From Protoeuglena noctilucae (lineage: Eukaryota): 64,000 bases of DNA. Position numbers and translations under genes: made by a program. The notes under the pieces are model-generated. The model was not told the DNA's origin. It did no database searches and was given only the letters and a program-made list of their open reading frames with translations. The DNA lies in the NCBI GenBank assembly GCA_958009085.1, contig OY253687.1, forward strand, positions 62,001-126,000, written 5' to 3'. Below are positions 1 through 64,000 of the stretch, in pieces (the stretch's first letter is position 1; the number at the start of each line of letters is the position of its first letter).

Positions 1-304
1 AGAGGGAGGGGGGGGTGGTGATTATCGCAGGGGGGACCGAGGTGAGGGGATGGCGGGGGGGGTTGGGTCATGGTGGCTGGTGGGTGTAGTGGTGATGGTG
101 GTTTTCTTGTTATGTGACACTTACTATTTGGTAATACCGATTTTGTGATTTGTATCACCGACATCACGTATCACATATCATCACTCATTCCCTCACTCTC
201 CCTCGCCCTTTCAGATCTCCCCCAGTGACTTCGCGTGCTTCATCACATATCATCTCACATGTCATCACTAACTCATTCCTTCTCCTTCTATCTCCCCCCT
301 TCAG

Positions 305-3300
305 ATCTCCCCCGGTGACTTCGCCTACGTCAAGTGCAGCGCCTTCCCCCCCGAGCCCCTGGCCCGCGACACCCGGGAGCGACCCTCTTATGTCAAATCC
401 GCAAAGGGGGAGCTGCAGGGAGTCGATGCCTGGCACGTGGTGCGGGTGGTGGAGGTGGTGGGGAAAGAGAAAGCGACACGAGTGAAAGTGGTGCGCTACT
501 TGCGGCCGGAGGAGGTGTCGAGGGAGCTGAGGTGAGGGAGTGGGGATATAGTTGCGGGGTTGTTATTATATCGATAGTAATGATCAATAGTAATGATAGT
601 GAATGGAGAGCTGGTGCGCTACCTGAGGCCGGAGGAGGTGTCGCGGGAGCTGAGGTTAGAGGGTGAAGGTGGAGGACGCAGTGGGGTAGCAGCGCTGGCA
701 AGGTTACTCATTCATAAAGTTACTATAACTATTACAGCTATGCATTGCTCTTGCACTCATCTCCCACCCAGGCACTCCCGCCCGTACCGCGAGGTCTTCT
801 CGTCGCGCCTCACCGCCACCGTCCCCGTCAGCGCCCTCGTGCGCCGGTGCTTCGTCTGCCCTCCCGGCACCGACACGCGCCATCTGGACGTCTTTATCTG
901 CGAGAAGCGGTATCTGGGGGTGAAGGGAGGCGTGGAGGTGGAGAGGGGCGCTGCTAAGGGTGGCGGCAAGGGCGCGGCCAAGGGCAAGGGCGGGAGGGGT
1001 GGCAAGAAGGGCAATGGGGCGGATAAGGGCGGGAAGGGAGGTGCGGATAAGACGGTTAACAACGGTGGCGAGGGAGGCAGCGCGGAGGGAGCGGTGACGA
1101 ACGCCAGTGGCCGTCCCACCCGCGGCAAGCGCGTGCGCTATGCCGAGTTGGACGGTAGCAGCGATGGCGGCAGCGACGATGATTATGAGGATGAGGGGGT
1201 GGTGATGGAGGGCGATGCGGGTGTGGAGGTGGAGGGGGGTGAGCCTGTGTTTGAGGAGGCGGGGGAGGGGGACGTGGGGGCGGTGGAGGAAGGGGCCCTG
1301 TGGGAGGGGAGCGTGGTGCCGGCACACGACGCGTTAGACGGTGAGTGGGGGGTGAATGGGGGTGTGTAAGTGGGGATGAGGTTGTATTGGTGGGTGTGGA
1401 AGTGTGGGTGCGGTTGTCGGTGTGGGTGTGGGTGTGGGTGTTGCAACTGTAATTTCCCTCACCACCGCTCATCCCCTCCCCCAGAGCCCCGCCGCCTGCG
1501 TACCCTGGACATCTTTGCCGGCTGCGGGGGTCTGAGCGAGGGCATGCACCAGGCGGGGGCCTGCGTGACGAAATGGGCGATCGAGTATGAGAGGCCGGCC
1601 GCAGAGGCGTTCAAGCTCAACAACCCGGATGCGCACGTGTTCTGCGACAACTGCAACGTGGTGCTGCTCAAGGCCATGGAGAAGGCGGGGCAGGTGAGAG
1701 TGGCAGTTTAGAGTGGCAGTCAAGGGTGATAGTAGTAATGTTACATACTCACTGCATACTCATGACAATCGATCAAAACTGCTTCGCCCTTTCCCACCCG
1801 CTCTTCCAACACCTCTCACCCCGTCCCTCACCCCACCTCCCTCACCCTCCACCCCCCTCTCTCAGATGTCCGACTGCTTCGCCCCCCCCGACAACCTCAC
1901 CGCCGCCTCCGCCTTCCCCGCTTCCGATTTCGATGCCCTGCCCCTCCCCGGTCAAGTCGACTTCATCTGCGGCGGCCCCCCCTGCCAGGGCTACTCGGGC
2001 ATGAACCGATTCAACAAAAGCAACTGGTCGATGGTGCAGAACAGTATGATCATGTCGTTCTTGTCCTATTGCGACTTCTACCGCCCCCGCTACTTCCTGC
2101 TGGAGAACGTGCGGGCGTTCGTGTCGCACAACAAGACGCAGACCTTCCGCATGGCCCTGCGCGCGCTGGTCGAGATGGGGTACCAGGTTCGATTCGGGGT
2201 GCTGAACGCGGGGAACTTCGGGGTGGCGCAGTCGCGCAAGAGGACCTTCATCTGGGCGGCCGCCCCGGGGGAGGCGCTGCCGAAGTGGCCCACGCCCACG
2301 CACGCATTCAAGTCGCCGCAGCTGGCCATCAACCTGCCCCACGGCGTGCAGTACTGCGCCGTGCCGCGCGTGGAGGGGGCGCCGCTGCGGTCGGGTGAGG
2401 GGGGGGGGGTTGGGGTGATGGGTGTGGGGTGGTGCTGGGTTGGGGTGTGGTGAGGTGGGGTGATGGTGGGGTGGTGGGGTGGGGTGGGTTGTGGGTGCGG
2501 TGTGGTGTGTGCTTTGCTGTGCAGGGGTGACGCTGTGTGGGTGAGCCAGTTGGCGCAGATGGTATACCTAAGTGTACTGACCATCACCCCAATGTCTACA
2601 CTCACTCCCTTCTCAGTCACTGTGATGGACACGATCGGCGACCTCCCCCCCCTGACCAACGGCGCGGATGCGGAGGTGATGGACTACGCGGGCCCTCCCG
2701 TGAGTGACTTCCAGAGGGACGTGCGCAAGGGCAGCGACAAGCTGAGGGACCACATCTGCAAGGAGATGAACGAGCTCAACCTCAAGAGGTGCACCATCGT
2801 GGTGAGTGACTGTTAGGGACTGGGTATGTGTGTGACTGTATGCGTGTAGATGAACGAGCTCAACCTCAAGAGGTGCACCGTGGTGAGTGGATAAGTGTGA
2901 CTGTGACTGGCTACAGAAGCTCACCGAGCCTGCCATTTGCCACCAACCTCGCCATCTCTCAGATTACCATCTCGCTACCTTTCTCATCACCATCACTCTA
3001 CCCCACTCCCCCCCATCCACAGCCCAAGGAGGTGCCAGGCGCGGACTGGCGACACCTGCAGATGTGGGTGGAGGAGCGGGGGGAGGAGGCCGACGACTTC
3101 GAGGGCCGCACCATGAAGGGCAAGATCGTGCCCTGGTGCCTGCCACACACGGCCGACCGCCACAACGGGTGGAGGGGGCTGTTCGGGCGGCTGGACTGGT
3201 TCGGACACTTCCCCACCTCCGTCACCGGTGAGGGGGCAGTTTGGCATATCTGAGCAATGGCTTATAAACAACGGCTTGGATTGTCAGTGGTGAGGGGGTG

Positions 3301-3732
3301 CAATGAGACGATGCGATACTGGTGGGGGCGTTACCCAGTGGCTTAGAGGAGTGTGTTAACCACACATGCCTGCGTACGCCAATCCATATCGCGTCTTTAA
3401 CACGCCACAGTGCATCTCGCTCTTCTCCCACCGCACACATCGCATGCTCCCCCACCCACCCTGCGCCCGGCCCCCTCCCCGCAGACCCCCAGCCCATGGG
3501 CAAGGTGGGGCAGGTGTTCCACCCCAACCAAGACCGCATCGTGTCGGTGCGCGAGTGCGCTCGGTCGCAGGGCTTCCCCGACACCTTCCGCCTCTACGGC
3601 AACGTGCACAACAAGCACCGGCAGGTGGGCAACGCGGTGCCCGTGCCGCTGGCCAGGGCGCTGGGCAGGGAGCTGGTGCGGGCCGTGGTGGGCGAGGGCG
3701 AGGGCGAGGGCGAGGCCGCGGGCGGGCGCTGA
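305..3732 (+). CDS. MET1: DNA (cytosine-5) methyltransferase DNMT1/MET1, 3' part (BAH2 region plus catalytic domain); 5' end lies outside the window
   Basis: Exons ~305-531, 772-1340, 1485-1693, 1866-2394, 2617-2801, 3023-3227 and 3485-3732, all GT-AG. Motif [14 protein letters not shown], motif [14 protein letters not shown], motif VI LLENV, motif [30 protein letters not shown] and motif X RQVGNAVP are present. Confidence 0.96.
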
Positions 3733-4230
3733 GGAATCGCTGCGTGGCTGAGGCGGGCGCGGGGGGCAGGGACTGCGCGACGTAGGCAAAGAGCCGCCAC
3801 GCATGCATGGCCCGTTGAATGCAAAGGTGCAGCGGGTTGATCGGAACGCAGCCGCGGATTGAATCGAGCAACGCGCACTCCCGAAACCCGCATCTGAGTG
3901 CCGATCCGCGGATGGCTGCGCACGGAGCCCGCAGGCATGCCTCGTCGCCTGCCTTGGGTCTGATGGTGGCCGGGTGCTGACCGATCCCCGGTGCGCGTGC
4001 ACCTGTGTGCTACTTGACCATTGCACGTCATCCACGGATGCTCCGCGGAGCGCAGCCAGCTCGTCGCCGCCCGCCTTGCCCGAGTGCTGGTGAGCGCCCG
4101 TGCCAGAGAAGCGAGGGCGCGCGAGCCGAGAGGCGGAGAGGAGCGTGTGGGCATGGCACAGTGACAGTCGAGTACTCACAGAACTCGTCCGCAGCCGCAT
4201 TGAGGTTGTGAACCCGTCGCGGCGCCGATC
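3542..4230 (+). repeat. Left arm of long inverted duplication (partner 28561-29249)
   Basis: Base-by-base comparison with the reverse complement of 28561-29249 shows no indels. One mismatch at 3561, identity over 3562-4033, then about 20 mismatches in 4034-4230. Confidence 0.97.
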
Positions 4231-4640
4231 GCGCGTCTGGAGGTCTGCTAGCTGCGCCACTCCATGACGCACCGTCGGAGGCGAGGAGCGATGCCGTCGA
4301 CATGCCATGCAACTTCGCTTGCTTAGTACAACAGTTCAAACCTCCCGCAGCGTCAGCGTGAGCCTCGCCCGGTCCTTGGGAGCTCGCTGCAGTTGACGAG
4401 CTGGGCCACCTCGGCCTTCCACCCGCAGGCATCCGTGCGCTTGGCTGCGCATACTGTGGAGCCATGACGCCTTGTGCAAGAGCGGGTTCGTCTTAGAACA
4501 AGAGAAGGAGGTCGAGGGACGCGCCCGAGCCTGAGGTACATGGCAGCTTGGCAAAGGCTGCGCAGTGCAGTATATCGGGTCCGTTGGGGCGATGGAAGCT
4601 TGTTCATGCTACATGTGCGAGTGCTGTTACTGTACCGCAG

Positions 4641-5414
4641 GTCGACTTCGATGTCTTCTACCCCGCCGGCGAGAACGGAGACGGCTACGAGGACGCCGTG
4701 ATCGACGTGCTGGATGCGTCGGGCGCCGTGGCCCTGCGCATCCCCTGCCACCGCACCATCGTGTGCCGGGCGTCGGCGGTGCTGCGCGACCAGGACAGGC
4801 AGACGGACAGCGTGGTGGAGGGGCGGAAGCGGCTGGTGATGGACGACGCGCGGCTGGCGAGGGACGACCTGGACGACGCGCGGCGCATGGTGGGGGAGAT
4901 TTACCGGCAGTGCGGGCCTGGGCGCGGTCAGTTTTTGTTTGTGGGACACACGATGGTTGGGACCGTATTTAACACTGTTGTGTCGGCCTCTTCGCTGCTG
5001 GGCGCCTACAGGCAGGTGTACGAGCGCTGGGGCAACAGCCGTCTGCTGCGGGACAAGTACAATGTGCAGCTGCCATTCATCGAGGTGCACGACCTGGCGG
5101 CAGCGTACAGTGCGCCCAAGGGTGTGTCTCTCAGTGACGAAGCGCTCGACGACCTTGAGGAGATGCGCGTCGCAAGCTGGGTGGCACAGACGGTACCGGT
5201 GCAGGGCTTCTCGGTGCTCTCAACTTACGGTTTCCTTGCGCCTTCTATCGGGGCACTCATGGCCGATGACGGCATGGCCAAGCTGATGGAGGCGTCATAT
5301 GCCAACCTCAACACCGACTTGGAGCGCGCCGCGTGCTTTGCCGTGAGAATGCTGGCTAGGGTCAAGCGGCAGAGCCCAGATGATTATGCCAGAGCATTCC
5401 AAACGCCGAACTAG
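4641..5414 (+). CDS. BTB/POZ-like domain protein, paralog A (main exon; upstream exon uncertain)
   Basis: Acceptor ccgcag at 4640, then VDFDVFYP..DAVIDVLDASGAVALRIPCHRTIVCRASAVLR, resembling the BTB signature D-x-x-I...HR-x-[IV]-[LV]-x-x-x-S-x-x-[FL]. A clear paralog lies at 27362-28222. Confidence 0.55.
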   Translation, partial: VDFDVFYPAGENGDGYEDAVIDVLDASGAVALRIPCHRTIVCRASAVLRDQDRQTDSVVEGRKRLVMDDARLARDDLDDARRMVGEIYRQCGPGRGQFLFVGHTMVGTVFNTVVSASSLLGAYRQVYERWGNSRLLRDKYNVQLPFIEVHDLAAAYSAPKGVSLSDEALDDLEEMRVASWVAQTVPVQGFSVLSTYGFLAPSIGALMADDGMAKLMEASYANLNTDLERAACFAVRMLARVKRQSPDDYARAFQTPN

Positions 5415-5492
5415 GCAACGTTTTAAGGGCCGCGAAAGATCAAACACGGCAGACGCCATCTTTTGACCTTCGCGTCCCACCCGCCGCCCCTC

Positions 5493-8267
5493 TCAGCCTC
5501 CCAACAGCCCCAGCCGCAGCACCCCCTTCATCACGCGGCCGTTCTCCCCCTCAAACTCCACGGGTATGCCCTTGTCCGACATGCCCACCACCCTGCAAGG
5601 CAGAAAGGGCAACAAGCTGCCGTCACAGCAACATGACACGGCCGTCAGTAGCCCCGCCCCATCTCTGACGTCACTGCAACAGGCATGTCACCAGCTATAT
5701 TTCATCAATCTCCCCGCCCCGTCTCCCGGCCCTCACCCGTCCAGCCCCGTCCCGTTCCCCACCCCGTTTGCGGCCCCCGCCAGCGCCCGCCCCTCCATCA
5801 TCGGCGCATGCGCTGGCTTCATCCGCAGCAGCTCCGCCTCCAGCATGGCCGCCGTGATGGGCGGGATGTCGCTCAGCCGCACCCTGCGACCGCCTGCCCC
5901 CGAGGGATTCGAGGCACCGCCTTGGGACCCAGCAGCCCCACGGTCCCCTGCCCCCGATGCTGAGGCCTCTGCCATGCGTGCGGCAGCTGCGAGCAGGAGG
6001 CTTGAAAGTCTTCACACTTGCCACCTGTGCTCGCCAGGTGCAGCAGAGAGCCGGAAGTAAGAGACAGGCTGGACCATGGTGACCCACTAACGGCGGGCCG
6101 ACAGATGGAACGAGGGGGCTGTGGGGCGGGCTGGGCGGCAGCAACTGCGTCCCCGCTCACCCCTGGCGGCTTCCCGGCAGACCTGCGTCAGGTCAGATCC
6201 GGAGAAACCCTCGGTCATCTGTGCCACCTTCCGCAGCGCAGTGGCGGGGTCAGTCAGAATGGCACGGTCCACCGCCCCCGTGTCCGCGGCAGACGGGACG
6301 CGGCCGTCGGTGCGGGCGGCGTGGAATCCCCGCATGGCCGCCTCCTTGAGCTGCGGGGGTGGCAGCAGAGCACAGGGTGCGTCACACGAGCGGGGCAGTG
6401 GGTGAGGCGTGGCTGCGTGTCTCAGGTGTGCCGCAGCGGGTGAGCGTGTGCGCAGAGCTAAAGCAGCGTTTCCAACTCATCACACCACGGTCCTCCAACA
6501 CCTCCCCACACCAACTCCCATCTCTCACCAGCGTCTTGTAGAGGATCTCGATGCGCCCCCTCTCGTCCGGCTTCCCGATGTAGAATCGATCGGGGAATCG
6601 TCGCTTGACGGCTTCGTCGAGGTGGTCGGGGCGATTGGTGGCCGCCAGGACCACCACGCGCGTGTCCCGGGACGTGGTCATACCCTGCAGCGAGAGACGT
6701 GAGAAGGGCCGGGATGGAGAGCCATGTTGCGAGACGGATGAACAGCCACAGGGAAACGAGGCATGGCAAACGCTGTCTAAGATAGACTGGGGCAGAGTGA
6801 GAGTAAAATGGAGAAGTCGGTCCTGCTCAAACTTGCCCCCTCCCACTGCCTCCCAGTGCCCGCCCCCGCCCCTTCCACCGCCTCTTCTCACCTCCCAGTG
6901 CTGCATGAATTCCGTCTTATACGCCGTAATGAAGTCCTGCTCTGAGGCATGGCGCTGGCCCAGGAGGGCGTCGACCTCATCCACGAAAATGATGCTGGGC
7001 TGCGTGCGGCAAAGGCGTCCGTTACATTTCATGCAGACCCGATGACACGCCACATGAATGTCTCGGCGCCGCAACCACGCTGCTTCAGCACTGCTGCAAG
7101 CATGTGCACCGCTGCCACACGACAGCCCCCGCATCATGCATCACGCGCCTGCAGCTTCTTGGCCAGCGAGAAGACGGCCGCGACGAGCTTGTTCGTCTCC
7201 CCGAACCACTTGTTCTGCAGCGACGACGCCCGGACGTTGATGAACACCGCACCCGTCTCGACCGCCAGCGCCTGGGCCAGCATCGTCTTGCCGGTGCCCG
7301 GGGGCCCGTAGAGCAGAATACCGCGCGAGACCCCCAGGAGAGGCGTGCAGTAGACGTCCGGGCTCTCGAGAGGGCGCAGAATCTTGTCCCTCAGCTGGCC
7401 GATCTGGTCGGACAGGCCTCCCAGGTCGGCCAGGCTGCACGGGCGGAGGAGCGGGGCGAGTGAAGGGATCCGAGAAAAGCCAGAAGGCGCTCCGCAGACG
7501 TCCAAACACGCGAGCTGCATAGCCCGCGCACCGCACTCCGATCTCGTGAGGGTCCAGGACCTCCCCCACAACGTGGTGCTCGTGGCCGTCTAGGAGGACC
7601 GGAGGGCGGGTCGGGAACTTGCTCTGCAACCACCTGCGTTGCAAAGGGACACGGGCTTGTCATCGAGGCGCCGGGAGGAGCCGCGGGGGCGAGGCTGCAC
7701 TGCCCCGCCTGCTATGCCGGCCTCACGGGGAGCGAGCCGGCCGCGGCCTTGGCTTCTACGCAAGGCTCTTCTGCCAGCTCGCCTCTTCTTCTCCTCGACC
7801 TTCGCCTTGTCGAACGCGCTGGGATCGGGGATGCGTGACAGCAGCTTGTTCATGAGCCACCAGGAGCTCCCGATCCCTGGAGCGGCACGAATGGAGACGC
7901 CTTCGCGGGAAGTGGATGGCATAAGCAGCGGAGAGGGCATTGCGGCCGCTGAATCTCACCGAGCGCGATGTAGATGAGGTCCCCCCAGATGCCCGAAGGG
8001 GCGTCTTCCCGGGCCCTCCTGCGGACATCTCGGGGGCGCAGCGTCAGAGTGTATAGTCACAGGTCTGGGAATTTGCGCGGCCCAGCCGCGTTGCGATCCC
8101 AGCGTCGCCGCGGCAGCGATCCAAAGAGCCCGCGCTGCAACGGCTCGGTCGTGCCCCGAGGGACGCCTTAGGGCCGGTCGCGATGCAGCGGGGCGCGCAG
8201 AAGTCGCGAGGCACGGCACGCGCGAGCGAAGGCCGGGCCGTGACGCGCGATGGACGCACCTGGCCAT
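5493..8267 (-). CDS. MSP1/ATAD1-like AAA+ ATPase with N-terminal membrane anchor
   Basis: Spliced start MAR|RAREDAPSGIWGDLIYIAL|GIGSSWWLM. Walker A GILLYGPPGTGKT, NKWFGETNKLVAAVFSLAKKLQ|PSIIFVDEVD (Walker B), VLAATNRPDHLDEAVKRRF and TEGFSGSDL. Confidence 0.88.
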
Positions 8268-8587
8268 CGCGCAAGGCTTGGTCCTCCCAAAGCGATGCCC
8301 AGTCTTTTTCTCGCTTCTCTCACTCGTAAGTGGGGAACGCGAGATCGAGTGGCACGTGATTGATGAGCGGTGAGATGGGAAAGTCCACATTCTGGTCCAT
8401 TCTTTCGCTTCTTGCACACGCCAGAAGATGGCGCAGGATTCCGCGAAGCGCAGCGCGGCTGTGTATGCGCCATTGCCGAGACCTCGATGCCCGTGGACTG
8501 CACGTCCCAGGGGACCACTCGGCTCTCCTACCACACCCCAGCTCGCTCGCACACAAGAAGAGCGTCAACTTTGCACAGCTTTACAAG

Positions 8588-10493
8588 CTATGCCCCCACA
8601 CGCGAGAGCTCCACGGCGGCAGCACCACGCGCGGCCGCGCTCCTCCCCTCGGCCCTCGTCTCGGCCCGCGTCCCCAGCAGCGATGCCCCGCGTGGCCCCG
8701 AGGGTCGCGGCGCCCCAGGGGCCAGGCGGTCCGGGGAAGAGGAGGGCGCGGCGGCGCGGGGCAGGAGCGGCCGATGCTCGGCGTCCTGCGTGCAACAGCA
8801 AGAGTCAGGACGCATCACGCCATGGGTATGCGCGGCGGGGAGAGGACGTAGTCAGTGGTCGCAAGCGTGGCGTGTACAGACGTCACAGCCGTAAAGGAGT
8901 CATCGACACTGCAATTCTTCCTAGTCGCATACCGCGTCACATCGGCGTCACCTGCGTTGCGGGCCCCGCCTCCACGTCGGCCCCCTCGCGCGCCCGGGGA
9001 GACCCCGCGTTGCGACGGGGGGTGCTGCTGCGCTGGCGGCTCGAGCCCCCCGTGATGCCGGTGGCGCGCGCGAACCAGGCCTTGCCCGGGAAGGCGGACG
9101 GGTGCGCGCGGGTTGCTGCGCCGGGGTCGGCATCGATGCCCGGGGCGTGGGCGGCCGTAGTTGCTGCCGGCCTGGAGGCTGTGGATTACAGGAGCGAGCG
9201 AATTGTCATTGCTTTGTCATCGCAGATACAAGACAAGCCAGCGATTCCGACAAAGTCGGATGGGGCCTGCTCACGGCAAAAGGATGTGAGATGCATGTGT
9301 GCCTTACTCGTGAAGGTGCGGGAGGAGCACATTTGTCATCATCAGCCTATGGAAGATCGTACAACGCCACCATCGCTTTGCACCCACGCCCTCGCGCACT
9401 CGCCTGTCAGTCCCGCGAGCGGGATCTCCGCCATCTCCCACCGCATGCACGCGAACTCCGACACGAGCGCACACGCGACCAGGGACACCAGCGTCGAGGC
9501 CCACCAGAGACCGGCCGTGGGGAAGCCACCGTATATGCAGCATATGACGAAGTGGATGAGGTAGAATGTGGCTGCGGGGATGGGTAACACGAGGTCGCAA
9601 CGTGACTTGCTATGTGACTGCGAGCACCAGTCACCTTACTCTGCCACCCTGACCCTAGCCTCTTAACATCAGCCACCCCGCCTGCATGTCACGTCCCGCA
9701 CCTGTGAAGTCCAGGCACCGCTTGGCCCTCCGCACCGTCACGGCCACGACCCCAGCCAGCGCCAGGGCATGCGTCACGCCCACTGCCGCCAGACCCCACG
9801 CCAGGGACAGGGACCAGCCCGCCCCCTCCGCCAGGCGATGCGAGCCCGCACCCCGCAGTCGCCGCACTGTCGCAGCGACCAGCCCACGGTGACTCGAGGT
9901 CGCCTCTGACGTTCCGCAGCCATCAGAGGGATCAAGAGCCAGCCAACGCTCCTCCCCCGGTGCGCTCAGCACCCGTGCCCGGCTCCCCGCGCCCTGCTCC
10001 ACGCCGCCCCGGCCCCACGCACTCTCATCCCCTTTGGCAACACCCGCCCCTCCACCGTCCCCCGTGACCCCCGTGCACCCCGACGCGACCAGGTCACGCG
10101 GCCAATGCGACTCAGCCCCCGCGTGAGTGGACAGGTCAGGCCCGCCCGCAGCTGCCGACGTCCAGCCACGCAAGCCCCTGGGCGCCCCTCCGACCACGTT
10201 CCCGTACGCAGGGTACGACAGCGACATGGAGCGCGCGTCAAAGAGCCACGCTGCGGAGGTACGGGAACCCATGTGAGAGGGAGGATTTCAGAAAGCGGCA
10301 TCGCGCGCGGGGAGATGGCCCCTTGGGGCTGCCCAGCGTCGCGCCTGCCTGTGGGGGCCCCGAAGACGCCGCCATGGAAGGGCCCGAGGGTCGCGAGCAG
10401 CAGAAGCGCCCAGACAGCGTATCCGGCGAGCTGAATGAAGGTGATTTGGGCAATGATGAGGGCCGGGTCCCATTTCAGCGTCCCGTACAGCAT
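8588..10493 (-). CDS. SYS1: SYS1-like Golgi integral membrane protein
   Basis: WDPALIIAQI, VRRAKRCLDFT|ATFYLIHFVIC, FP..LWW and EFACMRWEMAEIPL match SYS1. TGTAA follows the stop (8581-8585, minus strand). Confidence 0.85.
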
Positions 10494-10939
10494 GGGCTGG
10501 GCCGCCCGGGATCCAAGAAAGCGATTCTGCGAATCTGCGGGACGCGATGACCTTACGAAGATGGAGAATACGCAATTCGGAGGAAATTATGCGCCGAGAG
10601 AATTGGAGGGCCACTGATGGACATAGCGATTGGCCCACGCTCAAAGCTGCTGGCAGAATGCACGACGCGGAGACGCTCCCAGTCAAGCTCGTGCAGTGGT
10701 GAGAGCTAGGTGCCCAGCGATGCCTCATCGCGCGACGCTCGGGCACACTGCAACTGGCGACGACGAGCGCCAGGTCAATTTCATCTTTGCAAGCGCCCAT
10801 GGCGCCAGCCAATACGCAGAAAGCTCCTTCTCTCTGTGCATAACACACCGTCGCTCCCCGCGTGGTCCGTTTGGTCTGTTCTTGCTTCTCGCTCATCCTC
10901 GTTCCCTAATTATGCGTATCACGCGGTTCTGCCAGCACC

Positions 10940-12003
10940 ATGAGCTCCGTTGACGATATCCTAGCGGAGGTGTCGAGGGAGCTCGGGCCCAAGCACGCCG
11001 CACCAGCTCCCAGGTGGGTCGCAAGATGCTTGCGGCGTTCTTGTTGCACAAATCCGGCTGAACGGTTTTCTTCGCCCCCGTAGCAACCAACCTTACCTTT
11101 GCAGTTCTGTGTTCCCGCAATTGCCGCTCAGGGCATCCATCCCGCGCTGTCGACTGCCAAATGCGACGTCCCTCGACTTGTCCGTGCGCAGGGCGCAGGG
11201 AGCCGCTGGAGTGGCCGCCTCCAAGCCTGCCAATCTGTCAGCTCCTCTTGGGCCGAAAGCGTTGCAGATCGCGTCCGTCTCGTCTGCCCCGGTGGGCCTT
11301 AGGTAGGCCCCGCGATCTGCTTGAGACGTCCGCATGCTCCCTGTACCCCGCGATTCGACGCCTCGCGTCCCTCTCGCAGTGCGAAAGTGTCAGAGGCGTC
11401 GATCCCGTCCCAACACAGCACCGTGGACAGCCTGCTTTCGGAGCTCGAGTCGGCTACGGGGCGAGGCCAGCAGGTGTCCTCCCACCGCGCGAGCGCAGCC
11501 AGCGTGTCCGGGGAGCGCCCTCCGGCCGCCGCGTTCCGACAGAAATGCGCGCCGGGGCCGGTGGTGGGCGGGACGGGCGCGCTTCGGGGCCTGAGTCGCG
11601 AGGGGGAGGCGTGCTGTGACCGACTCCGGTGAGCTTCGTATCGAGGAAAAAGAGGGTCCGTGGGCAGTAGCATGAGTGGCTTACTCTGCAATGCAGTCTG
11701 AGTGGCTTACTCTGCAAGGCATTCGTGCTTCCATATCGTGCTTTGACTCTCCCCTGGCGCGCCCGCAGGTGCACCAAGTGCGACCACCGGGTCGTGGAGC
11801 GGGCCGACTGCGCGTGGGACGCGTCCACGGATTATATATTCGTGCGAAACTACTACCCACACTGGGAGCAGCTGAGGGACCGGCTGTCGCGCAGGCCAGG
11901 CGCCGTGGCCTACACGTGCCAGTGCACCTGGGAGACGGTGGAGGGGACCGTCTACGTGGCGGACCTGGGGCACCGGTGGGTGTGCGGGGGGCACCAACCG
12001 TGA
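10940..12003 (+). CDS. CFAP418: CFAP418/C8orf37 (RMP domain) ciliary protein
   Basis: MSSVDDILAEV start; CDRLR|CTKCDHRV, W..STDYIFVRNYYP, AYTCQCTW and WVCGGH. Confidence 0.88.
11673..11717 (+). repeat. Short intronic tandem duplication (19-bp unit, 26-bp period)
   Basis: tgagtggcttactctgcaa at 11673-11691 and 11699-11717. Confidence 0.9.
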
Positions 12004-12236
12004 AACGGCTGGCGAAGTAAAAGACATGGCGACGGTTTTTCGTTGCACCTGATGACCTCTCTGCGCGGCGCGTGGCACTGCGGGGTACTGGCACCCCCGT
12101 GAGCGCTCCTCTAGCACCCCTGCCCCACTCCGCTGCCCATTTCCGACTTCCTGGCATTAAGGATACTCCCGTCGGCTTGGCTCGCTTGTATATAGAGCAG
12201 CTTGTTCTTTAATGGGCCTCAACGTTGCCGATTTCG

Positions 12237-13952
12237 ATGTCCCCGGTGGCCGTGGGGGCCCCAGGGCCCTCCGTCACCCCTGGTAGCAGTCCTTACATGG
12301 ACACGTTTGTCAGGGTGGGCGACCTGGTCGGCGCGCCGTTCGGCAGCCCAGCGGGGCCGTCTCCAAACGTGGGCACGCCCACGTTCTCTCCCCGCCGTGT
12401 CCTCTTCCCCGAAAACGCGACACAGCTCTTCCCGGTACGGCTTCTCGAAAGCGGTGCAGCAACTGGCGGCGTTACGGGGCCCTGAGTCGCGTCCCGGCGC
12501 CATTTGTTTTTCGCGGATAACTGTTCAAGCTGCAGCGGGCAGCCAGGGCTTCCTCTTGACGATATCGCGCAATGCGCATGCATTGTTATTTGCAGTCAGT
12601 CATATGCATGGCGCGCTTGCCCGAAGCGGCCCCCATTAACGCCAAACCCTGCACGTCTCTGGTCACAGGCAGCCCCTGTGGCGCGCGGGAGCCAGGACCG
12701 GCGGCTCACGCTCAACCACGATGAGGTCACGGCAGATGCCCGTCCCATTGCAGCTCCGACGCACGACGGGACGAAGCTGGTCTTCTTCAACGTCCGCCTC
12801 GCCGCGCCGCTGAAGCGCCCGCGGTCTGCCACCTCCGCAACCGTCCCCGCGGAGCCGACCCTTCGGCTCCTATGTGCAGCGACTGCGAGATACGACCGAT
12901 GCAGCGAGGCCTGGCTCCCGGAGGAGCCGGCGTTCCTCGCCAGCACACACGGCAAGCAGAACTGTGCTCTGCCGCGTGGCTGTCGCCTCGCCCGGGCCGC
13001 CCCGCTCACAATTCACCGACCCGCACCCGCAGACGTGAACGGCGCTGAGGCGATGGCTGCGCTCTGGCGCTACGCGAGCCAGGGCGTGGAGCAGGGTGGA
13101 TCGGTGGTGCTGGTGGCGCATTCACGATTTCACCTGGACGTGCTGGGGAGGATGGTGAGCATCCATGCATGTGTATCCATCTGCATACCTAGTGGCGCGT
13201 GCCGTATCGCCCTGGCTGCTCTCGAGCCTTGCCACTGCTCCCGCTTCACCATAGATAGCAACCCCGCGTGGTCTCTGCAGATGGCATCGGTTCATATTAG
13301 CGTCCCCACCCACCTCCGCCACCGCCTCTGGTTCCTCGACTCCCTCGACCTCGTCGATTCCGTCCGCTACGCCGTCCCCGTCAACCGCCGCACCCTCCCG
13401 AGCCTCCTTCGATTCTTCGGCATGCACCGTCCGCCTGGGGAGGAAGAGCTCAGAACCGAGCACGACCGCGCCGTGGCTCTCCGCAACCGCGTGCCCGGCG
13501 CGGCGGGGCGCCCAACGGAGGGCGGCGGACCCGGGAGCTCCCCAGGGGCCACGCCAGGTGCCGCCTCCCCCGTGGGGCACCGGTGCTCGTCGCGGTGCCC
13601 GGAGGACCTGGGCAGGTTGCTGCAGTACCGGCGCATGGTGCTGGAGCGGTACATGAACGACGAGGAGGTGCGGAGGACGGCGGCGGAGAGGGCGAGCCCG
13701 GGGGCGGCGGTGGGGGTGGACGCGGCGTGGGGCGCGCTGCGGGGTGCGGCGAACGACCTGGCGGCGCTGGCCGGCCCCGCGAGCCGCGACCTGCCGCGGG
13801 CGGTGGCGGCGGCGGCGGAGTTGGGGACGGCACTCGCCAAGTGGCAGGCGCGGGTGCGGTCCTATCGGCAGGAGTCGGGCGGGTTTGCGCTGCGGCTGTG
13901 CCGGCCGGTGGCGTTCCTCGGGCCGGGGACCCCGGCAGTTGTTAGTTCTTAG
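12237..13952 (+). CDS. DEDDh/DnaQ-like exonuclease-fold protein with degenerate catalytic residues
   Basis: LVFFNVRL (ExoI position), VVLVAHSRFHLDVL (ExoII), WFLDSLDL, TLPSLLRFFG and EHDRA occur in the DnaQ order. Introns ~12435-12668 and 13155-13280. Confidence 0.55.
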
Positions 13953-14262
13953 GTCGTTGAACTGCAGCATGGTACACGCGCTTTCCAAAGGCACGCAGCC
14001 GCCACGCTTTGGCTCACACACTCCTGACGCGCGCTGACTCAACCTAGGCAGACGGCGGGGCGGCCCGCACAGGAGCCGCGGCGCGACTCACGGGTGCGCA
14101 TTGTCTAGATCACCACTTTAATTTGCTCGTAATACCGCACTGTGGGTTTTTGGGCGATAGTAACGCGCGTGCAGCTCACGGCCACCGGCGCATCTTGTGC
14201 ACCCCTGCCGCCCGCATAGTCGCGCTTGGTTCTCTAGACAGCGTCACACACAAAGATCCAAA

Positions 14263-15480
14263 ATGCAGCAAAGTCTTGCGCCCATCACGACGCCGCGGAA
14301 GGACGCCGAGGACGCGTCCGTGAACCTCGATGTCGCGACATTTGCGGCCCAGTCGCACCGCGCATGGAGCCGCCTTTCGACGATCCGGCGGGTCCTTTAC
14401 ATCATCTACATCGTTCTGAGTCTCGTCGCGTTCGTCTTGTCCATCATCTACGCGGGTGCGGGCCGCGGGCTCCGGGCTCTGCGACTGCCCTCGCGTGGGG
14501 ATTTGGTTCAGATTCTACCGTCTCCTCTGCGTGCCCCCCCTGCCTCAAGCCACCTCCTCTCCGCTCTCGGTTGCTGCAGGCGTGGCCACGCCGCGGACGC
14601 AGAGCCAGGCCCTCGCCTGGGTCGCGAGGTGCTACCAGGATCCCCCCAGCACCGCCAAGTGGCTCGACCCGCCCGCGACGCCCAACACGTTCCCGTGGGC
14701 CGGCGTCTCGCAGTCGGAGATCGCGAGCCTCCCCAGCAGGGCGCGCGCGATGGTTGCGGGCTTCTTCGTCATCTTCGCCGGCGCCTTCACGTTGCTCGTG
14801 CTACCCCTCCTGGTCCTGATCGAGGCCCTCGGTTCCATCGCCATGGGCACCTTTCGTGAGTCTCTTGGGGGCATCTAAGGCTGTGCATGGGGTACGCAAC
14901 GCTTGCACAGCAAGTAAGCAACAACGCTCTTGGTCTTACCACCCGCAGACATCTCGTGGCTCTTCCGCAAGGCCAACCGCCGCCTGGCAGCCCTCTCCGT
15001 CCTGTCCATGATCACCGGCCTGGTGCTCTTCGCCATGGCCATCACCGCCTACATCACCACGCACATGGAGCAGTTCAACTACGGCTTGTGCCACGGCACG
15101 GCATGGAACTCCGTGTCGTCGCCCTCGACCATGTGAGTGGCCCCAGCGCAGGCAGCGCAGCCTGGGCTGTGTTACAAGGCACGCATCACGGCAATCCGAA
15201 CAGAAGGCTTAAAAGTAACCATGAGCAACCTGCAACTCTTGCCCTCGATGTCCGCAGTGCACAGAAGCCGGCCTTCCTGCACCCCAACTGGAAGCACAAC
15301 GACCCCAAGGCGGTGCCCATCGTGGGCATCCCCTTCATGGGCCTGGTCGGCCTCATCGGGGAGTGCCTGTGCGCGGCATCCGTGGCGATGGGCACCCTGG
15401 CTGTGCACAGGGACGACGACGCGACCGCCCCGGCGTCCCAGAGCGAGGCATACGAGGGCGACAAGGCCGACCACGTGTGA
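14263..15480 (+). CDS. Uncharacterised four-transmembrane protein
   Basis: Four exons joined by GT-AG introns. Four hydrophobic segments (VLYIIYIVLSLVAFVLSIIYA; MVAGFFVIFAGAFTLLVLPLLV; LAALSVLSMITGLVLFAMAI; IVGIPFMGLVGLIG) with a large first loop. Confidence 0.7.
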
Positions 15481-15946
15481 CGCGTGCGACGCGTGCTTCT
15501 AGGCAGCCCAGGCGGTGCGAGGCAGATCATCTGAGCGTTTCTTTGTGTGTTCCTTGGGTCACCATGTCTGCTTATACAGCGGAGCTGTATAAGCCCCAGC
15601 AGCCGTCATAGGGCCGGCAGCCCCAGCTACCACGGGCGGCCATAGTCGTCCTCTGCGCCGTTTTGGCGAGGCGCTCAGGACTCTGCGAGGCTTTTGACAG
15701 TGAAACGCCTTGCGACGTTTGACATTTTGATATTCGGTCAGCAGCTCCCGATCGCTGAAGCACGCCAAGGGCAGCCGCGACGGTGAGGCACCCGGTCCGA
15801 TGACGCCAGGGCCACGAGGACACCCAAGCTGTCTGACCATGCCGTGTGCCGCAGGAAGCCACCCAGCGGGGCTCGTCTCGCAAAGGACCCTACGCCTGGC
15901 AGCAGTCGCGCGTGCACGTGGGCCCCCCCGCTACCACCGGCGCCCT

Positions 15947-17394
15947 TCAGAGGGCCACCTCGCCGTCGAACTTGGACCCCAGCTCCGAGAGCTTCTTGTG
16001 GGAGACAGCGTAGTCGGCAAAGAAGTCCGCCTGGGACGCGGCGTAGCGCTCGGCGTACGGGCGGAAGCCCTCGTCCTCGAAGAGGCACGCGTCCGTGGGG
16101 AGCACGAGGAGGTCCGCGTCGCGCTTCTCCTGAAGGCGCGAGGGGTGGGGGTGACAGGAGTGGTCACCGGATGACAATGCACAGAACGGCTTTTACACAA
16201 AACACACACATGGCCACGTCGTGACTAGTAACTTCCCCATGGCCAGACACGCCCTGGCGCTCGCCTTGATATCGGCGAAGTAGGCGTTGTCGAACTTGAG
16301 CCACTCGGCCGTCCACGACTGCCCGCCCTGGGTGCCCGTGGGGGCGTTCTCCGTGTACTTGGTCGACGGCTTGTCGTTGGCGCCCGAGCGGTTTGAGAAG
16401 GCGCGGCCCACCGTGTGGGCACCCGACAGCGCCACGATGTCCTGGGGAGGTGGTCAGCGAGTGGGTGACTTAGTGGGTGAGTCACCTTCCCATGCCATTC
16501 CCTGAGGTAGAGACACTCCATGCGTTGGAACACGACCGTGTCGCTTGCCCGATCGACACTCCTCGTGTCTGCATACCCCTCACCTGGTCCGTGAGCCCCA
16601 TGCGGTGGAAGACGTCGCGGAGGTGCTGGGCGGGCGACTTGGCGTCCTTGGGGAAGGGGGCCTTGGCGGCGGGGAGGTTGCCCTCGGCGGGGCACTGCTC
16701 GGGGCTCTCCACGTCCACGCGGCCGTAGCGCATCGGGATCTTGGGGCCGCCCATCAGCTCGATCGACAGCGCCGAGCTCATCTGCGGAGGCAGCGGGTGG
16801 GGTGGTGGGTCGTGAATCAACAGCGACGTGATCGGGGCAGCGACGGATGGAAGAGCGTCTGGTCCGCCACTGGCGTGCCATGCCCTGCTCCTCGTCACGT
16901 GCCTGGATGAGGTCCGCCCAGGAGACCTCGGGGACCTGCTCCTTGATCGGGGTGATCAGGGCGACGGCGCCCGCGAGGCCCTTGTTGGCACCGTGGTTGA
17001 TCTCGGGGGCGAAGCGGATGCTGCCGTCGGCGCCACCGCACTTGGGCCACTCCGAGACGGACGCGTCGTGGGTGCCCGAGTCGTGCCACGCGAGGCGGAT
17101 CAGGATGGGGCCGCAGTTCTTCTCCTTGATCAGGGCGGCAAGGAGCTCCTTCGCCTTGGTCAGCTGCTCCACGTTCGGCGCCCTGCGTGGAGTGGGCCGG
17201 CACGGGTGAGGAGCACCGGCCACGCCCACGGGAGATCTCGCATCGCGCGAGGGACAACAGCACGCCACGGAACCATCGCACGACGCAGGGAGGCCCAGAA
17301 GCGGCAGAGACGGCGCGAGGGCCCGCAGCAGGGCCCCCGCCTGCGAGGGTCTCCTCGCGTGTCTGGGAAAGCTCGCGCGCGAGATTGCCAGCAT
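15947..17394 (-). CDS. APX: Ascorbate peroxidase, chloroplast-type
   Basis: [74 protein letters not shown] and [15 protein letters not shown]. The N-terminus is Arg/Ser/Ala-rich and transit-like; the start is approximate. Confidence 0.95.
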
Positions 17395-18379
17395 CTGCAG
17401 CTCGATTGACACGAAAGACGCCCTAGGATCGCACGCACGGTCGCGGGAGGCCCCCGCGAGCCCGCGGGGGGCGCTGGGGCCCGGGAAACATCCGGACCGT
17501 TGGGAGGCCGCGTCGGCGCTTTGCAGACCGATTGCCACGCGCACGTGATTCAGTTGATATCAAACGTCAACAGAGGGTCGGTGACGGCCGACGGGCGACC
17601 GCAGGGGTCGACGAAAGCGGGCCACGAGAGCCCGGCCATCGCCACGCGCCCGCAGAGGGACCGATGGGAGACGGGGAGGGGCGAAACAGTGACCCATATG
17701 GCAAGAGCAGCGCGCTTTATCCAAGCCAGGCGCTGCTGAGCCGCGCACTCACATGGCGCTTTTCCCTCGCTCTGCAACGCCTCCTCGGCCAAAATTCTCA
17801 ATCGCGACGCACAGCAGGAGTATCGCCGATCCAACGGTGATTGCGGCACGCCCGCCGGCCGCCGGGACTCCCGGACTGAGCCAGCGTTTCTGGCGCCAGT
17901 GCGCCGGTGACGCTTCGCGCCCGCTCGGAGCCACCCCGCCCGCGCACGCGCATCGCCACCAAGACCGCATCGCTCGCGCAGCCACGCTACACACCCACTC
18001 GCTTACCGGGTAGGACTCGCCTTCCACGCTCGTCGAGCCGTGCCGCGCCGCGAGGGACTGCGGGGGACTGGTCCATGAACTCGGTTGGCGCTCTCTCTGT
18101 GCCCGCGGCGAGGCAGGCGGCCGCGGTGCACCCGCGCGCAGGTAACGCCCCCGCATGCAAGTCCTTGCCTCCCGCCCCGCGACCCGGCAGGCCTCCCCTG
18201 CCACGCGTGATGGCGACGCCGAGCCGTCCCAAGCGCCCCTTTCCGGCCCGTTGCCCCGGCGATCGTCCCGGCGCGCGTCCCTCTCGGGGCTCCCGCTTCT
18301 GCCCGATCGACGGGCTCGATGCGAAGTTGTTTCGCTTCGAGCTGGGCCGCCTCCGCTATGTCGGACCGGCATCTGCCGC

Positions 18380-20822
18380 ATGATGCGGGCGAACTCCCTC
18401 GCGGGGCTCGGAGGCGCGCTGTCCAGCCCCTCATCTGGGCCGACATTGACTGGCCGCGGGAGCGGTTTCACGCGCCCCGGCCGCCTCGCTGCGACACTGA
18501 CCGCGCCCCTCGTGCGCACCTGGGACCAGGCTAACTCGGTGGGGGCCTGGGACACCTCGTATTTACGTTCAGAGCCCGGACACGGGGGGCATTGCGTCTC
18601 ATGTCCAAACCTTTGCGCCCAAGCTCCCTTCATGCGCTCCCTACCTCCCTCCGCATCATGTTCTGCCAGTGGTTCCACCCTGCCAGACCTGCCGACCTCT
18701 CCAGCCTCCCCCAACCTCATCCGGCTCCTGCTCCTGCCTGCAGCCCGGCCCTCCGTCCTCCGAAGGGTCCGCTGCCCCGCGTACTCGGGCTACCCGGGTC
18801 CGCAGGGCTACCCGGCGCCTTATGGCTCGAGCGTCGGCGGCTACAGCCAGGGCGGGTACGCGGGGGGCTACGGGACGTACGATCAGGGAACGTCGCGGAC
18901 AAGCGACCTCATGCGCGACATCGAGCGCATCATCGTGGAGAACATCCGGGGCCGCGGCAATCGCCGCTGGCAGGAGGTCCAGGGCGCCTTCGTGATGTTC
19001 CCGCCAGACAAGGTCGCCGCCAAGGTCAGTCATGTGCTGCCTCCCCGTGTGCCTGGCGATGCCTGCCACGTGCCCTGCGTCGATAGCCGCGGCGGCGGCC
19101 ACCCAGAGCCCTGAACACACCTCCTGTCGCGCTCTTGCAGGGTGTGGTGCACTTCGTGGGCGGTGCCTCTGTGGGTGCGGCACCCCAGTTCGCGTACAGC
19201 ACGCTTCTGGAGGCCCTGTCCTCCAAGGGCCTCGTCGTGATCGCCACACCGTACAACACGTCCTTCGACCACCTCCGCATCGCCGACGACTGCCACATGC
19301 TCTTTGACATGGCGGTCGGAGCCCTGGGCCCCGAGTACCAGGCGCTGCCCGTCTGGGGCGTCGGCCACTCCCTGGGCAGCCTCGTCCAGCTCCTCATCTC
19401 CGCGCGCTACCCCGGCTTCCCGCGCCGCGGCAACGGTGAGCGCCTGCGCAGGGGACGGCGAGCCTCGGCTCCTTGTGTCAGGGCGTGGCTGCAGTAATGG
19501 ACCTCTGCTCTTGTTCAGCGCACCAGCGACGCAGGATGCTCAACCTCTGAGACGTTATCATCGCGTCTCCCCCGCCTCTTTGATCGCAGTGCTCATGTCG
19601 TTCAACAACCGCCCAGCCAGCGACTCCATCCCCTTCCTCGCCCCGCTCCTCGCCCCTTCCGCGTCCCTTGCCGGCCCGCTGCTCCAGCAGGCGAGTCCTC
19701 TGTTCGCCATTCACAAGCTGAACACGACGCCTTCCCATCAAGCCCAGGCCTTGCGCTGTATATCGTCAAGACATTGAACGGCGCCCCTTGCCCCTTCCGC
19801 GCAGGTGGTGGAGTCGCCCTTCTCGCAGCCCGTCCAGGGCCTGCTGGACCAGATGCGCATGATGTCGCCCAGCATCGTGCGCCAGCTGCTGCCCCTGGTC
19901 GAGCAGCTGCAGCAGATGTACATGGACATGGCAAGGGGAACGCGCGAGTTCATCCCCGCCCCCGACGAGACCCACCGCATCATCCAGGCCTACTACCGCG
20001 TGCCCCGCAACATGCTCATCCGCTTCCGCGACGACAGCATCGACGAGTCGACTGACCTGGCCTCCATGCTGTCCTCCCGGTCGCCCGTGTCTGGCACGCT
20101 CGACCTCGCCATGAAGATCATGCCAGGGGGGCACGGGCGGCCCCTCGCCCAGTCCCTCGTCGAGGTCCCGCCCCAGGTGAGCCAAGGGCCAGCGAACCCT
20201 GACCCAGCCTGTGAACCAACCAAGAGCATGCTCCATGGCTTGTGTCTCATGACAACGCAAGCGCTCACGCAGTAGAGCCCAGTCGAGGGCATTGAACGGC
20301 CCACACCTTGACCATTTCCCTCACGTATCGTCTTCTACCCTTCCTGCGAACCCCAGGTGGCCCGCGTGGGGTCGCGGGTGGCCTCGTCGGGGGCAGAGCT
20401 CTTTGGCCGCGTGGCGCAGCTGGCGGCTGAGGCGGGGATGCCCTCGGGGCCGGGGACGGTCCTCAACACGGCCACGGGCATCGTCAACACGGTGGCGGAC
20501 ACGGTGGCGGTGTCGTCCGAGTCGTCCAACGCGGGGCGGTCGGGTGAGGCTCGCGTGCTGAGGCTGAGCGACACATGCTGCAGACAAACCGCACCCCCGT
20601 CACCCTAACCGCACCCATCTCATCCCTCTGCCCCACTTTCCCAATCTCCCAGTGCTGGCTCGTGACCTGGAGATGCTGGCGGATGAGATTGGTCACTGGA
20701 TGGGTGTGTCGGAGCGGGCGCCGGTGTTCAGCCCTTACCCCGCCGTGCCGCCTCCGCCCCGGGGCTACGCAGTCCGACAGCTGCCCTCCGCGCCCTCCCC
20801 GCCTGCCTACCGGACATACTGA
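18380..20822 (+). CDS. DUF1350 family alpha/beta-hydrolase-like protein, probably plastid-targeted
   Basis: GVVHFVGGASVGAAPQFAY, VIATPYNTSFDH, WGVGHSLGS, VLMSFNN, EFIPAPDET, NMLIRFRDDSIDES and PGGHGRPL. Confidence 0.88.
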
Positions 20823-21455
20823 GGCAGCGCCGCCCAAAGCGCGTGGGACAGGGGCGTGGCTGACCCCTCCCTCGTGCTGTCCCTCCAGCCACCCTGCAAC
20901 CCCCGTGGTGCAGAGCGCGGCTGCGTAGCCAGGCAGCTGCAGCTGCTCGCGCCTCAGCTCATAGATGCGCCACGGACGCCAGCTAGTGGCCATAGCAAGA
21001 GGCGGGGTATGCAGGCCCGCCCTTTGGCAGGCGGACGGCACACGTTCCCGCCTCTTTTCCCAGCAAGCGGTGGCTAGGGTGGTTGCGGCGGCCCTCTGCG
21101 CCAGCCAGACGCCTGGAAACTGGGATGGCACTGTAGCTCTCCGCCAGTTGCTCGTTTTGCGTTTCATCAAGTGCTGGCAGCACGTGGAAGCGTGTTTGCT
21201 TGACATACGAGGTCTGGAGGGCTCAGTTGTTGCAGTCCCTGCCCAGTGCTTCGACCGTCCACTAGCCTGCCCACGGTAGCGCACCCCTTGACTCTCGTGT
21301 TTACACGTTGGTAGACCCAAGCGCGGTCGCTCGTTCTGAGCGCCGCGCTCCGTTGAACTACAGCGCTCTCGCATTTGCAGCACGACATGTATGCAACAGC
21401 AGCGCCATCTCAAATGCACAACGTCAACCAGACCTCATAACCTGCTGCCCCTCCG

Positions 21456-22357
21456 CTACCCTTCTGGCAGCGGCCCCCGCCCCTGCCTCACAGCCCACAT
21501 CTCAGGTCTCTCCAGCTTGACCCACCGCGTCAGCCGCTGGGCCAACGCAGCGAGAGCCGCATCGGCAGCCGCACGCATCGCAAAGGGGCCCACCACAAAC
21601 GCCTCCACGATCGTCACCGGCAGCGCAGGCGTGTCGTCGCCATCTTCTGCCGAAGCGTGGCCCGACGGTGGCCTGAACACCTGCGCACAGGCGAGGTGGG
21701 ACTTGTCGTCATCGCCTCAGCGTAGTCGTGCATGACATGCAGGCTTCAAAGGCGCTCGGGCTGGCGTCCTCGGAGCGTCCCACGAGTGAACTCCCCATTC
21801 GTGACTCGCCTGCACTGCCCTGACCGTCACGGGGACCTGTTGGCTGAAAAGGCACCACTCCGCGCCACGCTTGACGACTCGGGACGTCACGCGCAGGCCC
21901 ATCGCGGACCAGGTCTCGACCGCCCGCGGACCAGCCATCTCGCACATCGTCACGTCCCGCACGAGGCTCTGGGCTTCGACGCCCGTGGCCACGCGATACC
22001 TGATCATCACCCACGCCTCATCGCCCACGGGACCCTCGCCCTCCTCGTCGTCGTCCTCCCGCAGCGTGCGTGTCAATCGATACGTCGGCTTCAAAAGCAT
22101 CTGCAAGGCGTGACGCACGCGGGCATCGGCACGACGATGCGGAGATTGGCTTGCAGTGCCGCAAAGGGTGCAGGACCCCAGCGCCGTCAATCATCCTGCG
22201 CGGCGGTGCATGCGCCCACCTTGAAATCTGGCTCTAGTGTGACCTCCTCGATGGCCAGGTCCCGCGGTGGGCGACCAGACGCGGCGGAGAGAGCGTCTCG
22301 CAAGCGGTCCACCTCGTCTCCATCCGGAGAAAGCACCCCCACCAGGCGACACTCCAT
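21456..22357 (-). CDS. MED18: Mediator subunit 18-like (CYTH fold)
   Basis: MECRLVGVL start, WSAMGLRVTSRVVKRG, VTVRAVQ|VFR, IVEAFV and LAQRLTRWVKLERP follow the plant MED18 pattern. Three exons. Confidence 0.65.
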
Positions 22358-22673
22358 GCCGACTGTGATACGACGATACCAAGCACAGAGGCAGTGGTTC
22401 CAATCAAATGCAGGCCTTCTCGATGGCGAGCTTTGATGCGCTGGAAGGTGCGCCCCTATGTAGACTCTTGTGCTATATCTAGCGAGGTGGAGATACATGC
22501 GCACGACGTGGACGCAAGATGTGATTGCTGGCGCGCTCGCCACGCTGAAATTGCATCGCCGGCGCCTCTGGCAGGGTCTCAACCCTCGTCGTCAGGGCGA
22601 AACAAGGGTTCCATTGTCCATCCGCGGGCTGTGTCCATCCGTGCGACATGCGTCGTACCTGGGGACGCTGGAG

Positions 22674-25268
22674 ATGGTGCAGACAGGAGTTGAAAAGGGC
22701 CGCGCAGCCCTGGTCACGCAGCTGGTGGCCGCACTCCGCGCTAGCGAGAGCAGGTGCGGACGCATGGCCATCCGATGCGCCCGATGAAGGCTGTGGATAT
22801 TACATGCGGAAGTATAGAATGCAGTCTTGCTTGCAGATCTTCCGAGGACCACGCGCTGGGCCGAGCCAGGGATGCGCTCGCGCAGCTCGCGATTGGCCCG
22901 ATGTGACCACGGAAGACCTGGCGAGCCTCGCCCAGGCGCTGTGCAATGCATCCCAGCAGAAGGCACTAATTGAGCACGACCTGGGCCCCACAGTCGTCGA
23001 GGTGCGCAGCCGCGCAGTGGCAACGACAGCGCGCGTCAAAGGTGTGACACCCCGTCGCATCTGCCGAAGCGTGTCGCCCGCAGAACCTCATGTCATTGGG
23101 AGGGCGGCACGGTCTGGCGGACGCGGCCGCGCTGGTCATGGCAGGCCTGACCCTGGGCCCCGTGGCGGCGCTCCCGGGCGACACGGCCTTTGTGGCCTGG
23201 TCTGCGGCTGCCTGGTCATCGGCAGCGGGAGACGGGCACGGCCCATTAGAAGCGAACCATGCTGCGGAGGGCGAGACGAGGTCAGGGAACGGTGCGGACC
23301 GTGTCGAGTCAGGGACGGGCGGCCAGCCGACGGTTGCCACGGCATCAACGGAGAACACCCGGTACAATGGCGATGCAGCGGCGCATGCGATCGCCGCCGA
23401 GGAGGACGACAGTGACTTTGAGTGGGAGACCATCGAAGTGGCGGGTCAGAACGTGCTCCGACAGAACCCACCGGCGTTGACTCCCCCCAACCCTCGCCGT
23501 GCCGTGCTGAGCCTGCCTGACGCATGCGCACTCGCATGTGCTGCTCTGGGCAAGTCGTCAGCCTTCCTGACGTCCTGTGCCTCGCCCGCGGCGTGGGAGG
23601 GTGGCAGCGGGACCCAGGAGGCGCCAGGGCTCTGGGCGCAGCTGCGGGGGGCCGCCGAGGGGGCGGTGGCGGCGAAGGAGTGCGGTGTAGAGCTGCTGAC
23701 ACGGTGAGAGGGACATACGAGGGTTGAGTGGTGACATTGACTGCGCCGGGTACGTGAGTGCTGTGGGGATATGTGAGTGGGTCTGGTTTCTAGTGAAGCA
23801 TCAACTCACCATACATACGACCTCCTTGCACCATCTTGCCACTCAATATAGTACGCACGATCTTTGCTCCTTGCCGCCCAGGGTGCTCACGGTGGCGGTG
23901 GACCGCGTGGGCCTGCAACCCAGCGAGGCCAAGCACGGCGCCTGCGTGTTCACCGCTGCTCTGCCGGCGCTGTCTCGCACATACGCAGACGGGGACGCTC
24001 CTGGCGGTTCCATCTGCCCCCCGTCGCAGGCAGCTGTGATGGGACCCCTTGCCTCGCTGCCCATCGGTGAGAAGTGCTGACTACTCGTTATGCATAGGGT
24101 GCACTGGCGACTGGCATGGTGACCGCAGCTGTCCTTGCATGACGTTCTCGCTTCTTGTGTCATTGTCGTTCGGGCCACCATGCTCGCTGCTCGCCACCGC
24201 AGCGTGCATCGCGCCCTTCACGTCTTCGCTCGACGCGTGCGCACCCCTGGCCATCGCCGCGCTGGATCGCGCGGCTCTGGCCCTGCGGCGAGGATCCGAG
24301 GCCGACGCACCGCACGTGGCGCATGCGTTGCGGGTAAGGGCGGGTGGCTTTGCATGCAATCTGCCACGACAGCTCTTGCTGTCTCGCATCGTGCACCCCC
24401 GTCCCTTGCCTCCCCGCAGGCTTGCTGCTCCGTGTTGTCGTCCTGGGTCTTGAGTCACGCTGGCGCCGGTATCAGCAGTTCTGACGCCGCCCAATCACCT
24501 CACGTGGCCCCCGCCATGCGTGCCATCACAGGCGTCCTCGCTGCCCTGCTGTCGAACCCCAGCCCGACTGACGGGACCGGCATGGTCCTCACAGACGTCT
24601 GTCAGCTCGTGGCCGTGCTGGCTTTCTCGGCTGACAACCGCGCTGCGTGGCTGGCGCGGGGCCTGACTGCGGCCGTCGATGGCGGCGTGGCACGGGTGGT
24701 GTGCGAGGTGGCATTGTGTGGGAGACACCACGCATCGCAAGAGGTGGCGAAGTACCCGGCAGCCTTGGCAGCCGTGCTGGCTGAGGCGCCGAGGTGGCGG
24801 GACATGGAGGGCGTGCGGGAGGCAGCATGGGCGGGCGTTGATACACCAGCCATGGGCAACAGGGAAGGGTCCGCGCTGGGTGGGAGACTCAAACAAGCGG
24901 CGCAGGTCGTCGAAGATGCGAGCACAGCGCCGGCGGACCGCCTGGGGGCTGTGAGGGAGCTGGAGGGGCTGCTGGAGTGGGCGAGCGTGGCGCAGCGGGC
25001 AGCGGCGGGGCGCCTGGCTTGGAGCGAAGACGCGGCGAAGGGCCTGCAGGCGGCGGGAGCGGCCCTGCGCAGGTGCAGTGCAGCTGGCGAGATCGAGGGC
25101 GGCGCGGCGGATGGCGAACCTGGGGGCGATGCCGATGAGGGGCGCAGGGAGCGCAACCGGGAGCGGGAGGCTCGGCGGCGCGCGGCTGCGGCGGTGCGGA
25201 TCGCGAAAGAGGCGCTCGGAGCGCCTGGCAGTGGCGGGTCTGGTCGTGGAGGGGCCAAGTCAGACTGA
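22674..25268 (+). CDS. Uncharacterised Ala-rich helical protein; start uncertain, possible frameshift near 22888
   Basis: Series of GC-rich exons bounded by GT..cag (22838, 23084, 23882, 24420), ending GGAKSD*. Confidence 0.5.
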
Positions 25269-25427
25269 GCACGATGGCGTGTGCTGCACCTAGAGCACGG
25301 TGGTCATACCCACCCTCCCGAGCGCTTCAAATGCGCCCATCTGCTTGGCGTGTGAGACAGTGTGTGCTTTTCTGCAAGGGAGAACCGAGACTTGCTCCAG
25401 GTACCGGAGAGCAGCAGCACAGGCAGC

Positions 25428-27170
25428 ATGTTCACGTCGGAAGGGTCACGCCATGGGGCGGGACTCCAGCCCCAAGCTGGCCGGGACTGGTGGCGTGATG
25501 ACCTGGACATGGACAGTGGCTCAGAGCTGTCGCTGCTCGCGGAGGACTTTTCGACCCAAGGTGTGCACCGCCAAGTGTGCTTCATGCTACTGTGCTTCGA
25601 GACGCTCCCTTGCCTCTGCTGGCCCAGTCGACTGCTGGGGCACCCCAGTGCATGTAAACACTATAACCACACCGCACTCGTGTGACCCTCGCCGCAGGTG
25701 GCGACCCAGTGCGCTTCCACCCAACGGCGGTCGCTGCGACCTACAACTGGCGGAACACGAGCGAGCCGACGATCGTGGTCCCTGGCCACCCGCCCGTCAT
25801 GAAGGACGTCATCCCAAGGACGCCTTTCAGGGTGAGCGGCGGGATCAGAAGCGGCCATAAGCGGCGCGGCGTCATTGTCATGGCATGGAGCACGGTGGGC
25901 GCTTATCGTGCTCAGCCGTGTCCGTTCGTACCTTGCCCTGCAGCTGGGCAAAGACAGCCAGGAGAACGCCGCTTTCGTGGACGAAAACGCCGCGCGCGTC
26001 CCGTCCGCGCCCCTGGACCCGCTGGTGGCCGCGATGCACGCCTTCCGCACGCGTGGGCCCATAACTGTGAGGGGTCCCATGCGGGCCCCTGGGGCCGCCG
26101 CCCCTGAGCTGCCGGTGCGCGTGGTGTCGGATCGCAACAACCTCCGCAAGCTCCTGGCCTTCGTGACGGGCGAGGGGTGGTACGACGACAAGCTGCCCCT
26201 GCGCATCGACGTCAGCGTGGTGGAGGGCGCTCTGGTCATGTGCCGGCGGGAGCCCAGCGCGCACGGGGATGCGTGGGCGGGGTACGGCCACTCCTTCGAG
26301 GAGCACCTGACGCAGCCATGCGCGAGTGGGAGGGACACGGCTGGCTACCGGCGCGTGGTGCGGGACGACTGGGGCCGGAGACGGGCGGCGGGCTGGGGCT
26401 GCTGGTGCGATGCGAGGTGGACGCGCTGAAGGCAACCAGTGATTCGGAGACTCACAAAACGACGAAGGCGGAGGGCGCAGACGACCTGGCGGCGGCGCTG
26501 GCAGGGCTGAGCGTGGACGGCAACGTGGCCGGTGCTGGCAGCAACAGCAGCGCAGGGGAGGTGTCGTCGGAGGTGGGAGTCGACTTTGGCGGGGAGTGGG
26601 CGCAGTCGGAGTGGGAGGCGGTGGAGATGGTGACGCGGTCGGGGCATCGGCCGCTGGACGTGGGGGAGAAGTGGTCCCAGATGGCCCTGTCCGGGACTGA
26701 CATGCTGGTGTACGGCAGGCACGAGCGGGGGACATTTCGCGAGGTCCAGACGAAGTCCTTGGAGGTGAGGGACCGGGGTGGAAGCGCCAGCCAAGCGACA
26801 ATCATGTCAGAGCGCGGAGCGTGATCATGCATGTTGACTGTGTCGCCACATGCTCGCGTGACGTGAAGGTGCCTGTGTTGACGCGGTTTTTTATTGTCAT
26901 GGACGCTCACGTTCCCTTCCCAACCTGACCTGTGTCACAGGAGATGGAGAGGGAGACCAAGGCATCGGTCAGGGACGGCATGCGTGGCCTGCTGGCCCTC
27001 CTGCAGCGGCTGGTGGAGCGCATCGGAAGCAGCGGACCCCAGGATCGGTTCGCGGTCGTGTGGAGGGCGCCTGGGGGGGCGCTGGAGCTCTTCCGTCTCC
27101 GCAAGGGCGGCGCTGGGCTGAGCGAGCCGGCCAGAGAGGCCCTGCGGTCCATGCTTGGGACCATGGGATG
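25428..27170 (+). pseudogene. Rai1/DXO-like PD-(D/E)XK nuclease-family gene with a frameshift at ~26370 (pseudogene or sequencing error)
   Basis: TYNW..PTIVVPGHPP, DENAAR.P..PLDPL, VVSDRNNLRKLL, LRIDV, GYGHSFE and GYRRVV in one frame. LLVRCEVDA, VEMVTR and WSQMALSGT..LVYGRH.RGTF follow in another frame, with no intron between. Confidence 0.7.
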
Positions 27171-27361
27171 AGAGCCACGAGTTGCTGGCGAGTTGGCATA
27201 GTAGCGTAGCCATGGGCCAGGGTGGCAGTAGCATCAGGTGTTTGGAGGCCAGAGCGTGGATGGCAGTCAGCGCTGCACCTTGTCGGGGGTCGGTGTACCC
27301 TAGCAGGGCGGCGACGCTTCAAAGGGGCTGGGGGAGCGAGTTTGGCTGGCTGGCAATGTGC

Positions 27362-28222
27362 TTACTTGGGCAGCAGCTCCGACACAATTAGACGCAGACC
27401 TATAATGAAGGTAAGTTTAAGGTCGCCCACTTTTTTTCCGCAAGTGCAAACCACACCTTCGACATTATTGAAGGTAAGCTGTAAAAGCTGTGAAAGTGCG
27501 TCGTCGACCCTTGACCTCACGGTCGCGAGTACCGCAGTCGAGAAGCATGCAATGCGCTCCGCGTCGCTCTGGCACTTGCCGTATGACTCGCCCAGGAGTT
27601 TGGCCACATTTGTGTCGGATGCAATGGCTGTCGTGGTCGGCAGGATAGGCTCCCCAGAGGTCCCCGAACACCCCTGCACCATCACCGTCTGCGCCACCCA
27701 GCTGGCGATGACCGCGTCCGCAGGGTCAGTCGCCTTCTTGCCACTGAAAGGCTTCGTGCTGTGCTTCTCGTAGGCGGCCACCAGATCGTGCACCTCCATG
27801 TAGAAGAGCATCACGCCGTACTTGTCCCGCAGGTAACGGCTGTTGCCCCACCGCTCATACACCCGCCTGTAGGCGTCCATCAGCGTAGAGGCTCCTTCAA
27901 CAGTGCAGAGTCTGACCTTGACCTCCGCGTTCTCCGTTCTCTAGACGTCAGTGCTGCCCGGCCCACACTGCCGGTAGATCTCCGCCACCATGCGCCGCGC
28001 GTCGTCCGGGTCGTCCCCCGCCATCACCAGCCGCTTCCGCCCCTCCACCACGCTGTCCGTCTGCCTGTCCTGGTTGCGCAGCACCGCCGACGCCCGGCAC
28101 ACGACAGTGCGGTGGCAGGCGATGCGCAGGGCCACGGCGCCCGACGCGTCCAGCACGTCGATCACGGCGTCCTCGTAGCCGTCTCCGCTCTCTCCGAGGG
28201 GGTAGAAGACATCGAAGTTGAC
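27362..28222 (-). pseudogene. BTB/POZ-like paralog B with in-frame premature TAG at 27941-27943; an upstream exon ends at 28321
   Basis: ORFs 27941-28231 and 27362-27880 are in the same frame and colinear with paralog A (YRQCGPG...AYRRVYERWGNSRYLRDKY..EVHDL..ASWVAQTV..AKL..SY..ER.ACF). Upstream donor acg|gtgaga is in phase. Confidence 0.7.
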
Positions 28223-28560
28223 CTGACGCATAGCGGTAGCACAGGCCAGGGTTGGTCGCGTGACCCGGGCCCACCGTCGATCTCAGTCCGACGCGGCCCA
28301 ATGCCGTCATCATATCTCACCGTCGCAGGCCCCACGGGATTATCGGTCAACTCGCTCTGTCCCTGCATGGCGACTTCCCGGCTGCCTCGCAGGAGCTGCG
28401 ACTGGTGGGGCAAAGCGACGCTCTCGCGCGGTGCGGAGCACATACCAAGGGTACTGGCGTTGCCTTGTATCATATCCAATATTGCAAACGCCTCACCGCG
28501 CGCTGTCGGCGTCGCGTCGCTCCGAGCGCGGCAAGGAAACAATGAGATGCGTGCGTGACC

Positions 28561-29249
28561 GATCGGCGCCGCGACGGGTCCACAGCCTCGATGCTGCTGC
28601 GCACGAGTTCTGTGAGTACTCAACCATCACTCTGCCACACCCGCACGCCCCTCTCCGCTTCTCGGCTCGCGCGCCCTCGCTTCCCTGACACGGGCGCCCA
28701 CCAGCACCCGGGCAAGGCGGGCAGCGACGAGCTGGCTGCGCTCCGCGGAGCATCCGCGGATGACGTGCAATGGTCAAGTAGCACACAGGTGCACGCGCAC
28801 CGGGGATCGGTCAGCACCCGGCCACCATCAGACCCAAGGCAGGCGACGAGGCATGCCTGCGGGCTCCGTGCGCAGCCATCCGCGGATCGGCACTCAGATG
28901 CGGGTTTCGGGAGTGCGCGTTGCTCGATTCAATCCGCGGCTGCGTTCCGATCAACCCGCTGCACCTTTGCATTCAACGGGCCATGCATGCGTGGCGGCTC
29001 TTTGCCTACGTCGCGCAGTCCCTGCCCCCCGCGCCCGCCTCAGCCACGCAGCGATTCCTCAGCGCCCGCCCGCGGCCTCGCCCTCGCCCTCGCCCTCGCC
29101 CACCACGGCCCGCACCAGCTCCCTGCCCAGCGCCCTGGCCAGCGGCACGGGCACCGCGTTGCCCACCTGCCGGTGCTTGTTGTGCACGTTGCCGTAGAGG
29201 CGGAAGGTGTCGGGGAAGCCCTGCGACCGGGCGCACTCGCGCACCGACA
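28561..29249 (-). repeat. Right arm of inverted duplication: copy of DNMT1 terminal exon fragment (motifs IX-X, stop) plus 3' flank
   Basis: Encodes [62 protein letters not shown] at 29059-29247, identical to the DNMT1 C-terminus. Confidence 0.97.
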
Positions 29250-29257
29250 GAGTATCT

Positions 29258-32200
29258 TCAATCGTCGGCAGGCACGTATGCGGCCACGCGCTTGGTGGTA
29301 GCCAGCAGCAGCGGCGCCCCGGCATCTGCAAAGGCGAGCAACCCCGTCGGGCAGAACCCCAGGTGTCCCCGGCTGACGGCCGCTCCTGATTCTGCAAGGC
29401 ACAAGGAGAGATCACTAGCTGATGTAGACAGCACAACAGGACGTGCGATGCAAGCACGGGTAAGCAGTCACTACGTCCCCTCACCGGTGCTGTACACGGA
29501 AAGCGCGTCGCTGCCGGGGCCAGACACGGCCACGTGGGAGCCCCTGCGAGCCAGCGAGGCGGCAAGCAGTCATCATGCACGCTCCAACACCACGACACCA
29601 CACGCTCTCTTACCCGTCCACGAACACGGGGCGGTAGATCTTCCCTACGCGCCCGGGCCCGCAGTGCCCCCGCAGCACCGCAGTCGGCTGGTCGGGTCGC
29701 CTCAGGTCCCACAAGGGGACCCCCGCATCGAACCCCGCTGCCATCACTAGGTGCTCGTTCCGCGAATGCCACTCGACAACGTTGGCCGCTGCGTCTGTGG
29801 CTCGCAGCGCCGCCTGGGCCTCCTTCCCGGGCGCCCTCGCATCCCACAGCCGCACGCAGCCGTCGTTCCCAGCAGACGCCGCCACGCTCGCGGCGCCGCA
29901 GTCGCCCGGGTTTGGCCGGAACCGCACGCACTTGACCACAGCGCCCCCGTGCGCATCGTCCCACGCCCGCACGCTGGCCAGGGTGCCGTGGGGCTGGACG
30001 CGGCTCAGCTTCACGGAGCCGTCCTTGGAGCCTGTAACCACGCTGCGGTGAAGGGGAGGTGGACGCCACTCGTGAGACAGCAGATGCAAGGGGGTGGATA
30101 GTGCACTCTCACACCCCATGCTCTCACCTGCCGCCTTGCTCGTCCATGCTGAAGATGCCCCCAGCGTGGAGCCCCCCCTCCTCCGCCACACGCCTCGGCA
30201 CGCCCTTGCTCTCCCGGCCCAAATCAAACAACGCCACGGCACCGTCGTTGGACGCTGCCAGCATCAAGATACCCGCACGGTCCTGTGAAGGGCGGCATTA
30301 ACATGCATGCCTGCATCGTACCATGCCGGCATCCCACCTGTGCGTCACATTCAGCGGCGTGCAAAGCACCGACGCTTGGCATGGGACACATGAGCGCCCC
30401 TCTCACCTCGTCATCACTGAGCCCGGCCGCGCTGTCTCCCCCGCTGGACTGCGCCACCCTGCTGCTGAGGAAGCGAACGTCCGATATCCACCCGCGGAAG
30501 AGCCGCGCGCTCATCAGCGGTGCGACAGGCGCGTGGGAAGAGACACCACCGCCGACGCCCCACACGGCGAACCGCCCCTGGTGGCCCCCCGCAGCGACCA
30601 GGCCGTGGCGGCAGTCGAGCGAATAGGCGCGGGTCTGCGCGGGCGAAGGGGCATTGGCTTGCGAACCGCTGCGACCACACGCAGCATGGATGGGGCGGTG
30701 GGCCTTGTCTCGCAGCACATGACTCGCTCACCAGGCACTCGTCCATGAGCACGGCCCCTGTTTCCCTGTACCGCAGAGCCCCTGGGCTCCCGCCATTAGG
30801 AGATGCCTCTGAAGAGTGCCTTTCAGCCCCGCCCTCCCAGCCCCGGCACCCTGGGAACGTCACCACACCCACCCCATCTGCCGCGCCCCCGCCATCAGCT
30901 CCTTCGCAGCAGTAGCGAAGGACTCCCGAATCGTCAAACGTCGTAGGCTCCTCGTCCACCTCTGGCTGGGGCTCATGGTCGAGGACTGCTGCGGTGGCCA
31001 CGCTGTCTCTGCAGAGGAGCCAGAATGCACTGCGGTGTAGCTCTCAGCGCCGACGGTGGAAGGGAGCCATGCCATCATTGATACGGCAATGAAAGAGACG
31101 GGAGTGAGGGCCGCGTACGTGGCGCGAGCATCGCTGCGGCTGCTCACCCATCCACGCCGGCCTTGTTGCCACGGGCACGCGTCGAGCGCCGCACCGGCCC
31201 CGCGGGCTCCCCCGTCGGCCTCCGCTTCCCGGCCTTGCGCCCGCGGATCTTCGCGGCACGCTCTCTCTGCTGCTCCCGCTCGGCCGCCGCCAAGTCCTCG
31301 CCCAGCATCTGCAGAGCACAGCACGTTGCCACATCACGTCCGCAGCAGGCGCAGCTGCTGAGTTCGTCAAGCCAGCTCACGCATGCACCCATCCTTGCAC
31401 CTCTGCCAGGATGAGGCGGTTACGCCGGATCCGCTCCTCCCGCTCCCTCTCCAGGTCCGCCCCCGTTGCGCCCCCGGTCTTCGGATGCGCAGGTGCCTCC
31501 TCTTCCGACCCCGTGCCATCACAGGCGCCCCCTCGTTCATCAACACCACTCCCTCCACCCTCCTCGCTCGCATGCAAGACCCCGGCCCGTGCCCCACCAT
31601 GCTGGTCCGGCGTGCCACACTCGTTCGCCTCAATCTCTGAGCTCCTCAGCTCCGAGTCACCAGGAGACAGGGCCCGCGAGGCCGGGGTCCCAGCGTCGCC
31701 GTCGCCCACGTCATGGCAGGCCGGCCCATCGTCACGCGTGCTCCCGTCCCTCTCGGACGCCCCAAGGGGACTCGCCCTTTCCAGACTGGTGGAACGATCG
31801 TTGTCCGCACCATGCGTGTCTGGGGCGCGAACCGCGCCGTCCTCTTCGCATGCTGCATCACCTCCCCTCGGCGCCCCCGTGTCGTCCGGGCTCATGGCAG
31901 CCGGGAGCGCGGATTCCCCGCATTTCGCAGTCTCCAGCGCATGGGCCTTGGGAGACACATGGACTGTTGTACCGTCGGCGCCAGGCGGACTCGAGGCGGC
32001 AGCGGGAGGCTGCCAGCTGTCGCCCTGCGTCGCGGGACAGTGCAGGGATGGGCGTCGGGGTTTATATGGGTTAAGGAGTCGCTCGCAGGCAAGAGGTAAG
32101 ATCGAGAACGGAGTAAGGTGAAGGGACGCCCTCCAACTGCGGCCTGCCATTCATAGCACGGGCTCCACTTTCAAAACGCACTGCCGTGGGTTTCTTTGCG

Positions 32201-32262
32201 AAGAAGCTCGAGATGGGGCGCTGCCTGCTGTCCGCGCTTGCATGGCGGGATCGTGGCGCCAT
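29258..32262 (-). CDS. WD40-repeat protein, WDR76/Cmr1-like, with N-terminal PIP box
   Basis: [26 protein letters not shown] and PVRRSTRAR (Cmr1-like N-terminus). WD repeats include [40 protein letters not shown] and [17 protein letters not shown]. The last exon 29258-29391 ends VAAYVPADD*. Confidence 0.75.
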
Positions 32263-32937
32263 CGGCCAGGCCCGCCGATCGCGAGATGGCCTATTAGGCG
32301 CGGTAACGCAATGCACGCGGCGTGATGAGCGTGACCCAGCTGGAATGGCCCCCCGGCTCAACGACGGCACGCCAGCCACATTCGCGACAGTTGCCACATG
32401 TAACGCGAGTCGTGGGGTGCCCTCATCTCGCTTCAACCCTGGTGCCCGCGGAGACCCTAGCATCCCTGGCGGTGGCGCTGCCAGCCCTGCCCTGGGCTCG
32501 CCAAGGAGGCGTCTGGGACCGTGGCCCCCACTCTCAGATAGCTAGATAGACTAGCTGCCAGCTAGGATAAGCTGTGAACCGCGTCGCTGGGGCGCTGGCG
32601 CGTTTGACCTCTCCCAGTGTGGCCTTGCAACCGCGACCCCATACCAGCAAACTAGGGTAACAAAGCTGAAACAATAGGGCTGTTCACTGAACCCGCTGTT
32701 GCAAGGGCCGCGGACCCGGCCCAGCAGTCGCTCCCTGGGCGCGCGGCCGGTCCCTGGCCGTCGCGCACATACATGTCATTGCAATTTGCCGGTTGCTCGC
32801 GTCGCCAACGCACGGGCTTGTCGGCGTGAGTCTGGCCGCATCGCTACGCCCTCGCGCGACCCCGCAGGTAGCCGCAACCCGGCCCAAGGGCCCCATAGCT
32901 GGTGCGCGGGCCCCGCCGGGGTGCCGGACGCGCGGCC

Positions 32938-35900
32938 ATGGTGGCCACGGTGCTGCCCGACATGGAGGTGGCGCCGGACGTGGGCCCGGACGTGCCGCAG
33001 GCCAAGCCGAGGAAGGGGGGGAAGAAGTTTATGCTCGCTGGAGAGGAGCGAATGAAGAGGATACAGAAGCAGCTGAAGGAGCGGAGGACAAAGTGCGGGG
33101 CCCGCCATGCGCAATGCGAGCGGGGCTCCCGCGCCGGTCGCGCCGCCCGCGCGCCCCGAAGGTCGACAAACGCGTCCGTTTCCTTCGTATCTACGCAGGA
33201 ATGAGCGCAAGTGCGGCGTGCCGAAGCTCACCTTTGCGAACATGCGCGACAAGCCCATCACCGTCCTTTTGCTCCTCACCTTCCTGTTCGTCGTGTCCGT
33301 GTGCATCGGTGACTGCCGCGTGAATGAGTACCAAACCGGTCTGTGCCGCCGCGGCGTCGAGACGGGCCCCGACACGGCGCGGCGCGGCGGACACGACGTG
33401 TCAACGTTGCACCTTGCCACGAGGCTCCGCGCACCGCGCCCGCTCCCGCGCCCCCCGCAGTCTCTTACACGGCGTTCGGTCCTCCTGCGCCTTACGCGTG
33501 TGACTCGTGCAGCAGCACGACCACGGACGTGTACACGGGCAAGACGGCCTCGACGCCCTGCTCGCACGACCACTACTTCAGCAGCCTCGAGTGAGCGCTG
33601 CTGCTGTGGCCGAGGCCGCTTGAGCAGCGCGCTGCTCTGGGTTGCCCTCTGGCTGGCTACCAGCGCCCTGAGCGGGGTCTCTGTTGCAACGCGCACGGCC
33701 AAGGCCAGCCTTCCACCCCACCCGCAGGGTCGGCACGCTCCGCCAGCGTGACACGTGCATCCGCAACTCCGAGGGGCAGTCGTACTTCGTGGTCGACGTA
33801 CAGGCCAACAAGAACGCCAACAAACCCGATGACTGCTGGGCCACTTGGGACAGGCGAGTGATGGGGATGAGAGGGGCATCAACACACAAGACATGGGCAT
33901 AGGAGAGGGTTTCAACTGGTCTGGTTGATCGTTGCAGGACCTTTGGTGGTTGGTTTGATGGTGAGGTAGCAGAGCAGTGCGAGCTTGGATCGATCCCCTC
34001 TGTCTGCAGCAACACGTCCCAGTGGGTGGACTCCAAGCAGCTCTACGGCATCCGGACCCAGAACCGCAACAGCACGTGGCACGCCGAGGACCACTGCCTC
34101 CTCAAGTACAAGCCCTACACCTCAGGTGAGCACCGCGAGGGGACAGGGGCTGGCTAGCTGTGCAGGGCTTTGGGGAGGCTTTGGTGAGCGTCTATTCTGC
34201 TGACGGCCTTCCAGCATAGCGGCCGTGTCGCACGCCACGCCAGCCAGGGTCTCATTCATTTCATTCGCCTGCTCTTGCGCAGTGGTTCGCTCGGGCCTGT
34301 GGTGGCAGCTGGCCCTGGTGGCCATCGCGCCTCTGGTCATCAACCTAGCGGGCGTGGCTGTCCTGGCCTGGGCCCCCGGGATGCTCTTCGACGCCACCTT
34401 CGCCGCCTGCATCGTCTCGTTCCTGGCGGGCGTCGGGATCGCCGCGTGGCGCCGCAGCTACTTCGGGTTCCTGTGGGGCGGGGGGGCCGTGGTGGTCGGC
34501 ATCACCTTTGCCGTCGCACGCAGCGCCGCCAAGCTCAACGTCGAGATGGTGCTCACCACGGGTGAGACGACACTAGCTGTATTGTTTGTATTACTATGAT
34601 TGGCTGCCGGGTGACGCTCCAGGCGCTGTGGTAACCTCATCACCTGCCCTCTCACCCGCACCACCCCGCACCCTGCCCCCAGCTGCCCGGGTCGTTTCCT
34701 TAGACACGGAGCCCATGGTCGGGTCGGTTTCGTTAGTGGCCCTCGTGAGCTACGGCGGCCTCTTCTGCTGGCTGTTCGTCTTCATGCGCCTGGCCGGCCG
34801 CCTCACCGCCATCGTCGACGTGGTCTTCTTCCTCGGGTCCCTGTGGATCGTCACCTACCTCAAGAACACCCTCTGCGTCGCGGGGGCGCAGGTGAGCGCA
34901 AGAGCGTGGCATGAGTGGGGCACGAGAGGAGGCCAGGGGTGGCTCGACCTGGGAGGCCCCAGTAAGTGTCACCCCACGTGCCAAAGCACGCGACCTCTTC
35001 TCGTTTCTACCCATCATTGCGCTGTCTCGTACATGGCTAGAGGATACCAGCCTCATTCCTCCCCCACCCATATCCCCACCGACCCCTCGTGTTTCCTCGC
35101 ACCACCCCCAGGCGGCGGGCGTGTGGTACTACCGCTACGTGGACGTCCCCCAGCCCTTCCTGCAAGGCCTGCGCCGCGCCCTGACCCTCAACGCCGGGTC
35201 CCTGGCCCTCGGCGCCGCCTTCTCCTCCGCCTCCAAGGCCCTGCAGGTCACGGCCGGTTTCCTACGCACGCGCGTCACCGCCAGAATGCAGATCCTGGCG
35301 GCCCTCGCCACGGCCCTCGACTTCCTCCTGCGCCCCTTCAACACCTTCGGATTCGTCTACGTCGTCTTCCACAACTCCAAGTACACCCACGCCTGCCTCG
35401 ACGCCCTCCTTTTGCTGACCGGCACCAACGTGCGGTGAGGGAGAGGGGTGCGGGGGGATCTGCTGAGGGCGGGGCTAGCTGTATATGTCTGCTAAAAATG
35501 TAGGTGTTTCTGTGGGGCTATCCTTCAGTGCAGCTATAGTGCAGGGGATGCCCACGACGGTGTCGATCGATGTCGATGTTGTCCCTGTCGTGCCCGCTGC
35601 TTGCCTCACCATAGCAACTGATGTCCCCCACCCCCGCAGCCTCATCTCCGCGGACGGCACCATGGCGCTGCTGCAGGTGGCCGGGGGCCTGCTGTCCGGC
35701 ATGGCGGGCATCGGCGTGGCGTACCTGATGACCCACTTCTACTTCGCCAGCACCCCCCTCGACGACCGCGCCCTCTACTACGTCTACATGTACGCCCCCG
35801 CCTTCCTCTTCCCCTTCGTGGTCGGGTTCCTACCTGCCAACGCCCTCGAGGTGAGGGACATGCGCACGGGTGTGGCGGTGATGCGTGGGGAAGTGAACGC

Positions 35901-36930
35901 ATGTCAACACATGGGTGTTGCATGGCAAGCGCTGTTGAGAAGATGGTTGGTAAGCAGACACGGCGCAGTGCAACTGCGCACCCGTGCGCGATGTGCTCAC
36001 CTTGCATGCCCCTGCTTGGCTCTCAGGGCGGGGTGCTGGCCATCTACCTGGCCTTCGCGGACGACCCCCTGGTCCTGGAGAGCACGGAGCCGAACCTGTA
36101 CATGGACATGCTGGACGCGTGGCAGGTGGCCATGGAGGACGTGCAGATGGCGGCGGACGAGATGAGGCCCGAGGACCTGGAGGCGGGGTCGGAGGACAAC
36201 ATGAGCAAGTCGAGCGACGGGGAGAGGTCGGAACTGGACGAGACGGAGGTGCGTAAGGGGTGGGCGGGGTGGGGAGCGGTGGGGTGGGGTTAGATGAACG
36301 GGAGAGGGAGTAAGGCGGTTGGGGGTGGAGAGGCGTTGCTGGCAAAGAGAGCGTGACGTCTGATGCTATCCTGCGTGTTTCACTCTGTTTTACTGGCCTC
36401 ACCGCCCGCTGCCCTCGTCCCCCGCAGGTCCAGCAGCTGCCCAACGAGCGCATGCGCAAGTGGCGCCGCAAGCTGACCGTCAACCCCACGGCCGGCAACT
36501 CCATGTCCCTGGTGAGAGAGCGGGGTGGATGTCGCGGACCACGCAGCCAGTGTTACGCTTGCAAGATGAGAAAAATGTTTTTGTGGATCGCTTGATTGCC
36601 ATCGACCACCGCAAGCCCTCGCGCACTCGGTGACCCTAAGTCCCCGCCTCCCCCGTCTCGACCGTCACCGTGTCCGGTACGACCCCCCCCGCAGTTCGCC
36701 CAGGACAAGAGCCTGAAGAAGAAGGACGAAGAGTCCGTCTCGGTGCCGTCGCGGTCCAAGCGACAGAGCCGGGCCTCCCAGGTGCGACATCTGGGCCATG
36801 CTGTCACCATGGCTCCCATGGCTCTGAGACTGGGTCCTCACGAGCACCTCTGTCGGTTGCTCGTTTGCAGTTCCGGACCTCCCAATTCAAGATGCGGAGC
36901 ACGGAGAACTCAGACGAGGAGATGGTCTGA
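32938..36930 (+). CDS. Choline transporter-like (CTL/SLC44/PNS1) multi-pass membrane protein
   Basis: RDKPITVLLLLTFLFVV, a Cys-rich loop and many TM segments. AGVWYY..GLRRALTLNAGSLALGA, FNTFGFVYVVFHNSKYTHAC and AIYLAFADDP match the family. About 11 exons. Confidence 0.75.
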
Positions 36931-37366
36931 GAAGAGAGAGATGGTGCAACAAGCGACGGTGCGATGCGAGATGGCCTGACATGAGGAGCCCTTCGTGACT
37001 CGCGGCTCATTCACTTGCAGTGACTCTCACATCTGTACGCGTGATGCCCGTGACCCGCGGCCTTGCCGCAATGCCGTGACGTGATGGGGAGGAGAGGATG
37101 GTAGCGAGATAGCGTTAGAGAGACGGTAGCAGCCGTGTGTAGGGAGAGGGAGGTCTAGTCGGCGGGTCTTACCATATCATAGCGCGTGATGGCAAAGGAG
37201 AGGTGGCGAAAACAATTCTTGCCCATTTCCCTGAACGAGGGTCTAGTAACACTGGTGGCGCTGCCACTTCCGTTCGCCAAGGGTTGAACGTTTCAGGCCA
37301 TATTTCAAGCATGGAGTCTTCGACAACACCCTTGCCCGTTTGACAAAGTCACACTCTCCTGTATCC

Positions 37367-39214
37367 TCACGTCTCCCCCTCGCCCTCCTCCCTACCCCAC
37401 TCGTCCGGCCACCATCCCGGCCTTACTGCCTGCACCTCCCCCTTCCACCCCTCGACCGCCACGGCACCCCCAGGGCGCAACGCCGGCGCCACGCGCATCA
37501 CCCCCGCGCCCACGTGGATGCCCTCCTCCAGAGTAGCGCACGCCCTGAGGATGCCCAGCGGCCGCCTCTGCCCCTCCGCACGCACAGGCAGCCCCGCATC
37601 GGGGGACTGCCGGGCCAGGGCGAGGGCCTCCGCGGGGGAAGGCCTGCGGTACAGAGACAGACGCCAGATGAGAGGAATGCATCAGGGTATCTACAAGAGC
37701 AGGCGACATGGCTGGGTATGCGCGTCGGGTGCCTCAGCACACATGCTCGGTGCGTGGCAGGTGCACTTACCCTCGCATAAACAAAGGCATGGCCCTCTTC
37801 CGCACGACCAGGACGAAGTGCGACCGCGCCGTCATCTCCTGCCCCACGTAGCAGCCCTTCTGGAAGGACACGCCGTGGAGGCCGTCCAAGTTGCACTCCA
37901 ACGCCAGCGACGATTCTGGGGGAATCTCTGTGCTGCCCTCCAGGACACCCTGGGATCAGTGTTGGGACAGACGGTGCTTGATGGGTCAGGGTGGGGGCAC
38001 CGAGGGCCAGGGCTGCACGGCTCTTGATGTGAGTGGCGTGCATTGCGACGGCAGGGCTTCTCAGACACGTGCGCACGCCCAGCGCTGCTCTGCCCTCGCC
38101 TCGCTCAGTCGCAGCGCGCGGTATGCCTCCCGCGCTCCCTCGTCGCCCGCAGCCCACTGCCCCGCCCTGACCAGGCCTCGGAATCCCAGCGTCGCCAAGC
38201 GAGGGTCGCTGGGCAGCCCCGAAGACGACGCCACCTCCTGGCCCCGGGACCCCGGCACGGGACCCACGTGGCCGCCCGCTGCAACCGAGGCGCCCGGGGG
38301 CAGCGACGGGGCGGGGCCTGAAGAGGGGGACGATGATGGTGACCCGGGCGAGCTCTGGAGGTCCTCGGTCGAGGCCCCGCGCTCCGCTCGCGATGCCAGG
38401 TCCTCCGCACGCACAGGAGAGAACTCGACGGCGACGGACAGGGCATCGGAGACCTGGGGATGGAAAGGAAGGTCCAAAGTTGTTCCCGGAACGGTCTGTG
38501 CGAGTGACAGCTATCAAAGTGCCACAGGCCCGCTTCTGAGCCCGCTCAGCCCTGGGCACAAAGCATCAGCGCCCTCACGTCGTCCACAAAGACACGGGAA
38601 CGCAGGCGGTAGCGGTTCAGGGACTTGATCAAAGCCTCACGGCGGGCAGCGCAGACGTCGAGGAGGACTGCAGATCCGCGGAAGGGGCGCGTGCTGGGCA
38701 GAGGTGCTGACAACCATCGCCGTCGCTTACGACTTGCCGGGCGAACGTGCGAGGGTGCAGGTCGTGATTTCGACACGGCGACATCAGCAGCGCGCAATGG
38801 TGGTTTGACACACTTAGGACTTCAGCTCTCACCCTCCTCCGGGCCGGCCTGGTGGAGGTGGAGGTCTAAGAGGAGGCGGCCCTGGGGGCTCAGCATCGCG
38901 GCGAACAGGGGGCGACCCTCAGCCAGATGGGTGACGTCGTTCGTGACCAGGCCCTGCGCAGAGGAGTCGGATGGCACGGACGGGTCGCGGGGCGGCGGCG
39001 GGCTGGCAGGGATGGCAGGCGCAGTGCGGCCACGGCTCGCCTGGAGGAAGTGGAGGGCGTCTGCACCCTTGACGCGCACGACACCGCGCTCCGTGAGGAT
39101 CGTGGACATGTGTTCGGAGACAGAGGCTGCCAGCGAACGCGCGTGCGGGGAAATCATGGCTTGCCAAGGAAGGCACGCCCTCGCGAGGGCCCGCGCCCTC
39201 CCCTGAGCGGCCAT
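37367..39214 (-). CDS. IBA57: IBA57/CAF17/YgfZ Fe-S cluster assembly factor
   Basis: RGVVRVKGADALHFLQ|GLVTNDV, AMLSPQGRLLLD, YRLRSRV, DPRLATLGFR and ECNLDGLHGVSFQKGCYVGQE. Confidence 0.93.
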
Positions 39215-39695
39215 CCCAACTCGATGCGCTGCTGCTGCCAATAGGGCGACAATGGCGTGGATGAGGAAGGCCGGCTGGCCCCTAATCGCGGGCGTGGGCA
39301 GAGTGAATGCCACGGGATCGATCAGGCTAGAGGAGAGCGCTGGAGTTATCTCCCAGCGTTGGATGGGACGTGTCACATGCACTGGGCACTAAACAGTCCA
39401 GCTGTGCCGGCGTGGTGTTGTGAAGGTCGCTCTTTACAGGCCGCGACGTGCCAGATGCAGCGATGCCAGCGCAACAGAACAGTGACCCTTCGCGCCAGCA
39501 CAGCGATGCGTCACTGCGATCCCTCCATTCGTTCACGTCGCCTGTCTGCTCTGTGTGACAACCGGGATTTTGCATCTCCTGGTTCCACACGAAGTCTCGA
39601 GCTGCAAACACCCATCACTCTAGCCTCGGGTCGCGTCTGCCTGTGCGGGGGCTGCTAACAGGGCAACGCCGTTGTTTCAGGGCTGGTAGGGGGCC

Positions 39696-42600
39696 ATGGC
39701 GGACGAGCACCCCGAGGTCACGGACGAGCGGAAGGCGCAAGCGGAGGCAAGTCCCCTGGATGGCGCGCGTGGAAATTGCGATGATGCCTTATCCATGCCT
39801 TAGAGCACAAGCATGTATACACGAGCCCATGGGCGTGCAAGTCAGCCGTTCTCCCTGGTCCTCGCCGCGTCTGTCGGCGTTGGCGGCCTCAACTTGGCTT
39901 GGTTGACAAACGCGCCGCCCGATCTAGCCTCTCCGCCGGCCGATCCTGTGCCAGCTGGAGATCTGTGACTATAGAGCTGCATGGAAGGCTCGCACTTTGC
40001 GTCCGATGCCGCCGAGCGCCGCGCATTGGGCCAGCCTTCTGGAGGCGGGTGAATGGAGCGCGTGTCGATCACTGCGCTTCGAGCCGCTCTCGTTGCGTTA
40101 TTGGCTATGGTATGGTCGTCCACAGGCGGCCAAGAACGACGCCAACGCCAAGTTCAAGGACAAGCACTATGTGGCCGCCGTCGACGGGTACACGCGGGCC
40201 ATCGAGCTCGACCCGACCAACGCCGTGTACTACGGTGACTTCGCACTGCTGATGAGAATCATGTTCATGCGCCGGATGGCTTGGAACTCGGCTGAGCGAT
40301 GGGTGGAAAGCGTGGACGCTTCACGCCCCGCCCAGCGCGTGCGCCCCAACTCGTTGCATTCCAGCTCGATCCAATCCAGCTGACATCCGGACGCTGCCGC
40401 TCGAACATGTCGCAGGCAACCGCGCCTTTGCGCACATCCGGCTGGAGAACTACGGGTCGGCGGTGGCGGACGCGGACAAGGCGATTGAGCTGGACCCCAA
40501 GTACATCAAGGCGTACTACCGCAGGGCGGACGCGCACTTTTTGCTGTGCAAGTTCAAGGATGCGCTGAAGGATTTCCGGTGAGCCTTGCTGGTGGAGGGA
40601 CATGCGTGGCCGAACGTGCTGACGGGGGGCGACGTGGCTGGTGCTTGCCGCCCGTCTGCCCGCGCCCTGAGCCTTTGCCGCTTGCCCTTCCCCCCAGCAT
40701 TGCGGCACGCGTGGCCCCGAATGACCCCGACCTGCGGAAGAAGCTCGTGGAGTGCGAGAAGGCCGTCAAGAGGATTCGGTTCGAGGAGGCGCTGGCGAGG
40801 CCCGAGGACTACAAGAAAGGGTTCGATACGGCGAAGGAGCTGTGCCGGTCGATGGCGGTGCCCGAAGAGTACAAGGGGCCGAGGTGAGGGAGCGGTGGCA
40901 GAGGGGACAGAGGAGCGAGGGAGAGCGATGGCACAGGCGCCGGAGGTGCAGGGGCACGTGGGCTGAGAGACGACATGTGGGACATGCTGGTCTTGGCATG
41001 GCGTGTTTAGAGCGTTGTAGGGGACGAGTGGGTGTCCTTCACGTGCAGGATGGCGGGGTCGGAGGAGGAGGGGTGGCGAGTGACGCGGGACTTCGTGCTG
41101 GAGATGGTGCGGGAGTTCAAGGAGCAGAAGAGCATCCACCCGCGGTTCGCTTTCGAAATCCTATTCCAGGCGGACGAGGTGCGGAGTGGGTGCGGGGCGC
41201 GGGGTGCATTTATGAAGGGGGGCACTCCATGCCCTTTGCCCTGCCGATGCTGAGCGACGCTCTTGCACCCCCCACCACACACTGTCGCCCTGTCATCTGT
41301 GTTCTGCAGATCCTTCGCAAGCTGCCCTCGTTGGTGGACCTGGACACCCCGGACGGCAAGCACGTGACGGTGTGTGGGGACGTGCACGGGCAGTTCTACG
41401 ACCTCCTCCGCATCTTCGAAATGAACGGCATGCCCAGGTGGGTGGAGTGCTACGAAGCATGCCTCGGTATGCACAGGGTTGGTGACGGGAACAGAGCAGG
41501 GTCGAGCAATGTAGATTAGAGGGCAGGTGTCGCATACATCGCGCTGCAACACTGCACGTGCGTGTTCCTCGCAGCAACGAGAACCCGTACCTGTTCAACG
41601 GTGACTTCGTGGACCGCGGCTCCTTCTCCGTGGAGGTCATGTTCACGCTCCTGGCCTTCAAGGTGGCAGACCCGGACAGCATGCACCTGACGCGGGGGAA
41701 CCACGAGACGCGCACGATGAACAAGATCTACGGATTCGAGGGGGAGGTCAAGGCCAAGGTGGGGATGGCGGGGCGACAGCACCTGCATGCGGGGCGTGTC
41801 GCGTAGCAGTGGCGGTCCTTCCGTCATGCCAGGGTTTGCATCCTGTGAGCCACCCAAGCTCAAGCGCATGCGTTGGCTCTTCTATCTCCACGACCTCTTC
41901 CTGTCGCTCCTGGCCCGCAGTTCACGGCGCTCATGGCCGAGGTGTTCAGCGAGCTCTTCTGCCACCTCCCCATCGCGTACGTCTTGAACAAGAAGGTGTT
42001 CGTGGTGAGTCACCATGCCAGCTTACATCGTTCTCGAGCACAGAATCTGGCGTAAGGGGGAGAGCCTCACCCTTTCATACCTGCAAACCCCGTGTCGGCA
42101 CGCGTGATGCCACCGAAGCAGGATGCTCGCCTGGCTGTGGTACCAAGCAAGTCTGAGAGACGTGCTGTCTTACACAATACAGGTACACGGGGGCCTGCAC
42201 GAGAAGGACGGCGTCAAGCTCAGTGACATCCGCAACATTGATCGGGACCGGGAGCCGCCCGAGGGTGGGCTCATGTGCGACTTGCTGTGGTCGGACCCGC
42301 ATGACGGCCTCGGCCGGGCGCCTTCGAAGCGTGGGACGGGTAAGTAGGGGACCTGATCAAAGGCATGGTCACACTGCGGAGCGCGCGAGCATGCTGCATC
42401 TCCGCCCGTGCCCGTGTCGCTTCCGCAGGGGTGCAGTTCGGCAAGGACATGACGAAGCGCTTCTTGGAAGAAAACGGCCTGTCGCTGGTGAGCCTGCCTG
42501 CACGAGCGGCAGGGCCTGTCTGCCTACGCCCGATTGCGGTGCCAAGCCGGTTAGGCAGGTCAAAGTTGCTGCACCCGCCAACCCTTGCAGGTGGTGCGGT

Positions 42601-42920
42601 CGCACGAGGTCAAGGAGGAGGGCTACGAGGTGCAGCACGATGGGTACTGCATCACGGTCTTCTCGGCACCCAACTACTGGTGAGACTCTCGCTGAGCAGC
42701 GGTCTGCGCATCTCCAGGACAGTGGTGTCTGAACGACGCACAAAACGGCACACCGGACCGTGACACGCGGACCCCGCCGCCTCCTCGTGCCCGCAGCGAC
42801 CAGATGGGGAACAAGGGCGCCTTCATCCGGTTCACAGCTCCCGACATGGCCCCGCACCCACCCGTGCGCCCGATGGCATATGCCAACCCGTTCCTGACCA
42901 TGTCCATGATGGGCTCATAG
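39696..42920 (+). CDS. PP5: Serine/threonine protein phosphatase 5 (TPR plus PPP domain)
   Basis: TPR ([31 protein letters not shown]), [58 protein letters not shown] and PMAYAN. Confidence 0.97.
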
Positions 42921-43270
42921 ATAGCCTCTGGGAGAGGATCCGGTTCCCTTGTCCCCCAGGGTCCCTGGCGCCCCCAATAGCACCTTAGCCGCCCTGCAGA
43001 TAGCTGTTTAGAGGTTCGATACTCCAGTATTGAAGCTACAGCCGACGTCGAGTGGAACCTGACACACGCGCGCCTCTGTCGCCCTCTGGCGCAAAGGAGC
43101 CTTTTCCCCCCCGATGTCGCCCTCGCCGCTGCCACGCCACAGCTCTGCACGTGTCATCGGAGGGCAGTGTTAGCGGCATCGGCGTGTGGGGTGTTCGGGG
43201 GAGATGATTGGGCCGTTGGTTGGCCCCCAGGCGCCCAGGCCCTGAGCCGGATCGGTCGTCCAGCGCACGA

Positions 43271-46200
43271 ATGAGTAGTTTTGTCGGCGGGCGGCCCAAG
43301 CGGCCGAAGCGCCCGTCTGCCGTGGCCCCCGTGGGCCCGAGCGGGACGGGGGCCGGGTTTGTGCAGAGCGTGGGGCCCGGCGGAGGGTCCCGGCCGTCCT
43401 CCGGTTACGGGGATAGGGAGAGACCTTCATCCAGCAGAGGTGAGACGCACGCTCGCCCGGACACGAGGCAGTTGAGTCTCCTCGCGGTTGGGACGGGGAG
43501 ACGCGCCCGTGGAGACGGCGTTCCATCAATAGGGGGGCACGGTTTGCTTGGGGAGACCGCGCCCGCTCGGCATCGTTTCTCCCGGGCTCGGGGTCCTTTC
43601 CGTCGCGATGGGGGCGCGCCTGGGCCCCGCATTGGCGCTGAGAGGGTCCGTAATCCTGCACGATAGTTCCCTGCTCGCTATCACGCAATCCGGCCTCCCG
43701 CCATGTCGCCCGGTGGTCGCGCCGAGAGCCCCCTTGCACGGGTCCCCGTTCGGGGCGTCCAGCGCCTCCTTCGGCATCCGCCCGCCGTGATTTCGCGTGG
43801 TCGCTCCTTTGTTTCCTCTGGATGCCGTGGGGATGGGCGACAGATGCTTTCGGCGCGGGAGGGGGCCCGAAATAACGCTGCCCGGGGAGGTGCCTCCCGG
43901 AGGGCGGGCCTCGCCCTCCGAGATGAAGTCGTGGCAATGCGAGGTGCTTATTTGCGTGCGCTCGCGCCGCGGCGTCGGCGTCGGACGCCTCGGCGGGCCC
44001 CGGGGCCCTCGCCAGGGGGTCAACCCTCGCCTGCGACCGCGCACGGCCGTCGGCTCGCTCAGCACTGGCGATCCCCACCTCCGCAGTGAGGCCTGCGATG
44101 CCATCGTTCGCTCCGGAGGCGCCCCCGAGTCCCGGGGGAGGCACGCCCGGCCGTCCTCGCGCCCCGCCTGGCAGCAGGCCCTGGGACAGGTGTGGGCGTG
44201 TTCGCGGCGCTGGGATCGCTCCTTCGGTCATAGTTTCGCTTCATGCGTCCTACGGAGAGCCCGGGCGGTCGTTGGCTGCTCTCCACCGCGCCTCCCACGC
44301 CCTCGCACCGTTGGCACTCGCAGCTCCACCGCGACCGCGCGACCGCCCCGCGGCGGCCGACGCCTCATCGAAGGAGACCGTCCGCGGATGTTCTCTCCCG
44401 TCGCCGGCCCGGTGGTCCCGCAGCCGGCGCCCAAGGCCAAGGGGAACGCCACGCGCATTGCCGCCAGCATCTACCTCGCGAGCAGCGTGCCGTCCCCCAG
44501 TGGGGCCGTGCACCGACCCCGGTCATCCACGGGGTCGCGGACGTCCCGCGTGGTGAGCCGCCCGCCGGCGCCGGGCTGCCCAGGCCTCATGCTGCTTGCG
44601 AGCAGCAACGCGTGCTTCCGCCCCCTCTGCGCCCTCCCATATCAGCCCCGCTTGCCCTCCGACGCTCCGCAGGAGACGCTGGTGGCGCCGAGCGCAGCCA
44701 CGGCCCCGGTCGGCCCCACGGGCCGGTCGACGATCCAGCGCGCCAGCACGGCACCCAGCCCGCACCCCCAGGCGGGCGGCCTGGGCCCGGCGCCCGACGT
44801 CGACCCCCGCGTGCGGCCCGCGGGCTTTGCGCGCACGTGGGGCCCGACACCCGGCGCGGCGGGGTACCCTCAGCCCGTGCACCTGGCCCCGGGCTCCTTT
44901 ACGGTGGCGCACTTCACGGGGGCGTACCTCCCGTCGGCGGCCGGGGCGCGCGCCGTACCGCCCGAGGCCCTCCGGCCGCGGCAGAACAACTTCGTGGCGT
45001 CGGCGGGCACCTCGCAGTCGAGCGTGGGCGGGGGCCCGTCCCAGGGCGTGATGGGTGCCGGGCGCGGGAGGGGCAGCGGGGCCAGCGGGGGTCGGGCCGG
45101 GGGCGAGGCGGAGGGGGAGCCCCAGGGGCCNNNNNNNNNNNNNNNNNNNNNNNNNNNNNNNNNNNNNNNNNNNNNNNNNNNNNNNNNNNNNNNNNNNNNN
45201 NNNNNNNNNNNNNNNNNNNNNNNNNNNNNNNNNNNNNNNNNNNNNNNNNNNNNNNNNNNNNNNNNNNNNNNNNNNNNNNNNNNNNNNNNNNNNNNNNNNN
45301 NNNNNNNNNNNNNNNNNNNNNNNNNNNNNNGGCCCCCGTGGCCACGATCGTCGATGATTTGCCTACGACGGAGCACGCAACGCTAGCTTCTTATTGAACC
45401 GATTGGGTCGAGTTGTGACTGACGATTCGTTGCCAGGGAGTGCATGGACAGCAGCCCTGCTGCTGTCTTCAAGCCGTTCAGCCCATTCCCTGCATATCAC
45501 GTCGCTCTTATGCAATGCGTCTGCTGGAAAATCTTGGGCCGACAGCAGTGACAGCACGCACGAAGCAGGTGCGCGCCCTAGGGGACCGGGGAGGCCACCC
45601 CGCGATGGAAACACGACGTGCTTGATCTCCTGTGTGCGGCGGATATCCAATGCGGGCCTTGGACGGGCCCGGGCCGGGCCCAGAGTCGTCGGCGGGGGTG
45701 GCCATCGGATCACAGGCCACCAACGCCGAGTCGGACTCGTCCATATCATCTTTCCGACGGTAAGAATCTGCCTTGCAGCTCTAGCGGCCGACTGGCTGAG
45801 CTGCGGATCCGCCGTCGGCTTCAACATTAGCAACGCTCTCTCGACCCGTCCCCCCGCCAGGTTTCTCAACCATCACCTGGGGAGCCTGGACCCGAACGAT
45901 GTCTCGGGTCACGACGTGTCGGGGCTGCTGGAGGGCTTGCGCCTAGAGCACGGGCCTGCAGACCTCGCGGGCCAGGCGGTCCCCAGCAAGCCACGCCAGC
46001 ATCAGGCTTCCACCGGTGCGTATGCACATTGTTAGCGTATGGCCGGTTGTCTGGTGAATGCCGGCTGGATAGTTGTGCTTGCCATGCGCGCAACAGGCAT
46101 CGTGCTGCCTACAGTTGGGACATTCTTGTATCGTGCACGCTCTTTCGGCACGCAGCGAAGCGGCCCCGTGAGGAGGATGAAGTCGAGTCTCCGTTCGCAC

Positions 46201-48466
46201 CATGGTCCGATCGCATGCTTCGGCAGATGGCGCGCATGGACCTCGCCGAGCCGCAGACGGGGCGACCGGCAGGTGCTTGGGACGCTCCCTGGGTCTGTCA
46301 GGCCTGGTTCGGTTGGTGCTGTGGCCTGCCTCATTCCTCAGACAATGCTGGTGGCCAGCCGTGGAGAACGCGCGTGAACCGCATGAGTGGGAATGTGACT
46401 TGGTTCGTCGCCTGCCCTGTGCTTACGCAGGGGAGGCCGCACCAGACGTCCTTGAGGTGTACCGCGCTTGCTTGGAGGTCGCGGATGTCTTGGAGGCGCA
46501 GTGCACGGCCAAGGCCGCGGAGCTGGTGAGCGTGTGGACCGCACCTCCCTCCAGCACCCTCGTTGTCCTCCCCACTCGCATCACCAGAACGAGAATTCGG
46601 CAAGCTCCTGCTGCAGGGCATGGCAGTCGATGTTTTCCGCGACCACTTCGACGAGTTCTTTGCGTCGTGGTTCCGGAGGCGACACGGAGACCTGAGCCGC
46701 TTCAAGGCACTGTTGAGGCAGGCAAGGGGCGGCACAAATGATTTCCATGTCATGCCATGGACACTTGATGATGTAATTGTCTTGGAAGCGCCCGCGCTCC
46801 TCATGAGCTGTCAAACCGGCAGGTCCGGTGCGGTGGCCTGCCACGTGTGCCGACAGCCCCGTTGCCATACACCTGTGCGCGCAGCTAGACTCGGCCAAGC
46901 TTCCGGACTCGTCGAAACTTCCCCGCGTGTCGAGCCCAGAGCACGCCACGCCGCCTTCGGCATCCACGGCGGTTGCTGCCGGCAGTGCTGCCTCTCCCTC
47001 GCCTCCCCTGGTGCTGTCCACTCCCTCAGGCTCAGTGCCCATGGATGTGGGTGTCGCTCGAGAGGCGAGGGCGCGGGCGGAGGCGGGGGCGGGCGGGGAG
47101 GCGGGTGCTAGGGAGGATCGCGCGCAGGGGCTGCGGGAGGTGCGGCCGAGGGTCGACGGGGGTGGCGCGTGGGCAGCGAGCGCGACTGCCAGCGGCGGCG
47201 TGGAAGTGGGAGGGGCTGCTGGGATGAAGGCTCCGGAGGGGTTGAGGGGGGTGGTGGGCCCGGCCATGGCGACGGCAGGAGGTGGGGGCGGGTCATTGTT
47301 TTCGGGGCGTGATCGGGGGAGGAGAGATGCGGACAGCGGGGCGGAGGAAGAGGGGCTCGCAGGGGAGGGTGGGAAGAGCGAGAGCGTGGGGCCAGGGGTG
47401 GGCTTGCCCCTGGGAGCAGGGGTCATACCCACGCCGGGGTGGGGCGGGCGAGGGGGCGCCGAGCCGGGTGCTTTGGGGCCAGTGGCTGGGACTGGGCTGA
47501 AGCACGAAGAGGGGTTGTCGGTGCCGGGGCCTGCGGGGGCGGAGGGCGCGGCGAGGGAGGCCAGCGCGGAGGCGGTGCGGGCGGTGCGGCAGCTGCGGCT
47601 GCGGGTGTCGGAGCTGCGGGGTCTGGTGCGCTACCTGCTGGTGCCCGCGAGGGGGGAGTCGGCGGCAGCGGCGGGGGACGCGAGCGCGGCGCGGGGGCTG
47701 GTGAAGGCGTGCAAGAAGGACGCACTGGAGGCGTGCCTGGTGAGCTAGGATGGGTGGTGGGTTGCGAGGATTGCGCATCCGTCCCAGGCGCGCCGCGAGA
47801 CACATATGCTGTGTAAGTAACTCCAGACCGTGATTGTGTCCCCTGCAGGCTCAGATTCTGGTGGAGGTGGCGGCCCACCACGGCGCAGCGATCGAGGCCA
47901 CGGCGGGGGACGCGGCGGGGGTGGGGCCCCGTGGTGGGGAGGCAGGGCCGACGGTCGTTGCGGAGCTGGCGCGACAGCTGCAGCTGAGCAAGGCGCACGG
48001 GTGAGGCGAGGGGTGGCGTTGCGTGTTGCAGCTGGAGGGTGGCGAGGTCAGTGGGTTCCAAGTACCATGACCCAGTGATGCTTCTCGTGACCGTTCGCAG
48101 CAGCGACACGAGCGGGGGCATCCTCCCCACGCACATCGTGGCGCGCGTGGTGCTGGCCCGGTCTGCCCGGCTCTCAAGCCAGGCGGTGCAGGTGAGGGCA
48201 ATGGAGGTGTCGGTGCATCGCCCCTTCTCGTCATGGTCCTTGGTGACCCTGTAGGTCTCAAAGCACTTACGTAGCGGCTCCCGTGGTTGTTACCGCAGTC
48301 TCTCGTGCAGGAGTTGGAGTCCCTGGACCCTGGGGGTGAGGACGCCGAGGACCGTGGGGCGATTGGGGCATCGACAGCGGCGGAGCTGTGCCGGTGGTTC
48401 ACGGCGTGCAAGGAGGGGGGGCAGCCGGGGATGGGGCGCATGTGGACGGCGCGGGCGGGGAGGTGA
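43271..48466 (+). CDS. Large uncharacterised multi-exon protein (low-complexity N-part, helical segments), interrupted by the assembly gap; may be two genes
   Basis: Consistent plus-strand splice sites and coding-like exons, e.g. EVYRACLEVADVLEAQC, FRDHFDEFFASWFRRRHG and LRLRVSELRGLVRYLL. No family recognised. Confidence 0.45.
45131..45330. other. Assembly gap (200 N)
   Basis: Run of N. Confidence 1.
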
Positions 48467-48799
48467 GGGTGATGAGCGACGCCGGCATGCACGATCTGAG
48501 AGTGCATCTGAGAGCGTCGGTTGAAGGGCACGTGCTGCACCCACCGCACGCAGGGGAGGCGCCGCGGCGGGCCTGACGCTGCGGTTTGAGCGACTGCTCG
48601 ACCGCCTGGGCATCGCCTGGCCCATGTGCAGCACGAGCGGGGAGGGGCGGGTGTGCCAGGCACTGCGCGGGGAATGAATGGCAGGGGACGAGACAAGGCG
48701 TGGGTCCCCGCCATTCGTTATCCATGCCGCTTCTTACAGCTCCCTCACTGTTTGGCTGTGCTGTGTGTTTCGACTGCATCTGTTTCAGAATGTCTAGCC

Positions 48800-49614
48800 G
48801 CGCCTTGGTACAGTGTGGCATGCGGCTGCTAGTCCTGCCCCTCCTCCTCCTCCTGCGAGGCATCCAATGAAACTGAAGCGAAACGTCGCCTATCCACTTT
48901 TGCTAGTAGCTTTGATTGCAGTTCAGCAGCATGTCACTTCGAGGCAAGGCAGCTTCCCACCTCTGCCAGGGGCGTCGCATCCACCGCTGCCCAGTACTGC
49001 TTGGTCTCCAGAGGCGTCTTAACCTGCCCATTCGGGCTCTTGCTTGCCGATGGCGCGTCTCGGGGCCCGCGTCGGGTGTGGGCGTCGGTCCCCGCATTGC
49101 GCGCAGTGGGAGCCCGCTTCTGCTGCGGCGTCCGCGGTGGTGTCGTTGGAGTTGCTTTCTCTGTGCTTTTGCGAGTCTGCGGGCCTGCAGCGAGGGAAAT
49201 GCTGGTGCAGGGACTGGAGCCTAACCCTACCAAAAAGGGATGCAACTGGGGCGGGCACTACGGGCACAACAGGCGCGCGCGGCGGACTAACCCTGCGGTT
49301 CCCCAGGCAGAGCCGTACGACGATTTGTCGAGATGGAAATGTTCATCGGAGCTTTCCGCTTGGACGACTCGGCTGACCGCAGAACGCGCTCAGCGTGCGA
49401 TGGCGACGTTTGCGGGGTGCGCACCACCGGTGAGCTCTTTCTCGCCTTCCTGTAGTTGCAAGAGTCGTTTAGCTACACGCGACGTGCTGACAATCCGCTG
49501 CAGTATCACAGGCTCGCAGGTTTCTCACTTTTTCCCCGCAGCTCCCCCTCCCTCTGCACGCTCATCATTTCGATCCGCGAGCGATTCCTTCGCTTTGCTC
49601 TTACGCTTGCCCAT
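48800..49614 (-). CDS. Possible small basic low-complexity protein (MGKRKSKAKE...); exon structure and 3' end uncertain
   Basis: ATG at 49614 with a Lys-rich start, donor aa|gtgaga and an in-phase acceptor tacag. Downstream frames are ambiguous. Confidence 0.25.
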
Positions 49615-49820
49615 CGTCGGCTATGCGCTAGGGCTGCGGTGGCTTCCAGACCCTGTGCTGGAGCGACGGAGCAAGCTCTGGGATGTCTGAGGGTTTCAAA
49701 ATGCCAGCAGCCTGGCTTACGTTGCGATCCTAGCGCGTGGTATCTCCTATTCTAGCGCCGCAGCGCGCAACAAACACTCCTGGACGCCTGGGCAGTATGT
49801 CAGTGCGAGCGCGTCAGTCA

Positions 49821-52099
49821 TCACCGCGTGCTCCCCAGGCGCCTCTCGCGCTCCTCGCGCGTCTCAAGGAAGGGCGCCATCTTGCCCACCGAGACCGTCG
49901 GCGCGTTGATGTGCTGGCGCATGGCGTCGGCGCGCTCCCTGCGCCACTGCAAGTCGATGGGACGGTTGATGAACTGCTGGCGGTGGACGGAGATGCCCGG
50001 GTCGTGGAACTGCGCGGCCCCAGCCCCGAGAGGGATGGAGCTCTTGCGCAGCTCGGCGCGCATGTCGACCGTCATCTGCCGGGACTGCGCCACCCGGTCC
50101 GCGTCGGCCATGAGGGTCGGCTTGAAGCACGTCTCGTAAGTCGTCTCGGGCGCAGCCTTGTCCGCCTTGGTGGGCCTGTCCTCCGACCGCTGCACAAAGT
50201 ACGCGGGGACCACGAACGCCCGCCCGTCCCTGTCCCGCAGCTGCGGGAAGGCCAGCGTGTTGAGGGGGCCGAACGCCGCCGTCGGCTGCTTCCACGGGTT
50301 GACTGCGAGAAGAGGGGAGGGAGGGGTCAGAGGCCACAGGCGACTCCTGCAGAGCCTCGATGCGCGAAAAGGGCAGGCGCCCAACCCACCCGTCTGCACC
50401 GGCTGCACCGGGTGCTGGTAGTGGCCGACGGAGTGCTGGGGGAAGTGCTGGGCGTACGCGCTGTCCCGGGGCACCGTGTCGCTCCCCGGCCACTCCAGGG
50501 AGATGCTGCTCTGGAAGGGCTGGACCAGCGGCCCGCTGCTCATTGCGCTCTTCTTGGGCACCCGCCGGCCCGTCTTGGGCTCCTCTGCTGGCGGGGCGGC
50601 CCTCCTGCATGTACAAAAGGGGCAGACAGGGCTCGGCCTCTGTCGCATGCGAGCGCCGAGGTGAAGGCTGGCTCAAGCTCATCGACGCTCGCCCAACCCC
50701 ACTCACGGCGGGGCACGGCGCACGCCCTTGATCACGACCTCGGGAGGCCGGCCGTACGTCTTGTACAGCGTCTCGCGCTTCTCGAGCTTAACGGCCTCCG
50801 GGTCTGCGTACTGGCACGGCCAGCGGTAGTCGGCGTGGGAGAGGGACGAGAAGGGGGCGCGGTCGGGCTGCACTGAGTTGTGGACGTTGCGCCACAGCTC
50901 GAGGAACTCCTCCCACTGCTCCTCGGGCAACGACTTCATGTACTCGCGTGCCTTCTGCGGTGCAGGGCTCGAGGCTGGCGTCACGCCCCACAGCCACAGC
51001 GGGCCACGCTCGCTGCCACCGTCGTCACGCCCGCCTCACCTCCGCGGCCTCGGGGGTGAGGAGATCACCAAAGTACTTGCGGGAGTCGGCCATCCAGCGC
51101 ATGAAGGTGGCACGGGCGCCCTTGGCGTGCGGGTTCTCCTTGATCTTGGCGGCAGGGCACACCTCGTCGTTGAACTTCTGGTTCGTCGTCTTGAGGCACG
51201 TCTCCCTCCAAAGGCTCAGGTCGCCCTCCTTCAGCGCGTCCCCCCACAGGGACTTGAAGGTCAGGTTGGCGGACGGCTGGGCCTTGGTGGCCCGCAGCAT
51301 GTCGTGGTAAATGTCCGCCGACCCCTTCATCTGGCTCAAACCGTACGCCATATCATTGGTGGTCATGTACCCCATGCTGGGGTCGACCTCACGCTGCGGG
51401 GGAGAGTCGTGGACGGGAGCGTGGTTATGCTCGGGGGCTAGCCACGCTCAACGCGGAGAGCACGAGGGGCGACCTAGCTGCGCGTGTCATTTGCCTGCTT
51501 CGGCTCTGCCAGGGAGCTGCCATCTGCGCCCCCATCGTACGCTGCAGGGGGCCCCTCGGACCCTGGCCGCGTAAGCCGTGCCCCTTTGGTGTTCTGCAAA
51601 CACGGGAGGAGATGCTTCGACGATGCTTGCCTATGAACATCATTTTGCCATGAAATGGCAGCCGAGGGCGACCGCAGCTGCACCTCTAAAGGGCCCCCGA
51701 TCCCCTTGGACCCCGGCCTGAGTCCAGCGGAGTTGACACGGATCGTGGCCACCTCCGCCAGGGCACTTGCACCCCAGTTACCCGCTTGATTGGTCCTGGG
51801 GAACAGACAGTAGAGCGCGTGAGTGCCTGGCCGTCATCGAGCGAGCCGCAGCACATGCCCCCCGACACTTGCCTGCTGCGCGCGAGCGACGCGCGGGGAA
51901 CCGCGACGGGCTGCGATGTGGTGACAGCGAGATCCTTCAGTGCCGCCGGGGCCACGGTTGTTTGCAGGGCGTCAGCGCCCTGGCGGTCGATCCATGACTG
52001 CGTGTCTATCGCAAACCGCTTGTTGCGAAAGGACCGCGGGTTGGCATATCCCAGCGCACTCCCGTGTTGCTCATCGGAAAGAGTGTCCGCCTGGACCAT
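49821..52099 (-). CDS. Uncharacterised multi-exon protein, possibly flagellar; start uncertain
   Basis: Strong coding-like codon usage and GT-AG exons (MGYMTTNDMAYG, FSSLSHADYRWP, ETTYETCFKP, ISVHRQQF). Confidence 0.65.
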
Positions 52100-52743
52100 G
52101 ACGCCTCCGCGGTGGAGGGACGCGTCGCCGCGCGGGCCTGCGCATGTCAGCAGGGCATGCGTCTGGTGGGGCACGCGCCTTGAGGCGTCCAGCGCTCCGA
52201 AGTGCGGTCAGGACAACGTTATTCCCCTAAATGTGACGAATCGCGGCACAACTTTGCTGTCCTCACCTCAGCCGTCGAGGCAGGGCGACGTTGCGTTGCC
52301 GCGCCCCCTCCGTCGGCCCAACCCCGTCGCCCCGAGTTGTGCCAGGCCTCAGCTCCGTCCCAATCGTCTACTGACTATACGTCTTCACGGAGCAACGCCC
52401 ACAGGATGCAAAGGGGGGAAACACTCGTTGGCCGCTGCAGTCCTCACTCCCAGACGGGGCGTGTCACAGCGCCAGATGCTCAACAGGACCACCCGACTCT
52501 CGGGCGCGAGAGCTCGGAGCTCGGACAAGGTGGGCCACCTCGTGCTGCTGGAAAGGTTGTGCCGGTGACCTACCTCCCGCGCCATGGGCCAGCACATATT
52601 CGTTTGCCTCTCTGGGTGCCACATCCATGACGTGAGAAGGGCCCGGCATTAGACTCGCTCTAAGCCGGGACAGAGAAGCGCTCCCACATTTGCAAGTGCG
52701 CCCCTCGCTAGCCGCGGCTACTCGCATCCTGTCTCCGTCAATC

Positions 52744-54915
52744 ATGAAAGAGAAGAAGCTGGCAAGCTCCGCTGCTAAGCCTGTCGTGAAGAAGAGGAGC
52801 TCGGCGAAGGCCACAGGCAGCCCCAACCGGAAAAAGCCACCCGTGGGGGCCCCATCCGTCGCGACAGCTGCGTCCGCCGCCCCCGTCGACGATCCATATG
52901 ATGTCGGGGAACTCGAAAAAGAGGGGAGCGCGTTCACTCGCGCCACGGACGAAGAGCTGGAGGAGCGTGCACGCTGCGCGCTCCGCGAGGCTGACCGCGG
53001 CGCCCGGGATCGCGTCCTGGATATCGAGTTGGTCGCGGAGTCGTGCCTCCCGAGACGCATCGTGGAATCGCGCGCAAGGCGAGCGCTGAGCTTTAAATCT
53101 CTGAGTTATGTTGTCGTCAACACCGTGCAACCGCGCAAGCGTCATTCCTCCCTCCGCGCAGGGCCATCCGCTCCCGCATCGCTCCATCGACCTCGCAAGC
53201 TGACGACGCGTCAACCCCCGCGCCATTCGAGGCCCTCACAGCGGCAGACATGGGCGTGTTGGGCTGCCTCCGCAAGCTGCGGCTGGACCGCCACCACATC
53301 GCGGCCATCGACGGGGCGTCCCTCGCGCCGCTCACTGCTGTGCAGGTCCTCCACCTGCAGCACAACCGGCTGCGGGACGTGGAGCCCCTTTCCCATCTCA
53401 GGTGCAGTAGGGCAGGGGGAAGGACACACAGATGAAGGCATTGGCAGTGAGGCCGGAGGGGCGTTTTTGGAGGACCAGCGACGCCCCACCCGTTCTTGGT
53501 CACGTCGCAGGTCGCTCGAGTTCCTGGCCGTGCAGGACAATGCATTGACCGAGCTGCAGGGCCTGTCGGTCTTGGAGGAGCTGGCATACATTGACGCCAG
53601 CCGCAACGACATTCGGACCCTCGACCCTGCCCAGGTGCCTATTCATGCATGGGATTTGTAGAAGCCAGTTGGCCCCATGCCAAAGCGGGCCACTCTTTCG
53701 CCTCAGCCCATGAGCCAAACCTGTGGTCTGCTGCACGCAGTTGCCACCCAACCTCCGCTACCTGCGCCTGGCCGGCAACCCCGTGGTGGAATCGGACGCG
53801 TGGCCCGACACCCGCCGGCTCCTGCTGGCCCACGCCACGGCGCTGCACGAGCTGGACGGGGTGCGCGTGCACGCACGCGACATCCGGGAGGCGCGGGAGG
53901 CGCTGGGGATGCCCGTGGGGGAGGGGCTGTCGGACACGGAGTCGGAAGATAGCGAAGAAGACGACGGGGAGAGCGGCGGTGAGTGCCGTTGCGACGGCGG
54001 GTCCTGCGCTCGCAGCGCTGTGTGAGTGCAGGGCAGGCGCTGGAAGCCTGACCCAACCGGAGACGCGCTGCGATTTCCACGCAGGCTGGGACGAGGCCGA
54101 CGCGCATCTGCGGCGAGACGTGGCGGGGACGGTTTCGAGTGCCCTGGGGGACGAGGGGCCGGCGGGGTCAGTGACAGAGGCAGAGGCCCGCGTGAGGGAG
54201 GGCTACGTGCGGCTGCGGGAGGGCTTGGAGCAGCTGGAGGGGTCGGTGACAGACACTCGAGAGCTGCGAGAGGCGTTGGCGGAGCTCGAGGTGCGGCAAC
54301 GAGGCCCTGGACAGTGCTGTAACGGGGTGTGTTGCGGGCATATCCATCCCGTCACGTCGCTTTGTCTGGCACATCTGCAGGAGGACATGGCCCGGTCCCT
54401 GGGGAGCCTCGCGGAGCTGGGGGTGCCGGCGGATGCCATGTTGGCGGACATGGCGGCACACAGCGCGGAGAGTCGCCGGGAGCTTCGGGATATGCTGCAG
54501 GAGTCGGCAGGGGCCGTGCAAGGCGAGAAAATGCCTGAGTGCTTAGGTCACGCTTCCGTTTCTAGGAAATAAACCAACTTGCATGGATAGCCATCACTAG
54601 CCGCACCCATGTCCTCGGCTTGCAGCTCTGATTCAGGAGGCGCGGGAGTCGCACGTCGCAGTGCGTAACCATCTCAAGGCCACTGCACACCTGCGGGGCG
54701 AGCGGGGACCTCACTTGGTCGCAAGCACCGCAGGGCCGCAGGAAACAGCCACGCAGGGGCCGCGACCCCCCGCTGTGGCAGGGAGTGCGAGTGCGGAGGT
54801 AGCTTCGTGGCAGGGGGACGGGTTGGCGACGGGGGCACCTCCCACACCCGGGCGGGATCACTCTTCTGCTGGGGTGCTGCCGAAGGAGGGGCTGACGTTC
54901 TTGGAATGGGAATAG
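52744..54915 (+). CDS. SDS22-type leucine-rich repeat protein with LRR cap and coiled-coil tail (LRRC46-like)
   Basis: LRKLRLDRHHIAAIDG, VQVLHLQHNRLRDVEPL, LEFLAVQDNALTELQGL, LAYIDASRNDI and LRYLRLAGNPV..R..LLAHATALHELDG. Confidence 0.8.
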
Positions 54916-54991
54916 CAGGTGCTTGTCGCCACAGCTGGTGATTCCTCATTAAGTGACGGTGTTCAAAGACATGACATGGAATGGCCACGGT

Positions 54992-55964
54992 CTACAAATC
55001 GGCGAATGCCGGGTGCGAGTAGACGGCGCCGAGCGTCACGGGCGGGAGCTCGCGGAAAGACGCTGAGACTTCCTGCCGCAGCTGCTCGGGGATCTCGATG
55101 CCCTGGTCCAGGAAGGCCAGGGTCTCGAAGATCTCAACGAACTGCTCCGCGTCCAGGTACCCGTCCTCCTCCGCAAACACCGCGAAGATGCCGGCGAGGG
55201 CGTCTTTGAGGTTGGCCCCGGCCATGGTGAGCAGGAGGACGATGACCTCCCGCGGCATGAGCGCGTCCTGCATCGCGTAGCGCTCCAGCGAGAAGATCTT
55301 CGTCATCGTCTCCTTGGACACGCCGCACTGGACAGCCACCTCCTGCGGCGCGGCAGCGGAGGCACGGCCTGTCGACCGGGCGTGGCGAATGCGCCGCCCG
55401 GCCGGGCTTCGCCGCGAGCCTCGCGCCGGTGGCGAGGCGCAACGCAGTGCTCACCATGATACGGTCCTTGCTGACAGGGTCGCGCTTCAGGAGGACGCTC
55501 ATGGCGCGCAGGGACTGCTGGCTGGGTGCCTCGAAGTGCTTCAGGGCCTTGGTGGCGGCCGCCAGGTTGCTGAAGTAGATCGCGGAGAACTCCTGCATAT
55601 CAGGAAGCATCGGCGATGTCGAAAGGCGGCCTAAGACCCCTTGGCGGTCCAAAGAGGGGGTCGCTGAACCGGGGGCATGTGGGCCGCTTTCTCACAATCA
55701 CGTCCGCAGGCTGGCGCCGGATGACCTCCTTCGCATACGCCTTGAGAATGTCCGCCATCTCCGGGGGTATAGCGATCTGCGGGGTCGATGAGCGCCGCGG
55801 TTGGCCAGTCGATGCATGGCTAGTGTTGGGACGTCACGCGCACAGGAGGGCCCCTCCAGGAGGTCTTTCCCGCATGAGCGGACAGGGGAGGGGCATGACC
55901 GCTTGTGCAATGGGACCCTCACCTGCTCCGCGCAGTAGATGGGCTCGACATCCGTCAGCCCCAT
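54992..55964 (-). CDS. RSP11: Radial spoke protein 11 / ROPN1L (RIIa domain)
   Basis: DVEPIYCAEQ|IAIPPEMADILKAYAKEVIRRQPADVI|EFSAIYFSNLA. Confidence 0.9.
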
Positions 55965-56384
55965 GGTGGCCCCTTCCGCGGGGTCCGAGCACGGAAACCC
56001 GCCCCCTCGTGACCAGAGGACAGAAACTGTACGCTATGGACCAGCAGGCTCCACAGAGACGTGCCTATGTGCCTTACTGCTGGCGTACACACAAGCACGA
56101 TGCGAGGAGAGCGTTTCTATGTTGACGGCATACGACTGTGGGCCGGAGACAGCTTGGCAGGCCATTGATGGCCGACGGCGACGCACGTGGGGCTCTGGCA
56201 CGCCGGCGCGCTCACGCTGGCAAGTCCCTCTGCCAGGACTGCGGGGTGCCTGCCATGGCCCGTGCACTGCATGATGCAGCCGATTCAGCAGACACGCAGG
56301 GCGCCTCCGATGAGAACATCAAGGTGCATGTTTGCAGCTGCGACCTTGATGTATCCTTCAAAGTGCCATGTAGCGTCGTTCCTC

Positions 56385-57243
56385 CTATGCATCCTCCTCC
56401 GCAAACTCATCCTCGAGGTTGATTGTCTTCCCAAACTTGGCATACAGCAAGCTCTTGAGCGACGACATCTCCTCCTTCACCTTGTCCAGCGACGCATGGG
56501 CCTCCGTCAGGTCCCCCTCCACCTGCGAAAACAACTGGGGGCCCCAGTTGCGCCGACCTTCGATATAAGAGGCGCCCCTGTCACTTCAGAGGATGGCCAG
56601 AAACCCCGCAGCGGCTTGGACGCACCTTGGCCTTCATGGCCTCCACGCGTGACTCCGCATCGTCCTTGAGGAGGTGCGCAAAGCACTCCCCGACGGAGTA
56701 GCGCACGTCGTCGTCGTCCGCCAGCATGATCTCGTCTGGCGGGAGGACGAGTGTGCAATTGTCGGCACGCTGGGCAGTGCTACCGCAATTGGCGCCGACC
56801 CATGTGGCCGCCACGGGCCGCACTCGTTCCCGCAAGTAGCGCAGTGCCATGACAGGTACGCACCCGCAGCCTCCTCGACTTCCTCCAGAACTTTCTTGAG
56901 ATGCCGCAGCTCGGCGTTGATCTCATGCCGCCGCATGTTGAGACGGCTGAACTTGTTGATGCGCTCCTGGTCCTCCAGGGCGACATCTACCTTCTGTGAT
57001 GGGCAAAGAAAGCGGTCAGGATGTCAGGACACCCGATCGCGTGCTCCAGAGAGCCCAGGGCCCTCAAAAGCCGCGACCGGAAAAAGAACCGCGAGAGCAA
57101 ATGGATAGCTTCAGCCAGTGGCGCAAAGGTCAACACGCCTTCCTCGCAACAGGCCATGCACCGTGGACTATCGGGCTAGCTGGGGCAACCGCTTGGCGCG
57201 GCACGAGACCATCATCAACTCCAGTGGCACTCACCGCAGCCAT
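56385..57243 (-). CDS. PFDN4: Prefoldin subunit 4
   Basis: MAA|KVDVALEDQERINKFSRLN, VRYSVGECFAH and LKSLLYAKFGKTINLE. Confidence 0.93.
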
Positions 57244-57557
57244 GGCACGCCCTGTCCCGCCCGCGCCCCCAAAGACCCTGGTGGTTCCGTTCACTCCGCT
57301 CAGGAGCGGAAGGGAGGGAGATTTGCTGCGGAAATTGGTGCCCTGTCCTCGGGAGTGTTTTGCAAATGCGTTGTACCAGGCTCCTAACTCACGGGTCGGA
57401 TGAACTGGCCCTGGGGACATGTGCGGAGAACTGCAGAGGGTCGTGATTGCAGGCAGGGCAACTGACCATCCTGCATCAGACCTCTCGCACCTGTGAACGA
57501 TCGCGCGAGCGTGGTGGGCTGCGGAAATCCTTAGACCCGCTGTGTTCGTCATGTGCC

Positions 57558-60093
57558 ATGGGCACCTCCAGCTCCACGGTCGTTGGCGGGGAGCGCCTGC
57601 GCGGTGATGCGTGCTGCTTGCAGGTCCCGAGCTACGAGGGGGCGTTCCGAGCGCTGAGCTCCGATGAATTCTTGGCACGAGCGATCGATGATGAGAAGGT
57701 CTACGCTCACGGTCTGTCGACGGCCCAGGTCAGGCGTACCTCGTGCCTTGTGCCTCGTGCCTCGCCCCGTGGCTGGCGCGCAACGCTCCTCCCACCGTCA
57801 TCTTACCGAAATGCGATGCGGAGTCCCATGCAGGGGCGTCGGATGATGGCCGTTGGCGCGTTCGGCGACCTCGACTTCGATAGGTCGCACGGGCGCAGTT
57901 CTCCGGGCAACGAGGCCGGCGCTGGGCGCCGCGCGAGCTCTCGCGCAGCCGGGTCACGCGGATTGCCTCTGGGTCGGTTCTTCGGAGGGCCCTTCGAGGA
58001 TCCCGTGGCGGAGCTGTCCCGGCGTCGCGAGGCTGTCGAGACGCTCCGCGCCCTGCGGCGTGTCCCCATGTGAGTTCCGTTCACGCCTTCCCCGCGGCAG
58101 GGAGGCGTGGTCAGTCCAACCATGTCACACTCGGACTGCTTGTCCCCGCCGCAGGGAGGTCCTGGTGCTGGCGGTGGCCCAGTCGCTGCAGGACGTGACG
58201 CTCCGCGCTCCTCACACGCTGGCGCAGCTGGCGGGCCTGGCCAGCTGTCCCGTGGTGGAGCGGATCGACATGGGCGGCGCCGTTGTTGCTGCCCGGGTGC
58301 CCGGGACGTCCCCAGCCCTGCACCTCACGCGCCCCATCACCATCTCCAACGGCGGCATCGAGCTGCAAGTCTCCGTGCCAGACGCCATGTCCGTGTCGCT
58401 TGACATGGGAGAGCACGCCTACGATGCCTTGGAGCATCCCCCGCCCGATGGGGCAGACGGGGCGCAGAGTGCGCCGGTCGATGCCGCCCTCGGTGACGGA
58501 CGCGTGCATCTCGCGGACGGGCTGGTCAAGATCGACGCCGTGGGAGTGGTGTTTGAGAACTTAAGGATTAGAGGTGCGCTGGTCGGCGAGGTGCGCGCTG
58601 GATTCACCTGGGCTTCCTGTATGTGCAAGTGTCTTTATCGCCTTGCCCCCCCGCAGCTGCGTACGTTCCCGAGGGCAGACCAGTGCTGGAGCCGGGTGGC
58701 GAGCAGCCTCCAGGAGGGCCGCGGCTCCGAACGGCGGTGGTGCACGTGCGTGGCCGCTGGAGGCGGGCTATGCATGTGCCGCCGTTCCAATGGTTTTGTG
58801 CGTAACCATGCGTGCTCTTCCTTGCAGGTGGCGCCGGGGGCTTCGGCTCACATGTCCCACGTGACCATCATGGGATCCCCGCGCCCCATCCCAGGGCCCA
58901 TGACGCAGCCCTACCCCCACTGCGTCACGGCGTCCCTCTTGTGGTGCCAGGCAAGCGCCAGGCACCTAGCCGTGATTTGCCATCGCTGCTGAGCGTTCTG
59001 CTGGCATTCAACACATGCCATGGCTTGCCGCCGCAGGGCTCTCGCGTCGTGCTGCAGCACGTCGTTGTGTACGGGGCAGGACAGGACGGGGTGGCGTGCA
59101 CGCATGGAGCGCACGTGGTGGCTGAGCGCGTGCAGGTGCACGACTGCGTCATGGCTGGCCTGCTGGCCACGGGGCACGGGACGCGCGCGGACGTCAACGC
59201 GGGGTCCCTCACCAGCTGCCGCTGGGGCCTCAGGTGACGCTTCGGCTCATTGATCTGGGCGAGCTCGTTCACGGAGGTCGCAGAGTTCCACGGTGCCATC
59301 CACGCTGCCGTGCTTTGCTCCGCGCCTCACCTCGCCTGGCCACCCGTGCGCCCTCCGCAGCTGCTGCCGTGGCGCCACCGTGTCGGCGAGCGTCCCGCCC
59401 CAGATGGGCCACAACGAGTCGGACATCATCCTCGACATGGGCGACGTCGAGGCACCTCCCGCGGAACCCATCCCGCCCCTCCCGCCTGCGCCTGGGATCG
59501 TGAACCTGGAGTTCCCAGCCCCTCTGGAGCACCAGCCGGGGGCCCCAGGAGCCGCGCCGTACGCAGCGATTGGGGGCGGTGGCGGGGGGCCTCACCACGA
59601 GGATGAAGCGGGGGGGGACGCAGAGGGCGGCGAGGAGCTGCCGGGGATGCCAGAAACACCCGAGTTGCACGAGTCAGACGTGGGCGTGGGCGCACATACC
59701 GCGCCTGTGGAGGAAGAGGCAGGGCCAAGCGGGTCTGGGATAGGGCAAGCGTGGGGAAGTGGAGGTGGGGGTCAGGCGGACGAGGACCGGGTGGGAATGG
59801 CTTCTGGCCCATCGGGGGCGGAGGAGGACAGGGCGGCAGGGCCCAGTGCGGGGCCTTCTGTGCCGCCAGCCACCCGCGCTCCCTCGACCCGGCCAGTGTA
59901 CTTAGCGGTGCACACATACCCCACGTTTGCGGCCGAGATGAGTGCGGTTGCGGCGCAGATGCAGGAGCAGGGGCTGGACCAGGTGCAGGTGTTTCAGGGG
60001 GGGCCGCCAGCAGGGGAGGGAGGCAGTCAGGGCGAGGGGGGTGGGGCACCGGGTGGTGGTGGCACGGGTGGTGGCGAGAATGTCGACATGTAA
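57558..60093 (+). CDS. Right-handed beta-helix (pectin-lyase-like fold) domain protein with acidic low-complexity tail; start uncertain
   Basis: LHLTRPITISNGGIE, VKIDAVGVVFENLRIRG and VVLQHVVVYGAGQDGVACTHGAHVVAERVQVHDCVMAGLLATGHGTRADV. Confidence 0.55.
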
Positions 60094-60226
60094 CAATTCT
60101 CTAGCACATAGTAGCCATGGTGGCACGCCCGTAGTTGGGGATTGGGCTGTGCGCATGGCATGGGTCGCACACGCGTCGTTCAAAGCAGACGAACGGAGCG
60201 ACCCGCCGCGTCATGCCATGCCCGCG

Positions 60227-62054
60227 TCAGGTGCTGATTTCCCCGAGATAGATGGTATGGTCGCTGGAGCACGATGCCACGATCGGCTCCTTGGGGTGGA
60301 ATGCCACGTCGTTGACACTGCCCTTGTGGCCGGGGAGCTTGTAGAGCAGACGGCGCGTGTTGACGTCCCAGATGTTCTGCGGGGCATGTGGCAGGTCCAG
60401 GAGTGACGCCCATAGCCAAGGGCGCAATTGGCAGAGACGCCGCACGCGTCCCCAGCGGCGCTCACCACGAGCCCGTCAGACGAGCCAGCCGACACCTTGC
60501 TCCCATCAGCGGACCAGCAGCACCGCAGCAGGTTCTGCAGATGGGCCGAGTAACAGCAGAGTGAGGCGCCTGTGATGCCAGCAGGCTGCAAGAAACCTCT
60601 CAATGTCCATGCGTCGGCACGCGTGCACTGCGTGACCCTCCCTGCCAGGCACGCTTATAGCCCTGCCTGTCCCTTCACCTGCTCGAAAGAGTGCGTGTGC
60701 CCCGCAAACACCTTGACGCAGCGGTTGGCTGGTGCGTACGGCCGCATGTCCCACATGCGCAGCGATTGGTCCATGGAGTTGGAGAGCAAGAAGCTTCCGT
60801 CCGGCGACACGGCCAGGCCCGTGACGGCCTCCGTGTGCCCCAGCAGCTCCATCCACAGCTCCTCCCGCCGCAGGTCAAACACCCGCACGGCGCCGTCGAG
60901 GCCCGCGGCGCACACCATGTCGCCCGCGTCGCTGAAGGCCACGGCCATGACGGCATACTGGGACTGGAACGTCGCCACGGACCGGCGCTGGCGCAGGTCC
61001 CACACCTGCGCGTCGACGGGGGCGATTGGCCTGAGAAACACTGGCGTCTCGATGGTGAGCCGCAGCACGCTCAGCAGGGAGACCCCTCGTTCAGGCGCAC
61101 CCGCAGTTGCGGCCCGTGCGGTAGACTGCCCTCTGCGGCGCCTGCCACTACCCCGCACCTTGGCCGTCCCGTCGTCCCCGCCCGTGAGTGCCAGGTCGGT
61201 GCCCCGGCGCGTGGCGTCGCACGTGTTCATGAAACCCTCGTGCTCTGCCATCTTCTTCAGCTGAGTCCCCGTCTGCGAGCGCGCGGGGCGGGGAGCGGGG
61301 AGCGTGCCTGCCAGTCGCCTACGAAGATGCCTGCTCGCATACCCCGGCAATGCGGGCGCGCGGAGGTCGGCAAAGGGCCCGCGACAAGATGACCTTGCCG
61401 TCATCGCCATGTGCTCACCTGCGCGTCCCATACGCGCGCCGTCTTGTCGCTGGACGCCGTGACGATGCGCTCCCCGTCGGCCGTGAACCGCAAGTCCGTG
61501 ACGGCGTTGCGGTGCCCCTGGATCATCATGAAGTTCTCGCATTCCTCCCCATGAACCCGCCACAACAGGACGTTCCTGCGGGGCGCCGGGGTGGGAATGG
61601 CTCAAGTCGGCCCGAGGCACGGGCCCGACCCGCGCAGGCGCCGAGTGAGTCGCCGCTCACTTGTCATGCCCCCCCGATGCGCAAATCTCCCCATCAAGAC
61701 TGAAGCGAACCGAGTAAACGGCGTCAGCGTGGCCCTTCAGCAGCATGATGGGGGCCGCAAGCGTGGAGGTGCGCTTGGGCCCCGATGGCTTCTTCTGGTC
61801 GCTGACCACGAGGGCTCCGTCATCCTTGCTCTTCTTGGCAACCACAAGTACCCCTTCCTCCTCCCCCGGCGACCTGAGGACCACGATACGACGCGTTGAG
61901 CCCGTTGAGCCCCCTCACAGCCTCTCCCTCGCCTCAGGCATCCGCCCGCTTGCACCGGAGGGATGTGCGGGGGTCGACCTAAGCCGCTTGCGGTGAGATC
62001 GCGGCGAAATGCCATCCTCCCGCCATACCTTGCCCGTTTCGTGGGCGTGGCCAT
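60227..62054 (-). CDS. SNRNP40: U5 snRNP 40 kDa WD40 protein
   Basis: KRTSTLAAPIMLLKGH, LLSNSMDQSLRMWDMRPYAPANRCVKVFAGHTHSFEQ|NLLRCCWS and LYKLPGHKGSVNDVAFHPKEPIVASCSSDHTIYLGEI. Confidence 0.96.
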
Positions 62055-62415
62055 CTCGCCGCCCCAAGCCCCTGTCCCCGCCCGCCCGCGTTCCACGACA
62101 AAGCTCAGCCAGTCAATCCGCAGAAAGGAAGGGCCCACGTCTCGCTGGGCGCAAGAATACCTGCTTAGGGACACTGCAATTCAACACCGTAGCTGGCTGC
62201 GCGAGATGGATGATGGCGCGCTCCACAGTGTCCGGTTTTAAGCTCGCCAGCGCACGAGGTGTCCCTGTTAGCGCACTGGGGATGCACCCCCCCGGCCTGC
62301 GTTTAGGTGTCAGCGCCGTGCGAGACAAAGCTTTCAACGGGTGCGTTTCCCTTGATGGAATGCGGATCGCTAGGAAAAGGGCACGAGAGCAGTTTGGAAG
62401 GCAGAGAGCTGCCTG

Positions 62416-63751
62416 CTAGGGAGAGCACGCCGAGAGTCGGTGGTCGCAGGAGGGCATCCAGCCCTGGAAAGGCCAGGGCGCCACAATGGCTCCTTCGCTG
62501 CGCAGTATGTAGATCACGTGGACGAAGGCCGCCATCGTGACGCAGTAGTGCATGAGGTGGTGATCACTGAGCGCAAAATACTGCAGACGGCAGGGCTGGG
62601 GGATGGTGGGTGTAGGCCCGCCATTCCACGCGTCTATCAGATGCGACAAGCTAGGAGGCCGCCGTTAGTAAGCGCTCGCTCCCACCTTGTCGTTGTAGTT
62701 GTGCCCCCGGAGGTAGAGCAGGGCCCCAAGCAGGTACAGGGCAAGCTCCGCGCCAAAGATGTCGTTGAACATGCCGCGGAAGTACCACACGGCCTGGAAG
62801 GCGCCGCAGAGGACCATGGTGAAGGCACGGACCTGCAAGTCAAGGCGGCCAAAGTTCCACTGTGTTGCAGGAGCAGCGGACGGTAATCCGAGCCGGGTCG
62901 ACCCCATCCCCGCGCCCACGCCGCACCTTGTGGAAAGGGATGGCGACACATGCCATGGTGATGGCGGTGGCGGCGTAGTAGGGCGCCAGGGACATGTGGG
63001 GGCATGCGGCCTTGAGGGCGGTGTAGGTGGTGGACACGATCCACAGGGCGATGCCCGCGTGGTCCAGCTTCTCCACACGCTTCGAGTCCGGGGAGAGATG
63101 CGTGATGGTGGAGGCCAGGTGGCCGAGGCTCACAGCAGCGCAGTGGGCGGCCAGGGGTGCGCCGCCGGGGATGCGCCGCGTTAACGACAGGGCCAGCAGG
63201 GTCACGAAGACGAGGCAGGGGATGCCGTGGGAGAAAACGTTGACGCGCTCGTAGGGGTCACAGAAGGCGTTGTGCCAGAGGGGCATGTGGGGGAACACGT
63301 TGCCGCGGCTGGCGGGGATGCCGGCGGGGCGGAAGTCACGGCCGGGCACCGGGGGCTGCGGGCAGCCAGAGGGCGTGGAGAGTGAGATGGCGGGCAGTGG
63401 GCAGAGAGCGTTCAGTGTGGATGCCGCAGTGACCTGCACATGAGAGTGCGGCACTCCAAGCCGCACCTTGTCGTGAGGCCAGCCAGAGTACTTGATGTTC
63501 GGATCCCAGCCCACGCGATTCCACCACGGGACGCGCTCCAGGGGCGTGGATGGGGCAGGGGCCCCAGAGGACCCGATGACGGCATCGCTGCCTGTCCCCG
63601 CCGCGGCGATCCTGCGCTCCTCGTCGGCATCATCGTAGGCATCGTCGTCGAACGCACTCGTGGACACGGCGGAGGTGTTGCGCCGAGATTCCCCGTCGCC
63701 AGGCCGCTGCTTGAGCGGCGTGCGCTGCACTTTCCGACCCGACCGCAGCAC
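62416..63751 (-). CDS. PAQR/hemolysin-III family membrane protein; true start uncertain
   Basis: ERVNVFSHG, STITH, EKLDHAGIALWI, LYLLGALLY and DHHLMHYCV (metal-binding His motifs). Confidence 0.88.
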
Positions 63752-64000
63752 GACGCAGTCGCTGCGAGCACGTGGAGCAGCAGAACGGCATAAACGTGAT
63801 GGTTACTGAAGTAAAACTGCGCGGCAAAGGCTTTGTGACGCGACTTCGCGACTTGCAAGTGCAGAGCATCTCTGTGGCCCAGCCCTCTCCCGGCTCAGCG
63901 GCACACGGACCCTCGGGCCGCCACGGTCGACTAGAACTGATCGCGTTCAGCTGCAGCAGGACTCACTCGGAGGGAGGGGATGCCCCCAGCGCAAAATCCG

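Follow-up and report, generated by a model that had tools for sequence, protein, structure and literature searches.

A layered inverted repeat beside a DNMT1 gene of Protoeuglena noctilucae and its probable origin in recombination between old paralogs

The DNMT1-WD40 locus and its inverted repeat

The window analysed here, a stretch of 64,000 nucleotides from an 887-kb contig (C20) of the genome of the marine alga Protoeuglena noctilucae, opens within an intact gene for a DNMT1-type methyltransferase (Pfam PF00145, DNA_methylase), which occupies about C20:55.8-65.7 kb, starts upstream of the window and ends with an exon at 3485..3732 on the forward strand. A relative (L026) has a DNMT1 ORF of 1642 aa without introns, with which these exons are collinear, and the catalytic domain spans exons. 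The gene order upstream of DNMT1 is kept in L026; downstream of it lies a different gene there, presumably glucan-dikinase-like, which has matches on contigs C3 and C6 of the present genome, and hence this relative cannot orient the block described below. The sequence of another relative (L025) was too short for synteny. On the far side of the locus a WD40 gene on the reverse strand extends from its last exon (29258..29391, stop codon TGA at 29258-29260) to about 32.2 kb; its C-terminus is complete, with residues 2-40 of the 43 encoded by this exon aligning with residues 669-708 of a 713-aa homolog (P0008). Just inside these two genes lie two paralogs in inverted orientation, A with an open main exon of 257 codons (4641..5414, forward strand) and an unconfirmed BTB-like motif, and B with a main exon (27362..28222, reverse strand) that is broken by an in-frame TAG at 27948-27950. 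They enclose a block (5415..27361) coding for an AAA ATPase (-), SYS1 (-), an RMP-family protein (+), a peroxidase (-), a DUF1350 protein (+) and others that lack a Pfam match; by our reading of codon-model segments, about ten genes stand between the paralogs. Scans for Rfam families (positions 1-33000) and tRNAs were empty.

Self-BLAST and direct comparison showed that 3542-4231 matches the reverse complement of 28560-29249 over 690 nt with 21 mismatches and no gaps, one base more than the 689 bp first described. Arm A (3542..4231, forward strand) begins inside the last DNMT1 exon, as had been noticed, 57 nt from the exon's start, and comprises the DNMT1 tail, a 305-nt spacer, and exon 1 and the intron start of paralog A. 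A single mismatch at 3561 is followed by a perfect core of 472 nt (3562..4033; 28758-29229 in arm B), which stops 4 nt ahead of the putative ATG of paralog A, and the other 20 mismatches, 17 of them transitions, fall in the adjoining 198 nt (4034..4231, forward strand), a layer of 90% identity that contains the putative exon 1 (ATG at 4038, donor at 4090). Such a clean run was never reached in 200,000 random permutations of the 21 mismatches (approximate P 3e-10), and the step from 0/472 to 20/198 differences is equally sharp (Fisher P 1e-11). Inward of this layer about 390 nt of intron in A and 320 nt in B are unalignable, with 112 of 200 shuffles scoring as high, and homology restarts at about 4621-4640 and 28242-28222, much as the preliminary description had it. 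Arm B (28560..29249, reverse strand) carries a promoterless 63-codon C-terminal fragment of DNMT1 (29059-29249) and is separated from the WD40 stop codon by an 8-nt spacer (29250..29257, reverse strand), a new junction unlike the flank of arm A. A fused frame of 87 codons (ATG at 29325), joining an alternative WD40 frame to the DNMT1 tail, found no support. The repeat has two copies only in the 26.3-Mb genome and is the longest exact inverted repeat of its contig, the runner-up measuring 92 nt. A direct-orientation analogue of 630 nt, with 99.5% identity and an exact core of 492 nt, occurs on the same contig. The motif TTGAA is enriched after 51 predicted stop codons of an unvalidated gene set, with 24 occurrences against 6.3 expected and 14 for the opposite strand, and is also present both in the core and across the stop codon of the WD40 gene; its function as a poly(A) signal is a lead only.

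A repeat of this kind might be feigned by the assembly, either through a false duplication or through collapse of the consensus into an identical core, and the 29249/29250 junction had been named as a possible misassembly. We compared it with short-word (k-mer) contigs, which can hide isolated differences, from four sequencing runs (X1, X5, X7 and X9), and in three of them it is bridged without a difference (X1 29200-30830, a 45.8-kb contig of X5, and X7 28724-29507). Read depth is about double over the core (464 in X1 and 26 in X5) and about single-copy at the junctions (236-254 and 14-15, respectively), X1 and X5 each contain the two allele sets of the 90% layer, and the DNMT1-side continuation is a loose end in the X1 contigs. 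The region C20:23067-107130 is free of N gaps, the sole gap of the window (45131-45330) lying outside both arms. Given that X1 probably stems from the assembly's own project, that X5 is a possible source as well, and that k-mer contigs can mask a lone difference (the known one at 28757 is absent among the differences listed), some dependence of the runs on the assembly has to be weighed against these observations, but we regard an artefact as scarcely credible.

Recombinant alleles were considered for contigs with A-type letters at 28075-28148 in a B-type context (X7 contig 28021-28710, X9 contig 28007-28161, protein P0006) and were rejected in favour of merged graph bubbles, because A and B are identical for more than 31 nt on either side of this stretch, the contigs have depths of 5-7 and the true B allele stands at single-copy depth in X5; we take them as evidence of neither conversion polymorphism nor inversion. 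The core contig of X9, an RNA run, breaks off precisely at 28758, which hints at transcription of both arms with ends near there, but no RNA contig over 29249/29250 is among those listed.

A lineage-restricted family of orphan paralogs

Each arm is the 5' end of an old member of a five-copy, lineage-restricted family, the two members lying in inverted orientation. The main exons of A and B are 93% and then 58% identical, and at four-fold sites they differ at 4/45 positions in the first 95 codons and at 19/40 in the distal part. The putative exon 1 is homologous to DNA upstream of a tandem paralog, g2 (C20:36650-36748; 0/200 shuffles reach its score), whereas at 4138-4231 A and B match (13/94 differ) and g2 does not. 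The non-coding core finds no match in the upstream regions of the three tandem paralogs, 19, 109 and 48 of 200 shuffles scoring as high. Among these paralogs g3 has a premature stop like B and g1 is short, and the premature stops together with the short copy constitute a birth-and-death pattern. An alternative genetic code that would rescue the TAG of B was rejected, given that TAG ends 15 of 51 predicted genes as well as paralog A. An RNA-library contig over 27827-27983 has the same letters as paralog B, inclusive of the TAG, and one metatranscriptome, a population sample, holds both contigs with A-type and contigs with B-type letters.

The BTB label attached to these paralogs at the outset remains a motif-level guess. 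None of six family members has a Pfam match at E-values up to 10, and the ESM Atlas gave no match. An AlphaFold model (pLDDT 47) shows a strand-strand-helix-helix order at the N-terminus; its top four Foldseek rows are KBTBD2 complexes at a non-significant E of 0.3, and the best hit of a wide fold search (Z 5.9) lies on generic helices, with residues 1-74 barely tested. Sequence searches of the PDB returned weak matches only (best E 0.04). Among 1.84 billion representatives the family has six matches, of which five match the organism's own copies and one is a distant protein that itself lacks a Pfam match (P0007, E 3e-5).

Ectopic gene conversion as a probable source of the repeat

The mosaic of identity extends to silent and non-coding sites, and the two copies of the tract are far closer in sequence than would be expected of paralogs so old. 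The old inverted duplication with later conversion or extension that the preliminary description envisaged is borne out by these layers, from the distal main exon through its first part to the core. On balance we lean towards the view that the repeat arose incidentally, through ectopic homologous recombination of the two paralogs, with the latest tract extended outward from A to B. A small family first expanded on the chromosome arm, which left A directly behind DNMT1 and B, in inverted orientation, 23 kb off behind the WD40 gene, as their divergence attests. To judge from the mosaic identity, conversion tracts would then have evened out two stretches that are now 7-10% apart, exon 1 together with the start of the intron, and the beginning of the main exon. 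More recently a repair event at B, the presumed recipient, may have invaded A, the presumed donor, by way of the exon-1 homology, extended the copy outward for about 490 nt, across the spacer and into the last DNMT1 exon, and joined the end non-homologously at a point 8 nt beyond the stop codon of the WD40 gene, thereby replacing the old upstream DNA of B and the old 3' flank of the WD40 gene. The DNMT1 tail would have been copied along because the gene ends 305 nt upstream of the putative start of A. One-sided invasion, a synthesis-dependent repair in which the second end is joined non-homologously, is described from induced breaks in plant cells. The locus resembles this process in having one homologous end, one non-homologous junction and copying past the common homology, but here these features are deduced from layers of sequence identity.

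The identity step at 4033/4034 lies 4 nt ahead of the ATG where homology with a third paralog starts, a coincidence noticed post hoc. The single mismatch in the outer 20 nt has a P of 5e-5 at 47.5% divergence and of 0.39 at 10%; being incompatible with the old layer, it dates the outer junction to after the split of A and B. The second of these values also fits the same process in another order, wherein a duplication at the age of the 10% layer took in all 690 nt as one unit, whose centre was repeatedly re-homogenised, with an occasional crossover producing a slow, unregulated inversion polymorphism. The perfect centre is indeed flanked by the mismatch at 3561 on its outer edge and by the 10% layer on its inner edge, the main-exon mosaic speaks for repeated conversion, and there are precedents in yeast and human (PMC9731477, PMC3961182). 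Yet this order leaves the end of the tract so close to the shared ATG unexplained, the repeat is far shorter than the 4.2 kb of the yeast repeats, and for the contigs of X1, X5 and X7 over the core of arm B no departure from the reference is listed; we treat it as a serious but less probable account. An intermediate event is needed in any case, since 4138-4231 is common to A and B but not to g2, and it could itself have created the outer junction. The order of events is read from one genome, no outgroup carrying the repeat.

A copy made independently of homology, through a replication template switch or a staggered-break inversion that put the DNMT1 tail and spacer beside B by chance, would agree with the sharp outer junction and with the abrupt ends of the 630-nt direct duplicate elsewhere on the contig. 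However, the repeat continues gap-free and in the same register into the older A/B homology at 4034-4231, as homologous invasion would predict and as a copy landing at random would hardly do, making such a copy quite improbable. Ordinary recombination between the paralogs, in one order or the other, very probably accounts for the repeat.

Possible inversion of the enclosed block

Going by its geometry, a crossover in the 472-nt core could occasionally invert the 24-kb block, and the inversion would spare every ORF, including the DNMT1 protein as previously argued, along with the 476 nt upstream of both paralogs. With no ORF and no proximal promoter altered, it would be close to neutral. The closest known system is the 24-kb flip/flop region on Saccharomyces chromosome XIV (Salzberg et al. 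2022, PMC9731477), described as having 4.2-kb inverted repeats that are conserved in eight species and shown in both orientations, with homogenisation by gene conversion in non-allelic recombination as the proposed mechanism, the one favoured here too, and inversion as an occasional by-product. The present locus shares with it, as described there, a 24-kb multi-gene block between inverted repeats of lineage-restricted, fast-evolving paralogs. Unlike the yeast repeats, which hold whole genes, its repeat of 0.69 kb covers gene ends only, one paralog is broken, and the locus is known from one genotype in the reference orientation. Among human inversions at inverted segmental duplications, HsInv0209 is reported to have 782 bp at 99.9% identity within duplications of 94%, a likely crossover site (Aguado et al. 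2014, PMC3961182). Both cases combine moderate-identity inverted duplications with a short near-perfect tract and an exchange, here a potential one, that spares genes, but the human inversions, by that account, are genotyped polymorphisms in larger duplications, whereas ours is the sequence of one genome.

The mating-type locus of Ogataea (Hansenula) polymorpha is alike in layout only. It is described as a flip/flop of mating-type regulators between repeats of more than 2 kb, with one position repressed and inversion induced by starvation (Maekawa and Kaneko 2014, PMC4238957). A programmed switch of this kind would set either A or B, a full-length or a truncated orphan BTB-like member, beside DNMT1 and hence in an expressed position, with the DNMT1 tail as recombination arm. 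The layouts match in that an inverted copy of a conserved neighbour's C-terminal part (the C-terminal half of SLA2 there, at about 18 kb; DNMT1 here, at about 24 kb) has paralogs just inside it, all ORFs outlast the inversion, and the CpG observed/expected ratio of the DNMT1 gene (0.65-0.78) is below that of the enclosed block (0.91-1.05). Against this, the repeat is 0.69 kb long, B and g3 bear premature stops and g1 is short, none of six genomic RWP-RK matches is on C20, and the low CpG upstream comes and goes from one gene to the next (1.06 at C20:54-57 kb) and forms no silent domain. Regulators, a repressed position and starvation induction are Ogataea features in that account, ours being a likeness of sequence layout. 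A chromatin-domain boundary at arm A was considered and not supported.

As previously stated for the window, no recombinase is found nearby, and the genome yielded no PF00589 or PF00239 candidates (controls were positive in 14 and 12 of 14 genomes), although introns or divergence could hide such a gene. This counts only weakly against a switch, as the Ogataea switch, in the part of its description used here, is likewise without a site-specific recombinase. No second orientation appeared among the short-word contigs, which break at or wander through the core and leave orientation unphased; a 784-nt contig of X7 spans the whole core and fits the reference orientation, albeit in a k-mer graph that cannot phase across identical sequence. 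A metagenome pattern scan gave two loci, both from distant relatives. The suggestion that the segment works as an invertible unit with a methyltransferase as its anchor is not supported, the copied DNMT1 piece being its last 63 codons only, and a programmed switch seems to us most improbable; a polymorphism in wild populations, with recurrent but unregulated inversion, is unlikely, if appreciably less so.

At this repeat an inversion of 24 kb could take place and leave the genes undamaged. The finding would matter much more if both orientations occurred in a clone or under a stimulus, since a brief literature search found no comparable nuclear switch in green algae. As it stands, the layers of the locus clearly illustrate ectopic gene conversion in an alga with a compact genome, and they suggest that the WD40 gene acquired the 3' flank of DNMT1 in place of its own, a small case of regulatory borrowing.

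Extent and support of the inverted repeat

Positions 3542-4231 (arm A) match the reverse complement of 28560-29249 (arm B) in a gap-free alignment of 690 nt that has 21 mismatches, bearing out the inverted repeat with a 472-nt perfect part claimed in the preliminary description. The mismatches comprise one at 3561, none in the core at 3562-4033 and 20 in 4034-4231, and in none of 200,000 random placements did a clean run reach 472 nt. The core is the longest exact inverted repeat of the 887-kb contig C20 (the runner-up has 92 nt), whose positions 62001-126000 make up the window, and the proposed genome-wide search for further copies returned exactly two matches to the repeat (26.3 Mb, 27 contigs). 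The stretch is also present in marine metagenomes.

To examine the possibility of misassembly, four of the 23 listed sequencing runs, all four represented by contigs rather than reads, were compared over 25500-31500. The 29249/29250 junction is bridged without differing letters by contigs of X1 (29200-30830), X5 (a 45.8-kb contig) and X7 (28724-29507); among the pieces listed for the RNA run X9 none crosses it. Depth over the core is about double in X1 (464 versus 236-254) and X5 (26 versus 14-15), and about 6 versus 4-5 in X7, which is too shallow to judge doubling. In X1 the continuation on the DNMT1 side is seen as a loose end. X1 probably derives from the assembly's own project, X5 is flagged as a possible source, and X5 and X7 belong to one study; such contigs may mask isolated differences, and orientation across 472 identical bases is beyond their phasing. 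Contigs with mixed A and B letters at depth 5-7, considered as recombinants, are better read as assembly bubbles.

Genes at the arms and their surroundings

Arm A begins 57 nt inside the final exon (3485-3732) of a DNMT1-type gene that is intact, the exon in which its start had been placed earlier, and runs inward from the DNMT1 tail through a 305-nt spacer to the 5' end of paralog A. In a relative (locus L026), an intronless ORF of 1642 aa matches the DNMT1 exons in the same order. Arm B starts 8 nt past the stop codon (29258-29260) of a WD40 gene, whose C-terminus is complete as judged against the homologous protein P0008 (residues 669-708 of 713), and its DNMT1 piece comprises 63 codons without a promoter. 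The multi-gene block described earlier between the paralogs stands, with a count of about ten genes rather than about 11.

The relative's DNMT1 (L026:5278-10206) is a single ORF, and the genes upstream of it follow the order seen here; unlike it, the present gene has many long introns. Such introns, shared with some neighbours (window 1-3484 and C20:48-66 kb), are G/T-rich in their first half and C/A/T-rich in their second, and CpG o/e in the region is low at 0.65-0.78, against about 1.0 for the compact genes past window 4000. The contig has further patches of this type near C20:340-380 kb and 720-860 kb. Several DNMT1 introns contain a degenerate tandem duplicate of the end of the neighbouring exon, including the splice site (window 192-332, 489-665 and 2757-2889; C20:59.3-59.4, 59.96-60.14 and 61.55-61.74 kb, loci L008 and L009), spaced at 84-123 nt in the copies measured, a possible footprint of intron growth through local duplication. 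Short tandem copies at such spacing are clustered, with 18 of the 91 on C20 in 40-60 kb, 8 with a donor motif. Three more C5-methyltransferase ORFs, long open frames of 366-400 aa at C21:426.4 kb, C6:60.8 kb and C23:379.7 kb (L015-L017), score higher with PF00145 than any single DNMT1 exon. Within 300 nt after 51 predicted stops on C20 (an unvalidated gene set) the most enriched 5-mer is TTGAA, which may be the polyadenylation signal of the lineage; TGTAA follows only 3 of the 51. The telomere repeats are TTAGGG; taken together with RWP-RK genes, a match to a sequence that is presumably glucan-dikinase-like and the marine metagenomes, they suggest a marine green alga.

The paralog family and its layers of identity

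The family has five genome matches, all on C20, namely paralogs A and B and three tandem copies (g1-g3) at 36-39 kb, and database searches with it retrieved copies from this same organism plus a single distant protein. A retains an open reading frame, in-frame TAG codons interrupt B (at 27948-27950) and g3, and g1 is short. The tandem cluster (C20:36.2-39.5 kb; L006, L012-L014) consists of three orphan BTB-like copies, one short and one with an early TAG. The BTB label of the preliminary description is unconfirmed for A and B: a Pfam search of the family gave no match, the structure model is of low confidence (pLDDT 47), and the top Foldseek rows include BTB-protein complexes at no better than E 0.3. 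The sequence at 4038-4137 can be aligned to C20:36650-36748, which lies upstream of g2 (none of 200 shuffles scored as well), with an ATG and splice-donor motif in common, and we take 4038-4089 as a putative exon 1 of A. The core ends 4 nt short of this ATG, and its non-coding part has no match in the upstream regions of the three tandem paralogs.

Divergence between the arms is layered: 1 of 20 nt differs in the outermost layer, 0 of 472 in the core and 20 of 198 in 4034-4231 (17 of them transitions), beyond which the introns of A and B are unalignable. In the main exon, nucleotide identity is 93% over codons 1-95 (4 of 45 four-fold sites differ) and 58% over the rest (19 of 40, corresponding to about 0.75 substitutions per site). 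A and B are thus an old pair of which parts were later homogenised, in agreement with the old inverted duplication and recent conversion or extension proposed before. In all family pairs the first ~90 main-exon codons are much more conserved than the remainder.

Probable gene conversion and the potential for inversion

The pattern is most economically read as ectopic conversion that acted repeatedly between A and B. For the last event we slightly favor a scheme in which conversion would have entered via exon-1 homology, copied ~490 nt of A's upstream DNA, with the DNMT1 tail included because it lies so near paralog A, and joined this tract without homology directly past the WD40 stop; one-sided invasion is a repair route that could apply. 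An alternative order, in which an older 690-nt duplication had its centre homogenised again, explains the pattern nearly as well and is a somewhat less probable course. The layers and junctions are seen directly, whereas the order of events and the repair route are a reconstruction. The outer 20 nt are too similar for the old A/B split (P 5e-5); an age of 10% fits them, and so does one near zero.

Elsewhere on the contig, a recent direct 630-nt pair (C20:485916-486545 and 491731-492360; 99.5%, 492-nt exact core) adjoins an older 87-93% duplication, starts within what we take, from a motif found by eye, to be a tRNA gene and has its far end within the next gene. A tandem array with a 2267-nt period and 98-99% identity occupies C20:281.9-289.9 kb.

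A crossover in the core would invert the block and, as previously argued, leave the DNMT1 product unchanged, the difference at 3561 being a synonymous one beyond the limits of the core. It would also keep the WD40 ORF intact and the same 476 nt upstream of both paralogs; with these preserved, inversion is possible and its effect probably near neutral. Just as no recombinase had been seen in the window, searches for tyrosine and serine recombinases found no match in the genome, and none of six RWP-RK matches lies on C20. A metagenome scan gave two loci, both of distant relatives, neither of which can orient the block.

In the Saccharomyces 24-kb flip/flop region, conversion homogenises inverted paralogs with inversion as a by-product, and roughly 53,800 mitoses plus 950 meioses passed there with no orientation change observed (PMC9731477). 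The present repeat works alike, but membership in that class requires both orientations, and here one is known. The Ogataea mating-type switch (PMC4238957) has a similar layout, in which the C-terminal part of a gene is likewise duplicated, but its repeats exceed 2 kb, it contains regulator genes, one position is repressed, and starvation induces it. Human cases show a short near-perfect tract within older duplications (PMC3961182). A literature search for inversion and gene conversion at an inverted repeat with DNMT1 in green algae returned no paper, and the titles listed for Chlamydomonas structural variation include no such locus. A programmed flip/flop switch is very improbable. The evidence for the inverted repeat is good, so that it can be taken as real; in kind it is ordinary, and it adds one more case to the already known class of gene-converted inverted paralogs.
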